A stretch of 64,000 bases of DNA from a virus. The stretch lies in IMG/VR virus record IMGVR_UViG_3300001687_001193, one strand, 5' to 3'. Below, in pieces: positions 1-64,000 of the stretch; position 1 is the first letter of the stretch, and the number at the start of each line of letters is the position of its first letter. Under the pieces are notes generated by a model. The model was not told the origin of the DNA and did not search any database. It worked only from the letters and a program-made list of their open reading frames with translations. A program made the translations under genes and the position numbers.

Positions 1-687
1 GTGCCGGTAACATATATTAAGGGAGATGCCACTTGTGTCCAGGCAACGGACGGGCTGCGGATAATTGCACATGTATGTAACAATGTAGGTGGATTTGGAT
101 CTGGTTTCGCCGCGTGCATTGCCAAGAAATGGCCTCTTGTAAAAGTTAGATATAAACTGTGGCATAAAAGGGCCACCGAATATACTAAATTTGACGCCGG
201 ACAGGATGTTACTGGGACGGGCTTACGGTGCGACCAGTGTGGCAAGGAAGCGGAGTATTTCGGCGGGCAAGACGTCGATGGGTCTCCACTTACACTGTGC
301 AATGAACATAACATACAAATGATGCCGTTGGGTGAAATACAATTAGTAAGAGTTGAAGATGATCACGGCATTATTTTCGTTGCGAACATGGTAGCCCAAG
401 ACAGATACGTCAATAGGGACAACCCTGTTGCGCTCAGATACGATCATCTTATGACATGTTTAATGAAATTAGGAAACTGGGTTCGGCGCTATAAGAAAGT
501 GCGCGTCCCAATGCACATACATAAACCTGACTCCTTGCGGGTTACGATTCATATGCCACGGATAGGATGCGGCTTGGCCGGCGGTGAATGGTCTGTAGTA
601 TCGAAATGTGTGGAAGGACTTTTAGGCACGAGTTACAACGTCTATGTATACGACTTAATCGAGAAAGATTGCGGGCCAGAACTTTGA
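1..687 (+). CDS. Macro-domain (ADP-ribose/Appr-1''-p processing) protein with inserted CxxC...C Zn ribbon; the 5' end may lie upstream of the window
   Basis: The N-terminal stretch YIKGDATCVQATDGLRIIAHVCNNVGGFGSGFAACIAKKWP resembles the macro-domain GDIT...AIVNAANxxLxGGGGV core. A CDQCGKEAEYFGG...LCNEHN Zn-ribbon-like insert follows. The ORF opens at base 1 with GTG. Confidence 0.45.
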   Translation: MPVTYIKGDATCVQATDGLRIIAHVCNNVGGFGSGFAACIAKKWPLVKVRYKLWHKRATEYTKFDAGQDVTGTGLRCDQCGKEAEYFGGQDVDGSPLTLCNEHNIQMMPLGEIQLVRVEDDHGIIFVANMVAQDRYVNRDNPVALRYDHLMTCLMKLGNWVRRYKKVRVPMHIHKPDSLRVTIHMPRIGCGLAGGEWSVVSKCVEGLLGTSYNVYVYDLIEKDCGPEL

Positions 688-696
688 GGTAGCTTA

Positions 697-1305
697 GTGA
701 AGACATACCCAAGTATACCCAGATTTTCTGGGAAGTCGCGTGACCTTTATACATTTGATAAATTGGATGGATCGAACCTGAGATTTGAGTGGACCAAGAA
801 AAAAGGATGGCACAAATTCGGCACCCGCAAAAGGCTATTTGACGAGACAGATATAATATTTGGTTCTGCCATCCCACTTTTTATGGAAAGCTTATCAGAG
901 CCGATAGGCAAAGTATTTGCAGATAAAAACTGGCAGAAAACAATTGTGTTTGTAGAGTTTTGGGGTCATGAAAGCTTTGCTGGGGTCCACATAGAGGACG
1001 ACCCTAAGTTTCTAACGGTGATAGACATCTCTATACATCGACTCGGCATGCTGCCACCTAAAGAATTTCTCACATATTTCGAAGAATTTGGGCCAGCCTA
1101 TCTGGGATATCACCGCTGGAACAAAGAGTTCGTCGATCTAGTACACTCTGGAGAATCTGATTTGTCAATCTCTTTTGAAGGCATAGTAGGCAAAACGATG
1201 CAAAAGAACGTAATGGTTATGTACAAGGCTAAAACTCGAGAGTGGATTAACAAGGTGCGTCGAAGCTATAATGCTCTAGAAGCACAAGAAATTATCGACA
1301 GTTAA
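697..1305 (+). CDS. Rnl2-family RNA ligase (adenylyltransferase domain only)
   Basis: GTG start after GAGGT RBS. Motif I KLDGSN is present as FDKLDGSNLRF. Motif III-like VFVEFWGHESFAG, motif IV EGIVGK and motif V KAK (VMYKAKTREW) follow. The N-terminus MKTYPSIP resembles T4 Rnl2 MFKKYSSL. Confidence 0.6.
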   Translation: MKTYPSIPRFSGKSRDLYTFDKLDGSNLRFEWTKKKGWHKFGTRKRLFDETDIIFGSAIPLFMESLSEPIGKVFADKNWQKTIVFVEFWGHESFAGVHIEDDPKFLTVIDISIHRLGMLPPKEFLTYFEEFGPAYLGYHRWNKEFVDLVHSGESDLSISFEGIVGKTMQKNVMVMYKAKTREWINKVRRSYNALEAQEIIDS

Positions 1306-1310
1306 AAGGA

Positions 1311-1544
1311 ATGATGACAATGAATGACCTATTCGAAGCGGGCACAATAATTTGGGATAGAACTTGTAGCTTACAGGGCGTTGCTACTGGTGCTAGCTAT
1401 CCTTGTCGACTCGCCGGTTGCAATGGTATCCGTATTACTGTACGTTGGCCAGATGGCAAACATACGCACCCGTGTAGCAAGGGCATTGTGGCGAGAGACG
1501 GTAAATGGAAGATAAGGTCTTCGTGGTACCATTATTTGACCTAA
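1311..1544 (+). CDS. hypothetical small Cys-containing protein
   Basis: ORF packed between neighbouring genes on the same strand. Confidence 0.3.
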   Translation: MMTMNDLFEAGTIIWDRTCSLQGVATGASYPCRLAGCNGIRITVRWPDGKHTHPCSKGIVARDGKWKIRSSWYHYLT

Positions 1545-1553
1545 AAGAAGAGC

Positions 1554-2264
1554 TTGCCAAGAAATGGCGAGTCAGCGAATCATACACTATTCGATTCAGA
1601 TTATAGTACATACGATGCAATGACGATAGCCGTGTGCTATGGAAGAGATATAGAGAATTTCTCCACGAGACACAATTTTCCTGATCATATGGAAAGGCAG
1701 AGCGTTAAAATTGAGCGCCAGAGGCTATTCAAGGCGGTAATGGGCATAGCAAAGGAATATTTAACAAACAAACAGTTGTCTGTGTTGCGTTTGTTCCTAG
1801 ACGGCCTGACCCAAGAGAAGATTACAGAGAAGCTTGGAGTTAATCAGACAACCATACACAAAACTCTGTTCGGCAATTTAGTATATAATGGACCGTACGA
1901 AGGTAGAAGACATGGGGGCATAGTTGCCAAACTTAGGAAGCTGTGCCTGAGAGATCCGAACATTTGCTGTCTCTTAAAAAGGATTGAATCTATTAGGTGT
2001 GCTGATCCTAATGCATTGCCCAAACAAAAGTATGTGGCATCATGGGAATTTAAGTATAAATACCCCATAAGAGGAGAATATTTGGAATTGTCAAGTGGTC
2101 GCTTAGTCTTTGTTGGAATTGCAAACAAAAGGGAAAGGAAAGCCTACGTTTATAAGAACAAATTTTACGATGATAAAGCAACACTACTTTCGAATGACGG
2201 ATACGACGTCATAGAACTTCATTACAACGGTAAAATTGTAGAACACAGGAGAACAACATGTTAG
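1554..2264 (+). CDS. HTH protein with sigma-70 region-4 / LuxR-like helix-turn-helix (possible phage sigma or transcription factor); start uncertain (TTG in track, in-frame ATG at 1617)
   Basis: LSVLRLFLDGLTQEKITEKLGVNQTTIHKTL matches the sigma region 4.2 HTH pattern. Confidence 0.4.
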   Translation: MPRNGESANHTLFDSDYSTYDAMTIAVCYGRDIENFSTRHNFPDHMERQSVKIERQRLFKAVMGIAKEYLTNKQLSVLRLFLDGLTQEKITEKLGVNQTTIHKTLFGNLVYNGPYEGRRHGGIVAKLRKLCLRDPNICCLLKRIESIRCADPNALPKQKYVASWEFKYKYPIRGEYLELSSGRLVFVGIANKRERKAYVYKNKFYDDKATLLSNDGYDVIELHYNGKIVEHRRTTC

Positions 2265-2884
2265 CAGAATTTTTTATCATTGGGGGAATTTGGTTTTGGC
2301 TTTTAACAGCCGTTGTGATCATTGCATTGATCTGGGAAACCAGCTGTGAACGACCTGGATTGGCAATTGCCACCTTCCTTTTTTATTGCGCACTAATTCA
2401 TTTCTTTGGCAACGCCTCGTTTTTCTCTAATATCCAAGCACATCCCGAGATCGTGTACATAGGTCTACCCACATATTTCGCAGCAGGAGCAATATGGGGC
2501 GTGGTAAAATGGATCCTATACGTGAAACGCAAATCTATTAGATATAAGGAAGACAGGCTTTCATTCCTACTTCAATGCAAAGTCGAGGGTGCAACAATTG
2601 ATACGCGCGTTCCCGACCGCTTACGTAATACTTGGCAGAGTAGTAATTGGGGTGCGCGCGAACATGCAAAGCCAATGGTGAGATACAATAAGGGAAAGGT
2701 CCTCACATGGATGGGGTTTTGGCCAGTTTCTGTACTATGGTCAATTATTGATGAGCCATGGCGTTACATCTATGATGCTATTCACGATCTTCTACAACGA
2801 GTTTCCGACAGGATTTATGCCTCTGCTGGCTTCGACGAGGATATGAAAAAGAATGCTAAGAGTGCCGGCGTCGGCGGTGACTGA
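2258..2884 (+). CDS. membrane protein (N-terminal transmembrane helices)
   Basis: Hydrophobic N-terminus FFIIGGIWFWLLTAVVIIALIW. 4-nt overlap with the upstream gene. Confidence 0.4.
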   Translation: MLAEFFIIGGIWFWLLTAVVIIALIWETSCERPGLAIATFLFYCALIHFFGNASFFSNIQAHPEIVYIGLPTYFAAGAIWGVVKWILYVKRKSIRYKEDRLSFLLQCKVEGATIDTRVPDRLRNTWQSSNWGAREHAKPMVRYNKGKVLTWMGFWPVSVLWSIIDEPWRYIYDAIHDLLQRVSDRIYASAGFDEDMKKNAKSAGVGGD

Positions 2885-2946
2885 TATGGATGCGGAAGCG
2901 GCTGTAGCAGCGATAGCAGTATTGGATGAGCTAACGGAGAGATAAC

Positions 2947-3858
2947 ATGTCCATTAAAGATCCTGAAAAGCTTATCGGTCTCGTTACGGGGGCCATGAGA
3001 AAACAGGCCAAGGAGGCTCGCACCAACAAGGCAGAGATAGATATCTCTGGTGGCGTAGACAGCGCGGTAGTAGCCGCGCTTGCGTGCCGTGCATTTGGAC
3101 CTGAGAATGTAATCGGAGTATATAGCGACATTAATTCATCTCCAGAATCGCGGCGTAGAGCTAAACTAACTGCGCATACATTTGGTATTTATCTTATAAA
3201 TCTTGATCTCGGGGAAATATATAGTCTTATTGTTCAAGCCGTGAGGAATGAGTTCGACAAACTCGGACTAATATGGCCAAAGGAATCGGAAGATCCAACA
3301 GCCTTCGGTGGTCTCAGGAGTTGTCTTAGGGCACCAATAGGTAGGTTCGTCAACCGTATGTTTGGCGGTGGCATTAGACAAGGCACAGGGAACAGAGACG
3401 AGGACGAGTTGCTCCGGTTCTACCAGAAAGGCGGAGACGGCGAAGTAGACTGCAATTGGATTGGCGGTTTATTTAAGAGCGAAGTTTGGGAACTTGCCGA
3501 ATACCTGGGTGTGCCACAGGAGATAATTGATGCAACGCCGACCCCAGATTTGTGGGGAAGCGGCGACGCGCACAATGATGAGGATGAACTCAGGGAAATA
3601 ACAGGCGTCGAACTCACTTATGGTAGGCCCGGCAAGGAAACGGGGACCATCGAATGGGTAATTAGGGAAAACGATAAGTGTGGCATTATTACAGGCTACA
3701 ACAGCGAAAGGCGAGAAGACATCGAAGGCCTTTATACCCCTGAGCAATGGAAGGTTATCGAAGCCGTACGTAAGATGGAAAAAGCTACAAGGCATAAAGC
3801 TCAATTGCCGCCGATACTACATCGTGAAGCGCTACTAGTTGGAGGAGCAGTAGAATAA
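2947..3858 (+). CDS. nadE: NH3-dependent NAD+ synthetase
   Basis: PP-loop SGGVDS is present as DISGGVDSAVVAAL. The C-terminal block KGGDGEVDCNWIGGLFKSEVWELAEYLGVPQEII...PTPDLW...ELTYG parallels E. coli NadE [21 protein letters not shown]...APTADLEDD...LGVTY. Confidence 0.7.
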   Translation: MSIKDPEKLIGLVTGAMRKQAKEARTNKAEIDISGGVDSAVVAALACRAFGPENVIGVYSDINSSPESRRRAKLTAHTFGIYLINLDLGEIYSLIVQAVRNEFDKLGLIWPKESEDPTAFGGLRSCLRAPIGRFVNRMFGGGIRQGTGNRDEDELLRFYQKGGDGEVDCNWIGGLFKSEVWELAEYLGVPQEIIDATPTPDLWGSGDAHNDEDELREITGVELTYGRPGKETGTIEWVIRENDKCGIITGYNSERREDIEGLYTPEQWKVIEAVRKMEKATRHKAQLPPILHREALLVGGAVE

Positions 3859-3881
3859 GACTGGGACACAGGAGTAGAAAG

Positions 3882-4058
3882 ATGACCGCATTACAAAAAA
3901 TGACGTCCGGCGAGACGGATGAGGACGCAGCTTTCTATGCTGCTATTGAGGCTTTGGAGACAGCGGAACGCGAGTTGCAAGGTGTGATCTCCGCATTGTA
4001 CGCCGCCCTCGGGGCCTCCAGGCGGGCACAAACTGCGGAACGTGGACTGCGACGATGA
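3882..4058 (+). CDS. small hypothetical protein (58 aa, helical)
   Basis: ATG preceded by AGGAG RBS. Not in the supplied ORF track (below 60 aa). Overlaps the next start by 4 nt. Confidence 0.35.
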   Translation: MTALQKMTSGETDEDAAFYAAIEALETAERELQGVISALYAALGASRRAQTAERGLRR

Positions 4059-4939
4059 AGTCGATACTCGACGAATTCGAATACGCTGCTGGTACTGTAA
4101 TAGGAACGTATCATACGCGGACGAACAAGAATAATCAAGACTCTTTTTTCTATTTTGAAGGCGACCATGTACTTGTGGGTGTGGTGTGTGACGGGTGCGG
4201 GAGCGGCGCCCACAGCGAGGTCGGTGCTAGCATCGGAGCGCCTGCTATCGCATGGGAGCTATCCGCCTGTGGGCTTGACAGAGTCGGGAATGAGCCGCAA
4301 AAACTTAAGGAGACGCTAGAGTGGGCTAAACATTTAATGGTAAAGCGTATCTCAAAGTGTGCCTTTAGAGTTGGTTTGCCGTTAGTCGAAGCTGTTAGTG
4401 AGTATTTCTTATTTACCGTGGTGGCAGTAGTCGTGGCCAGAGACTATACCTATGTCATCTCATTCGGAGATGGATTTTATGCTGTTAACCAGAAGCAAGT
4501 CCCGATAGGCCCGTTTGAGAACAATGCTCCACCATATATCGGCTATAATATCATAGCTGGCAAAGTGAATATAATGAGGGAGCATTTAGGCTTCGTTGTG
4601 AACGAAATAATTCCCACTTCCGAGTTGTCGAGCGTGATGATAGCAACGGACGGTATAGATGATTTCCTAGAATCCTCTGAGAAAAAGATCCCAGGAAAGG
4701 AAGAGTTGGTTGGCCCGGTTTCACAATTCTGGGATAAAGATCTATTTTTTAGCAACCCTGCGGCGCTAGAACGCCGTCTGTGTCTGATCAATAGAACAAC
4801 TAGTAGAGTCAACCGCACAACTAGAGCGTTGCAAATAGAGCGTGGATATCTTAAGGATGATACAACTATTTTAGTTATAAGGCGCAAGCAAGATGATAGT
4901 TTACCTGAGAGGGAAGAAACTAAGCCTGAGCCCGTCTAA
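4055..4939 (+). CDS. PP2C-family Ser/Thr protein phosphatase
   Basis: VGVVCDGCGSGAHSEVGA matches the PP2C DGHGG metal-binding motif. The later MIATDGIDD matches PP2C motif 8 (DG..D). Confidence 0.5.
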   Translation: MKSILDEFEYAAGTVIGTYHTRTNKNNQDSFFYFEGDHVLVGVVCDGCGSGAHSEVGASIGAPAIAWELSACGLDRVGNEPQKLKETLEWAKHLMVKRISKCAFRVGLPLVEAVSEYFLFTVVAVVVARDYTYVISFGDGFYAVNQKQVPIGPFENNAPPYIGYNIIAGKVNIMREHLGFVVNEIIPTSELSSVMIATDGIDDFLESSEKKIPGKEELVGPVSQFWDKDLFFSNPAALERRLCLINRTTSRVNRTTRALQIERGYLKDDTTILVIRRKQDDSLPEREETKPEPV

Positions 4940-6749
4940 GTCTATTGGGAAAGGCGGTGAGGCTGACATATTTGACATAGGGAATGGTCAAGTATTGAAA
5001 GTTTTCAAGCAGGCGAGCCATCCGGACTTCGCCGGCTTCAGACTCGAACAGCAAATGGCAGAAGCCAGATTACAAGAGCACCAGAAGAAACTTCCGGCTT
5101 TCCCCAAAGATTTGCCGCAACGCGTTGTTACACCTATCGATTTGGCGACAAACACAAAAGGCAAGACAATCTTGGGTTACTCCATGAAGTTTTTAAAAGG
5201 CTACGAAGTTTTACTAAAGTACGCCGACCGAAACTACAGACGAGCCGGCGTCAGCAACGACCTAGTAGTGAAGACCTTTATGGACCTACACGAGACGGTA
5301 AAGAGTATTCATAATAAAAACGTAGTCATTGGAGATTTCAACGATCTTAACATCATGGTAAAAAACGGGGAAGCATATATAATCGATGCTGACAGTTTTC
5401 AATTTGGCCCGTTTATGTGTAGAGTGTTTACCGAGAAATTTGTGGACCCCATGTTGTGTGATCCGAACGGGCCCAGGCCGATACTCGCCAAACTACATAC
5501 CCCGGATTCAGACTGGTATGCCTTTTCAGTAATGTTAATGCAATCTCTACTATTTGTAGGTCCATACGGTGGCATTTATAGGCCAAGCGATAAAAAGAAA
5601 AGGGTCAATCATGCTGTTAGACCCTTAAAGCGAATCACCGTATTTGATAATGAGGTGAAGTATCCTAAGCCAGCCGTACATTTTAGTGTCCTGCCGGACG
5701 ACTTGCTACAACACTTCCACCGTATATTTAAGGAAGATAGGCGCGGAGAGTTCCCCGACAATCTCTTGAATATTAAGTGGGTTGTTTGCACGAACTGTGG
5801 TATGGTACACGCCAGGAAGACTTGTCCAGGATGCGCCACATATACTCCGACGGCTGTTAAAGAAGTCATTAGAGGAAGGGTTACTTGTACTAGAGTGTTT
5901 CGTACATCTGGAATAATAGTGTTTGCCACAGTGCAAAACAATAGGCTGCGTTATCTATATCACGAAGGTGGAGAGTTTAAAAGAGAGGGCGGAATTCCTG
6001 TTATAAAGGGTAATATTAGACCAACGATGCGTTTTGGAATCCAGAGTAAATCAACATTAGTTGGCGAGAAAGGGTGCCTAGTAGTATTGTCGCCCGGAGC
6101 CACCGAGAAACTGGCAGTCGATAGCGTTGGGTCTCTGCCTTTGTTTGCTGCGAATGACAATAGATATTATTGGGTCACTGATGGCAGGTTGATGCGCAAC
6201 GGGCGCCTTGGGCCAAAACGTATAGGCGACGTTCTGTCTAACCAAACCCTGTTTTGGGTGGGATCACAATTCGGATTCGGTTTTTACCGCGCCGGCAATT
6301 TTAACGTCGGCTTTGTTTTTAATGCTGAGACTGGTGGTATTAACGACTCCGTGAAGCTTCCAGTTATTCCTGGCCAACTTGTTGATGCGACGTGTTACTT
6401 TGCTGGCAATTGGGCTTGGTTCATAGTATCTGTACGCGACAAAGGAAAGACCGTTAACAAATGCATGATCATCAAGTCAGACGGCAGCGTCAACGAATCG
6501 TTTGAGGCACACGATGGCGATGGATCATGGCTAGGATCTGCGAGAGGGAAGTGCGCCGCCGGGCGATTTCTGTTAGCCGCAACGGATGATGGTGTTGTTA
6601 GAGTGGAGCCGGATGGTGGCACGCTGTCTGTAGTTAAGGAATTCCCAGACACCGAGCCGTTTGTGGACTCAGGTTGTCATCTGTTTGCCAGCAACGCCGG
6701 GCTGTTCGTTGTATCTAGGAAAGAAGTTAGATCGCTGAAAATAGTGTGA
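4893..6749 (+). CDS. Ser/Thr protein kinase-like domain fused to a CxxC-CxxC Zn ribbon and a large C-terminal beta-rich domain
   Basis: Gly-loop IGKGGEADIF followed by VLKVFK (Lys). Catalytic-loop-like IHNKNVVIGDFNDLNIMV. DFG-like IIDADSFQF. Then CTNCGMVHARKTCPGC. Confidence 0.5.
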   Translation: MIVYLRGKKLSLSPSKSIGKGGEADIFDIGNGQVLKVFKQASHPDFAGFRLEQQMAEARLQEHQKKLPAFPKDLPQRVVTPIDLATNTKGKTILGYSMKFLKGYEVLLKYADRNYRRAGVSNDLVVKTFMDLHETVKSIHNKNVVIGDFNDLNIMVKNGEAYIIDADSFQFGPFMCRVFTEKFVDPMLCDPNGPRPILAKLHTPDSDWYAFSVMLMQSLLFVGPYGGIYRPSDKKKRVNHAVRPLKRITVFDNEVKYPKPAVHFSVLPDDLLQHFHRIFKEDRRGEFPDNLLNIKWVVCTNCGMVHARKTCPGCATYTPTAVKEVIRGRVTCTRVFRTSGIIVFATVQNNRLRYLYHEGGEFKREGGIPVIKGNIRPTMRFGIQSKSTLVGEKGCLVVLSPGATEKLAVDSVGSLPLFAANDNRYYWVTDGRLMRNGRLGPKRIGDVLSNQTLFWVGSQFGFGFYRAGNFNVGFVFNAETGGINDSVKLPVIPGQLVDATCYFAGNWAWFIVSVRDKGKTVNKCMIIKSDGSVNESFEAHDGDGSWLGSARGKCAAGRFLLAATDDGVVRVEPDGGTLSVVKEFPDTEPFVDSGCHLFASNAGLFVVSRKEVRSLKIV

Positions 6750-6755
6750 GGTAGA

Positions 6756-7016
6756 ATGGAAGAAGAAAAAGCGCCTTCGATATGGTTAAAAGCAAAGATG
6801 GTTGCAAACGACATACTAGATTGTGTGAATAAAATGCCCGAAAAGGGAATCGTAGATAGAGAAGGCAAAGATATGCCGAGGATTATTATCCAGGGCTTGG
6901 CACTTGCACTTTGTAGCTTCGCTAGCGTGGCTGGAATGAAACGGGAGTCACTTATTGAACGTGTAAAGCTAACGTGGCAGGCTGTAGAAAAAGGGCAGCT
7001 GAAGATAATGAACTAA
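6756..7016 (+). CDS. hypothetical protein
   Basis: ORF with a GAGGTAG RBS-like sequence upstream. Confidence 0.3.
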   Translation: MEEEKAPSIWLKAKMVANDILDCVNKMPEKGIVDREGKDMPRIIIQGLALALCSFASVAGMKRESLIERVKLTWQAVEKGQLKIMN

Positions 7017-7315
7017 TAAGGAGACTTATAGTGCACATATTTAGAACTATCGTATTTGTTTTAGGGCTCGTCGTTATGGCGTTTTTCGCCTCGACCGGGT
7101 TGGATGGAGAATTACCGTCTTGGATTGGAGGTGTTGCTTGGGCTATTTTAGGCGTGTACACAACAGTTAGCTTTTATATGCAAGTGCATTATGAAGACAA
7201 TATGAGAATGATGACTAATCTTATCCAAGAACTTTTAAAGTCAGATGGCGTAAGCAAGCTATCTGAAGTCACAGTTGGCCTTAATATTTCCGACGAGGAG
7301 GAGAAAAATGCGTAA
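6974..7315 (+). CDS. membrane protein (two transmembrane helices)
   Basis: Hydrophobic segments IVFVLGLVVMAFFAS and WIGGVAWAILGVYTTVSFY. Confidence 0.35.
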   Translation: MAGCRKRAAEDNELIRRLIVHIFRTIVFVLGLVVMAFFASTGLDGELPSWIGGVAWAILGVYTTVSFYMQVHYEDNMRMMTNLIQELLKSDGVSKLSEVTVGLNISDEEEKNA

Positions 7316-8357
7316 CTATGAATTGCCAATTCCGTCACACTTTGACCGGAGAAATTCCACCAAGATCCTTCAAGTGCCGTACCAGAAGGTGGAGGGCGAA
7401 GCCAAGGCGTGGGCGAATCGGCATGATTTAAAACCGTCAGCTAATGCTAGTGTGCGCATATGCGTGATGCCAATCGACTGCCAGAACACTTTTTGCATCT
7501 CTTCTGGTGAGTTGTATGTGGGTGGGGCGGAAGAGGACACCAACCGATTGTGCGAATTCATTTACAAAAATCTACGTGTCATTGCAGCTATTAATCCAAC
7601 CATGGATACTCATACAGCCATGCAAATCTTCCATCCGGTGTTCTGGGTGGATAGCAATGGAGACAACCCTGAGCCGATGACTATCTTTAGTCTAGAAGAT
7701 GTACAAAAGGGAGTCTGGAGAGTGAATCCAGGAGTGGCTTCGAGCCTAGCCAAGGGCAACTACGTAGCGCTGCAACAGTACGCCCTCCACTACGTAAAGA
7801 CTCTATCCGAGAATGGTAAGTATTCTTTGTGTATTTGGCCGTACCATGCCATGCTTGGTGGCGTGGGGCATGCCCTTGTAGCTTCGTTAGAAGAAGCTAT
7901 ATTTTTCCATAACGTAGCACGCAATTCGCAAACTGGCTTTGAGATCAAGGGCGGCAACCCACTTACCGAGAACTATTCGGTCCTTAGACCAGAAGTTTTG
8001 ACGTATCCTGACGGAAGGCCGGTCGCGCAAAAGAATGTGCGGTTTATCGAAACGCTGTTAGACTACGACGTAGTGGTGATCGCTGGTCAGGCCAAGAGTC
8101 ATTGCGTCGCGTGGACTATTGATGATTTGCTGAACGAAATCAATACCAAGGACCCTGAACTTGCCAAGAAAGTATATCTACTAGAAGATTGTACGTCTCC
8201 GGTTGTGGTACCGGGAATAATCGACTTTACCGATCAGGCTAATGCAGCTTTCCAGAGATTCTCTGATGCCGGAATGCATGTTGTAAAGTCTACAGAACCG
8301 ATGGAGAATTGGCCGGGCATGGATTGGCTCAAGTCGGCTGGGCCAGCTTGGGTGTGA
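7275..8357 (+). CDS. pncA: isochorismatase-family hydrolase, probable nicotinamidase
   Basis: ICVMPIDCQNTFC parallels nicotinamidase VIDMQNDFC. TMDTHTAMQIFHP parallels TQDWHP. DVVVIAGQAKSHCVAWTIDD carries the catalytic Cys of this family. Confidence 0.5.
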   Translation: MALIFPTRRRKMRNYELPIPSHFDRRNSTKILQVPYQKVEGEAKAWANRHDLKPSANASVRICVMPIDCQNTFCISSGELYVGGAEEDTNRLCEFIYKNLRVIAAINPTMDTHTAMQIFHPVFWVDSNGDNPEPMTIFSLEDVQKGVWRVNPGVASSLAKGNYVALQQYALHYVKTLSENGKYSLCIWPYHAMLGGVGHALVASLEEAIFFHNVARNSQTGFEIKGGNPLTENYSVLRPEVLTYPDGRPVAQKNVRFIETLLDYDVVVIAGQAKSHCVAWTIDDLLNEINTKDPELAKKVYLLEDCTSPVVVPGIIDFTDQANAAFQRFSDAGMHVVKSTEPMENWPGMDWLKSAGPAWV

Positions 8358-8361
8358 GGCT

Positions 8362-8949
8362 ATGGGTGTAAGAGTAGCTATATTTGGAGGATCCTTTAGC
8401 CCACCACATTTAGGGCACATGTTTGTATGTCAATATATATTGGCTACTAAGTTAACAGACGAGGTCTGTCTTATGCCCGTATATAGACATGCTTTGGGGA
8501 AGGAGCTACTGCCATACGGCGATAGACTTGATATGTGTCAATCTATTGCATACGAATTTCCAGATAATAGCGTATGGGTGTCCGATATAGAACAGTATAC
8601 TATGGTTGCAGGGGAAAATGGAGGAGTAAATAGGACCTTCGACACATTAAAAGAATGCTTGGACCGGTATACAGAATTAGAACTCTCGTTGGTAGTTGGT
8701 TCAGACATTCTGATGGAAAAAGATCGTTGGTATAAATTCGACGAAATCGAGAAGATGGTTAATGTAATAGTTGTCGGCAGAGATGGATTTCCATGTCCAG
8801 ATGACGATACTATATATATGCCTAATATTACGTCAACAGAAATTCGAGGTAGAATAGCGTCCGGCCTCCCTATAAACCATTTGGTCCATTACAGTGCTTT
8901 AAAGTATATAAACAAACTGAAGAATTTGACCACTACATCTGGTCTATGA
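8362..8949 (+). CDS. nadD: nicotinate/nicotinamide mononucleotide adenylyltransferase
   Basis: GGSFSPPHLGHM matches the (H/T)xGH nucleotidyltransferase motif of NadD (GGTFDPVHYGH). The C-terminal TSTEIRGRIASG parallels ISATIIRERL. Confidence 0.7.
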   Translation: MGVRVAIFGGSFSPPHLGHMFVCQYILATKLTDEVCLMPVYRHALGKELLPYGDRLDMCQSIAYEFPDNSVWVSDIEQYTMVAGENGGVNRTFDTLKECLDRYTELELSLVVGSDILMEKDRWYKFDEIEKMVNVIVVGRDGFPCPDDDTIYMPNITSTEIRGRIASGLPINHLVHYSALKYINKLKNLTTTSGL

Positions 8950-9188
8950 GAGGAAGTATGTGTTACACTATAGTATATTGGGTAAAACTTAGTATTGACG
9001 AATTTGGCGAACAACATGGAGAGATACGCATTACACATTGTGCGACACAAGAAAGTCTCAACAATACTTTAAAGAAACTAGGATATGACGGCATGGGTTG
9101 GATAAGAGTCTTTGCCGGTGAGTTACACGCACTTGATATAGAAACACAATTTGTGCCAAAGGAGAAAAATAATGCAAAGGTTGAATAG
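8946..9188 (+). CDS. hypothetical protein
   Basis: ORF with 4-nt overlap to nadD. Confidence 0.35.
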   Translation: MRGSMCYTIVYWVKLSIDEFGEQHGEIRITHCATQESLNNTLKKLGYDGMGWIRVFAGELHALDIETQFVPKEKNNAKVE

Positions 9189-9327
9189 TAGGATGCGTCA
9201 AAGGAGAAAACCTGGTAGAGGACCTCGGAAGCTGCGCCTTTCTATGAATAAGCCTGGCAGGGGGCCAAGGAAGCGAAGCATTTCTATGGGCAAACCGGGT
9301 AGATCTGGCAGGAAGATAGGAGAATAA
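9172..9327 (+). CDS. small highly basic peptide built from three imperfect repeats KPGRGPRKxRxSM (alternative start 9193)
   Basis: AAGGAG RBS 6 nt before the ATG at 9172. Translation is MQRLNSRMRQRRKPGRGPRKLRLSMNKPGRGPRKRSISMGKPGRSGRKIGE. The underlying DNA has a roughly 42-bp period repeated three times (9209-9327). Absent from the ORF track because it is below 60 aa. Confidence 0.4.
   Translation: MQRLNSRMRQRRKPGRGPRKLRLSMNKPGRGPRKRSISMGKPGRSGRKIGE
9209..9327 (+). repeat. three imperfect tandem repeats of ~42 bp (coding the KPGRGPRK peptide repeats)
   Basis: CCTGGTAGAGGACCTCGGAAGCTGCGCCTTTCTATGAATAAG / CCTGGCAGGGGGCCAAGGAAGCGAAGCATTTCTATGGGCAAA / CCGGGTAGATCTGGCAGGAAGATAGG... Confidence 0.5.
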
Positions 9328-9330
9328 TTA

Positions 9331-9540
9331 ATGGATAAGGATTGCGGCTTTGCACTTATATATATCGACCCAGGTGATAAAAATTTGTCTACAGCACACT
9401 TTGAGTCGAGGGAAAAGCTTTATGACTTTCTTCTTCAGAACGAACTTGAGGTAGATACGTGTATAGTATTGAGGGGCAAGCCAGAGCTTATGACATTGCG
9501 ATACAGTTTTGATCTTGACCCGTCTGATTATAATTATTAA
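9331..9540 (+). CDS. hypothetical acidic protein
   Basis: ATG three bases after the stop of the upstream peptide ORF. Confidence 0.35.
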   Translation: MDKDCGFALIYIDPGDKNLSTAHFESREKLYDFLLQNELEVDTCIVLRGKPELMTLRYSFDLDPSDYNY

Positions 9541-9550
9541 GGATGAAGAT

Positions 9551-9808
9551 ATGCACCAAGCATTTTCCCCTACACGGACATATGTAATAGTAGACTTTGA
9601 TGATCGTGCAATCAGGGTATGTCACACAAGGAAAGAATTTGACGAGGCTTTGCAGGAATTAGCCGATGAACTTGGCGAGGACGCCAAACCAAACCTTGAA
9701 GATAGAACGCTATTTGCATTTATTAGTGGCGAAAAGATTAGAGAAATCGAGCCTACGGTAAAGTATAAGATAACGGTAGAACTTCCGGAGGAAAACAATG
9801 AGCGATAG
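9551..9808 (+). CDS. hypothetical protein
   Basis: In-frame ATG at 9551 with a GGATGAAG RBS-like sequence. The track start at 9509 overlaps the upstream gene. Confidence 0.35.
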   Translation: MHQAFSPTRTYVIVDFDDRAIRVCHTRKEFDEALQELADELGEDAKPNLEDRTLFAFISGEKIREIEPTVKYKITVELPEENNER

Positions 9809-10586
9809 CATCAATATAAATGAATTGTTTGAAGAGGCGCAAGACGAAGGGCTGCTTTCTCCAGACTCAGCGCAGGTACTAACTGTACATGACATCGGAG
9901 CCCAAATCCAAGCAGGTCTTGGTGTTAATGTAGACGATGTGCAAGCCAGCGAGGTAGTGCTCGTTACCATGATGCCTGACGATTCTGGGTCGATACGGTT
10001 CGCTGGAAACGCCCAGGCGATACGCGATGGACATAATCTGGTCATAAATGCACTCAGGGACTCAAAACAAAAGGATAGTATCCTAGTACATACTCGTTAT
10101 CTGAATGGCGACGTGCTATATCCATATTGTTCACTGGATCAAGCCATCGAGATGGACTCGTCTAACTATGACCCAAATCTTGGCACTCCGCTTTACGATC
10201 AGTCGGTGGTGATGCTTGGAACGGTTCTCGCTAAGACCAAGGAGTTTGCCGACAACGGTGTACCCGTACGTACCGTTTCATTGATACTGACTGACGGAAG
10301 CGATCAGCATTCGCATCTCCACAGGCCGAGGGATGTGGAAAAGATCGTGAATGACATGTTGACGTCAGAGAACCACATCGTTGCCGCGATGGGTATCGAA
10401 GATGGTCATACCGATTTCCAGCGCGTCTTTAGGGAGATGGGCCTTAGGGATGAATGGATCCTCACGCCTGGGGATGATGCTAGTAGCATTCGTAGAGCGT
10501 TCCAGGTGTTTAGCCAGTCTGCGGTGCGTGCCAGTCAAGGCGCCGTAAGCTTTAGTAAAACTGCCATGGGCGGTTTTGGGAGTTAA
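9798..10586 (+). CDS. von Willebrand factor A (vWA) domain protein
   Basis: MIDAS motif DxSGS is present as MMPDDSGSI. The downstream LILTDGSDQ fits the vWA TDG motif. Confidence 0.5.
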   Translation: MSDSININELFEEAQDEGLLSPDSAQVLTVHDIGAQIQAGLGVNVDDVQASEVVLVTMMPDDSGSIRFAGNAQAIRDGHNLVINALRDSKQKDSILVHTRYLNGDVLYPYCSLDQAIEMDSSNYDPNLGTPLYDQSVVMLGTVLAKTKEFADNGVPVRTVSLILTDGSDQHSHLHRPRDVEKIVNDMLTSENHIVAAMGIEDGHTDFQRVFREMGLRDEWILTPGDDASSIRRAFQVFSQSAVRASQGAVSFSKTAMGGFGS

Positions 10587-10836
10587 GATGTCTGAAGGAA
10601 AGAAGTTTGGAATGGGGGCTCTGCCTCCGCCCGGCCTTGAATGGCAAATGGGAAAGACTGCCGCATCGATATTTTTTGTGAAAGAAGCCGAGAGCGCAAT
10701 CGGTTGGCTGTTGAGCCAAATTGAGGCAGTTAAAAAGGGCGAGCTTGTTCTCTACGACGAGGTAAGTGTGGAGGCACCATTAGTATATGGCTGGGAAAGG
10801 GCTCTTCAAAAGCCAGATCCGTTTGATGAGGCGTAA
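10576..10836 (+). CDS. hypothetical protein
   Basis: ORF overlapping the vWA gene end. Confidence 0.3.
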   Translation: MGVKMSEGKKFGMGALPPPGLEWQMGKTAASIFFVKEAESAIGWLLSQIEAVKKGELVLYDEVSVEAPLVYGWERALQKPDPFDEA

Positions 10837-11022
10837 GGTAGTTTACCATCGAATATATGGATGGAGAAAATATATTCTCTGTTGGAGAAACGTTGGACGA
10901 GAATGGTGATAAAGCCATCGATGTTGTCGCTAAAGATGTGTCTGGAATACCAAAAGAATACAGGGGTTTCAAAGTTGTTGCTATAGAGGGAGATAGGCCA
11001 GTCGCACTCTAGAAAAACTACG

Positions 11023-11045
11023 GGTGGGGTCGTAAGGCCCCACCC
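11023..11045 (+). other. GC-rich hairpin GGGTGGGG-N8-CCCCACCC in an intergenic region, not followed by a U-run
   Basis: Inverted repeat seen directly in the sequence. The downstream flank is ATAAATAAA, so it is not a canonical terminator. Confidence 0.3.
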
Positions 11046-11087
11046 ATAAATAAAGGCCGCTTTGCTGTCAAGGAAGATGTATTATGT

Positions 11088-11354
11088 GTGGCGACTTTCA
11101 GGAGAAACAATACAGTTAAGAACTTATTGATAAGGGAAAAACTTATAGAATACAAATGTGATATATGTGAACAAGAATCCACTTGGAATGGCGAACCTTT
11201 AACATTGGAATTGGATCATATTGATGGGAATGCCTTCGATAATAGGATAGAAAACCTAAGATTTTTGTGTCCTAATTGCCATTCACAAACGCCCACGAGC
11301 AAGGGTAAAAACACTAAAGGAATCAAAAAATGTCGCAAGGAGAAAAAAGAGTAG
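11088..11354 (+). mobile_element. HNH homing-type endonuclease (free-standing)
   Basis: CDICEQE...LELDHIDGNAFDNRIENLRFLCPNCHSQ shows the HNH motif with flanking Cys pairs. It sits in its own intergenic island. Confidence 0.65.
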
Positions 11355-11452
11355 TCGGGGGGAAAATATTCTTCTCTGCCGACTACCATTAGCGTTTTCT
11401 ACATCACAATATCCTCAAATATTGTAACAGACCCTTCGCGTCTGTCTTCGAT

Positions 11453-11929
11453 ATGAATGAGGATATAATAGCAAACCATAACAAGGTTGTGTCCCCCGAA
11501 GACGATGTATATATTTTAGGGGATGTTGCCTTTGGCAACAATCCGAAGGTGGCACGCGAATTGGTTTCTAGGTTAAATGGGAATCTTCATTTGATCGCAG
11601 GGAATCATGATAAAAAGTTCATAAAACAGTGTGCCGGCCTTGCCATTATCCTACCTCCTTTATACGAGTTGTATGTCAGTGACCCAACCGCACACGGAAA
11701 TAAAAGACTGGTGGTGTTATGTCATTATGCTATGCGTGTGTGGAATAAAAGCCATTGGGGTATGAAATCTTCCATACAACTATACGGTCACTCTCATGGC
11801 TCCTTGGAATATGATAATCCGTCAGCCAGCATGGATGTTGGTGTAGACAATGCTGCAAGACTGCTTGGAGAATACAGACCGTTTTCATATGAAGAAGTAG
11901 TCACGTTTATTGGAAAGAAGATGGAATAA
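11453..11929 (+). CDS. calcineurin-like metallophosphoesterase (lambda-PPase / RNA-repair phosphatase-like)
   Basis: GDVAFG (GDxxxRG-like) and IAGNHD (GNHD/E) motifs are present. A HSHG block follows later. Confidence 0.55.
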   Translation: MNEDIIANHNKVVSPEDDVYILGDVAFGNNPKVARELVSRLNGNLHLIAGNHDKKFIKQCAGLAIILPPLYELYVSDPTAHGNKRLVVLCHYAMRVWNKSHWGMKSSIQLYGHSHGSLEYDNPSASMDVGVDNAARLLGEYRPFSYEEVVTFIGKKME

Positions 11930-11932
11930 AAA

Positions 11933-12499
11933 ATGCAACTTAAAGCTGCTGTAATTCATACAGGGTACGTCGAGGATGCGGCAGTCCAGGGGGTTGCCGT
12001 TTACAACGATAAAGGGTTTGATTCTGTGGAAGAATTGTTGGGAGCGTTCGGCAAATCAGTAATCGACGCTTATTGGAGCAGTACACAGCACCATCGTAAA
12101 CTTGATGAGTGTTGTGTGGCGGCCAAAGAAGAGAATTTTGAGCACAAGCGTTGCCATGAATGTGGCAAATTTTTACAACGGGACTCTTCACCAACAGAAG
12201 ATCAGGGGATTCGTTATTGCGATGAGTTTTTAAGGGGTACTTGTGATTCTATAGGATATGTGTGGGATGACATTGAGAAAGATGGTTGGGAATTTTGGTC
12301 TTTCAGGCCTGTGTTCCTAGAAAATATCTATGTCGATGTTCATTCATATGGTGCTGAATTAATGTGGCATTGTGCGTATGGTCAGGTAGGGTCTAATCCT
12401 AATATCGACGTCCCTTATGCGGCAGTACTTGACCACCATGTCGCGATTATATCGCGCAAGAACTTCAAACGGATGCCCACCATTTATAAGCGGCAGTAA
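11933..12499 (+). CDS. hypothetical protein with a CHECGKF Zn-binding-like element
   Basis: ORF 4 nt after the upstream stop. Confidence 0.35.
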   Translation: MQLKAAVIHTGYVEDAAVQGVAVYNDKGFDSVEELLGAFGKSVIDAYWSSTQHHRKLDECCVAAKEENFEHKRCHECGKFLQRDSSPTEDQGIRYCDEFLRGTCDSIGYVWDDIEKDGWEFWSFRPVFLENIYVDVHSYGAELMWHCAYGQVGSNPNIDVPYAAVLDHHVAIISRKNFKRMPTIYKRQ

Positions 12500-12560
12500 C
12501 TAATAGGAAATTTTATTCAAAATTGTCCTGATCTTGCTAGAGACTTGGCCAGGTGTTTAA

Positions 12561-12815
12561 ATGAGCGAGACAAACAGTCTGGAGCGTCATATGAAGAAAC
12601 GTCCGATTGACATTCTGCGCGAGAGCGATGGGCGTGCCGACTTGGTGGAAAAGGCTGTAGCGATGCATGATGCGTGTCCCCATTGCAAAGGCTGCGGAGG
12701 AGAAACATACTACCCGGAGTGCCCGTGTTCAGAGTGCGGTTTTACTGTCTTCGATTCTTTCGGAGTAGAAGAAGTGCATAGGATAAAGAAGGAGGGTAGG
12801 AGATGTGGCGGTTAG
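12561..12815 (+). CDS. small Zn-ribbon protein
   Basis: CPHCKGCGG...CPCSECG carries two CxxC pairs. Confidence 0.35.
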   Translation: MSETNSLERHMKKRPIDILRESDGRADLVEKAVAMHDACPHCKGCGGETYYPECPCSECGFTVFDSFGVEEVHRIKKEGRRCGG

Positions 12816-12880
12816 CGTTGGTACCACTGATCCCAATAGTAATTGCACTAAGAATATTTGGTGGAGAAAGAAGATTGTAA

Positions 12881-13567
12881 ATGAATAATAATATCGAGAC
12901 TCTCCGAGTCACATCGAAGATACCGCTTCGATTTAAGATCGATGCGCTGTTGCTGCCAGCTTTATTTTTGTGGAAGTTTGGAATCGTGGGTATATTATAC
13001 TATGCAATTGTATTTATCTCCCTGCTCGTCCACGAATACGCACATGTTTGGGCCGCTCTTAAACGTGACGTGGAGACAGTTAGGGTAGTTGTTCATGCAT
13101 TTGGAGCGGCGGCCCTTATGCGTCCGGAGAATTCGACGTTAAACTACAAGAACGAATTTGCCATCGCCATTGCGGGGCCGATTGCCTCGTTTGTTTTAGG
13201 TATTGTTTTCCTTGTCCCGTACCTTGCTTCTATAAACGGACCGTTTAACGTGATAATGATATGTGCTTTTTTGAATTTAGGTCTTGGTGTCTTTAATATG
13301 TTGCCGATGTATCCGTCTGACGGCGGAAGGATCCTGAATTCTATCCTGTCGCGATTTGTCGGGTACACGCGAGCAGTAAAAATCTCGACGATAGTTGCCT
13401 ATGTCGTTGCAGGGGCTTTAATAGTTCTGGGGTTATGTATTAAACATTATTTCCTGATTGGTGTCTCCATTTTTGTAATAATTCTCGCCAATATAAATAG
13501 ACGTACCGTATTGGGACATATAGAAGCCCTCAAAAGCATGGGCGTACGACCTGTGAGGCGGGTATGA
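12881..13567 (+). CDS. site-2 protease-like (M50-family) intramembrane metalloprotease
   Basis: The HExxH motif lies in a transmembrane segment (LLVHEYAHVWAA). The second M50 motif LPxxPxDGG is present as MLPMYPSDGGRI. The protein has multiple transmembrane segments. Confidence 0.55.
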   Translation: MNNNIETLRVTSKIPLRFKIDALLLPALFLWKFGIVGILYYAIVFISLLVHEYAHVWAALKRDVETVRVVVHAFGAAALMRPENSTLNYKNEFAIAIAGPIASFVLGIVFLVPYLASINGPFNVIMICAFLNLGLGVFNMLPMYPSDGGRILNSILSRFVGYTRAVKISTIVAYVVAGALIVLGLCIKHYFLIGVSIFVIILANINRRTVLGHIEALKSMGVRPVRRV

Positions 13568-13749
13568 GTTTTCGTAGAATGATGTTCTACTCAGGCATGA
13601 CTGGACTGTGTGGTGCCATAGCTTTCGATTTAAATCATCCTGCGGCATATATTATGTTCGCAGTCATATTTATAAGCTGGTTTCTACGTATGCACGAATA
13701 TGCAAAAGAGTGTAAGGCCCAAGGAAAATTGCGACCAAGGAGAAAATAA
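13564..13749 (+). CDS. small membrane protein
   Basis: Hydrophobic helices. 4-nt overlap with the upstream gene. Confidence 0.3.
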   Translation: MSFRRMMFYSGMTGLCGAIAFDLNHPAAYIMFAVIFISWFLRMHEYAKECKAQGKLRPRRK

Positions 13750-13881
13750 TGGACTCCGAAAAGATTGCCGACGCCATTAAGGCTGCGGGATGGTATATTG
13801 CCATCGCTATTGTTATTGGATTCCAATATCATGCGTGTATGACAATGGGCCACTAACAGGTAATAGAGGTAGGTTTAGTTT

Positions 13882-14019
13882 ATGCTATTAAATGATTTGC
13901 AATCAAAGGGTTTGATCCATCCTCCACCGTGGCTCGCCAGTACTACTCATTATCTTTGTCAGATGGGCTCGGTGGCATATGGAGTTGCTGGTGACGACTC
14001 CGACTCATTAAAATGTTAG
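13882..14019 (+). pseudogene. truncated paralogue (first ~45 codons) of the nucleotidyltransferase gene at 15327
   Basis: Translation MLLNDLQSKGLIHPPPWLASTTHYLCQMGSVAYGVAGDDSDSLKC* is about 80% identical to the N-terminus of the 15327 product (MLLNKLQSKGLIHPPPWLPDSTHYLCLMGSVAYGVAGDDSDSDIYG). It then terminates. The nucleotide sequences have diverged, and it has its own GAGGTAGG RBS. Confidence 0.45.
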
Positions 14020-14064
14020 AGAATTCGGGCGTACGACCAGTACGTTAATAGTTGGAGAAATATA

Positions 14065-14964
14065 ATGGCCGAGATCTTATTCTGTAGCGATGTAATACAT
14101 AAACATATGGTAGAAGAAGACTATCATGCTGAACTTAAAGCGGTAGACGAATTGAACATTCCCTACAGTTTATTTGACCTCGATGAATTTGAAGAAGGAA
14201 CTAGTTTAGTATCTATCAAGAACATAAAACGATCAGATGAAATAAGACAAGTTATTTACCGTGGATGGATGCTAAACGCGCGATCATATGCTGCGCTGTA
14301 CAATCTTCTCCTATCGAAAAAAAACGTAGCACTTATTAATACGCCTGAAGAATATCGATTCTGTCATCATCTCCCAGATTGCTATAAAGTGATAGAAGGC
14401 AAAACTCCGAAAAGTGTTTGGATATCTCGATTGCCAATATCAAAGATAGCATTAATTATTGATGATGTTCTGAAGCCATTCGGCAAAAAGCCTATCATTT
14501 TAAAAGATTATGTAAAGTCAGCTAAACATTATTGGGACACAGCATGTTTCATCCCAGACGCTTCCGATATTAATAAAGTAATCGCGACTATAGAAGAATT
14601 CCATAAAATCAGGGATGGGATAACTGGCGGACTTGTGTTCAGAGAATATATTGAGTTGGAGCAGATAGGAACTCATCCTATAAGTAAGATCCCGATCTCT
14701 AAGGAATATAGATTATTCTTTTTGAACGGTGAAATTATTGATATTTCTCCATATTGGGAAGAAGGAGAGTATGATCTAGAGCTTCCGCCTGTTCATGAAG
14801 CCGAAGCCATAGCGAAGAAAGTAAAGAGTAAGTTCTTCAGTATGGATGTAGCTAAAACGTGTTCTGGTTATTGGGTAATTATTGAACTTGGTGACGGTCA
14901 GGTCTCTGGCTTGCCTGTTGGGTGTGATATTAAAAAGTTCTATGCTAAGCTTAAAGAGGAATAA
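14065..14964 (+). CDS. ATP-grasp fold protein
   Basis: KPFGKKPIILKDY resembles the ATP-binding Lys region. GGLVFREYIE, EYRLFFLNGEII and SGYWVIIELGDGQVSG resemble the ATP-grasp core strands. Confidence 0.45.
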   Translation: MAEILFCSDVIHKHMVEEDYHAELKAVDELNIPYSLFDLDEFEEGTSLVSIKNIKRSDEIRQVIYRGWMLNARSYAALYNLLLSKKNVALINTPEEYRFCHHLPDCYKVIEGKTPKSVWISRLPISKIALIIDDVLKPFGKKPIILKDYVKSAKHYWDTACFIPDASDINKVIATIEEFHKIRDGITGGLVFREYIELEQIGTHPISKIPISKEYRLFFLNGEIIDISPYWEEGEYDLELPPVHEAEAIAKKVKSKFFSMDVAKTCSGYWVIIELGDGQVSGLPVGCDIKKFYAKLKEE

Positions 14965-14979
14965 TAAAAGGAGAGATAT

Positions 14980-15180
14980 ATGTTGACAACTAATCCATCC
15001 GCCCAAGTAGCTGCCAAAAAGCTATATGAAGAAACGGCGAAGAATCAAACTGGTATTAAAAATATCAAGATTAGGACACTCCTCAAGCGTTTTGGGTATC
15101 TTAAAAGATCACAGGAAAGCACGGCTCAAATAACTTTACTTCTCAAGGAACGGACAGCATCAAACAGCTTCTATCGATAG
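14980..15180 (+). CDS. hypothetical basic protein, possibly the N-terminal part of a frameshifted gene whose C-terminal part continues in the +2 frame at 15134-15326
   Basis: Frame A ends with ...LLKERTASNSFYR*. The +2 frame continues without a start codon as ...IDSSLGYIKDNIQWVHKDINWAKRALSQKDFIKLCSEVHMYFNNKER*. This resembles the (x)NLQWVt tail of HNH/AP2-type homing endonuclease DNA-binding regions. Confidence 0.3.
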   Translation: MLTTNPSAQVAAKKLYEETAKNQTGIKNIKIRTLLKRFGYLKRSQESTAQITLLLKERTASNSFYR

Positions 15181-15326
15181 GATTGATTCCAGTTTGGGCT
15201 ACATAAAAGACAATATACAATGGGTCCATAAAGATATCAATTGGGCTAAAAGAGCGCTGAGTCAAAAAGATTTCATAAAGCTTTGTTCCGAAGTACATAT
15301 GTATTTCAACAATAAAGAGAGATGAT

Positions 15327-16232
15327 GTGTTATTAAATAAACTACAATCGAAAGGCTTAATTCACCCACCTCCGTGGCTACCTGATTCTACGCATTACCT
15401 TTGTTTAATGGGAAGTGTAGCCTACGGCGTAGCCGGGGATGATTCTGATTCGGACATATATGGCTGGGCTATACCCATGAAGGAAATGATTTTTCCCCAT
15501 TTGGCAGGCGAAATCCCAGGATTTGGGAAGCAGATTCAAAGGTTTCAGCAATGGCAAGAACACCACATTAAGGATGAAAGTGCTGGAAAGGAATATGATT
15601 TTGCTGTATATAATATTGTAAAATATTTCCAACTCGCTGCCGAAAATAACCCAAATTTAATAGATAGTCTTTTCGTCCCAGAGAGGTGCGTGCTTCACTG
15701 TAATGCTATCGGAAACATTGTCCGAGAAAACAGAAAGATCTTCTTACACAAGGGGTGCTGGCATAAGTTTCGTGGCTATGCCTATTCGCAACTACATAAG
15801 ATGTCCATCAAAACTCCTGAGCCCGGCAGCAAGAGGGCTGCTGTCGTAGAAAAATTTGGCTATGACGTTAAATTTGGATATCATTTGGTTAGACTGATGT
15901 ACGAAGTTGAGGAGATATTAACTACTGGTGATCTTCATCTCGACCAGAATAGTGAAGTTTTAAAGGCTATACGTAGGGGTGAGTGGTCTCAAGAACGTGT
16001 TGAAAAGTTCTTCGAGCAAAAAGAACATGCATTAAATGAAGCATACGAGAAATCTAAGCTGCCATATGGTCCGAGAGAAGGGGAGATCAAGAAATTATTA
16101 CTTAGATGTCTTGAGCACCATTTTGGATCGCTCAAAGATGCTTATGTAGAGCCGGATAGATATAAAAACGCTATAATAGATATTATGGAGACTTGCAGCA
16201 TTGTTTTGACAGGAGTTAACCATGATGCCTAA
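15327..16232 (+). CDS. nucleotidyltransferase-fold protein (minimal NTase / RlaP-like)
   Basis: GTG start after an AGAGAG RBS. GSVAYGVAGDDSDSDIYGW fits GSxxxGxxxxxSDxD of Pol-beta-superfamily NTases. Confidence 0.45.
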   Translation: MLLNKLQSKGLIHPPPWLPDSTHYLCLMGSVAYGVAGDDSDSDIYGWAIPMKEMIFPHLAGEIPGFGKQIQRFQQWQEHHIKDESAGKEYDFAVYNIVKYFQLAAENNPNLIDSLFVPERCVLHCNAIGNIVRENRKIFLHKGCWHKFRGYAYSQLHKMSIKTPEPGSKRAAVVEKFGYDVKFGYHLVRLMYEVEEILTTGDLHLDQNSEVLKAIRRGEWSQERVEKFFEQKEHALNEAYEKSKLPYGPREGEIKKLLLRCLEHHFGSLKDAYVEPDRYKNAIIDIMETCSIVLTGVNHDA

Positions 16233-16605
16233 GGCTGGAGATATTGTTAGACTTTCGTCAGAGCTTTTCGACGTGTTGCGGGCGTGTGGCGATGGCTCTT
16301 GGTCTGTGTTCAAAGGCTGCGATTTGGAAGTAACGAAGGTAGTAGCGCAAAGTATCACAAACTGTTTTTTCGTCTTCTTGATAAGAGTGGACGGAAAAAC
16401 TGTCGACCATATACACTTTATAACTACACATGAAGATGGGTCTAAGACGATCGGCGCTCAGGTGGTTCGCCGGGTTTTCGTTAAAGTTAATGAGAAGACG
16501 GCTTGCATATCATTCTGCACATGTGAAAACCCGGAGTTTGTAGTCACCGGTATAGGCTCTCTCTCGTTCGAAGTTTGTAGAAAATGTAAATGTGAAAGGA
16601 AGTAA
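16222..16605 (+). CDS. hypothetical protein
   Basis: ORF overlapping the upstream gene by 11 nt. Confidence 0.35.
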   Translation: MMPKAGDIVRLSSELFDVLRACGDGSWSVFKGCDLEVTKVVAQSITNCFFVFLIRVDGKTVDHIHFITTHEDGSKTIGAQVVRRVFVKVNEKTACISFCTCENPEFVVTGIGSLSFEVCRKCKCERK

Positions 16606-16849
16606 AATGTTAACATTTTTTCTGATGTTTATGTGCGGACTACTGTATTTAGGTGGTATGTTTCTTTCTGTTATGCCATTTTATAATTCCTATATAAATC
16701 ATCGAAGTAGAAAATATAAGGCAAGATTTTGGCTTGTGTCCCCAGTGATCGTATTATTTCTACCTCTCTTCTTCGTAGTAAAAGGACTCTGTACGTTATT
16801 AAGAGATGCTTTCGGAAAGGAAGATAGTGATGCACAAAATAACAGTTGA
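16592..16849 (+). CDS. small membrane protein
   Basis: Two hydrophobic helices. Confidence 0.35.
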   Translation: MKGSKMLTFFLMFMCGLLYLGGMFLSVMPFYNSYINHRSRKYKARFWLVSPVIVLFLPLFFVVKGLCTLLRDAFGKEDSDAQNNS

Positions 16850-17270
16850 ATTACTAATCAAAGTAAGTGTGATATTTTTCGTCATTGCGATTGTGTTAAG
16901 TTCGTTGTTTGGATGCGGCGGCGAGCCGCCAGATAGGATTGCTACAAGAGACGGTACGCCGATCGTTCGAGGGCAACCAATGGAGCCATATTGTGGAGAC
17001 TTTATATGTGATGAAACTGGAGGGGAAAACTACTGGAATTGTTTAGATTGTGTCGACATTAATGGGTGGCCGACACACGGCCATTGCGGCGATGGTATAT
17101 GCTATAACGAGTCTATGACTGATTGTTGGGAGGATTGCCGACCCACAGAACTGAACACCGATAGTTTGCAGTACGGACCAGGTGGATCATTACCAGATCC
17201 GCCAGCAACCAGTCTACAGATGGAAAAATTCCATCGCGTTTTTAACAAGAAGTTTTACCAAGGAGAATAG
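16806..17270 (+). CDS. secreted or membrane-anchored Cys-rich protein
   Basis: N-terminal signal/TM segment ending at LFGCGG (possible lipobox). Cys-rich repeats follow: CGDFICDETGGENYWNCLDCVD...HCGDGICYNES..DCWEDC. Confidence 0.4.
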   Translation: MLSERKIVMHKITVELLIKVSVIFFVIAIVLSSLFGCGGEPPDRIATRDGTPIVRGQPMEPYCGDFICDETGGENYWNCLDCVDINGWPTHGHCGDGICYNESMTDCWEDCRPTELNTDSLQYGPGGSLPDPPATSLQMEKFHRVFNKKFYQGE

Positions 17271-17273
17271 AAT

Positions 17274-27515: not shown

Positions 27516-27815
27516 GTGGAATATCGTGCGCGTGGACTCAGAAAATTGCTCTTTGCCGCTCTTGGTGTTGCGAAACGTGCGGCTCGATTTATACACGGAG
27601 GTCAGTGGATTGTCGCATCATCCCTCCCGGAAGAAAATCAGGAAGTACTAGTCCTAGATAGTTATAATGATTATTATTTAATGGAAATGAGAGACGGCCG
27701 GTGGTATTGTACCACAGACAATAGTCCTCATGACGATATCAAATATTGGCGCAGGCTGCCTGCTACTCCAATAGTTATCAAATTAGAGAAGTGGTCAGCA
27801 CAACTGGAGAAGTAA
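27516..27815 (+). CDS. hypothetical protein
   Basis: ORF 2 nt after the lon stop. Confidence 0.35.
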   Translation: MEYRARGLRKLLFAALGVAKRAARFIHGGQWIVASSLPEENQEVLVLDSYNDYYLMEMRDGRWYCTTDNSPHDDIKYWRRLPATPIVIKLEKWSAQLEK

Positions 27816-28081
27816 TGAAGAAGAAAGGAGACGGATATAACAAGAAACGTCGTCACGTGAAAGATAAGGAGGGCAAAGAAGTGAAAAAAAGGAAAAAGAA
27901 TGTACGTAGGTGTCCTCATTGTGGCTCTGTATTGCGGTGCCGTGGCGGCTCGGACGCTATAGGAGGCGTCTCATGGAAATGTAGAAACAAAAAGTGTGGC
28001 AGGACTGTGTGGGATAGGCGCGAAGTCCAGGCGCCCATTCCGTTGGTACCTGTCAGTTATATGGACAAAATAAGGATGTAG
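27815..28081 (+). CDS. small basic Zn-ribbon protein
   Basis: ATG after GGAGAAG RBS. KR-rich N-terminus followed by CPHCGS...CRNKKCG. Confidence 0.4.
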   Translation: MKKKGDGYNKKRRHVKDKEGKEVKKRKKNVRRCPHCGSVLRCRGGSDAIGGVSWKCRNKKCGRTVWDRREVQAPIPLVPVSYMDKIRM

Positions 28082-28082
28082 A

Positions 28083-28409
28083 ATGGATAAAGACATGTAT
28101 GGGATTTCTCAGAGGATTGAGGCTCAATTGTCCAAATTTGAGGATAGTGCGGAGGAGGCAGGCGTTAGGATTGACAAGATTAAGACATACTTACGTATGC
28201 GTATATCGCATGTTAGGAAGCTTACTCTCGTAATGAAGCGATCGGGAGATCCAATGATGCTCTCGTATATCGTCGATATACTTGAGGATATTGAAAGAAT
28301 TTCTGAGAAGCTAATTAGTGTAGATATTACTCCTAGCGGGTATAGAGAAACATCATTGGAGAGCATAACGGACAAAGAATATGACGAAATTACAGCGCTT
28401 CTTGGATAG
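28083..28409 (+). CDS. hypothetical protein
   Basis: ORF 1 nt after the upstream stop. Confidence 0.35.
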   Translation: MDKDMYGISQRIEAQLSKFEDSAEEAGVRIDKIKTYLRMRISHVRKLTLVMKRSGDPMMLSYIVDILEDIERISEKLISVDITPSGYRETSLESITDKEYDEITALLG

Positions 28410-28605
28410 TTTTCGCAACAGCGCAGTTTGGATCAGAATATGGCTGGTCTCGTTTTTAATGTTCTCGATGTCAGCGCTATTGGCGCTCATCGGGGGCCAA
28501 ACCTTTGTACTGGGATATCTTATTAGTGGCGTGGTTCTAACAGCCTTTGGCGTGTTGCTTAACCTCGCTTGTTTACAATATTATAATAAAAGAAAGAATG
28601 AGTGA
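28381..28605 (+). CDS. small membrane protein
   Basis: Two hydrophobic helices. Confidence 0.3.
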   Translation: MTKLQRFLDSFRNSAVWIRIWLVSFLMFSMSALLALIGGQTFVLGYLISGVVLTAFGVLLNLACLQYYNKRKNE

Positions 28606-28870
28606 AAGTTTTTATCATATAACATTAAAATCTACAAATAAGAAGACAGGGCCGATAGCTGTGGTTACAAGTTCCTATGATACTTGTCCCGATACGTGTC
28701 CGTTTAAGAGGAATGGTTGTTATGCTGATGGAGGTCCTTTGAGGATTCATTGGGATAAGGTCAGTGACGGCACGAGAGGTATTTCCTTCCGTGAATTGCT
28801 GACTAAATTGCGGGAACTAGGGAATGAAGAAGAGAGTGAGGTTGTTCCAGGCAGGAGATCTGCCGGGTAA
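28598..28870 (+). CDS. hypothetical Cys-containing protein
   Basis: In-frame ATG at 28598. Contains CPDTCPF...CYADGG. Confidence 0.3.
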   Translation: MSESFYHITLKSTNKKTGPIAVVTSSYDTCPDTCPFKRNGCYADGGPLRIHWDKVSDGTRGISFRELLTKLRELGNEEESEVVPGRRSAG

Positions 28871-29303
28871 GAATAACAGAATAAATTTCAAACAGATAAA
28901 GCAATTAGTGAAAGCATTAAGAAATCTCGAAGCAATGGGGTATACCCACAAGCCGGTCGACGTAGGTAACAATGCAGAGGCCATAAAATACTGTAATGAC
29001 AACGGAGTTTGTATTAATCTAAGTGCCAATAACTTGGCACACGCCGATGAACTAATGGCTCTTGGGATAGGTCCTGTATCGGTGACATTAGAGAAGGACT
29101 CTCCGCTCAAGGGCGTGACCACTCCCGGTGGTCATAGAGTAGTTGTATGTCCAGCCGTAACGACCAACGGCAAGATTTCTTGTGCTACTTGTGGCGGTCG
29201 CAAGGGTGCTCTTTGCTACCGCATAAATAGAGATTATGTTATAGGCTTTCCGGCGCACGGCAGTTCTGTCAATAAGGCGTCCGAAATAGCCCGTGGAGAA
29301 TAG
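28824..29303 (+). CDS. hypothetical protein
   Basis: ORF overlapping the upstream gene. Confidence 0.35.
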   Translation: MKKRVRLFQAGDLPGKNNRINFKQIKQLVKALRNLEAMGYTHKPVDVGNNAEAIKYCNDNGVCINLSANNLAHADELMALGIGPVSVTLEKDSPLKGVTTPGGHRVVVCPAVTTNGKISCATCGGRKGALCYRINRDYVIGFPAHGSSVNKASEIARGE

Positions 29304-29312
29304 GGAGGAACT

Positions 29313-29648
29313 ATGTCTGACATCAATAGAAGTCAACATACATATGTTATTTTCGCCGAAAGGAAAGATTCGGAATTCGGCCAATTATATCAAATTATGC
29401 GTTGCAAGATTCTCGAAGCACATAGGGATCACTTTCTGGTGGAAAGTTTAAAAAGGTATAACAAGAAATACGCAGGTGCATCTAGAGCAACTAGTGGAAA
29501 ATATAAAGGTATGCCTGTTAGAAGAATCAACAAAGGACAAGCTTTCTGTATTGTTGATGAACAGACGGGGAAGTGTCTTAGTTGGGACACTGTCCGCCGT
29601 AGGGAAGGAACATCTGATGCTCCGGGCAGAGCCCGAGGCGGAAAGTAA
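29313..29648 (+). CDS. hypothetical protein
   Basis: ATG after GGAGG RBS. Confidence 0.35.
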   Translation: MSDINRSQHTYVIFAERKDSEFGQLYQIMRCKILEAHRDHFLVESLKRYNKKYAGASRATSGKYKGMPVRRINKGQAFCIVDEQTGKCLSWDTVRRREGTSDAPGRARGGK

Positions 29649-29718
29649 GAGGTTAAATCAATTTGCTCCAACTCGGTTGTTGGAGTAGGCCAAAGCCTTT
29701 ACCGGTAAGGAGGATAAA

Positions 29719-29901
29719 ATGGCTGAGACTAGAAAGTACCGTTTCAACGATGAGGAGATTGAAGCTTCCATCGACGAGCGTCCAGAAGACGTTCGTGCGG
29801 CATGGGCCGATGTACACCCTGGCCTCGAAAATGCGGACATTTTGACCGCTGAGGATGGTAGCATCGAGTTTCGTACTCGCGCTGGAACGAAGGGCGTCTA
29901 G
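29719..29901 (+). CDS. ThiS/MoaD-like beta-grasp ubiquitin-like protein (candidate Ubl of the downstream E2-JAB-E1 set)
   Basis: Strong TAAGGAGG RBS and strong terminator directly after. Start MAETRKYRFNDEEIEA parallels ThiS MQILFNDQ. C-terminus EDGSIEFRTRAGTKGV parallels ThiS DGDQILLFQVIAGG. Confidence 0.45.
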   Translation: MAETRKYRFNDEEIEASIDERPEDVRAAWADVHPGLENADILTAEDGSIEFRTRAGTKGV

Positions 29902-29920
29902 ATAGAGAGACGCTAGGAAT

Positions 29921-29958
29921 CCCCGCCCAGATTATCTGGGCGGGGAGTTTCTTTTTTG
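29921..29958 (+). terminator. rho-independent terminator
   Basis: CCCCGCCCAG-ATTAT-CTGGGCGGGG followed by AGTTTCTTTTTTGG. Confidence 0.8.
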
Positions 29959-29968
29959 GAGACGGCTT

Positions 29969-30223
29969 ATGAACGTAGAAAAGATGTTCGACCAATTAGT
30001 TCATGTGGATTTCTTCGACGAGAAGTGTCTAGAACTCTTAAATAAAATCATGGAGCTAGATAACCCCATGAAGTTCGACGACGCGTTTGCCTCTGACGAT
30101 GACCTCGACAAGCTAGAAGATGAATTAGAGAGACTCGAGACTAGGGCACCGCAGGCTGTGCGATTCAAGCAAATAGTGCATGGTTTAGCGCCATGTAAGG
30201 TTCCAGATTTACCTTTTATTTGA
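29969..30223 (+). CDS. hypothetical acidic protein
   Basis: ORF following the terminator. Confidence 0.35.
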   Translation: MNVEKMFDQLVHVDFFDEKCLELLNKIMELDNPMKFDDAFASDDDLDKLEDELERLETRAPQAVRFKQIVHGLAPCKVPDLPFI

Positions 30224-30227
30224 GGCA

Positions 30228-31016
30228 TTGTTGATGACTACGGACACAGACCAATTAGCTTTAACGAGCTTTCATTATAGACAAATAGATTTCCTTAGGC
30301 TATTTAAGCTCGCCAGACAACTCGGGGTTATAAAAAGAAAAAGGAAGATGCCTGTCGAGTACAAAGGTGAGGACGAAAAGGCATATACTAATGCCAGAAG
30401 TGCTTGTAGAAGGTTACTTAGAGAAGTGATTAAACACACATTTCCGGGATATGAGTTAAATAGTAACTGGAATCATTATTATGTACATATCCCTGACAAT
30501 ATTAGACGGGCCCTATCTTATCTGCGCCGAAATTATGGCCGGTTAGAGCGCCACAGCGATAGGAATGTGAGAGACGTGATCGCACATTATGGGTTGCTGG
30601 TGGAGCACATAGACAGTCATATATACCCAAGTTTTCCATATCAAATAAACATACATTTGTCCTCGTCACGGCGCGGTAGATATCGCAGAGCGATGAGGAG
30701 GGCTCGTGGCAGGGCAGGAGAAGAGACTCGCCCGTCAGAGAACTTTCACAAGTGTGCCTTGGCTTGTCTTGAATACAAAAAGTTATGGGATAGATATATA
30801 GGCGAAATCGTTGACGTAGCTGAAATACTACAGAAAGAAGATGCAACGCCAAAGCCGGCCAAGAAGAAAAAGGTTGCGGAGGTACCAAATTCAGAGACAG
30901 ATATCCGGGACGCTATAGATAGACACAGAGAAACGAGGGAGGAGAGAGTAAGAAATGCTCAGAACACCTTTGATCAAGCCCTTTCTAGATATAAAGATAG
31001 GAGAGGAATGGGATAA
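30228..31016 (+). CDS. hypothetical basic protein (C-terminus ...DRRGMG)
   Basis: ATGA overlap with the E2-like gene. No recognisable motif. Confidence 0.35.
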   Translation: MLMTTDTDQLALTSFHYRQIDFLRLFKLARQLGVIKRKRKMPVEYKGEDEKAYTNARSACRRLLREVIKHTFPGYELNSNWNHYYVHIPDNIRRALSYLRRNYGRLERHSDRNVRDVIAHYGLLVEHIDSHIYPSFPYQINIHLSSSRRGRYRRAMRRARGRAGEETRPSENFHKCALACLEYKKLWDRYIGEIVDVAEILQKEDATPKPAKKKKVAEVPNSETDIRDAIDRHRETREERVRNAQNTFDQALSRYKDRRGMG

Positions 31017-31705
31017 TGAACGCTGATAAGACTGATTTAGTGGTTAAAATAAAGGCCGGTGCATCCGATGCTCACGTCTCGTTGAACAAAGATGGCATTG
31101 TGCAACACAAGACAGTATCGTTGGAAGACCTGGTGGCGCAGTTGACAGCATCGCAAAAGCTATCGACCGGGGTTTTGCCTAGAAATACTAGGTTTTTCAA
31201 CGGCACGCCTGTTAAGTACCGCATTGGGTTAGAAACGATCGCAAGGACAAGGGACTTCGGTGTTTTCTCGCGCACTAGAGAAGAAGTGGGTGAGGGCAAA
31301 AAGGTATTAAGAATACCGTTCCCACCGTGCCTGTTTGTGTTCGATGTAACATCAGGTCAAATCAGCGCCACGAAAGTATTTGCGCTCAAACATCTCATAT
31401 CTAAGAAAACGGATCATTTATATAATTTTCCGTTTGGGAATGTGTACGGTGAGGGGAGGATATGCTGGGGACAAGCTAAGATGCTACCTATAAGGGCGCC
31501 TATGAACTTGATTAGCATGATTAGTGTATTTTTTGACTCGCCGTTTAATGGCGACTTAGTAAATGAAAGAACTTTTAGATCTCCTCCTGGCGAACGTATA
31601 CCCGACTTTTGGTCGCTTGTAAATTATTTAGATGGCAAGGAAGCGTTCCCAGATAACCTGCTGTATAAATCCGCAGTATCATTGAAAACTCTCATGAAGG
31701 AGTAG
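31016..31705 (+). CDS. ubiquitin-conjugating (E2/UBC)-like protein
   Basis: YNFPFGNVYGEGRICWGQAKM parallels the UBC active-site block HPNVxxxGRICLDIL, with the catalytic Cys in RICWG. Confidence 0.5.
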   Translation: MNADKTDLVVKIKAGASDAHVSLNKDGIVQHKTVSLEDLVAQLTASQKLSTGVLPRNTRFFNGTPVKYRIGLETIARTRDFGVFSRTREEVGEGKKVLRIPFPPCLFVFDVTSGQISATKVFALKHLISKKTDHLYNFPFGNVYGEGRICWGQAKMLPIRAPMNLISMISVFFDSPFNGDLVNERTFRSPPGERIPDFWSLVNYLDGKEAFPDNLLYKSAVSLKTLMKE

Positions 31706-31712
31706 TAGCGAG

Positions 31713-33686
31713 ATGTCTAGCAAGAAAGGCAACAAAACTGGCAAAAGTCACAAAAACAGTAAGAAGGGCCGCAAATCCAACAAGAAGGATGAGGACAAGG
31801 GTCGTGCTAAGGTAGTTAAGAGTAACAAGGTGCCTGAATCCGATGGCGGCAAAAACAAGATAGCTCTCCAAAAAATGCTCGTTGGACATTACATCGAAAA
31901 TATTCCGGCGGATTCCAAGAAAAAAGTTGTATACATTTGGCAAGGAGACGGAGTGTGGGAAGTTAGAAAGCTCAGGTTGGGCACGTTCACTAGCCGCATT
32001 CACGAATTCGATACTATTGGACTCGAAAGTAACCTTAAAGAAGGTTGGGTTTTAAACGTCCCCAAGATTCCTGCGTCTCTGTTAGACGTTACTCTGTCTT
32101 TCTTCAGGAAAATATACGACAAGCATTCCAGCGAGGTTTTCTTACAATTTTTCTATGATGAGAATAAAGAAGAATATCTGGTGCACTGCCCAAAACAGCA
32201 GGTGAGTGGCGCATCTGTGAAGTACGACAGGGACGAGAAGTTTGAAACCCCAGAGAAGATTCTTGTATTTGAGATTCACAGCCATGCAAGTATGCCGGCG
32301 TTCTTTTCTGGCACGGATGATGCCGATGAAAAAGACGACCGATTCTTCGGAGTTATCGGGAAGGTGAAAGAATTTTATCCCGAAATGAAATTGCGTTTGT
32401 CGGTAGGCGGGCGTAGGCGTGAGATAGACATAGGAGATATATTCGATCTAGACGAGAGCAGCTATAACGAGGAGTCTTTCCCAAAAGACTGGGTAAAAAG
32501 GATACAAAAGCAGAAGAAAGAGCCGAAGAGAGTAAGGACATGTAGAAGGGGGCCTCCATATAGGAAATATTATGGTAGGCCGCCAGGTTCAATATATGAT
32601 CCCCGTAGCCGTACACACTTCCCGGTTCCGACAGTTGATGACCCAGACTATCCTGGTGGCGGAGGCTTCCCGCCGCATAGCGCCATTTCTGGTCGTTCAG
32701 GCGGGTGCATTATGGCCGAGTCCACACCGCACCAGACCGAGATGTTTGATAAGGAGCTTAGATCTGTTGAACCGTACAGCGAAGAACACGAGTCTTCGTT
32801 CCCAGTGTGGCCTTATGCAGGCGACGATCCAGAAATGAAAAGACTGGCTGACAGATTAGGCCTACATGATCAGAAGTCTATAGAGAGACTGATGGAAAAT
32901 TTGGGTACCGACAGTGTAGAAGATGTAAATCATTACCTAGATCAAGTTGTCGCGCATCTGGATTCTGAGTCCGATGCTCCAGACGGAGATTACCAGGAGG
33001 AGTTGCTTGCATATCTAGGACTCACAGGTGAAGAAGTGTGGGAGACAACAAATCCAGAAGAAGAAAAGGATGATATAGAGTCTAAGTATGTACAATTGGG
33101 GGACAAATATTTTTACGTGACCAGGGAGTATGGCAGGACGGTTTACAGAGAGTTGAAAGAAGAAGAAGTTCCGGAGGATGATCCTGACCCTGACTGCGAA
33201 CTATGCGATGATTCGGGCTGGTTACGTGAGGGCGTCGTGTTGTGTAGCTGTGAAACCGGTCAATATATAAAAAGACAAAGAGCAGACAAGGAAAAACGTG
33301 AATTTGGCGGCAAGACTTACGCATCCATGCTTATTCATAAGCAGGATCTTACATCAGAACAGATCACCAATTTTGCAAACTCTCTGTCGAAGCTAGAGAC
33401 AGGATGTTCTGGGGTGGTTGGCCATCTAGATTTGCCCAGTGAACGTTGGAATGTTAGAGTATACGACGAGGTCATTACAGCCGATACTTACGACTATAAT
33501 GGGGAGATTGAGGTTTTTCTAGAGAAGCTCTCTATGCCAATGGAGAAAATCGGTATATATATTTGTCCCAACGTCTCAGTAGAAATGAAAGATGAGGCAG
33601 AGGAAGAAAGGGAAGCTGATGGCGAAGAAGACAGCGAAGACCCGAGGGAAGCAATCATCAGGGACTGGCGTGGCGTCAAGTGGTAG
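31713..33686 (+). CDS. JAB/MPN+ (JAMM) metallopeptidase-domain protein with Lys-rich N-terminus and C-terminal Cys-rich extension
   Basis: FEIHSHASMPAFFSGTDD is an exact H-x-H-x7-S-x2-D JAMM motif. The N-terminus is Lys-rich. The C-terminal extension carries CELCDDSGWLREGVVLCSCETG. Confidence 0.65.
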   Translation: MSSKKGNKTGKSHKNSKKGRKSNKKDEDKGRAKVVKSNKVPESDGGKNKIALQKMLVGHYIENIPADSKKKVVYIWQGDGVWEVRKLRLGTFTSRIHEFDTIGLESNLKEGWVLNVPKIPASLLDVTLSFFRKIYDKHSSEVFLQFFYDENKEEYLVHCPKQQVSGASVKYDRDEKFETPEKILVFEIHSHASMPAFFSGTDDADEKDDRFFGVIGKVKEFYPEMKLRLSVGGRRREIDIGDIFDLDESSYNEESFPKDWVKRIQKQKKEPKRVRTCRRGPPYRKYYGRPPGSIYDPRSRTHFPVPTVDDPDYPGGGGFPPHSAISGRSGGCIMAESTPHQTEMFDKELRSVEPYSEEHESSFPVWPYAGDDPEMKRLADRLGLHDQKSIERLMENLGTDSVEDVNHYLDQVVAHLDSESDAPDGDYQEELLAYLGLTGEEVWETTNPEEEKDDIESKYVQLGDKYFYVTREYGRTVYRELKEEEVPEDDPDPDCELCDDSGWLREGVVLCSCETGQYIKRQRADKEKREFGGKTYASMLIHKQDLTSEQITNFANSLSKLETGCSGVVGHLDLPSERWNVRVYDEVITADTYDYNGEIEVFLEKLSMPMEKIGIYICPNVSVEMKDEAEEEREADGEEDSEDPREAIIRDWRGVKW

Positions 33687-34632
33687 TGTCGCTGCTGCTA
33701 CAACCGCCGCACCGGCCAAGAAGTTAGAGCCCGTTATATCATTATCCGGGTATTCTAAAATCGACAACATACTAGTACTTGGATGTGGCGGGACCGGAGG
33801 ACACTTAGTCCCACATCTAGCACGTCTTGTTAGTGTGTTAAACTCGAAGCGGTCGCGCAGCGCATACGCTTCGTTGCCTGTAATGAATCTGTTTTTAGCC
33901 GATGGAGATGTGGTAGAAGAGAAGAATCTAATCAGGCAGAATTTTATAGAGCAGGACATAGGTAAAAACAAGGCTGAGGTGCTGGGAGAAAGATACGCTG
34001 CAGCCTTTGGTATCGAAATTGGCGTTATTCCCGAGTATTTAGAACGCCTCGACAAGTTCTCTTTTCTAAAAACAATGAGTAGAAGTTATGATAACGCGAG
34101 TCTTGTGATAGGCTGCGTCGATAATAATGCCTCTAGAAAAGTAATAAACAGGTGGTTCTGCAGGAAAGACACCGGCGGATCCGACGGTCGTTTTTGGATT
34201 GATTCTGGGAACGAAGAGAACTCGGGTCAAGTCGTGTGCGGATATAATCCGCAAGAATACAGGTACGGTCAGCCGAAATTTAACCCTTTCAGAAAGGATT
34301 TGCATAGTCTATCTTCGGGCCGCCGTCGTGGAGACTTTTGTTTGCCGTGTGCAGTAGAGGTATATCCGGAGTTACTCCATATCGACGATAGCTTTAGCTC
34401 TCAAGAGAGCTGCGCCGCAAGATCACAATCGGCGCCGCAGAATATGCAGACTAATGTTACGGCGGCTGTAATTATTATGAACTTTGTGCAGAAGTTAATT
34501 ACTAGAGACCTAATAAAATCGCACTGTGTAGAGTTTGCCATCAGTAATACATTTAATACTAGGTTAAATACTGTTAAGAATTTGGAGTGTGTAGCTAAGG
34601 GGCGGAGGAAAGACTGGGAGAAGTCACAATGA
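33619..34632 (+). CDS. E1-like ubiquitin-activating enzyme (ThiF/MoeB family); start 33619 (alternative 33592) overlaps the JAB gene 3' end in another frame
   Basis: ILVLGCGGTGGHLVPHLARL is the Rossmann GxGxxG of ThiF/E1. The C-terminal region has CLPC...C Cys residues. A GAGGAAGAAAGGGAAG RBS lies before the 33619 ATG. Confidence 0.6.
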   Translation: MAKKTAKTRGKQSSGTGVASSGSVAAATTAAPAKKLEPVISLSGYSKIDNILVLGCGGTGGHLVPHLARLVSVLNSKRSRSAYASLPVMNLFLADGDVVEEKNLIRQNFIEQDIGKNKAEVLGERYAAAFGIEIGVIPEYLERLDKFSFLKTMSRSYDNASLVIGCVDNNASRKVINRWFCRKDTGGSDGRFWIDSGNEENSGQVVCGYNPQEYRYGQPKFNPFRKDLHSLSSGRRRGDFCLPCAVEVYPELLHIDDSFSSQESCAARSQSAPQNMQTNVTAAVIIMNFVQKLITRDLIKSHCVEFAISNTFNTRLNTVKNLECVAKGRRKDWEKSQ

Positions 34633-35051
34633 TTAGACTGTTGGATATCAGAGATAACGAGAAGCCGCTGGCCACAGACGAGGAGTGTGAGGTTCGTAGA
34701 AGAATCTTGATCGCTACTGGAGTCATTAAGCCAGCATTAAAGTCCGAACTAATAGAGAGAAAAGATGGAACTGTTATTTTGTCTACGCGCAGAGATAGCC
34801 GTGCCAAAAGGGAACGGCTGATCGAGCAGGGCATAATAGATCCAACGTTATATCAGTTGAGTATAGACCCTAGTCCATACACGTCCGGAGGAGAGGGAGA
34901 ATATAATCCTAGATCCATAGAATCAGAGGAAGAATATGACCGGCGTAAGAGGGCATATTTTAGAATAATGCAAGAAATCTTGAAGTCTAGGAAAGATTTA
35001 AAACTGATACTCGGCAAGAAGAGCGACAAAGACCCGGAATGGTATTTCTAA
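34629..35051 (+). CDS. hypothetical protein
   Basis: ATGA overlap with the E1 gene. Confidence 0.35.
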   Translation: MIRLLDIRDNEKPLATDEECEVRRRILIATGVIKPALKSELIERKDGTVILSTRRDSRAKRERLIEQGIIDPTLYQLSIDPSPYTSGGEGEYNPRSIESEEEYDRRKRAYFRIMQEILKSRKDLKLILGKKSDKDPEWYF

Positions 35052-35063
35052 GGAAGGTGCTAT

Positions 35064-36467
35064 ATGCTGCGTGGGGATGGACTTAAAACGGACTTATACC
35101 AATTGACTATGATCGCCGCCAGCTATTTTGTTGGCGGCAGACATAACAATAAGGCTACTTGCGAAGCATTCGCTAGGAAACTGCCAGACTGCAGGAAATT
35201 CTTAGTGATGGCTGGCACAGAGCAAATTAGGGAGTACCTATCCAATTTACGTTTTACCGCTGACGACATTAAGTTTTTGAAGGAACATAAAGAGTTGAAA
35301 TCACTCATGTCTTCTTCTAGCTTCGATAAATATCTAGAAGATTTTAGGTTTTCCGGTGATTTGTGGGCGATGGCAGAGGGCGAAATTGTATTTGCCGGTG
35401 AGCCGTTGGTTAGGGTAACTGGGACACTGCCAGAGATACATATGGCAGAAACCTATGTGCTATCTGTATTGAATCATTCAATCCATGTGGCCTCTAAAGC
35501 GGCGAGGATGGTATTGGCCGCTCGCGGCGTGCCGCTACTTGAGTTCGGCACGAGGAGAACCCATCACGAGGCTGCCTTGGACTCTGCTAGAGCGGCATAT
35601 TTGGCGGGCTTTGCCGCCACGTCCAACTTGAGGGCATCTCAAAAATACGACATACCGAGTGCAGGTACAATGTCACATATGTGGATCATGTTAAGCGAGG
35701 ACGAAGATACAGCTTTCGCGCAGTTTGCTGAGGCGTATCATAATCCTACGCTTTTAATCGACACGTATGACACCATCGAGGGCGCCAAAAAGGCGATTAA
35801 AATTAAAGGGTTGAGCGCTGTAAGGCTCGACTCTGGGGATTTTGAGAGTCTATCTAGGGAAGTCAGAAAAGTACTCGATGACGGTGGCCGTCATACTACG
35901 AAGATCGTGGTATCTGGAGATATGAATGAATATAAGATAGCGGAGCTTATGTGCAGTGACCCGCGTAAAGGCTGTCCTAGTCGGGCTCCTATAGATATGT
36001 TTGGGGTGGGCACCGAGTTGGTAGTGCCAAAAGATATACATTCGTTAGGTATAGTATATAAAGCTGTATATAACGATACAAAGAATGAGCCGGTCATAAA
36101 GTTGGCGTCTGGCAAGGTTACAATGCCGGGGGCTAAGCAGGTATTTTTATCACAAAGAGATGATGGACATTGGGAACACTTAGTAGCACTTGACAATCCA
36201 GAATACTTGGACGACGAGATGAAGGGAATGGTTCCGTTGCTTGACTGTATTATTAGTAAAGGCAAAATATGTGAAGATAACGTCGTCGACTTGGAAGTAT
36301 CCAGAAAGTATTGCAATGCCGCCCTGATAAATATGCCACCGCATTTAGGCACATTGAGCTGTGACTTGGCGGCTCCAGTGCCAGTGCGCCCACATGAAAG
36401 TGTCACTAGATTATTCCAGGAGGCGTTCGAGAGTATTGGAGCAAAACATGGAACTAATATGGGGTAG
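35064..36467 (+). CDS. pncB: nicotinate phosphoribosyltransferase (NaPRTase family)
   Basis: N-terminal LKTDLYQLTM matches the NaPRTase signature. Length of 467 aa fits. Confidence 0.65.
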   Translation: MLRGDGLKTDLYQLTMIAASYFVGGRHNNKATCEAFARKLPDCRKFLVMAGTEQIREYLSNLRFTADDIKFLKEHKELKSLMSSSSFDKYLEDFRFSGDLWAMAEGEIVFAGEPLVRVTGTLPEIHMAETYVLSVLNHSIHVASKAARMVLAARGVPLLEFGTRRTHHEAALDSARAAYLAGFAATSNLRASQKYDIPSAGTMSHMWIMLSEDEDTAFAQFAEAYHNPTLLIDTYDTIEGAKKAIKIKGLSAVRLDSGDFESLSREVRKVLDDGGRHTTKIVVSGDMNEYKIAELMCSDPRKGCPSRAPIDMFGVGTELVVPKDIHSLGIVYKAVYNDTKNEPVIKLASGKVTMPGAKQVFLSQRDDGHWEHLVALDNPEYLDDEMKGMVPLLDCIISKGKICEDNVVDLEVSRKYCNAALINMPPHLGTLSCDLAAPVPVRPHESVTRLFQEAFESIGAKHGTNMG

Positions 36468-36771
36468 CGGAGGGGCCTCAGTATTTGACTTTTACTCTCT
36501 GCATCACGTTGTATGGTTTATAGCAATTACAACAGTGCTAACAGCCATTTTTAGGAAGTGGGCTTGGCTTGCGGTACTTGCGGTCGCGATCATGTGGGAG
36601 ATATTCGAGCATTGGGTTGCGGCTAACGTCCCTGGCTTCCCGTTCGCAGGGAAAGAAGCACTAATCAATAAATTTATAGGAGACGGCATAAGCGACATAG
36701 TGGGCTTTGTAATAGGCATGCTGTCAATTAGATCTATTAAAAACTGGTGGAAATATGGAGAACGAATCTAG
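36448..36771 (+). CDS. small membrane protein
   Basis: ATG after GGAG RBS. Three hydrophobic helices. Confidence 0.35.
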   Translation: MELIWGSGGASVFDFYSLHHVVWFIAITTVLTAIFRKWAWLAVLAVAIMWEIFEHWVAANVPGFPFAGKEALINKFIGDGISDIVGFVIGMLSIRSIKNWWKYGERI

Positions 36772-37051
36772 GAAACCGGCTTGGAAGAAAGATGCTGTCA
36801 AGCCGCAGCGCGAACCGCATATAGGGCCGCTGGAAGTCATCGTAAAGGATAATGACATCAACTACGCCCTAAAAATATTGAAGAATAAGATGTCGAAAGA
36901 AGGTGTCTTAACAGAATTAAAACGTAAAAGATTTGCCGAGAAGCCATCTGAAAAGAAGAGGCGCAAACACCGAGAAGCATTAAAGAAAATGCGAAAATCT
37001 CGTGGTAGGAAATCTAGATACAACCAATTTAGAAAGAAAAAGAACGACTAA
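36755..37051 (+). CDS. rpsU: 30S ribosomal protein S21 homologue
   Basis: EVIVKDNDINYALKILKNKMSKEGVLTELKRKRFAEKPSEKKRRKHREALKKMRK parallels E. coli S21 [44 protein letters not shown]. Confidence 0.55.
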   Translation: MENESRKPAWKKDAVKPQREPHIGPLEVIVKDNDINYALKILKNKMSKEGVLTELKRKRFAEKPSEKKRRKHREALKKMRKSRGRKSRYNQFRKKKND

Positions 37052-37063
37052 AGGGGAGGCATC

Positions 37064-37453
37064 TTGGACGCAATAAAGATATTAGAAGAAGTAATGCGCT
37101 TTACTGAAAAGGGAGAAGATAACAGAGCAATAGACGTGTTGTTTAACTACGGAATTTTTACTGGTCTGCCGGCAAATGAAGAGATGGCCTTGCATGAGGA
37201 TCTAATGTCAGAAGCGGACGTTGAAAAGTTGCCGATATCCTCGATGTTGGCGCTGCTTTCGATGTCGCTACCGCGTTGCAGCCAAATGCCTGGGCGGGAA
37301 GAGTTCTTTAATAAAGTAGAGCGCGAATTGTTAGCGCGCGGAGAGAGCGAAGAACGGATAGAGAGATTGTTAAAGGGTCTCGACTGTCGTGACGGCGGGG
37401 CTCGGGCTCGTTGGGGATATGGAATTATAAAACGTGTTTTAGGGATACGTTAA
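37064..37453 (+). CDS. hypothetical protein (TTG start)
   Basis: Strong AAAGGGGAGG RBS before the TTG. Confidence 0.35.
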   Translation: MDAIKILEEVMRFTEKGEDNRAIDVLFNYGIFTGLPANEEMALHEDLMSEADVEKLPISSMLALLSMSLPRCSQMPGREEFFNKVERELLARGESEERIERLLKGLDCRDGGARARWGYGIIKRVLGIR

Positions 37454-38074
37454 ATGGATGACACTACGCACTACATCGAGTTTTTGAGCGCATGCCACGC
37501 AGTTATAACTGATAAAGACTGTTCTAAATATTTCAAGCGATACGACCCTGAATTGCCGCGAGTGGCGAGAATGATCGGCATTTTGAAGTCCATAAACCCG
37601 GCCAGCCTTTTGGACATTGGCCCTGGTCGCGGAAGAGCTTTATGGCCTATTGTATACAATATCCCAGGTTGTGAAGTCGTATGCATAGAGCCCAATGAAT
37701 GGCGCTGCCGAGTCATTAATGCTGTATGCAAGGGTGGTGTTAAGAATGTGAAGGTAGTGCGTGGCGATATTACAAAGGCGAGTTTTAGTTCCGATTGCTT
37801 TGATATTGTGCTCGCGTCGGAAGTTCTCGAGCATATCCCAAATGTTATACAGGCCATGACTGAAATAATAAGAGTATCTAGTAAATATATAATAGCAACG
37901 GTTCCATCAAAACCCGATAAGAATCCTGATCATGTACATTACTTTTCGCAGTCTTTGTTCGAGGACTTGGTGCTCAAGGCTGCGACATTAAAGGGAAAAA
38001 GAGTAGAGAGGCTAACATTTGATTACGTGAGAAATAGCATGGTTATATTAATCAAGCTAGGATGTGGAGAATGA
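37454..38074 (+). CDS. class I SAM-dependent methyltransferase
   Basis: Motif I LLDIGPGRGRAL. Motif post-I/II region VVCIEPNE...VVRGDI. Confidence 0.5.
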   Translation: MDDTTHYIEFLSACHAVITDKDCSKYFKRYDPELPRVARMIGILKSINPASLLDIGPGRGRALWPIVYNIPGCEVVCIEPNEWRCRVINAVCKGGVKNVKVVRGDITKASFSSDCFDIVLASEVLEHIPNVIQAMTEIIRVSSKYIIATVPSKPDKNPDHVHYFSQSLFEDLVLKAATLKGKRVERLTFDYVRNSMVILIKLGCGE

Positions 38075-39125
38075 TATGTCAAGCGATAGGATTATCGTAC
38101 AGACTGGAAGCAAGTTAACCACCATCTTCGTATTTGTAGTAGTGGTCTTAGTGGCCGGGCTTGGAATAGTAGGGTACTTTGCATACAAGTCCCTAATAGA
38201 AGATAATTTCAGGCTACAAAATGAAGTGGTCCAGTTCAGAAAGTTGACTGAGACACTAGTTAGAAGCAGCAACCAATGGGCTACGAAGAAGGATTTGGAG
38301 CATGATTTAAAGGCATTTATGACGAAGAAGGATTACGCGACGCTTAGGGCAGACATCGATAAATTAGGCGCAAATCTTATGGCCGTAGGGCGGACAGTTG
38401 GAACTATAAAGCGTAAAGTGTCGAAGCTGGAAAAGAGTGATGACCAAGGTCCTGTCAACCCCGACATTAAATTATGTGACGACGGCAAACTAGTGGACAC
38501 CCACGAATATACTAAGAGGCCTCAGATAAAATTGTTGACGGACGTTAATCTGGCACCAGTAGCCAAAGTACAATTTGATGCCTCCAAGGATAAGCCTTGG
38601 AACTATGACGTGTTTCGGAGAAATCACTACCTCACGACTGTAGTCAGCCGTAAGGAAAGTGGCCAGATGGTATTCCATCACAAGCTAGAATACTCGGTCC
38701 CTGACAAAGACAAGGCCAAGAAATATAAAGTAAATATCGTGTCGTCCGATTTCAAACAAGCACCACCCAAGAGTAAAATGTTTTGGTTGAATCCAAGAGT
38801 GGATGCCAATTTCTTTGCCGGGGGCGCTGTGTACAGATTTGCAGAGGGACCAGGGAGGCCAGATAACATAGTCTCCCTTGGTGTGGACATTGGTTTATCA
38901 TTATCATCTTATGGACCAACTAAGGTAGATAGTTGGTTTCGCCTGTTCAGATTTGGACTCGGCTATAATATAGAGAGGCAGGCTGCTCAGTTTTCTTTCG
39001 CACCATTTGTGTTGAATATAGGTAAACCTATTCCGTTATTGTCTAATCTTTATCTAGCACCGCAGGTTGGGGTCGATACTGGGGGCGGCCTCACTGTTAA
39101 TATGGGCATTGGCCCACAATTTTAA
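38064..39125 (+). CDS. membrane-anchored protein with coiled coil and C-terminal beta-rich domain ending in Phe (outer-membrane beta-barrel-like)
   Basis: N-terminal transmembrane segment. The Gly/aromatic-rich C-terminus ...GIGPQF resembles a beta-barrel C-terminal signature. Confidence 0.3.
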   Translation: MENDMSSDRIIVQTGSKLTTIFVFVVVVLVAGLGIVGYFAYKSLIEDNFRLQNEVVQFRKLTETLVRSSNQWATKKDLEHDLKAFMTKKDYATLRADIDKLGANLMAVGRTVGTIKRKVSKLEKSDDQGPVNPDIKLCDDGKLVDTHEYTKRPQIKLLTDVNLAPVAKVQFDASKDKPWNYDVFRRNHYLTTVVSRKESGQMVFHHKLEYSVPDKDKAKKYKVNIVSSDFKQAPPKSKMFWLNPRVDANFFAGGAVYRFAEGPGRPDNIVSLGVDIGLSLSSYGPTKVDSWFRLFRFGLGYNIERQAAQFSFAPFVLNIGKPIPLLSNLYLAPQVGVDTGGGLTVNMGIGPQF

Positions 39126-39133
39126 GGGACGTT

Positions 39134-39664
39134 ATGGAAATACATTGGATCGTTATATTAGTTGCAATTTTACCATTCTGGTTTTTGCAGAATTGTATTC
39201 ATGAACTGTCACATGGCCTTACTATTCGTCTGGGTTGGAGATGGGGTTTTAAGATATGGCCACTTCCATCATTCGGGGTAGGTGGCAGGTTCTCTTTTGC
39301 ACACACAACATTCAACAGAACCGAGAAGTCTAAAGACTTAGAGGAGTCTGATTGGGCACTCATATTTGCGATGCCGAAGTTGGTAAACATATTATTCATA
39401 TCTGTGTTTTCTATATTGGCGGCGGTCACATCGAACGACGTGATCGCAATGCTCACGTTGGTTTTTGTCTGGGCTAATTTCATAGACTTTGGCGTTGGCA
39501 TGCTGCCGGCGATGCGCCAATCGGTCGGGAATGTACACAATGATATGATTAAGTTGCAGCGTATATTGAAACTGCCAGGAAAATTGGTGCAAATTGCATC
39601 GACTGGCTTTGTAATTGCAATAGCCGTACCGGTAGTTATCACAACGTTAATACAACTTTTTTAA
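39134..39664 (+). CDS. polytopic membrane protein with HExxH
   Basis: CIHELSHGL lies within a transmembrane region. Four hydrophobic helices. Confidence 0.3.
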   Translation: MEIHWIVILVAILPFWFLQNCIHELSHGLTIRLGWRWGFKIWPLPSFGVGGRFSFAHTTFNRTEKSKDLEESDWALIFAMPKLVNILFISVFSILAAVTSNDVIAMLTLVFVWANFIDFGVGMLPAMRQSVGNVHNDMIKLQRILKLPGKLVQIASTGFVIAIAVPVVITTLIQLF

Positions 39665-39682
39665 TGCGAAAGGAAGAGAGAA

Positions 39683-40204
39683 ATGCGTGAAGCTAGCATT
39701 CCTATTATAACTCCAGACACTTTTAATTTTGCTTTACAGTCACATAGAGAGGCGTTGGCAAAATCACCAGAGTTTACATATGGCCACTACAGTGTGTGTG
39801 GCGGTACCATCACGGTAGCTGGTGCGCGAGTCGGTGACAAACTATATTACGGTTTAAGTATGTGTACTCCTGAAGACAACTTTTCAAAGGATAAAGGACG
39901 CAAGATTGCGACGGCTAGACTTACATATAGTAGCGATAGTCATTTGCGCGGCGTGTTTTTCGGCGCATTGGGGGATATGGCACCTGGAGAGGCGTTCATG
40001 TATGCGCTAGAAGACCATATTTATAAGATGCGGCATAGGCCGCACTGGATTAAGAAAGATTATGAAGTAGATTTTAGGGGTCCTAAGAAACCCAGACGCA
40101 CTGTGCTGTTGCCGAAAAAACCGATGACAAAGGCGGCCGTGCAGCAGATGCTCCGCAATCAGGGGAATTATGGACGCCGCGAAGGGCCTGAAGACCGCTC
40201 TTAG
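39683..40204 (+). CDS. hypothetical protein
   Basis: ATG after GGAAGAGAG RBS. Confidence 0.35.
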   Translation: MREASIPIITPDTFNFALQSHREALAKSPEFTYGHYSVCGGTITVAGARVGDKLYYGLSMCTPEDNFSKDKGRKIATARLTYSSDSHLRGVFFGALGDMAPGEAFMYALEDHIYKMRHRPHWIKKDYEVDFRGPKKPRRTVLLPKKPMTKAAVQQMLRNQGNYGRREGPEDRS

Positions 40205-40266
40205 GCCTTGACAATCCTGATTTAATGATTAAATTGGTTTCATTCAGCTAACAAAGGAGGTGACAA

Positions 40267-40686
40267 ATGTTAGTGCGATGGAACCCTTTTAGTGAAATCT
40301 CTAGGATTGATAAAGATTTTCAAAATCTTATCGGTGACTTTTTCACACAGGATAACTGGCGGCCAGTTGTAGATGTGTATGAAGACCCGGAAAAAGTCGT
40401 GGTAGAGGCAGAGTTGCCCGGTATAGATCCGGAAGACGTTGATATTACTATAGATAAGGACAGGTTGATAATTAGAGGTGGCACTACTTCCGAAAAAAAA
40501 GATAAGAAAAAGAATTTCCTGAGAGCCGAAAGGACGAGGGGATCGTTTGTACGGTCGTTTGTACTTCCTTCGTCTGTTGAATCCGAAAGGATTCTGGCAT
40601 CTTACAATAGGGGAGTGCTGACCATATCGATACCCAAGAGGCCCGAAGAAGTGCCTCGGAAGGTAAACATAAAGATGCTTGAATAA
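40267..40686 (+). CDS. small heat-shock protein (Hsp20 / alpha-crystallin family)
   Basis: Strong AAGGAGGTG RBS. PVVDVYEDPEKVVVEAELPGIDPEDVDI...GVLTISIPKRPE is a typical alpha-crystallin domain. Confidence 0.7.
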   Translation: MLVRWNPFSEISRIDKDFQNLIGDFFTQDNWRPVVDVYEDPEKVVVEAELPGIDPEDVDITIDKDRLIIRGGTTSEKKDKKKNFLRAERTRGSFVRSFVLPSSVESERILASYNRGVLTISIPKRPEEVPRKVNIKMLE

Positions 40687-40691
40687 AAAGA

Positions 40692-40716
40692 GGGGCGGGA
40701 AACCGCCCCTTTCCTT
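40692..40716 (+). terminator. rho-independent terminator
   Basis: GGGGCGG-GAAA-CCGCCCC followed by TTTCCTT. Confidence 0.7.
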
Positions 40717-40801
40717 ATAAACATGTATCATTCTCATAACTTGACAACCTACTAATTCTGGGGCATTATATTGTATAGGCTATGGGGGTGATACACGATA
40801 C

Positions 40802-41230
40802 ATGACTAGGCCGCGTAGAAAAACTACAAACTCTCGTAAGATGTACAAAATATATACGAAATTAGTAGAGAGGCTGCCATCTACATATCCGCACCCTACG
40901 CTGGTCGTGCATGTTAACCTAACGGAATTAATCAAATATTATTGGGACGATGACGGTGAAATAGACCGTGGAGACCCTGGCCATTCTCCATACGCGTTCT
41001 GTGATGGAATAGACAACACTATCCATGTGTCCTATACACTTATAAAAGAAACCACGAACGTCATACTATGGTATTTTCTACATGAATTGGGCCATTTGTA
41101 TGCGTTACAACAGTACGGTAAGTTAGACAAAAGATGGGACGATTACAGAGTTAGTGAGAAGTACGCCAATAGATTCGCCAGTAGGTGGCTCAATAGGCTT
41201 AAAAAGGAGGGATGGCTTAAAACAATATGA
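40802..41230 (+). CDS. HExxH zinc metallopeptidase-like protein
   Basis: FLHELGHLYALQQYG. Confidence 0.4.
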   Translation: MTRPRRKTTNSRKMYKIYTKLVERLPSTYPHPTLVVHVNLTELIKYYWDDDGEIDRGDPGHSPYAFCDGIDNTIHVSYTLIKETTNVILWYFLHELGHLYALQQYGKLDKRWDDYRVSEKYANRFASRWLNRLKKEGWLKTI

Positions 41231-41889
41231 CGCGGTTACTTAGCATTATTTTAGCTATTGTATTTTTAATTGGAGGTTGTGCTCACACTAGGTACGGCTC
41301 TATTAATAAAACAGTTGAGAAGGCACGCGACGCGAATGTGTCGATCGTCAATGCGACTAGCAAAAGCAGTGGGGCTGGCGTAATAGTCTACAACGGAGTG
41401 GGTAAATATATGGTGGTGTTAACTGCCGCACACGTCGTTGTCTCATATTTAAAAAAGAAAAAGACTATATATGCTCTCCCATCATATGATGGAATTATGA
41501 GGAGAATGGCAGTTTATAAAATTAGTAAAGAACATGATTTAGCCATTCTGGTATCAACACGTAAGGAACATAAACCTGGACCATATGCCAAGTTTGCTAG
41601 GGGTCATCCGAATATAGGTGATAGAGTCTATGCGATTGGGTCTCCTATGGGGGACAAGGCAACATTGACTGACGGCATTGTCAGCAACTTTGAATACAAG
41701 AAAGGACTCGTTAGATATCGTTTTACGGCGCCGGTTTTTTTTGGAAATTCTGGCGGCGGTTTATTTAACGATAAAATGGAACTGATTGGAATTGTCACTA
41801 ATATGTACCTAGTACGGAGCGGTTTTTCCATAATAGCAATTCCTGGAGCCGGTATAGCGGCATCCATAAAATCCATGAAAGTAATGTAA
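41227..41889 (+). CDS. trypsin-like (S1/S1C-type) serine protease, probable lipoprotein
   Basis: Lipobox LIGGCAH. His in VLTAAHVV. Asp in DLAIL. Ser in GNSGGGLF. Confidence 0.6.
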   Translation: MTRLLSIILAIVFLIGGCAHTRYGSINKTVEKARDANVSIVNATSKSSGAGVIVYNGVGKYMVVLTAAHVVVSYLKKKKTIYALPSYDGIMRRMAVYKISKEHDLAILVSTRKEHKPGPYAKFARGHPNIGDRVYAIGSPMGDKATLTDGIVSNFEYKKGLVRYRFTAPVFFGNSGGGLFNDKMELIGIVTNMYLVRSGFSIIAIPGAGIAASIKSMKVM

Positions 41890-41902
41890 AGCATTTATCT
41901 TG

Positions 41903-41941
41903 AGACATACGTCTATATAGAAGACGTATGTCTTTTTTTTG
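41903..41941 (+). terminator. rho-independent terminator
   Basis: AGACATACGTCT...AGACGTATGTCT hairpin followed by a T8 run. Confidence 0.75.
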
Positions 41942-41956
41942 TAGAAAGGTACGACA

Positions 41957-42220
41957 ATGTCCGACAAAAAAGCTAAAAAAGCCAAGCCCTTCAACGCGCC
42001 CATGAATAAGCTGCGACGTATCAGAAAAGAAGCCAAAAAGTACCAGAAAAAACTTGAAAAGTTGCTGAGATTGCATGAAGAGGGCAAACAACGTTGGGCC
42101 ACTGATAAGAATGGCAATAGAGTTGGTCTCAAGATACCGAAGACCCAGGGCATTATCCCTGGAAGCAAAAGGCACGAGAGACTCGTAGCACATATAGAAG
42201 AGTTGAAATCGCGAGTATAA
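41957..42220 (+). CDS. small basic (Lys-rich) protein
   Basis: ATG after GAAAGG RBS. Sequence KKAKKAKPFNAPMNKLRRIRKEAKKYQKK. Confidence 0.35.
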   Translation: MSDKKAKKAKPFNAPMNKLRRIRKEAKKYQKKLEKLLRLHEEGKQRWATDKNGNRVGLKIPKTQGIIPGSKRHERLVAHIEELKSRV

Positions 42221-42260
42221 GAGGAAGCTGCTCTTCGTCGTAACCATATACTGGAGAGTA

Positions 42261-42734
42261 ATGTTTAAACCTGTAAGGTGTGGCTCTGGAAAGGAGACAC
42301 CATATGTAAGAAAGTTTTTGCCGAGTTTAACGGCACCTAAATCAGGGCTTGTGGTTGATCTCGGCTGTGGTAATCTAAGAAACACCAAGTATGCTAGGTC
42401 CTTGGGATATACTAATGTGGTATCATACGACAAAGCCGGGGACTTTGGTGTTAAGTTAGACCTAGGCAAAGACAGAATTCCTATAGGAGATGGTAGGGCA
42501 AATATCATACTATGCAATTATCTTCTATGTTTTCTGAATGAATCTGAAAAACGGCACCTCATTGGCGAAATAAAGAGACTCGCTAAAATGGGGTGCTTTC
42601 TTTTTGTAGAAATGTATAATGCTAAGAATGCCCTTCCATATAACATAGATGACATTTTGGGATCATTTTCCGGATCTTGGTCGACGAAGCATGTTTCCAA
42701 GGATAGATTTCTAATACAAAGGACAGGACGGTGA
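42261..42734 (+). CDS. SAM-dependent methyltransferase-like protein
   Basis: VVDLGCGNLRN matches motif I. Confidence 0.4.
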   Translation: MFKPVRCGSGKETPYVRKFLPSLTAPKSGLVVDLGCGNLRNTKYARSLGYTNVVSYDKAGDFGVKLDLGKDRIPIGDGRANIILCNYLLCFLNESEKRHLIGEIKRLAKMGCFLFVEMYNAKNALPYNIDDILGSFSGSWSTKHVSKDRFLIQRTGR

Positions 42735-43153
42735 TTGAGTGCATCATTATTGGTAGCGGTCTTCTTCTTATCTTCAGCGGAACGTGGGCCGCGTGTCGCT
42801 ACGACGACTGGCGAGAGAACAGAAAATTCGAGAGACGCTGCGCGGAAGACAAAGAGAGACAAAAGAAACAAGACGCAGAGAAATTTTTACAGCATTTGGA
42901 AAAACATGGCACGGATCGCGACAAAGCTAGAGTAAAAGCTATTAGAGAATTGGAGAAAGAAGTGCGTCTGAGAATTATAGAGAGCGAACAGGTTTCCCGG
43001 ATACTAGATAACAAACTGGTCAGGGAAAAAATGGAGTCCGCCGCTATAGAGATAGAAGAATTTAAACTCATGCTATCTGGACATGAAGATGAGTTGTTAA
43101 AGAAATTTGAAGAATTAGAACGTACTATGGATGTGAGGCTGTTAGATGAATAG
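42731..43153 (+). CDS. membrane-anchored coiled-coil protein
   Basis: N-terminal transmembrane segment, then a charged heptad-like sequence. Confidence 0.3.
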   Translation: MIECIIIGSGLLLIFSGTWAACRYDDWRENRKFERRCAEDKERQKKQDAEKFLQHLEKHGTDRDKARVKAIRELEKEVRLRIIESEQVSRILDNKLVREKMESAAIEIEEFKLMLSGHEDELLKKFEELERTMDVRLLDE

Positions 43154-43163
43154 GAGATAGCAT

Positions 43164-43697
43164 ATGAATCAAGTATTGTTCTTAATGTCTGGGTTGCCCG
43201 CCTCAGGGAAAAGCACACTCAGAGGCAAAATGTTCCCGAGGGCGACTATTATTTGCCCAGATGACTTTATAGGTTATACAAAAGAAAATCCTTGGACTCC
43301 GAACGCAGCCAAGGCTGCTTGGAAAAAGGCTACGGAAAAACTCAGGGAGGCGCTCGGTCGAGGAGATGAATTAATAATATTCGACGCCACTTTTGTGAGT
43401 GTTAAAGCTAGGAAGAAATACCTTAAAATTGCCAAAGAGTATAATGCAACTCCCATGATTGTTTATTGCACCGCATCGCTAGATACAGTTATAACTAGGA
43501 ATGCGTCCAGACCGGAGTCACGCCGAGTTCCGAAATTTGTGGTAAATAGAATGGCGGATAATTTTGAGGCTCCAACGTCGGAAGAAGGATTTGAAGTAGT
43601 CATATCGTTCAACAGCGAGACGAATGAAGCCGCAGTTGAGGAGGGTAAGTTGCCTCCTGACGTTGAAGGCAAATTATATATTGAATATGGAGGTTGA
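43164..43697 (+). CDS. P-loop kinase (polynucleotide kinase / AAA_33-like)
   Basis: Walker A SGLPASGKST parallels T4 Pnk GCPGSGKST. Size fits a kinase-only domain. Confidence 0.5.
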   Translation: MNQVLFLMSGLPASGKSTLRGKMFPRATIICPDDFIGYTKENPWTPNAAKAAWKKATEKLREALGRGDELIIFDATFVSVKARKKYLKIAKEYNATPMIVYCTASLDTVITRNASRPESRRVPKFVVNRMADNFEAPTSEEGFEVVISFNSETNEAAVEEGKLPPDVEGKLYIEYGG

Positions 43698-43701
43698 TTA
43701 G

Positions 43702-45318
43702 ATGTCAAGTAAACTAGTGAAGTACCATGAAGAGGCCCGCACCTCTATTATGGCAGGGGTTAGGAAGTTGGCGGATGCTGTTAGTGTTACTCTTGGTCCA
43801 AAAGGTAGACACGTTCTTATTAGAAGACAGTGGGGCTCGCCACAAGTCACGAGGGACGGCGTAACAATCGCAAAAGAAATATTTCTCAACGACCAATATG
43901 AGGACATGGGCGCGCAAATGGTAAAAGAGGCCGCGCAAACAACGGTAGACGAAGCTGGCGATGGCACCACAACCGCGACCGTTCTGGCAAGGTCTATATA
44001 TGAGGAAGGTCTTAAACTGTTAGCCGCCAGGTATAACCCAATGGATCTTAAGAGGGGTATCGATAAGGCGGTTGCAGCCGTAGTTGAGGAGCTTGACAAT
44101 ATCGCAAAGCCCACTCAAGACCCTTCCGACATCGCGAAAATTGGTACTATTAGCGCCAATGACAAGGGTATTGGCGAACTTTTGTCCCAGGCAATGGCGA
44201 AAGTGGGTAAAGATGGCGTTATTACTATTGAAGAATCCCAGAGCTTCAAAACATACTTAGACGTTACGGAAGGGATGCAATTTGACAGAGGTTACATAAC
44301 TCCATACTTTGTTACCAATGTGGAAAAGGTACAAGTGGAACTCGACGAATGTCTTATTCTACTACACGACGGCAAGTACGAGAACATTAAAGAAGTAGAA
44401 CCTTTACTTCAAGAAGTGTCTAGAGCTGGAAAGCCGCTATTGCTCATAGGAGAAGACTACGGCAAAAACTTTCTGGCTAACCTTATTATCAATAAGCAAC
44501 ATGGCACGCTTTTTAGTTGTCCTGTAAAGGCGCCGGGTTTCGGTGAACGCCGCAAAGAGATTCTCAAAGACTTAGCGATTCTTACTGGTGGGACAGTATT
44601 CTCTGAAGAAACCGGCATGACGTTCAAAAAAGCCGAGATGGAGCATCTTGGGGCCGCTAAGAGAGTAATTGTAGACCGTAATTCTACGACTATCGTAGAT
44701 GGCGGTGGCACAACCGAGGAACTTAAGGCTCGCATGAATCAAATAAGAGATGATATCAAGAATTGCGACAGTGACTACGACAAACGGACAATGAAAGAGC
44801 GCCTTGCGAAGCTTACCGGTGGTGTGGCTGTTATAAGAGTTGGAGCAGCTACCGAGCCAGAGCTTAAAGAGAAGAAGGACCGCGTGGAAGACGCTATGCA
44901 TGCTACGCGCGCCGCTGTAGAAGAAGGTATTGTGCCTGGTGGCGGAGTAGCTTTGCTGCGGTGTCGTAAAGCCGTAGAAGATATGATCGGCGTTATTCCT
45001 GATGCAGGAGAACAAGAAGGCGCGAAAATTATCTTTACAGTGCTCGATGCGCCATTGCGTACTATAGTTGAGAATGCTGGTGGTAAACCGGACATCGTAG
45101 TGAATGAGATTCTTGGACACGATACTCGGAGCGCTGGCTACGACGCTTCCCGTGGAATTTACTGTGACTTAGTAGAGGCTGGCATTATAGACCCGAAGAA
45201 GGTTGTCCGTTGCGCTCTAAAGAACGCGGCTAGTGTTGCCTCTATGCTTTTGACAACTGAAGCGTTGGTTGCCGATGATCCTGATGCTGGTGGTGCGGCG
45301 GAGCCAGGAGCGATGTAA
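43702..45318 (+). CDS. groEL: chaperonin GroEL (Cpn60)
   Basis: [31 protein letters not shown]...[15 protein letters not shown] with a Gly/Met-less C-terminus. Typical Cpn60 length and motifs. Confidence 0.85.
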
Positions 45319-45334
45319 GTCTACAGGAGACGGT

Positions 45335-46339
45335 ATGGACTATAAAACGGTAATCCTAGACTTTTTCTACACTGGTTACGGGGTTATTGCCCATCCAAAG
45401 TCTGACGGCAGGGTAGAAGTACCACGACAATTTGTAAAACTGATGGGGTGGGATAAGTGCAAAACACTTTATATGTCATATGAAGATGGAGCCGAGTTTT
45501 ATATATCGAATGACTCCAAGTTCCATTGCGATGATCCAGTCCAAATAGAAGTAGCTGTTAGTGATAAGAGAATCAGGGTACCTGCTGGATTTCTAAGAAA
45601 GATCGGTATGTGTGATAAGGACCTGTCTTTCACCGCTGGCGATGGTCTCGGTATTGTAAAGGCAGATAACTCTCATAATAGATTCGCGATCGAGGCCTTC
45701 ATCTCGTCATTAATGCCTCGCGACATAAAAGAACTTGGCATGTTGCTATCTGGAGAAGGTAGCAATGAGATGATATCATATGTTGAGGCGAAGATACCAT
45801 TTGGAGAAGTGGCAAGGATACCTGTAAAACGGCGTCCACGCCTGATACTTCTACGGAAAATCGGATCCACGGTATTTAGGCCCATAGGTAACCCATATAA
45901 GTTCGAGGGATATTGGTCTGGAAGAGAGATTGTATTTTCCAGGGGAGACTCGGAGGTTACTCCAGAGACATTATACTTGGTCCCAGGCATCCAGCGTGTA
46001 AAACAAGAAGAAGGTGGGTTCATATTCGGGTTCTTACTGCTTGACGAGAAGATGGTTGGGAAAATACGCGACAGGATTGTACATAAGAATTCTAGTAATA
46101 CAGCAGTTGATGTAGAGATGATTTTTATATATGATGGTTTTACATTTGGATCATTTAAAATTTATACTAATCCTCCGGATGAGCTTCCGGAAGATGTGCT
46201 TAATAAGGCGAGAGAGACATGTTCTGACCCGGAAAAGTTCCTATTGAGTACTTTTAGGGTAGTAGACTCGCCACCTAAAGATAGCCCGCCGGAATCAGTT
46301 AATTCTAGAACTGTAGAGTTATGTGGCACGCAGGACTAA
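45335..46339 (+). CDS. hypothetical protein
   Basis: In-frame ATG at 45335 after a GGAGACGG RBS. Confidence 0.35.
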   Translation: MDYKTVILDFFYTGYGVIAHPKSDGRVEVPRQFVKLMGWDKCKTLYMSYEDGAEFYISNDSKFHCDDPVQIEVAVSDKRIRVPAGFLRKIGMCDKDLSFTAGDGLGIVKADNSHNRFAIEAFISSLMPRDIKELGMLLSGEGSNEMISYVEAKIPFGEVARIPVKRRPRLILLRKIGSTVFRPIGNPYKFEGYWSGREIVFSRGDSEVTPETLYLVPGIQRVKQEEGGFIFGFLLLDEKMVGKIRDRIVHKNSSNTAVDVEMIFIYDGFTFGSFKIYTNPPDELPEDVLNKARETCSDPEKFLLSTFRVVDSPPKDSPPESVNSRTVELCGTQD

Positions 46340-46363
46340 TATTTTTATAGGAGTGTTTATTTA

Positions 46364-46891
46364 ATGAATCAGCGCAATGTGCAGCACGCTAGTGTCAATT
46401 ACAAGATCAGAGCGTCCCGCGTTCTCGTTATTGGTGAAGATGGTAAGAATCTGGGTGAAATGAATATAAAAGATGCGCTGGATAGGGCGTCCGAGGCCGG
46501 TCTAGATTTGGTGGAAGTAGGCTCCGGCAAGACAGTGCCGGTATGTAAAATAATGGATTTTGGAAAGTGGAAATATGACCAGTCCAAAAAATCTAGGAAA
46601 AAGGGCGGCGACCAGAAACAGGTTGTAAAAGAGATTAAATTCCGTCCTAATACCGGAGACAACGACCTTAGTTATCGCGCCAAGAATGCCGTTAAATTTT
46701 TGTCTGCTGGCCACAAGATAAAGCTGTCGGTAAGGTTTAGGGGCAGGGAAATGGAGCACATGTACGACACCGGTAAAAGCCTTCTGGAAAGGTTTCTGGC
46801 ACTTATAGACTGTCCTTTTGAGATTGACGGCAATGCCGTCGCAGAAGGAAATTCTATATCGCTGATGATCTCTGCGGAAAAGAGTAAATGA
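46364..46891 (+). CDS. infC: translation initiation factor IF-3
   Basis: INYKIRASRVLVIGEDGKNLGEMNIKDALDRASEAGLDLVEV...KEIKFRPNTGDNDLSYRAKNAVKFL matches the IF-3 N- and C-domain pattern. It uses ATG, not the AUU start typical of bacterial infC. Confidence 0.7.
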   Translation: MNQRNVQHASVNYKIRASRVLVIGEDGKNLGEMNIKDALDRASEAGLDLVEVGSGKTVPVCKIMDFGKWKYDQSKKSRKKGGDQKQVVKEIKFRPNTGDNDLSYRAKNAVKFLSAGHKIKLSVRFRGREMEHMYDTGKSLLERFLALIDCPFEIDGNAVAEGNSISLMISAEKSK

Positions 46892-47400
46892 GACCGATAA
46901 TAACCGACCCGGATGTTTTAAGAGATAGTTGTGAGGAAGCCAGTCTGTCGGAATATCCGGATATTATAAAAGAATTAGAAATCTCTCTTGCGGCGGCCGA
47001 GACTAAAGGAATTGGTTTAGCAGCCCCGCAAATAGGAATTAAGAAGCGTGTAGCAATAATTAGGATGGAAGAGCAATCCGTGGATCTCGTCAACCCGATT
47101 ATTGTCGAGAGAGATAAGGGCTTTGTCAATTTTGAAGAGGGGTGCCTCAGTTTGCCTGGGGTTTTGGTGAATACAAAAAGGCATAACGAGATATTTGTGA
47201 AAGACGACCTCAGACCGGAGGGCTTCGTAGTAACTGGCCTTGCTGCGGTTGCGGTTGCCCATGAATGTGATCATTGCGACGGCATTCTTATTACAGATCG
47301 GGCCGTCGGTAAGGAAAAAGTAGGTAGAAACGATCCCTGTCCTTGCGGCAGGGAGGTGAGTGGAAGACCTATAAAATATAAAAAATGTTGTGGGAGATAA
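46888..47400 (+). CDS. def: peptide deformylase fused to a C-terminal SEC-C-like Zn-binding motif
   Basis: GIGLAAPQIG, EGCLSLPG and HECDHCDG are the three PDF motifs. The C-terminus PCPCGREVSGRPIKYKKCCG parallels the SecA SEC-C motif CPCGSGKKYKxCHG. Confidence 0.7.
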   Translation: MRPIITDPDVLRDSCEEASLSEYPDIIKELEISLAAAETKGIGLAAPQIGIKKRVAIIRMEEQSVDLVNPIIVERDKGFVNFEEGCLSLPGVLVNTKRHNEIFVKDDLRPEGFVVTGLAAVAVAHECDHCDGILITDRAVGKEKVGRNDPCPCGREVSGRPIKYKKCCGR

Positions 47401-47401
47401 G

Positions 47402-47752
47402 ATGGCCAAAAAAAGAAGCACACACTCTATGAAAGAACTTATGGGTAGCAAAGAATTAGTGCGTGCAGAGCACATACGGATGCCGAAATATGTAATTAAA
47501 AAACCTGAGTTTTTCTGCCCTCTATCACCAATGATATTATGGCATCATGGCATGTCGTACAAAGAATGTCCTATTGGTCCTGAACACAGAGATATGATAG
47601 AATGTGAAAAGTGTAGGTGTAAAGGAAGTAGTAACGCTAGAACTAAAACTAGTAAAAAGGTTGTATACCGTCGCAAAAAAGATGTCCCTAAGATAGAAAA
47701 AGTGTCCAAGGGACCTACACCAAAGATAGGAAAAACATATAACTCTAAGTAA
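47402..47752 (+). CDS. small basic Cys-rich protein
   Basis: ATG after GGGAGA RBS. Contains CPL...CPIGPEHRDMIECEKCRC. Confidence 0.35.
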   Translation: MAKKRSTHSMKELMGSKELVRAEHIRMPKYVIKKPEFFCPLSPMILWHHGMSYKECPIGPEHRDMIECEKCRCKGSSNARTKTSKKVVYRRKKDVPKIEKVSKGPTPKIGKTYNSK

Positions 47753-47869
47753 ATTTTCGTTTGGCCAGCATACTAAACAAATGGTCGAAATCATTGAAAA
47801 TATTTAGTCTATTATTCTATTAATAATAAAGTAATTATGATATGTTGTTCCTTTCCTGGAGGCGAAAAT

Positions 47870-48166
47870 ATGGATACGAAATCCACCGGCAATGGTGATT
47901 TAATTCTCTTAAAATTCTGGGCTACGTGGTGCAGCCCGTGTAAAGTCATGGCACCAATCGTAGAAAAAGTTTTAAGCGAGGAAGACTTTAACAATGTTCA
48001 ACTCGTTAATATTAATGTAGACGAAGAGCCCGACGCGGCCAGGGAATACCGCATTAAAGCTATCCCAACTCTACTCCTAGTAAACAGTGATAAAAAGGTA
48101 ATCAATACGCTTGTCGGAAGCGCTAGTCTGGAGGAAGTCAAAGAATTCCTTTCTAGCAATCCTTAA
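47870..48166 (+). CDS. trx: thioredoxin
   Basis: FWATWCSPCKVMAP carries WCxPC. ATG after GGAGG RBS. Confidence 0.7.
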   Translation: MDTKSTGNGDLILLKFWATWCSPCKVMAPIVEKVLSEEDFNNVQLVNINVDEEPDAAREYRIKAIPTLLLVNSDKKVINTLVGSASLEEVKEFLSSNP

Positions 48167-48179
48167 GTCGGAGAAAACA

Positions 48180-49961
48180 ATGTCAAAATTAACGAAAGAC
48201 GACGTTCTCTCCTTCATTAGAGAGAAGGAGGACAAGGATCTTTCTGCGTCTGTGGTTAGAAAGGCGGATCCGTCTGCCTATTACGCAGGACAAAAACTGT
48301 TCGGGTCGTGGGGTAAGGCTATAGAGGCGGCTGGGCGGAACTATTCTAGTATCCGTGTTGATAACAAATCTAAGTCAAAATGGACTAAAGAAGACGTAAT
48401 TCAACAGCTTACGAAGCTCCCAGAAGACGATCTAATCGATAAAAACCTGCGTAAGAAACACGGCGGACTATACACTGCTTGTTTAAGATTGTTCGGTTCC
48501 AGGAAAAATGCCATTACTGCTGCAGGCATCGACTACGAAAACACGCTTATACATATACCGTGGACTAAAAGTCGCGTTATAAATGCTATCCAAGTCTTCT
48601 ATTTAAATAATGTTCCATTAAATTATAAGTTTATCAATACTTATCATACTCGATTGCGCAAGAGGGCAGAGAAATTCTTCGATTCTTGGGGCAATGCTGT
48701 AGAGGCAGCCGGTCTGAACTACGAAGAAATTAAGAAAAACAAGGGCTGGGGAAAGCCTTTTATTGGAGAAGATGGCACCCTGTACGAATCTCAGACCAAA
48801 GGCTTGGTTAGCAACGAGCTTTATAGCCTTAAACAAGACGGCAAGATACTAGACTACTTACCCAATCAGGATATATCTCCGGGCCGGAATTTATCTTGTG
48901 ACTTTGTAGCCGTTCTAACGAACGGAGCGAAGTTTTGGTTAGAGGTCGACGGCCCTGGCGATCATAGAAGCGATCTAGAACAACTCCACGAGAGAATAGA
49001 ATTTTATGAAAAAGCGAATTACCTATATCAGAAGGTCGCTTCGCATAGAAACTTGGCTATTATTATAGAGAGACTTACAAACTGGTTTACTATTCCTTTA
49101 GAAGACTCACTGATAACTACACATAAAAATCCAGACGGCGACGCCTTGTCATCTGCTAGGGCAGTATATGATCACCTCTTGGAACATGGCAAACACGCAG
49201 CGATAAGGCTGCATGGCGAGATACCTAAAAATTTAGAGTGGATTATTGACGGGACAGAAGTTATTAAGAAAGTGCCAGACTGGACCCAAAATGTGATTGT
49301 TCTAGATTGTGCTCCGGCTAAAGATAGGATTGGCTGGGACATCCCAGAAAACTTGCCAATATACAACATCGACCATCATATGTCTAGAATAACTGATAAT
49401 GATCCTGACAGTAATATTCATGTAATAAAAAGTTGTAGCACCGCTGCATTATTATATAGTAGATTTGGCATAAAAAATGATATCTTGGCAGTTGGGGTAT
49501 ACACCGACACCTTCTTTACAAAACACATATCAGAGGTATTCTATTTCATAGACGATTTTAATATCGATGAGGAAAAACTAAATTCGTTTATTTCAAGAGT
49601 AAATGTAAACACCGATAGAAAGGTATGGGACATCCTCACTACGGCCAAGATTAGGAAATGCAGAAATGGATTTGTTATTGTGGAAACGGAAGATTTTGGA
49701 TCTCCAGACGTGCTAGAGTCTGTAATGCAAATACTCTCTAAGTTAAACGAATCGGTATGCTTTATATATGGTAAACATAAAATGGTAAAACTACGCACAT
49801 CGAATGCCAAGTTGGATCTGTCGCAAATAGCGAAGTCTTATTCTGGCGGCGGTCATCCGTATGCCTCCATGTGCCAGGTAAATGGCAAAGTGTCCGAATT
49901 TAAGAATAAGATAATTGCACTGGACGTCCAAAGTACGGATGGATATGGAAGCGATGCCTGA
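48180..49961 (+). CDS. DHH-family phosphoesterase (NrnA-like oligoribonuclease / pAp phosphatase) with N-terminal triple-repeat domain
   Basis: HKNPDGDALSSARAV matches motif II/III. VIVLDCA and NIDHHMS give the DHH motif. The N-terminus has three repeats of xxFGSWGKAIEAAGxNY. Confidence 0.55.
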   Translation: MSKLTKDDVLSFIREKEDKDLSASVVRKADPSAYYAGQKLFGSWGKAIEAAGRNYSSIRVDNKSKSKWTKEDVIQQLTKLPEDDLIDKNLRKKHGGLYTACLRLFGSRKNAITAAGIDYENTLIHIPWTKSRVINAIQVFYLNNVPLNYKFINTYHTRLRKRAEKFFDSWGNAVEAAGLNYEEIKKNKGWGKPFIGEDGTLYESQTKGLVSNELYSLKQDGKILDYLPNQDISPGRNLSCDFVAVLTNGAKFWLEVDGPGDHRSDLEQLHERIEFYEKANYLYQKVASHRNLAIIIERLTNWFTIPLEDSLITTHKNPDGDALSSARAVYDHLLEHGKHAAIRLHGEIPKNLEWIIDGTEVIKKVPDWTQNVIVLDCAPAKDRIGWDIPENLPIYNIDHHMSRITDNDPDSNIHVIKSCSTAALLYSRFGIKNDILAVGVYTDTFFTKHISEVFYFIDDFNIDEEKLNSFISRVNVNTDRKVWDILTTAKIRKCRNGFVIVETEDFGSPDVLESVMQILSKLNESVCFIYGKHKMVKLRTSNAKLDLSQIAKSYSGGGHPYASMCQVNGKVSEFKNKIIALDVQSTDGYGSDA

Positions 49962-50247
49962 CGAGCGATGTGCACTGTGTGAACGTGATGTACCTTTTCT
50001 TACCGATCACCATGTAATTCCAAAGAGTCGCGGTGGTAAAGAATTGATAGCAATTTGTAGGGATTGTCACAGACAGCTACATGCATTGTTTGACAATAAA
50101 ACGCTGGAGCGACAATTTAATAACATAAAAGCTATAATGGAAGACGATAATTTCTGTAAGTATCTGAAATGGGTAAGAAAACGGCCGTTCGGGGTGGTTC
50201 ATAAGGCCAAAAGAGCGAGGGCGAGGGAGCGCGGCAGGCGCGATTAG
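49915..50247 (+). mobile_element. HNH endonuclease (free-standing); true start probably a few codons downstream
   Basis: CALCERDVPFLTDHHVIPKSRGG...AICRDCHRQLH is a complete HNH motif. Confidence 0.6.
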
Positions 50248-50418
50248 GTTATCAATAATCTCACATTATACTAGAGAGGAAGGCTATGTGGAGGACACGC
50301 CAGCATGGATTTTCTTTTAGGAGTTGTTTTCGGCATGATAGCCGGACCATTTATGTGGGAACTTGGAAAGTGGGGTTATAGAAAACTATTGGGACTATAG
50401 TTTTTCTGAGGATTGTAG

Positions 50419-50961
50419 ATGATTGAACGCAAGCATCGCGAAGAGTCTTTGGGTCAGAAAGGCTTGGTAATATGGTTTACTGGTTTGAGTGGCGCTGGCA
50501 AATCGACTATTGCTAGTGCGCTAGAAGAAGCCCTATATGCTAAAGGTCGGAAGGCATATATACTTGACGGAGATGTATTAAGGCGTGGCATTAACAAGGA
50601 CCTTGGATTGTCTCCTGAAGACCGCAGCGAGAATATCAGACGTGCATCGGAAATAGCGGCGCTTTTCGCGGACGCTGGACTTATATGTATATGCGCTTTC
50701 ATATCGCCATACAACGAAGACAGGATTGCTGCGAGGAAAGTTGCCGGCGACAATTTCTTGGAGATATTTGTAAAGTGTACGTTAGAAGAATGCCGAAGGA
50801 GAGACCCAAAGGGTCTGTATGCCAGGTTTGACAGGGGCGAATTCGTTGGTATGACGGGCATAGACGCCCCGTATGAGGCGCCCACCTACCCCGATTTAAT
50901 AGTAGATACGGATAAAAGCGACGTTGCTAGTTGCGTGGAAAAGATCCTAGCAAAAATTTAA
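50419..50961 (+). CDS. cysC: adenylyl-sulfate (APS) kinase
   Basis: GLVIWFTGLSGAGKSTIA parallels APS kinase GxxxWxTGLSGSGKST. Downstream DGDxxR is present as LDGDVLRRGIN. Confidence 0.75.
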   Translation: MIERKHREESLGQKGLVIWFTGLSGAGKSTIASALEEALYAKGRKAYILDGDVLRRGINKDLGLSPEDRSENIRRASEIAALFADAGLICICAFISPYNEDRIAARKVAGDNFLEIFVKCTLEECRRRDPKGLYARFDRGEFVGMTGIDAPYEAPTYPDLIVDTDKSDVASCVEKILAKI

Positions 50962-50969
50962 TTCTTTAG

Positions 50970-53116
<2,147 letters not shown>

Positions 53117-54155
53117 AGGGGTGGAAGGTGCAGTTATTTGGGGCGTGGAAAGTTATCACTGGGCCAGATTTTAATACCATGTTTAATATGTCCGATGGTC
53201 GGACATATACGTGGGGTGCTAGGTTTGAAGATGACCCACAGTTTTGCCCGATCGGTCCACTTATTTTAGATATAGAAGTGTCCACCATCTGTAACGGAAG
53301 TTGTTCCTTTTGTTATAAGTCTAATACATCTCGGGGCAAGAACATGACTCTCGACACATTTAAGGAGATCTTCCACAAGATCCCGGTCAATCTTACACAG
53401 ATAGCATTTGGAATTGGTGCATTAGATGCAAATCCTGACTTGTGGGACATTATGAGATATTGTCGCGAGAACGACTATAATAAGGTTGTGCCAAACATAA
53501 CTATTAACGGCATTGACTTTACTTCGACACAAGCCGACAAGTTGGTGGAAATATGCGGTGCCGTAGCTGTTAGCCATTACAGTGACAACAATTGTTTCCG
53601 TGCCGTCAAAATGCTGTCTGATAGAGGCTTAAAACAAGTTAATATTCACAAGTTGCTGTGTAAAGAGACTCTAGACTCTTGTTTTACGCTGATCGATGAT
53701 GCGAAAAGTGACGAAAGACTTCGTGGGCTGAATGCGATCGTATTCCTGTTAATGAAACCCAAGGGAAAAAGAAATAAGTTTCACCAACTTACATCCCTGG
53801 GAGAATATAGGAAACTTATAGACTACGCATTCGACAAAGACGTATCCATAGGGTTTGATAGCTGTAGCGCGCCATCTTTCTTGAAGGCAATAAAAGGCAG
53901 AGATAACTATGACATGTTAGAAAAGGTGGCTGAGCCGTGCGAGAGTACTTGTTTCAGTGCGTACATCGACGTGGATGGTGGAGTTTGGCCGTGTAGTTTC
54001 TGTGAAGATCACAAGGATATTAAGCCTTTGAACATTTTGGATACAGACGATTTCATGGACGAAGTTTGGAATGGGGAGCAATACTCTAATTTCCGTTCGA
54101 AGTTATTAGACGGCGGCGCATGTAGAGAATGCCCGGTATTCGATTTGGAGATGAA

Positions 54156-54419
54156 ATGAAATTTAGAAAAGGTTTTGTGAGCAACAGTAGCAGTTCGTCT
54201 TTCTCTATCTCGATCAGCGACATTACAGCCATGCAGCTACAGATGATTAGGGCGCACGTCGATATTTCGGAAGCCCTAGGAGAGCACGTAACAGATCCGT
54301 GGTATATATACATAGAAGGCGATGACTTAATTGGAAATACTTATATGGATAATTTTGACATGCGCAAATTTCTTACTAATGTAGTCGGGGTACAAGAAGA
54401 TTCTATAAAGTGGGGGTAA
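54156..54419 (+). CDS. MKIRxGFVSNSSSSSF-family protein, paralogue 1
   Basis: N-terminus MKFRKGFVSNSSSSSFSISI. GGAG RBS. Overlaps the rSAM stop codon. Confidence 0.55.
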   Translation: MKFRKGFVSNSSSSSFSISISDITAMQLQMIRAHVDISEALGEHVTDPWYIYIEGDDLIGNTYMDNFDMRKFLTNVVGVQEDSIKWG

Positions 54420-54422
54420 CTC

Positions 54423-54656
54423 ATGGATCGCACATATAAAGATGAATCACAAAATCAACGCAATGATAAAGATGCTATAGACGCCTTAATTAGATCACAC
54501 ATTGGCAAAGTAGTTGGGATCAGGTCGCCAAAGGGTCTTCTAATTTACAAGGCCCCTCTTCTTCATTGTGATGGGAAGCGAGTAGCGGTAAACGCATACG
54601 ACGGTATTCATATCTGTGACCTAAGCACATATTGCTTAGAGTTACTAAAAACTTAA
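54423..54656 (+). CDS. small hypothetical protein (lacks the family tag)
   Basis: ORF between paralogues 1 and 2. Confidence 0.3.
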   Translation: MDRTYKDESQNQRNDKDAIDALIRSHIGKVVGIRSPKGLLIYKAPLLHCDGKRVAVNAYDGIHICDLSTYCLELLKT

Positions 54657-54672
54657 AATAGAGATAAATTAC

Positions 54673-55104
54673 ATGAAGATAAGAAACGGTTTTGTAAGTA
54701 ATTCTAGCAGCTCTAGCTATACTATCGTTATGAAGGGCGATCCCACAAAGGAGCGTTTTCTTGATATTCTAGGGCTGCGGGAGGGATCCCCATTATATAA
54801 TGCGTATGGAGAACTCTTTAATTACTGTATTAATTCTGAGTGGGGATGGTTAGCAACGAACGAAGAAGAATTTTTAAATGCCTTGAAAGAGCAGTATCAT
54901 ATAGACGAAATAGACATACAGCCCGGTGGCAATTACCACGATGACGGCGAGTGGCTGGACCAACTGAAAATGATTAAAACTGGACACATTATACTTAGCA
55001 TTTTACTAAGTGACAACGAGTGTGATCTCGAGGTGCAATACGGCGGAATGTTGCGCTGTATATCGGATTCTGATCATATTCGGATAATGCATGACCCAAG
55101 GTAA
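54673..55104 (+). CDS. MKIRxGFVSNSSSSSF-family protein, paralogue 2
   Basis: N-terminus MKIRNGFVSNSSSSSYTIVM. Confidence 0.55.
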   Translation: MKIRNGFVSNSSSSSYTIVMKGDPTKERFLDILGLREGSPLYNAYGELFNYCINSEWGWLATNEEEFLNALKEQYHIDEIDIQPGGNYHDDGEWLDQLKMIKTGHIILSILLSDNECDLEVQYGGMLRCISDSDHIRIMHDPR

Positions 55105-55116
55105 TGGAGTGTTGTA

Positions 55117-55500
55117 ATGAAAATTAGAGAAGGTTTTGTAAGTAATAGTTCCTCGTCCTCATTTGTGGCCGTTTGTACAAACCGCGAGGACCCAATTAAT
55201 CAATTTTTGTCTCATCTTGGATTTCCCAGCGAGGGCGAATTACAAGAGGCAGTATACGAGGGCGATCCGAATTTCAAGGAAACGAATTATGGGATATATC
55301 GCCATGTGCCGTCGAAGCTGGAAATTTATGTGTCGTGTGGAGAGGTGTACTGGATTGGTCTCGATGTCGAGAAAATGTTAGTAAGTGATATGAGAGTCAG
55401 TGAGTGCAAGCAAACAGTTATTCAACTGTTTGCTAGTATCGGTATAAAGTTGACATCAGAAGATTTGATGTTCAGGTCTGGCCAGTGTTCTTCGGAGTAG
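55117..55500 (+). CDS. MKIRxGFVSNSSSSSF-family protein, paralogue 3
   Basis: N-terminus MKIREGFVSNSSSSSFVAV. Confidence 0.55.
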   Translation: MKIREGFVSNSSSSSFVAVCTNREDPINQFLSHLGFPSEGELQEAVYEGDPNFKETNYGIYRHVPSKLEIYVSCGEVYWIGLDVEKMLVSDMRVSECKQTVIQLFASIGIKLTSEDLMFRSGQCSSE

Positions 55501-55504
55501 AATA

Positions 55505-55900
55505 ATGAAAACAAGGAAAGGGTTCGTCAGCAATAGTAGCAGTTCTAGTTTCGTATGTATGGTATGTGGTGAGGACTTTGTAGGATGGGACGGAATGTAT
55601 GATGGTGTAGAGCAATGCGATTGTACGAACGGGCACACTTTGTGTAGCAGGGATAAAGTTAAAGCCGAGTTGACCCCGGAAGAAAAAGAAGTTCCTAGAT
55701 ACGGTGATATACATCCCAAAGAATGCCCAATATGTACAATGCAAGTCGTATTATCAGAAGAATTGGTGCAATTTTTACTCAAAAAATACAATATAGGAAA
55801 AGAAGACATTTTGGAAGAAATACAAGCCAGTTTCCGTGGCGATTACAAGAAATTTAGGGAATGGATAGGAATGGAACTATGTACCGGGCCGGTTTTGTGA
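55505..55900 (+). CDS. MKIRxGFVSNSSSSSF-family protein, paralogue 4, with Zn-ribbon (CxxC...CxxC) body
   Basis: N-terminus MKTRKGFVSNSSSSSFVCMVCGEDF. Later CDCTNGHTLCS and ECPICTM. Confidence 0.55.
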   Translation: MKTRKGFVSNSSSSSFVCMVCGEDFVGWDGMYDGVEQCDCTNGHTLCSRDKVKAELTPEEKEVPRYGDIHPKECPICTMQVVLSEELVQFLLKKYNIGKEDILEEIQASFRGDYKKFREWIGMELCTGPVL

Positions 55901-56223
55901 GCAATTCCAGCAGCGCCTCATTTACTATCAAAGTAGGGAATTTGTCCGTAGACCAGTTAACTAGCATTAAAAACGCCTTGTCGGACAAAAGAGAGAATAT
56001 TTGGGGGTTCGTCAAATTAATGGGCTATCTTAACCTCGATTATGATTGGGGCGATCATTGGACGGTCATCATGTTTGATGACAAAATCATAGGTGATACC
56101 TCGTGCAATAATGGGGATATAGACAAATTTTTTGACGAGTTATCAATTCCAAGAGAAAAAGTAAATTTCTGGGATGAGAGCGACGATCCGCTACTGGATG
56201 AGGAATTAGAAGATGAAGATTAG
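55879..56223 (+). CDS. MKIRxGFVSNSSSSSF-family protein, paralogue 5 (start 55879 or 55861)
   Basis: N-terminus MYRAGFVSNSSSASFTIKV. Acidic C-terminus. Confidence 0.5.
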   Translation: MYRAGFVSNSSSASFTIKVGNLSVDQLTSIKNALSDKRENIWGFVKLMGYLNLDYDWGDHWTVIMFDDKIIGDTSCNNGDIDKFFDELSIPREKVNFWDESDDPLLDEELEDED

Positions 56224-56647
56224 GGGTGGCTTCGTAAGCAACAGTAGTAGCTCTTCCTTTATAGTAAAGGACCACGACCTGGACACCACCGGGAAGGTGG
56301 CTTTAATGATGGTAGCAAAAATTGCAGAGGAGTGGGTGGCTGAAGGGGAACAGACAACTAACGAGTTAGAGCGAGCGATAGATTTTTTGTACGAAAATCT
56401 AAATATAGACGACCCGATTTGTTTCCCTTGGTCTACCAATTACGAGACGTTCATTTGGCGCCGGTCAGACGGCTCAATTTTCGTGGACACATGTAATAAC
56501 AACGACTGGATCGACGTGTTGGATGTAGAGTATTCTGATATCGACCACTACGATATCCGTAAGGAACGCGAGAACATTGCGTTCACAGATTTATGCTTTG
56601 ATCTGAGTAGTTTGATGGAAAGAAATCCATTAAGGGGGCAAACATGA
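56213..56647 (+). CDS. MKIRxGFVSNSSSSSF-family protein, paralogue 6
   Basis: N-terminus MKIRGGFVSNSSSSSFIVK. Confidence 0.55.
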   Translation: MKIRGGFVSNSSSSSFIVKDHDLDTTGKVALMMVAKIAEEWVAEGEQTTNELERAIDFLYENLNIDDPICFPWSTNYETFIWRRSDGSIFVDTCNNNDWIDVLDVEYSDIDHYDIRKERENIAFTDLCFDLSSLMERNPLRGQT

Positions 56648-56871
56648 AAGTGCGCTATGGTTTTGTGAGTAATTCCAGTTCGTCAGCATTTGTAATTTCG
56701 TTGGACGATTTGACGATGTATCAGCTACATGAACTTAGCAAATACTTTACGCTTCAAGTATCTTTTAGCGAAGCTAAGGTAGTGTTGCCTGGAGGTACAG
56801 GGGTTGCAAGGGATATCTTAAATTCGCTTGAAATTCCGCCTGATTCTATTAAATGGACGAACGTAGAATAG
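56644..56871 (+). CDS. MKIRxGFVSNSSSSSF-family protein, paralogue 7 (short)
   Basis: N-terminus MKVRYGFVSNSSSSAFVISL. Confidence 0.55.
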   Translation: MKVRYGFVSNSSSSAFVISLDDLTMYQLHELSKYFTLQVSFSEAKVVLPGGTGVARDILNSLEIPPDSIKWTNVE

Positions 56872-56882
56872 GAGTATAATAT

Positions 56883-57059
56883 ATGTCCGAATTTGTAGTG
56901 ATTTGGTTATTCACATTTGTATTTGCCATAGCTGGAGCTGGATGGGGTTGGCTTGCATTTAGGGCCTGGGAACATAAGTTCCGTTTCTTGGCGGTTATCT
57001 ATTCCATAGGCACCGTATTAATGTTCTGGCTAATGTTTAGTATATGGAGAGATACATGA
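56883..57059 (+). CDS. small membrane protein (58 aa, two transmembrane helices)
   Basis: AGGAG RBS. Not in the supplied ORF track. Translation MSEFVVIWLFTFVFAIAGAGWGWLAF... Confidence 0.4.
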   Translation: MSEFVVIWLFTFVFAIAGAGWGWLAFRAWEHKFRFLAVIYSIGTVLMFWLMFSIWRDT

Positions 57060-57514
57060 AAATACGTCGTTGTTTTGTAAGTAATTCTAGTTCTTCTTCT
57101 TTTATATGCGAAGTCTGTAGGGAATGTGAGGCTGGATTTGTGACGTTAGCCGACACGTGTATGGTCGAGTGCGAACGAGCCCACATATGTTGTAGTAGCC
57201 ATATAGATGGTCTCACAAGCTGGTTAGAAGAGTTTGATACACGACTTAAAGAAGAACTAGAGGCCGCCAAAGAAGAAAAAAGGCCCCCTACTATGAGCCT
57301 CTACGACAGGTCGTATATTCCTGCTGAACTTTGCCCTGTGTGTATGCTATTAGTTTTATCTCTAGACGACGAGTTGTCATATTACAGGATGAGATTCAAC
57401 ATGAGCCCGGAGGATATATTAGAAGATATTATCGAGACATTCGGTAGCTATAGGGAATTCCGGACCGCTTTAAACGATGCAGCCAGCACTAGAAGGAAAA
57501 GGAGGGAAGAGTAA
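57056..57514 (+). CDS. MKIRxGFVSNSSSSSF-family protein, paralogue 8, with Zn-ribbon body
   Basis: N-terminus MKIRRCFVSNSSSSSFICEVCREC after a GGAGAG RBS. Later CERAHICCSSH and CPVCM. Confidence 0.55.
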   Translation: MKIRRCFVSNSSSSSFICEVCRECEAGFVTLADTCMVECERAHICCSSHIDGLTSWLEEFDTRLKEELEAAKEEKRPPTMSLYDRSYIPAELCPVCMLLVLSLDDELSYYRMRFNMSPEDILEDIIETFGSYREFRTALNDAASTRRKRREE

Positions 57515-57753
57515 ATGTCATGGGAAGGAAAATTAATGCAACGATTGTATGATACAGGAGAAGATCCGGATGCTATTGCCGGACCATTCTAGGTCAATAG
57601 GGCGACCATATCGTGCGCGTGAACTCAGGCCGCGCGCCTTCCGCTTTTTAGACCGGGAATTTCCACAGTTTGTCTTTTCATTCTGGGTATTTAGTAGTTA
57701 AATGTCGACATTTTCCGAAATGTCGTAATATAAAGGATGTACAAGGAAAGATT

Positions 57754-57978
57754 ATGAGTACTATACCATTTGCGATACTTGATGTCGTGTGCTGGAGAGA
57801 GGGTATGGTGGTAGAATACGCAGGATGCATATATATAAGAAGACTGGAGGGAGAAGAATACGCGGTAGGACACAATGACGAATCACCGGATAAAGAGGAA
57901 ATCTTTGAGCATCCGGCTCCAGCGGTAGAGAGATTTCTTCAAAGGGTAAGAGAGTTTGGTTCGTGCCGCTCGAGGTAA
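57754..57978 (+). CDS. hypothetical protein
   Basis: ATG after AAGGAAAG RBS. Confidence 0.35.
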   Translation: MSTIPFAILDVVCWREGMVVEYAGCIYIRRLEGEEYAVGHNDESPDKEEIFEHPAPAVERFLQRVREFGSCRSR

Positions 57979-57991
57979 CTAGAGTTTCAAG

Positions 57992-58207
57992 ATGAAGAAT
58001 GTTAAACACGGGTATGCCGTTGTTCGCATAGATTACTTCCAGTATGGCGATAAGCAGCACACAGCGGACACTATAGCAGCAATGGTAAGAATAAAAAGGA
58101 TTATGTGGGATTGGAAGGAAGCTAAAAGGGAAGTCGCTAGGCTCAATCACTTAAACGAGTCCAAAGACTGTAAATACTTCTGCCAAATCACACGAGTAGA
58201 TATTTAA
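57992..58207 (+). CDS. hypothetical protein
   Basis: ORF directly upstream of the tRNA region. Confidence 0.35.
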   Translation: MKNVKHGYAVVRIDYFQYGDKQHTADTIAAMVRIKRIMWDWKEAKREVARLNHLNESKDCKYFCQITRVDI

Positions 58208-58208
58208 T

Positions 58209-58312
58209 GCGGAGAGAGCGTTGGTAGGCTAGATGGTTCCATTTTGGTTTCTAAGGCCGTCTCAACCAAGATTCATGTTCTTGGCTACGGGGGTTCGATT
58301 CCCTCCTCCGCC
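58209..58312 (+). tRNA. tRNA-like gene, atypically long (104 nt): acceptor and T-arm clear, interior contains extra stem-loops (possible long variable arm and/or small insertion)
   Basis: Acceptor GCGGAGA pairs with CCTCCGC (6 of 7 bp). D-arm AGC-GTTGGTAG-GCT. T-arm GGGGG-TTCGATT-CCCTC. Internal stems GATGG/CCGTC and CCAAG/CTTGG. Confidence 0.4.
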
Positions 58313-58472
58313 TCAGGTAATGGAAGGCTAAGTTTGAACTGGGCTCGTTAGATAAGAATATTAGGAATTTATACAATTTATATTTTATGTTAATGGTTTT
58401 ATATAATAGACTACGAATTTTTTATATATGCTCCAGACATACTTAGCCTGTTGCCAATTGACAATACCCCAC

Positions 58473-58493
58473 GGTCCAACAAAGAGATACTTC
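58473..58493 (+). promoter_or_regulatory. copy 1 of conserved 21-nt element GGTCCAgtNNAGnGnTACTTC
   Basis: Sequence GGTCCAACAAAGAGATACTTC, the most divergent copy. Confidence 0.35.
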
Positions 58494-58549
58494 TTTTCAT
58501 ATTGCCAAAGACCCTTTTTGTGTTATTTCCTGGGTAACTAACAAAAATT

Positions 58550-58621
58550 TCCACGGTCCAGTAGAGGAATACTTCGAGAACTGAAAATTCTTGCAACCAG
58601 GTTCGAGTCCTGGGATCCCCG
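58550..58621 (+). tRNA. tRNA-Phe(GAA)-like element with canonical anticodon and T arms but no pairing acceptor stem (pseudo-tRNA or atypical)
   Basis: Anticodon arm GAGAA-CTGAAAA-TTCTT. Variable loop GCAA. T-arm CCAGG-TTCGAGT-CCTGG. D-arm-like CAGT-AGAGGAAT-ACTT lies inside the conserved element. The 5' heptamer TCCACGG does not pair with the 3' GATCCCC. Confidence 0.3.
58555..58575 (+). promoter_or_regulatory. copy 2 of conserved 21-nt element
   Basis: Sequence GGTCCAGTAGAGGAATACTTC. Confidence 0.4.

Positions 58622-64000: not shown

Follow-up and report, generated by a model that had tools for sequence, protein, structure and literature searches.

The window, a stretch of 64,000 nucleotides, carries on its + strand four intact genes for NAD+ metabolism, with open reading frames where the initial annotation had placed them (Table 1). 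They were described there as dispersed, which holds only for NaPRT, located alone ~26 kb downstream; NadE, the nicotinamidase and NadD form one tight, co-directional array of 6 kb. From NadE through PP2C, kinase, nicotinamidase and NadD to vWA, the genes of this array overlap or are separated by small gaps.

Table 1. Genes of the NAD+ set and of the associated cassette in the window
Coordinates	Strand	Product	Length (aa)	Basis
2947..3858	+	NadE, NH3-dependent NAD+ synthetase-type, without glutaminase domain	303	HMM, motif, PDB match
4055..4939	+	PP2C-type phosphatase, first cassette gene	294	PF13672
4893..6749	+	Ser/Thr-kinase-like protein	618	Weak Pkinase match, conserved motifs
7308..8357	+	Large nicotinamidase (PncA/Pnc1-type), subfamily not assigned in Pfam	349	Family profile, AlphaFold, Foldseek
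8362..8949	+	NadD-type nicotinate/nicotinamide mononucleotide adenylyltransferase	195	PF01467, motifs, PDB match
9798..10586	+	vWA-like protein, complete MIDAS motif, last cassette gene	262	Motifs, homologue names
35064..36467	+	NaPRT/PncB, nicotinate phosphoribosyltransferase, TIGR01513 type	467	NCBIfam + Pfam

The window belongs to a huge phage with a genome of ~461 kb. All of its genes lie on one strand, and four tRNAs, S21, IF3, RnlA-like and RlaP genes, and HNH and GIY-YIG nucleases were found. Among the viral contigs of IMG/VR it has relatives of 244-318 kb, and proteins identical to those of the window, NaPRT included, are encoded on a 460,921-bp contig. There is no capsid, tail, terminase or other phage structural gene in the window itself, and among the ~70 window ORFs scanned neither a PRPP synthetase nor an NAD+-consuming enzyme was found.

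NadE was matched by PF02540 (93 bits) and by TIGR00552 (85 bits, above the cutoff of 63.65), and contains the PP-loop SGGVDS. In the PDB it best matches NH3-dependent NAD synthetases, with 2e18 on top (E=1.6e-18) and the Francisella enzyme 3fiu in second place. For NadD, PF01467 gave 48 bits, and the motifs PPHLGH and ITSTEIR were found. Its top NCBIfam matches are all NaMN/NMN adenylyltransferases (NadD equivalogs) with E-values from 1e-26 to 1e-12, each below its trusted cutoff; TIGR00482, a model that spans both nicotinate and nicotinamide nucleotide adenylyltransferases, scored 91.8 vs. a cutoff of 112.45. The best PDB matches (8aih, 1kam and 2h29; E ~1e-18 to 1e-16) are NaMN adenylyltransferases. 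NaPRT exceeded the cutoffs of both TIGR01513 (388.6 bits; cutoff 297.4) and NF009131 (388.7 bits; cutoff 330), and the Pfam domains NAPRTase_N and NAPRTase were matched in it.

These three enzymes thus have HMM support, the check that the initial annotation had proposed. The PncA-like ORF gave no match in Pfam, NCBIfam, PHROGs or PADLOC, nor by a single-sequence PDB search, and its earlier assignment therefore rested on motifs only. This assignment was borne out by a family profile built from 78 sequences and by an AlphaFold model. The first PDB matches of the profile were all nicotinamidases (2h0r, 2wt9, 29iv, 3pl1 and 1ilw; E 4e-9 to 9e-5). Residues D57, D100, H102, H180, K214 and C266 align with D8, D51, H53, H94, K122 and C167 of yeast Pnc1 and are at least 90% conserved in the family; the Asp-Lys-Cys triad and the Asp/His/His metal site are kept. 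With the AlphaFold model (pLDDT 96.8), a Foldseek search against the PDB returned nicotinamidases as all top 20 matches; the larger Drosophila enzyme had a target TM-score of 0.50, and the other 19 scored 0.68-0.82. The start, previously set at a TTG at 7275, was corrected to the ATG at 7308, which is preceded by the Shine-Dalgarno sequence GAGGAGGAG; an independent gene call on an identical sequence also gives 349 aa. Our results support the placement of the product, a predicted metal-dependent enzyme, among the nicotinamidases.

The phage protein shares core fold, triad and metal site with canonical PncA/Pnc1 enzymes of yeast (2h0r), A. baumannii (2wt9) and M. tuberculosis (3pl1), but it is only 13-19% identical to them and lies below detection for the PF00857 and NCBIfam models. 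It is also larger, ~350 aa vs. 180-235 aa, and therefore ~40% of the model falls outside the core common to both (query TM-score 0.4-0.5). In a rough NJ tree the phage nicotinamidases form a clade of their own, next to the cyanobacterial one and not within it. A further difference from the canonical enzymes is that, within its closest subclade, the protein is always accompanied by a kinase/phosphatase/vWA triad. The initial annotation had overlooked this context, in which the nicotinamidase is not free-standing and belongs to a cassette.

The phosphatase that opens the cassette was matched by PF13672 PP2C_2 (59 bits; cutoff 24), and 24 homologues conserve its motifs NNQD, CDGC..SEVGA, GDG, TDG..D and DDTT. 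The kinase-like protein consists of a kinase domain, a CxxC..CxxC Zn-ribbon (C299/302/311/314) and an uncharacterised C-terminal domain of ~300 aa. Its Pkinase match is weak (E=3e-4, 20.7 bits) and below cutoff, and a distant homologue in LR756500 reached 31.1 bits with Pkinase, just below the 31.7-bit cutoff, and 22.7 bits with RIO1, above the 22-bit cutoff of that model. Conserved features include GkGGEA, K36, iGDFNdlN and IDaDSfQf, and the four Zn-ribbon cysteines are retained in 24 of 27 sequences. The last protein gave no Pfam or PDB profile match itself. We consider it vWA-like from its motifs DDSGS, GTPLYD and TDG.D, invariant in 24 homologues, and from sub-threshold matches of distant phage homologues (PF00092 VWA, E ~1e-3; VWA_CoxE, E=0.019); UniRef names two homologues as VWFA/vWA domain proteins. 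Together, PP2C, Zn-ribbon kinase and vWA would make up a TerY-P-like phospho-switch triad, to which the nicotinamidase is joined.

This arrangement of genes is shared by at least six phage-like contigs, with identities of 60-90%. The cassette is borne by relatives L001, L006/7, L009, L010/11 and L102, five of which encode NadE (upstream of the cassette in L001, L006/7, L009 and L102) and two NadD. It also recurs in distant huge phages (25-38% identity), where NadE or NadD often accompanies it, and the deposited genomes with homologous cassettes are 462-595 kb in size. In LR756500, LR745208 and LR756511 the PncA-like gene has vWA and kinase-like genes as neighbours, joined in one of the three by PP2C, and in LR756500 NadE is near it. 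NaPRT is embedded in an unrelated E2-JAB-E1 neighbourhood; its position between E2-JAB-ThiF-140aa and S21 recurs in the cassette-bearing relative contig ERR7850084_14948. One relative contig, 91,754 bp long, carries both the cassette and NaPRT at a distance of ~23 kb, as in the window.

Filamentous cyanobacteria carry the same cassette next to NrtR, the NAD/ADP-ribose regulator. Cassette proteins of the phage are 66-69% identical to cyanobacterial ones; identity to the cyanobacterial cassette gene is 35-37% for the phosphatase, 49-54% for the kinase-like protein and 67-69% for the vWA-like protein. The nearest cellular relatives of NaPRT are instead Myxococcota and Deltaproteobacteria MAGs, at 45-47% identity only, and therefore the four genes did not arrive as one unit. 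Tandem ATAGTGT-N7-ACACTAT palindromes, predicted NrtR operators, precede the cyanobacterial cassette and fit the published operator form of 21 bp, palindromic around a GT-N7-AC core. In 1.13 Mb of loci, all but one of the matches with at most one mismatch fall at the cassette 5′ end. Adjacency to NrtR and the operator-like palindromes therefore tie the cassette to NAD/ADP-ribose homeostasis. As pncB-nadD-nadE are described as members of the NrtR regulons of cyanobacteria, nicotinate from the cassette would have a co-regulated sink. No NrtR-like operator was found in the window.

The initial annotation had proposed that a complete Preiss-Handler route, if encoded by a phage, would be a distinct solution. 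This claim of novelty is overstated, as complete sets have been reported before from other giant phages. Bacillus phage G, a cultured megaphage, encodes the same four enzyme classes co-directionally within ~6 kb: gp275 (isochorismatase/PncA-like, PF00857), gp277 (NaPRT), gp281 (NaMN adenylyltransferase) and gp283 (NAD synthetase), along with gp273 (NUDIX). Its NaPRT is 37% identical to that of the window over 80% of the query, and its NadD and NadE only ~25%. The phage G PncA is a canonical protein of 180 aa (PF00857, 80 bits), in contrast to the large enzyme described here, and the 13-kb region analysed in phage G holds no match to, or annotation of, the PP2C, kinase or vWA proteins. A bioinformatic report on 'NAD-jumbo phages' (PMC11662467; Microbiome 2024) states that NAD+ synthesis by a complete salvage or Preiss-Handler pathway is encoded in 174 of 668 jumbo phages, the latter pathway being defined by pncB, nadD and nadE. 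The pathways are often clustered, a pncB-nadD-nadE cluster among them; phage pncA is mentioned, and support of NAD+-consuming phage enzymes and counter-defence are suggested as roles. The main-text passages of that report on nicotinamidase, pncA and pathway genes describe no large nicotinamidase subfamily, and we found no paper describing the coupling of nicotinamidase to the cassette.

The validated phage NAD+ routes do use other enzymes: NARP1 (Adps and Namat), NARP2 (Nampt and Nmnat) and NARP3 (PnuC and NadR) share none of the four. The proposed purpose is the same, i.e., rebuilding NAD+ cleaved by defence NADases from cleavage products or precursors, but NARPs take two steps without deamidated intermediates vs. 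four in the window, and they are experimentally validated, whereas our route is known from sequence and predicted structure. The TerY-P triad has the same three components, with a Zn-ribbon directly after the kinase domain. Unlike it, the window triad is not matched by the PADLOC TerY-P model, its kinase has the extra C-terminal domain, and its partner is a metabolic amidase, under predicted NrtR control in cyanobacteria, rather than the nuclease or restriction partners of the TerY-P paper.

We think it probable that the phage runs a route of four Preiss-Handler steps entered through the cassette-linked nicotinamidase. This enzyme would deamidate nicotinamide to nicotinate, NaPRT would convert nicotinate and host PRPP to NaMN, NadD would adenylate NaMN to NaAD, and NH3-dependent NadE would amidate NaAD to NAD+. 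A Francisella-type order is improbable, in which NadE would act as an NMN synthetase on NaMN and the NadD-like enzyme would adenylate NMN, so that NaAD is not an intermediate. The Francisella enzyme 3fiu, an NMN synthetase of the NadE family, is the second-best PDB match of the phage NadE, and NadD falls below all equivalog cutoffs, with TIGR00482 covering both nucleotide types; yet the top PDB matches are the classical NAD synthetase 2e18 and the NaMN-preferring NadD 1kam, 2h29 and 8aih. Alternatively, the cassette could be a self-contained signalling or conflict module that removes nicotinamide or a nicotinamide-like amide and does not feed NAD+ synthesis. Such removal could relieve product inhibition or base exchange on sirtuins, ADP-ribosyltransferases or NADases, with the other three NAD genes being ordinary auxiliary metabolic genes, nearby by chance. 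Against this, NadE and NadD are found among the cassette genes in several phages that span a range of identity levels, NaPRT shares a relative contig with it, the NrtR regulons offer the sink mentioned above, and PADLOC gives no TerY-P or other defence match for PP2C, vWA or nicotinamidase. We hold this alternative to be rather unlikely. In its favour, the cyanobacterial cassette is without NadD, NadE or NaPRT within 9-kb flanks and often has one or two ADP-ribosylglycohydrolase genes inserted, and one copy has GmrSD and an AAA_15/AAA_21 ATPase as neighbours. Roles as conflict-system switches and as stand-alone defences have been described for TerY-P-type triads, and cassette and NaPRT differ in their nearest relatives.

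It is most improbable that the genes are recent functionless host captures, or that the contig is a cellular or episymbiont genome fragment. The 66-69% identity to cyanobacterial counterparts, the missing structural genes, cell-like genes (S21, IF3, Lon, GroEL, purA) and several close homologues from MAGs that bear a CPR bacteria or Woesearchaeota label could be read in this way. However, the relatives are viral per IMG/VR, homologous cassettes occur in huge-phage genomes, the layout is shared among the phage-like contigs, the nicotinamidase clade lies outside the cyanobacterial one, and the window has its genes uniformly on a single strand, together with tRNAs, homing nucleases and RnlA/RlaP genes. 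The genes are intact with all catalytic residues retained, and therefore the locus contains neither the unrelated hydrolase nor the pseudogenes that the initial annotation had named as possible objections.

Our results thus support, as predicted from the encoded proteins, a four-enzyme route from nicotinamide to NAD+ whose enzymology is complete on paper. The route would run during infection and keep or rebuild the NAD+ pool, including from nicotinamide freed by host NADases. The triad may gate or localise nicotinamidase activity, so that nicotinamide would enter the Preiss-Handler route under some signal. The locus represents a known kind of phage NAD+ salvage, the first step of which is a new, apparently regulated variant.

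The four genes listed in the initial annotation as a Preiss-Handler set (NadE, a PncA-like nicotinamidase, NadD and NaPRT) were all recovered as ORFs on the + strand at the positions it had assigned, except for the start of the PncA-like ORF. The NadE call was borne out by HMM scores above cutoff, by the SGGVDS PP-loop and by PDB matches, of which NH3-dependent NAD+ synthetases were the closest; the 303-aa product is a single domain, without the glutaminase (CN-hydrolase) domain. The NaPRT (pncB) product likewise scored above its TIGR01513 cutoff and is clearly a nicotinate-type enzyme rather than NadV (E=1e-123), with PF17767 (NAPRTase_N, 97 bits) and PF04095 (41 bits) domains. For NadD the support was divided. 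Its motifs, its top family-model matches (all to NaMN/NMN adenylyltransferases) and its 18 PDB matches, all nicotinate/nicotinamide nucleotide adenylyltransferases except one uncharacterised protein, agree with the assignment, but the product missed every curated NadD cutoff, the best match being TIGR00482 (91.8 bits vs. a cutoff of 112.45).

Features of the window discussed in the text
Feature	Position	Strand	Description
NadE	2947-3858	+	PF02540 NAD_synthase 93 bits; TIGR00552 85 bits vs cutoff 63.65
PP2C_2 phosphatase	4055-4939		First cassette gene; PP2C_2 59 bits
Ser/Thr-kinase-like protein, 618 aa	4893-6749		Second cassette gene; kinase catalytic motifs kept
Large nicotinamidase (PncA-like)	7308-8357	+	Third cassette gene
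NadD	8362-8949	+	HIGH-motif nucleotidyltransferase; motifs PPHLGH, ITSTEIR
vWA-like protein, 262 aa	9798-10586		Last cassette gene; MIDAS motif
Vault-protein-like protein, 824 aa	17274-19748		Major-vault-protein shoulder domain 71.8 bits; Vault_3 repeat
RNA ligase, ATPase, protease and chaperonin genes	22640-27514, 43702-45318		RnlA-like RNA ligase (phrog_562), AAA ATPase, full-length Lon, GroEL/Cpn60-like chaperonin
Ubiquitin-like conjugation block	31016-35051		Directly upstream of NaPRT
Prok-E2_D	31016-31705		Ubiquitin-like block
JAB-domain protein, 657 aa	31713-33686		Ubiquitin-like block
ThiF/E1 protein	ends 34632		Ubiquitin-like block; best match PRTRC ThiF family
Conserved 140-aa ORF	after ThiF/E1 protein		Ubiquitin-like block
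NaPRT	35064-36467	+	TIGR01513 388.6 bits vs cutoff 297.4
Translation-related genes	36755-37051, 46364-47400, 60666-62601		Ribosomal protein S21, IF3, peptide deformylase, tRNA-Tyr, tRNA-Ile, two tRNA-Pro(TGG)
Metabolic/nucleotide group	48111-54159		
HNH-repeat + DHH/DHHA1 phosphoesterase	48111-49961		Metabolic/nucleotide group
APS kinase	50419-50961		Metabolic/nucleotide group
Adenylosuccinate synthetase (purA)	51027-52301		Metabolic/nucleotide group
GIY-YIG protein; radical-SAM/SPASM protein	within 48111-54159		Metabolic/nucleotide group; latter with strong phrog_7293 match

The PncA-like ORF lies on the + strand, but the TTG at 7275 taken as its start in the initial annotation is not the real one, which is the ATG at 7308; this codon is preceded by a Shine-Dalgarno sequence (GAGGAGGAG), and an independent gene call on an identical sequence has the same start. 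Placement of the product in PF00857, as had been envisaged, failed at E≤0.01 in both Pfam and NCBIfam. PHROGs, PADLOC and a single-sequence PDB search gave no match either, and single-sequence HMM and PDB searches returned otherwise just spurious hits to HrpA and AEBP2. Two distant family members do reach PF00857, with 26 and 43 bits. A profile built from close homologues (at least 64% identity) had no nicotinamidase among its PDB matches, so a more diverse alignment was needed. With a profile of 78 diverse members the top five PDB matches were all solved nicotinamidases, in the order yeast Pnc1 (E=4e-9), A. baumannii (2e-8), 29iv, M. tuberculosis PncA and P. horikoshii. In the profile alignment the catalytic triad Asp-Lys-Cys is present (D57/K214/C266, counting from the Met at 7308, correspond to D8/K122/C167 of Pnc1), as is the Asp/His/His metal site (D100/H102/H180, in the motifs MDTH and WPYH, pair with D51/H53/H94). 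All six residues are at least 90% conserved among the 78 members and H180 is invariant.

A single-sequence AlphaFold prediction was unusable (pLDDT 34.6), whereas the 78-member alignment gave a model with pLDDT 96.8 and an isochorismatase-like alpha/beta fold. Against the PDB, Foldseek placed nicotinamidases at every rank from 1 to 20 (E 6e-12 to 1e-6); target TM-scores were 0.68-0.82 for 19 of the 20 and 0.50 for the Drosophila enzyme. Profile, residues and model thus uphold the naming of this ORF as a nicotinamidase. Nicotinamidases are told apart from other isochorismatase-like hydrolases by this metal site; its conservation, together with nicotinamidases being ranked first, led us to reject a generic hydrolase of that fold. 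In solved nicotinamidase complexes it is the free pyridine nitrogen that the metal holds, which argues for nicotinamide as the predicted substrate and makes an NMN or NAD deamidase unlikely.

The protein is unusually large, ~350 aa vs. 180-235 aa in canonical enzymes, so that ~40% of the model falls beyond the core that it shares with them. Its family is very large too: more than 8,000 90%-identity clusters were matched, and an exhaustive search gave 2,376 50%-identity clusters at E≤0.001. The family is Pfam-unassigned, and source labels for its members read just 'isochorismatase' or 'nicotinamidase-related amidase'. No member of this large subfamily was found among solved structures or described in the literature searched. 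In some phage-like and other contigs it forms the C-terminal half of 580-615-aa proteins (P0014, P0121, P0127, P0130 and others; loci L006 and L007), whose ~240-aa N-terminal part has no Pfam match.

The nicotinamidase gene is the third of a conserved four-gene cassette, missed in the initial annotation, in which it is accompanied by genes for a PP2C phosphatase, a kinase and a vWA-like protein. Directly after its kinase domain the second product carries a conserved CxxC..CxxC Zn-ribbon (four Cys), followed by an unexplained ~300-aa domain; it had no PDB sequence match. The MIDAS motif of the 262-aa protein (DxSGS..GT..TDG) is invariant among homologues. Neither this protein alone nor its family profile matched a Pfam vWA model or a PDB entry, while distant homologues give sub-threshold VWA matches and two homologues are named vWA/VWFA protein at source. 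The TerY-P triad is defined as vWA, PP2C and a Ser/Thr kinase with a Zn-ribbon (PMC11090510), and the window likewise has PP2C and a kinase followed by a Zn-ribbon. With a putative vWA member (motif, source names and sub-threshold HMM hits), the trio would match this published definition. PADLOC gave no TerY-P match: PP2C and vWA were left unmatched, and the kinase had just weak PD-T4-6 and MkoA matches. In the literature searched, no nicotinamidase was tied to a TerY-P-like triad and no such cassette was placed in an NrtR regulon; a putatively regulated large-nicotinamidase cassette common to cyanobacteria and huge phages appears to be a new element.

The four cassette genes occur in the same order in related phage-like contigs (L001, L006/7, L009, L010/11 and L102), with NadE upstream in five of these contigs and NadD in two. 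Among loci of cellular genomes, ~27 of the 80 closest carry the cassette, mostly in filamentous cyanobacteria, and identity to the window is 35-37% for PP2C, 46-57% for the kinase and 64-69% for nicotinamidase and vWA. More distant forms are found in deposited huge phages, at 23-38% protein identity: in LR756500 the PncA-like, vWA, PP2C and kinase genes are contiguous with NadE 3 kb upstream, and PncA-like, vWA and kinase genes lie within ~5.6 kb in LR745208 and ~11.6 kb in LR756511. A megablast search of GenBank phages with the 6.3-kb core gave no match. In a rough NJ tree without support values, the phage nicotinamidases form their own clade beside a cyanobacterial one. Close homologues were also seen on MAG contigs labelled Andersenbacteria, Woesearchaeota, Gracilibacteria and Saccharibacteria (L024, L025, L043, L045), with the full cassette in L024 and L025, nicotinamidase and vWA only in L045, and nicotinamidase alone in L043; these may be mis-binned phage contigs.

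An NrtR homologue is encoded near the nicotinamidase region in 15 fetched loci, namely 13 cassette-bearing genome loci, L042 (where PP2C and nicotinamidase were the only cassette genes detected) and Bacillus phage G (L008). Phage G lacks the cassette in the 13-kb region analysed; its NUDIX protein gp273, encoded beside the PncA/NaPRT/NadD/NadE cluster, shows 36% full-length identity to cyanobacterial NrtR. Tandem palindromes of the form ATAGTGT-N7-ACACTAT were present in 11 of the 12 NrtR-PP2C intergenic regions examined (L002, L003, L013, L017, L023, L031, L034, L036, L038, L039 and L042). We consider them candidate NrtR operators; they are 21 bp long and spaced ~23-28 bp apart, and they fit the published operator form, palindromic over 21 bp around a GT-N7-AC core. 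Across 1.13 Mb of fetched loci, all but one of the matches with at most one mismatch lay either at the cassette's 5′ end or immediately ahead of the nicotinamidase gene. The same search in the phage window stayed at chance level. In nine cassette loci (L002, L015, L023, L031, L033, L034, L036, L038 and L039) one or two ADP-ribosylglycohydrolase (DraG-like) genes lie between PP2C and kinase; these insertions are cyanobacterial and absent from phage cassettes. NrtR represses NAD genes and responds to ADP-ribose, and its cyanobacterial regulons have been described as pncB-nadD-nrtR-nadE; for this reason the cyanobacterial cassette fits a putative role in nicotinamide recycling under NrtR co-regulation.

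The NaPRT gene is located 26 kb downstream, where it follows the Prok-E2_D, JAB, ThiF and 140-aa ORF block and precedes S21. A 91,754-bp relative contig has the same NaPRT surroundings and the cassette ~23 kb upstream, which indicates that the four-enzyme complement has been maintained in this lineage. The nearest cellular NaPRT relatives, 45-47% identical, are from Myxococcota and Deltaproteobacteria MAGs; these differ from the cellular relatives of the cassette, which indicates that the NAD gene set was assembled from different sources. As to the neighboring block itself, relative L100 keeps the E2-JAB-ThiF-140-aa order and has a Prok_Ub-like gene further upstream. A functional tie between NaPRT and the E2-JAB-E1 genes was considered and set aside; the order is kept in one relative, but there is no rationale for it, and we leave it as an observation.

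Throughout its 64 kb the window has its genes, mostly short ones, arrayed on a single strand; the GC skew is uniformly positive and there are four tRNAs. A metagenomic contig of 460,921 bp encodes proteins identical to its vWA and NaPRT products; relatives were seen in IMG/VR viral contigs 244 and 318 kb long, and more distant ones in deposited huge-phage genomes of 462-595 kb. That the genome is a phage is well supported by a gene content typical of huge phages, although the window by itself, which has no phage structural gene, does not prove it. At both loci, scans for promoters and terminators gave chance-level results. Other genes of the window include translation-related, RNA ligase, protease, chaperonin and metabolic/nucleotide functions (see table), as well as RlaP, HNH and GIY-YIG nucleases; the vault-protein-like product has no PHROG match.

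The initial annotation had interpreted the set as a full Preiss-Handler route that would be a distinct solution in a phage. Its first half stands at the level of gene content: all four genes are intact and belong to the expected enzyme classes, three of them lie in one array, and the layout is conserved. Intact, conserved ORFs speak against host-derived pseudogenes, a reading we reject. The claim of novelty fails. In Bacillus phage G a canonical PncA, NaPRT, NadD and NadE are annotated within ~6 kb, and its authors mention possible NAD+ recycling; according to PMC11662467, 174 of 668 jumbo phages have complete salvage or Preiss-Handler sets. As a kind of system, four-enzyme NAD+ salvage in phages is already on record from genomes. 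The validated phage pathways, NARP1 (Adps/Namat), NARP2 (Nampt/Nmnat) and NARP3 (PnuC/NadR), include no deamidating Preiss-Handler route. Membership in any of them was rejected, as the enzymes differ; the pairs Adps+Namat, Nampt+Nmnat and PnuC+NadR were absent from the ~70 ORFs scanned (Pfam, NCBIfam, PHROGs) in the 64-kb window of this ~461-kb genome. The literature searched held no test of a phage nicotinamidase or of a phage Preiss-Handler route.

In the route that we propose, the nicotinamidase would convert nicotinamide to nicotinate and NH3, NaPRT would join nicotinate with host PRPP to give NaMN, NadD would adenylylate this to NaAD, and the NH3-dependent NadE would complete NAD+. For the NadD and NadE steps a Francisella-type course through NMN is a possible alternative. 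Such a deamidating route may sustain or rebuild NAD+ during infection, with the vWA/PP2C/kinase triad presumably gating the nicotinamidase step; the route could serve either to counter host defences or, more generally, to support a replication programme of very large size. Our joint reading, offered tentatively and as possible rather than probable, is that the large nicotinamidase and the vWA-PP2C-kinase (Zn-ribbon) triad constitute a gate, controlled by a phospho-switch and not described before, through which nicotinamide enters recycling; this gate would be under NrtR/ADP-ribose control in filamentous cyanobacteria and would long have been maintained by huge phages. Together with NadE, NadD and NaPRT, it would form in the phages a fourth, regulated, deamidating pathway of NAD+ reconstitution, switched on when host NADases release nicotinamide.

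NAD+ depletion is among the commonest abortive-infection strategies. If the four-enzyme route were shown to work in infected cells, it would be the fourth pathway by which phages rebuild NAD+, and the same demonstration would account for the presence of these genes in such a large number of giant phages. The pairing of a predicted metal-dependent nicotinamidase with the kinase, phosphatase and vWA genes is obligate and is found in cyanobacterial NrtR regulons as well as in huge phages; it points to an unrecognised post-translational control of nicotinamide recycling, and gives a large, Pfam-unassigned enzyme family a testable function.

Follow-up and report, generated by a model that had tools for sequence, protein, structure and literature searches.

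A predicted ubiquitin-like conjugation cassette of the PRTRC/'6D' family in a phage-like genome

What would a phage-like genome do with a full set of genes for ubiquitin-like conjugation, and to which of the known bacterial systems could such a set belong? Both questions are raised by a 64,000-nucleotide stretch of viral DNA (IMG/VR record IMGVR_UViG_3300001687_001193; hereafter the window), where positions 29719-34632 of the + strand encode a ubiquitin-like protein (Ubl), an E2, a JAMM/MPN+ peptidase (JAB) and a ThiF-type E1. A first-pass annotation, made from the sequence alone, had described a complete set of four open reading frames on one strand in the order Ubl-E2-JAB-E1. All four were found at the coordinates given there, on the + strand, with their order as described and their catalytic residues intact, and the phage-like nature that it gave to the genome (~460 kb) is borne out by the gene content. 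The core of four genes thus stood, but the limitation of the unit to them did not, as three conserved accessory genes also belong to it, namely g84 (84 aa), g262 (~260 aa) and g140 (140 aa). The neighbours of the cassette are Lon, DUF7227, NAPRT and bS21, and no structural genes flank it in the window.

Genes of the cassette and their predicted active sites

The Ubl gene (29719-29901, + strand) encodes a protein of 60 aa of the PRTRC_C/Prok_Ub type, a minimal beta-grasp whose C-terminal tail is flexible; its end, ...RAGTKG-V, contains an invariant Lys58-Gly59. The earlier description of this protein as ThiS/MoaD-like is correct at the level of the fold, although not as family membership by sequence, since no PF02597 match was obtained. 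The strong ribosome-binding site and terminator noted at the gene are both present: a Shine-Dalgarno sequence, AAGGAGG (29707-29713, + strand), is read directly from the sequence 5 nt 5' of the ATG, with similar AGGAGG sites ahead of the Ubl gene in most relatives, and directly 3' of the gene lies a terminator-like hairpin followed by a T-run (29920-29956, + strand; 12-bp stem with 9 GC pairs). GC-rich hairpins of differing sequence occupy the same place in six related loci (L002, L005, L012, L013, L016 and L024) and in Bacillus phage WH1. This hairpin probably functions as an attenuator, raising the level of Ubl mRNA over that of the enzymes.

The E2 (31016-31705, + strand; 229 aa) is of the Prok-E2_D/PRTRC_B type and carries its predicted catalytic Cys150 (codon 31463-31465) within FPFGNVYGEGRICWG. 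The active-site block previously read as GRICWG is found as EGRICWGQA, and Cys150 is invariant among 18 orthologues. Together with a match to Prok-E2_D (PF14460) above the curated threshold (E 2.7e-11, 43.9 bits, cut-off 25), this conserved Cys points to membership of the UBC/E2 superfamily; a profile search of PDB sequences with the E2 returned no match. Downstream of the Cys, the motif is FNGDL, its Asp being typical of the window clade; a sister clade has His instead, as does canonical PRTRC_B. This replacement of a conserved His of the PRTRC family by Asp counts against conjugation as an explanation.

The JAB/MPN+ metallopeptidase, of the PRTRC_A type (31713-33686, + strand), runs from its Lys-rich N-terminus through a JAB-N domain (residues ~50-135) and the JAMM core, which holds Glu141 (32133-32135) and HSHx7SxxD (32277-32318), to a C-terminal extension (residues ~240-650). 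The HxHx7Sx2D motif reported at first pass is exactly HSHASMPAFFSGTD; both this stretch and E141 are invariant in 18 sequences (residues E141, H189, H191, S199 and D202), which yields the full JAMM pattern E...HxHx7Sx2D. Profile scores are 25.5 bits for Prok-JAB (cut-off 25) and E 3e-14 for PRTRC_A. Its unusual size, Lys-rich N-terminus and Cys-rich C-terminus had also been remarked upon correctly: the protein has 657 aa, its orthologues ranging from 250 to 657 aa, and the lineage-specific extension of ~400 aa, whose sequence has no Pfam match, includes a CxxC...CxC segment; a conserved DWRGVKW forms the tail of the protein.

The open reading frame of the E1, of the ThiF/PRTRC_ThiF type, spans 33592-34632 and matches ThiF (PF00899, E 3e-16) and PRTRC_ThiF (E 9e-35). 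The expected GxGxxG appears as GCGGTG (33781-33798), accompanied by the motifs ADGDxVExKNLxRQ, NKA and VDNNAxR, and the cysteine of an SCA motif (34411-34413), conserved in canonical PRTRC_ThiF, is the candidate catalytic residue. The gene caller placed the start at GTG 33670, with an overlap of 17 nt with JAB, but a conserved N-terminal motif, SSxTGxxxSG, is encoded upstream of this codon, which argues for a start at ATG 33619 or ATG 33592. The former is probably the true start, giving a gene at 33619-34632 (+ strand) that overlaps JAB by 68 nt; the alternatives are ATG 33592 (95 nt) and GTG 33670. The overlap of about 70-95 nt estimated earlier agrees with either ATG.

The two open reading frames between Ubl and E2, suggested at first pass as possible conserved partners, are indeed conserved and correspond to g84 and g262. 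The first (29969-30223, + strand) encodes a small acidic protein, conserved in 10 loci, with the motif PMxFDxxFA(S/T)D...LE and an invariant C-terminal ...FI. At the same position, Bacillus elements encode a small acidic protein ending in DFI, DFI or DYI, and canonical PRTRC_E proteins end in D-[LIM]-[FL] or ...DLPI; g84 itself gave no significant profile match and is possibly an accessory protein analogous to the acidic PRTRC_E. At the position of PRTRC_F lies g262 (30228-31016, + strand; ATG 30234 according to the gene caller), with the invariant motifs YRQxDFLRLF...RKRKMP...RPxExFYxCAxAC; its distant relatives gave no PRTRC_F match. Directly 3' of the E1, in 27 loci, lies the conserved g140 (34629-35051, + strand), which has no family match and carries ATDEEC, two copies of LIxxG(I/V)IxP, EEGxY...RKxxYF and a tail P(E/D)W(Y/F)F. 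The stop codon of g262 overlaps the E2 start (TAATG) and the start codon of g140 overlaps the E1 stop (ATGA), overlaps that suggest translational coupling. Compared with the PRTRC_E and PRTRC_F profiles, g84, g262, g140 and g111 all remained below 2% probability, and no cassette protein matched PF14456 or PF19556; the likeness of the accessory proteins to PRTRC E and F is one of position and C-terminal motif only.

Conservation of the locus and tandem Ubl genes

At least 16 distinct loci share the gene order of the cassette, the majority on metagenomic contigs of 90-450 kb; cultured jumbo phages of Bacillus and a B. thuringiensis plasmid of 235 kb have it too. Its position between Lon and NAPRT is fixed and syntenic at E1 identities down to 45%, a phage-encoded Lon protease always lying ~2 kb upstream in the huge-phage clade, and in the Bacillus jumbo phages it also occupies a conserved place. 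More generally, the carriers of the PRTRC family are almost exclusively invading DNA (ICEs, plasmids, and temperate and jumbo phages). The Ubl gene shows a dN/dS of 0.14 against the orthologue in L005; elsewhere, at 52-73% amino-acid identity, synonymous sites are saturated.

The ...KGV end of the Ubl had led the first-pass annotation to expect either processing by the JAB protein or a non-canonical end, and the former is strongly backed by comparative data. Among the Ubl orthologues, 21 end in KG or in KG plus one residue, and canonical PRTRC_C proteins have extensions of up to ~60 aa beyond GTKG. Although the window Ubl gene is single-copy, relatives encode head-to-tail copies, with n = 2 (di-Ubl genes in L018 and L020), 4 (tetra-Ubl in vB_BauM_KLEB27-3 and in plasmid pBTHD789-2) or 5 (penta-Ubl in Bacillus phage vB_BceM_WH1), each repeat ending in (A/V)G(T/V)KG. 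Such a layout, reminiscent of polyubiquitin, speaks for a cut after Gly, and the ...GTKG end retained by every tandem copy implies that monomers are released. As in eukaryotic polyubiquitin, the 2-5 copies are near-identical and followed by a short C-terminal cap that needs removal; however, the sequences are unrelated beyond the fold and the junction is KG| and not GG|.

Relationship to PRTRC and other ubiquitin-like systems

Profile comparisons place the cassette within the PRTRC family (ParB-related, ThiF-related cassette; TIGR03735-03738; Pfam Prok_Ub, Prok-E2_D and Prok-JAB), and not within Bil or CBASS. PRTRC is the operon that Iyer, Burroughs and Aravind (2006; PMC1779556) designated '6D', and it differs from both 6C (Type II Bil) and 6E (Bub). 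Each of the four core proteins is homologous to its PRTRC counterpart (C, B, A or ThiF), with invariant catalytic residues, a conserved module order and purifying selection. In NCBIfam, these PRTRC families are the best or only match for each protein, and comparison by hhalign with alignments built from phage Dina and 41 canonical PRTRC loci of bacteria gave probabilities of 100% for the E1 (E 6e-48), 99.8% for JAB (1e-27), 98.5% for the E2 (2e-15) and 94.6% for the Ubl (7e-8). All four proteins score below the curated NCBIfam cut-offs (A, 53 vs 101.8; B, 39.2 vs 131.45; C, 12.8 vs 45.95; ThiF, 120.1 vs 144.75), as would be expected of diverged PRTRC relatives and not of equivalogs.

The likeness to PRTRC extends to the order Ubl-middle protein-E2-JAB-E1, which matches the annotated E-C-F-B-A-ThiF of Ralstonia phage Dina, to the GTKG end of the Ubl, to an E2 Cys within ICxG, to the JAB-N domain of the JAB, in which an Arg is conserved alongside an aromatic residue, and to the location on mobile DNA. 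In contrast, PRTRC_E and PRTRC_F (alpha-hel2, PF14456) are undetectable, g84, g262 and g140 being present instead; the E2 of the window clade has Asp for the downstream His; the window JAB bears its 400-aa extension; and the element is phage-like, not a plasmid or an ICE. No ParB-like protein was found among the part of the window's open reading frames scanned against family libraries, and the literature searched contained no demonstration of a biochemical step for any PRTRC-type system.

The similarity to Bil operons (Type I and Type II; BilA Ubl, BilB E2, BilC JAB, BilD E1) proposed at first pass holds for the gene order but not for the sequence families, as none of BilA-D was matched. The expected chemistry is the same, including a conserved Gly followed by a few residues removed by the JAB (Chambers et al.), whereas the window Ubl consists of one minimal beta-grasp of 60 aa, three additional accessory genes accompany the core, and Bil is a chromosomal defence system while this cassette is encoded by an invading element. 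Assignment to CBASS type II was not upheld. Although E1, E2 and JAB chemistry is shared, Cap2 unites E2 and E1 in one fusion protein and conjugates a CD-NTase, without a free Ubl, and here E1 and E2 are separate, with JAB between them, and a dedicated Ubl is encoded. PADLOC returned only weak Cap2-type matches for the E1 (best E 1e-6) and none for the E2, JAB and Ubl, and the seven cassette proteins gave no CD-NTase or effector match. The phage lambda/T1 pair TAPI (Ubl) and TAPK (JAB plus NlpC/P60) likewise combines a phage Ubl with a C-terminal Gly and a JAB, but has neither E1 nor E2 and is located among tail genes. Bub operons ('6E', DUF6527) also combine Ubl, E1, E2 and peptidase in bacteria, and their Ubls may hold several beta-grasp domains; they nevertheless belong to other sequence families, and in the PRTRC-like relatives each tandem copy ends in ...GTKG. 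To our knowledge, the multi-domain Ubls of Bub and Bil have not been reported as cut into monomers.

A search of the PDB with the E1 profile returned ThiF and MccB and not BilD. The ThiF/MoeB equivalogs score 17-37 bits on the E1, far from their cut-offs of 152-450 (ThiF, 37 with a cut-off of 275; MoeB, 17 with a cut-off of 449), compared with 120 bits for PRTRC_ThiF. A thiamine or molybdopterin context, which would have spoken for a sulfur-carrier pathway, is missing, with no rhodanese, cysteine desulfurase or thiamine/Moco gene near the cassette. A ThiS/ThiF or MoaD/MoeB pair was rejected on these sub-cut-off scores, the lack of a ThiS Pfam match for the Ubl and the absence of such neighbours.

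Possible roles during infection

We consider it fairly probable that this is a phage-borne PRTRC/'6D' conjugation cassette acting on host or phage proteins for takeover or counter-defence. The Ubl would be produced in excess, owing to its strong ribosome-binding site and the hairpin attenuator 3' of the gene, and the JAMM peptidase would remove Val60 after the invariant Lys58-Gly59 and, in relatives, also split poly-Ubl precursors into single units. With ATP, the E1 would adenylate Gly59 and form a thioester, probably on the conserved SCA cysteine, after which the Ubl would be handed on to Cys150 of the E2 and joined to lysine residues of its targets. As partners specific to this clade, g84, g262 and g140 may act as specificity factors, regulators or substrates, and JAB may also reverse the modification. 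Neither an E3 nor a target for the Ubl was identified. The most likely role, given occurrence almost only on invading DNA and the fixed syntenic place, is to modify proteins of host or phage in the course of infection, in the service of takeover or counter-defence, an optional defence island being less likely; the evidence for this role is that of distribution and synteny.

Phage-carried defence or superinfection exclusion, by which Bil-like tagging of proteins of competing phages or plasmids would block assembly, is consistent with the shared gene order and chemistry of Bil, which tags a phage tail protein, with the frequent carriage of defence systems by mobile elements and with the addiction or anti-invader role that Iyer et al. 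proposed for such mobile operons. It is nevertheless unlikely, as the cassette keeps its Lon-NAPRT position over deep divergence and does not lie in a variable island, has a conserved place in jumbo Bacillus phages too, and encodes an E2, a JAB and a Ubl unmatched by PADLOC. An aid to virion assembly in the style of lambda TAPI/TAPK, in which the Ubl would chaperone tail or capsid parts and be cleaved instead of serving as a general modifier, seems very unlikely: a chaperone that is merely cleaved needs neither E1 nor E2, and the cassette has no flanking structural genes. Iyer et al. 2006 did report the pairing of Ubl and JAB in phage tail assembly, and the penta-Ubl of WH1 is labelled 'virion structural protein' in GenBank, although no supporting paper for this label was found in the literature searched; E1 and E2-like proteins were also detected in a virion preparation of Salmonella phage Arash, but that 'structural' proteome comprises 116 proteins, including ribonucleotide reductases, and is therefore not specific. 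Most improbable is a sulfur-carrier or C-terminal modification pathway (ThiS/ThiF, MoaD/MoeB or MccB type) yielding a thiocarboxylate or peptide-nucleotide product and no conjugate, against which stand the constant presence of a JAMM peptidase and an E2 with an invariant Cys, the lack of sulfur-pathway genes nearby, equivalog scores far below that of PRTRC_ThiF, and the poly-Ubl genes, hard to reconcile with a sulfur carrier.

Beyond the favoured role in takeover or counter-defence, a bolder and decidedly unlikely proposal is that huge phages and Bacillus jumbo phages run a Ubl tagging system of their own, with polyubiquitin-type precursors, that marks host or phage proteins in infected cells, and that, in the huge-phage clade, tagged proteins are perhaps directed to Lon. 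If true, this would represent a viral analogue of tag-and-degrade proteolysis inside bacteria. Cultured Bacillus phages carry the same gene set, which makes its function open to experiment.

Gene content and affiliation of the cassette

The four ORFs that the first-pass annotation had read as a ubiquitin-like protein (Ubl), an E2, a JAB peptidase and an E1 are all present where it had placed them. The Ubl ORF (29719-29901, + strand; 60 aa; MAETRKYRFNDEEIEASIDERPEDVRAAWADVHPGLENADILTAEDGSIEFRTRAGTKGV) is preceded at 5 nt by an AAGGAGG site, and followed by a 12-bp GC-rich hairpin and then a T-run (29920-29956). Among the other three, the 229-aa ORF matches Pfam Prok-E2_D above the gathering score and includes Cys150 within an EGRICWGQA block, the 657-aa ORF has a Prok-JAB match and contains both HSHASMPAFFSGTD and an upstream Glu141, and the last ORF matches ThiF and contains GCGGTG. 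The genes of the region all lie on the + strand, and the GC skew of the window is uniformly positive. The cassette unit exceeds these four genes. The two ORFs between Ubl and E2, which encode accessory proteins of 84 and ~260 aa (g84 and g262) and had been flagged as possible conserved partners, are indeed kept in 10 distinct loci, including the window. Moreover, g262 and E2 overlap at their stop and start codons (TAATG), as do E1 and the gene for a further accessory protein of ~140 aa (g140; ATGA). In a sister clade (six loci), the gap between Ubl and E2 instead holds two unrelated small genes.

According to NCBIfam, the best or only matches of the four proteins are PRTRC (ParB-related, ThiF-related cassette) system proteins C (Ubl), B (E2) and A (JAB) and PRTRC ThiF (E1), all with scores under the curated cut-offs (120 bits against a cut-off of 145 in the case of the E1). 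For comparison, 41 loci of canonical PRTRC type were taken from genomes of Burkholderiales and their relatives, together with the cassette that is annotated in Ralstonia phage Dina (order E-C-F-B-A-ThiF). Profile-profile matches to canonical PRTRC proteins were obtained for the E1 (probability 100%, E 6e-48), JAB (99.8%, E 1e-27), E2 (98.5%, E 2e-15) and Ubl (94.6%, E 7e-8), and the alignments of phage and canonical proteins have in common the Ubl end ...GTKG, the E2 motif FNVW/Y..G.IC.G and the SCA cysteine of the E1. At the sequence level, the window cassette is assigned to operon type '6d', the fourth described by Iyer, Burroughs and Aravind (2006; PMC1779556). Operons of this type encode a small Ubl whose C-terminal residue is Gly, an alpha-helical protein and an E1, as well as an E2-like protein in which a Cys is followed downstream by a His and a JAB that has JAB-N as its N-terminal domain. 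The cassette belongs neither to 6C (now Type II Bil) nor to 6E (now Bub). PADLOC returned no match for Ubl, E2 or JAB and only weak Cap2-type matches for the E1. The earlier comparison with Bil and type II CBASS thus applies to the arrangement of the genes and the chemistry to be expected of them, and fails for family membership. PHROGs was of no use for the cassette proteins, and a blastn search of 50,697 phage records returned no match to the region. In archaeal jumbo extrachromosomal elements, the ThiF that has been reported is unrelated, a lone ThiF paired with host SAMPs. In the PDB, sequence searches that used the profiles of Ubl, E2 and JAB retrieved no relative.

Across 18 E2 sequences, Cys150, Trp151 and Gly152 are invariant; the downstream His is found in the sister clade (FSGHL) and in canonical PRTRC_B (THPN), and the window's clade has an Asp (FNGDL). 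The JAMM residues of the JAB are all invariant, and its JAB-N domain retains the Arg and an aromatic residue. JAB length ranges from 250 to 657 aa across relatives, the window version being the longest; as previously remarked of this unusually large protein, it has a Lys-rich head and a Cys-rich C-terminal part (a CxxC...CxC segment); further features are a linker rich in Pro and Gly, an acidic region and DWRGVKW as a conserved tail. Its C-terminal 418 aa have no Pfam match. The E1 contains the invariant motifs GCGGTG, ADGDxVExKNLxRQxF, NKA and VDNNAxR and two invariant cysteines, of which only the SCA one (34411-34413) is common to canonical PRTRC_ThiF. The gene caller's GTG start for the E1 (33670) is probably too late, since an SSxTGxxxSG motif 5' of it is conserved in several E1 orthologues. 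Translation would rather start at ATG 33619 or 33592, which gives an overlap with the JAB gene of 68 or 95 nt, respectively, in agreement with the 70-95 nt estimated before.

The Ubl as a probable glycine-ended modifier

In 21 Ubl orthologues, Tyr7, Val25, Trp29, Ala39, Asp46-Gly47, Phe51 and Lys58-Gly59 are invariant, and the proteins end at Gly or one residue beyond (V, N, Q, A or L). Several relatives encode polyubiquitin-like precursors. Five Ubl copies are found in gp211 of Bacillus phage vB_BceM_WH1 (L010:826-1725), annotated as 'virion structural protein', four copies in gp199 of vB_BauM_KLEB27-3 (L092:1796-2503) and in plasmid pBTHD789-2 of B. thuringiensis HD-789 (L135:1463-2212), and two copies in each of two other relative loci (L018:690-1037 and L020:3535-3885). 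Every head-to-tail copy ends in (A/V)G(T/V)KG, and in the Bacillus genes the last copy bears a short C-terminal cap. This layout, the same as that of eukaryotic-type polyubiquitin genes, is the strongest evidence that the small protein may act as a cleaved, Gly-ended modifier. Tandem, Gly-ended copies require a peptidase that cuts after Gly, and the neighbouring JAMM enzyme is the candidate that suggests itself; in Type II Bil, BilC has been experimentally shown in this role. Canonical PRTRC_C proteins extend from zero to ~60 residues beyond GTKG.

A GC-rich hairpin of varying sequence lies 3' of the Ubl gene in eight lineages, consistent with the production of more modifier than enzyme. Against the closest relative, the dN/dS of the Ubl is 0.14, and the other cassette genes are saturated at synonymous sites, with amino-acid identities of 52-73%. 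Upstream of the Ubl, at a distance of 0-2 kb, the huge-phage clade contains a highly conserved gene for a 111-aa protein (g111; 29313-29648, +) whose invariant C-terminus, REGxxxxPGRxRGGK, presents a ubiquitin-like 'RGG' with one Lys at the end. It has no match in Pfam, NCBIfam, PHROGs or the PRTRC profiles, and could be either a second modifier or an RNA-binding protein.

Distribution and accessory proteins

In a clade of huge phages, this diverged cassette of PRTRC type is a fixed component. Relatives of its E1 number 611 in the protein collection; for many of them the JGI label is 'PRTRC genetic system ThiF family protein', and many come from contigs of 140-460 kb (the contig of the window has ~460.9 kb). 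In loci fetched from ENA, NCBI and JGI, the recurring order is Lon ... Ubl, 84 aa, ~260 aa, E2, JAB, E1, ~140 aa, nicotinate phosphoribosyltransferase (NAPRT) and bS21; it is complete in 10 distinct loci including the window, while the six loci of the sister clade retain Ubl ... E2-JAB-E1-g140. An IMG/VR scan with a single protein found only four UViGs, which are distant, of 170 kb and with a rearranged cassette. That the source element is phage-like is well supported by its gene content, if not proven from the window: besides Lon, bS21 and NAPRT, it encodes a GroEL-like chaperonin, NAD synthase, an RNA ligase, a PurZ/PurA-type synthetase and a major-vault-protein-like protein, all typical of huge phages. 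No capsid or terminase match was found among the scanned window ORFs.

Beyond this clade, carriers of the PRTRC/6D family include plasmids (536 plasmid records contain an E1 relative), ICEs and phages. Jumbo phages of Bacillus that are in culture carry relatives of the cassette, with 37-39% E1 identity, and others are found in Salmonella phage Arash, Vibrio phages, Ralstonia phage Dina and IMG/VR contigs. A separate clade of six contigs from termite-gut and other gut metagenomes (L044, L066, L072, L074, L075 and L079), with ~37% E1 identity, has JAB and E1 adjacent and the E2 ~4 kb downstream; Ubl profiles detected no Ubl in these loci.

The huge-phage cassette has its own accessory proteins. 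The g262 family carries an invariant signature (YRQxDFLRLF...RKRKMP...RPxExFYxCAxAC), its structural model is confident (pLDDT 84) and has no meaningful PDB neighbour, and the family is small, at 70 clusters out of 1.84 billion representatives, none of them tied to PRTRC_F. Identity of g262 with PRTRC_F was rejected at the sequence level, as was that of g84, g111 and g140 with PRTRC_E or PRTRC_F. The acidic g84 always ends in FI, and g140 in P(E/D)W(Y/F)F. In the position of g84, Bacillus elements encode a small acidic protein ending in DFI, DFI or DYI, and canonical PRTRC_E is likewise acidic with a D-[LIM]-[FL] C-terminus, which suggests, short of proof, that the acidic proteins in this position are analogous to PRTRC_E.

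Possible roles and neighbouring genes

From what is established about catalysis in the E1, UBC and JAMM superfamilies, and with the catalytic residues intact, the cassette can be read as a conjugation system. The JAB would trim the Ubl, the E1 would adenylate it and form a thioester, and transfer to a thioester on the E2 would lead to an isopeptide bond, which the JAB could also reverse. As for its purpose, the favoured reading is that it serves the infection cycle of the element itself, for example by taking over the host, countering defence or controlling the element's proteins, as the family is distributed over plasmids, ICEs and phages and the cassette forms, in the huge-phage clade, a fixed syntenic block and not a variable island. 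Three rivals are less favoured: an exclusion system of the Bil kind, a pathway of sulfur carriers and an assembly aid in the manner of lambda TAPI.

To our knowledge, the only bacterial systems in which Ubl conjugation has been shown are those of host defence (CBASS II, Bil and Bub). The PRTRC/6D family resides on invading DNA. The family, and its occurrence in some phage records, can already be read from database annotation, namely the JGI PRTRC names for E1s, the RefSeq record of phage Dina and a 'PRTRC_A domain' note in KLEB27-3. The literature searched contains no functional study of PRTRC, of its Pfam families (PF14460/PF14454), of phage Ubl systems or of vB_BceM_WH1, and does not describe huge and jumbo phages as having the family for a conserved core module, nor its clade-specific accessory genes, polyubiquitin-like precursors or any function; a 2021 comparative genomic survey of jumbo phages and a 2026 jumbo-phage review leave such Ubl systems unmentioned. 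There are cultured carriers (Bacillus phages vB_BceM_WH1, vB_BauM_KLEB27-3 and Edson, and plasmid pBTHD789-2), which make PRTRC-type function, and the use by a mobile element of its own ubiquitin-like system, directly testable.

In Salmonella phage Arash (L093), the E1, JAB and E2 homologues gp246c-gp248c are annotated as 'structural protein' or 'hypothetical', and mass spectrometry of a virion preparation, which also contained many enzymes, picked up the E1 and E2. This proteome was set aside as evidence of packaging, as it lists 116 proteins, many of them enzymes. Across the huge-phage clade, a full-length Lon gene (25154-27514, + in the window) precedes the cassette by ~2 kb, and no Lon annotation appears in the regions of 13-15 kb inspected around the cassette in Bacillus elements or phage Dina; a functional tie between the two is speculation. 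In one relative (L005:1-3082), the Lon gene encodes 1139 aa with a LAGLIDADG match, which suggests an intein-like insertion.

Several other genes of the window deserve mention. Two overlapping ORFs that differ in frame (28547-28870 and 28824-29303, +) make up a split DUF7227 gene, covering residues 8-89 and 91-245 of an intact 247-aa orthologue (L012); the gene could be a pseudogene, or the split could come from a frameshift or from an error of assembly. The NAPRT gene (35064-36467, +) lies directly 3' of the cassette in nearly all relatives and, with the NAD synthase (2947-3858, +), makes up the NAD-salvage genes; in Bacillus phage WH1, the E1 is followed by a gene for a NADAR family protein. 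The bS21 homologue (36755-37051, +; PF01165, E 2.5e-16) keeps its position relative to the cassette in related contigs. Elsewhere are found a GroEL-type chaperonin (43702-45318, +; Cpn60_TCP1, E 5e-66), an 824-aa protein (17274-19748, +) with major-vault-protein shoulder (E 6e-20) and vault repeat domains, and a 618-aa protein (4893-6749, +) with a weak protein-kinase match (E 3e-4). Finally, a 424-aa protein (51027-52301, +) matches phrog_1211, '2-aminooxy adenylosuccinate synthetase' (PurZ/PurA type; E 1e-114), and may point to a 2-aminoadenine (Z-base) genome or represent a plain PurA homologue.
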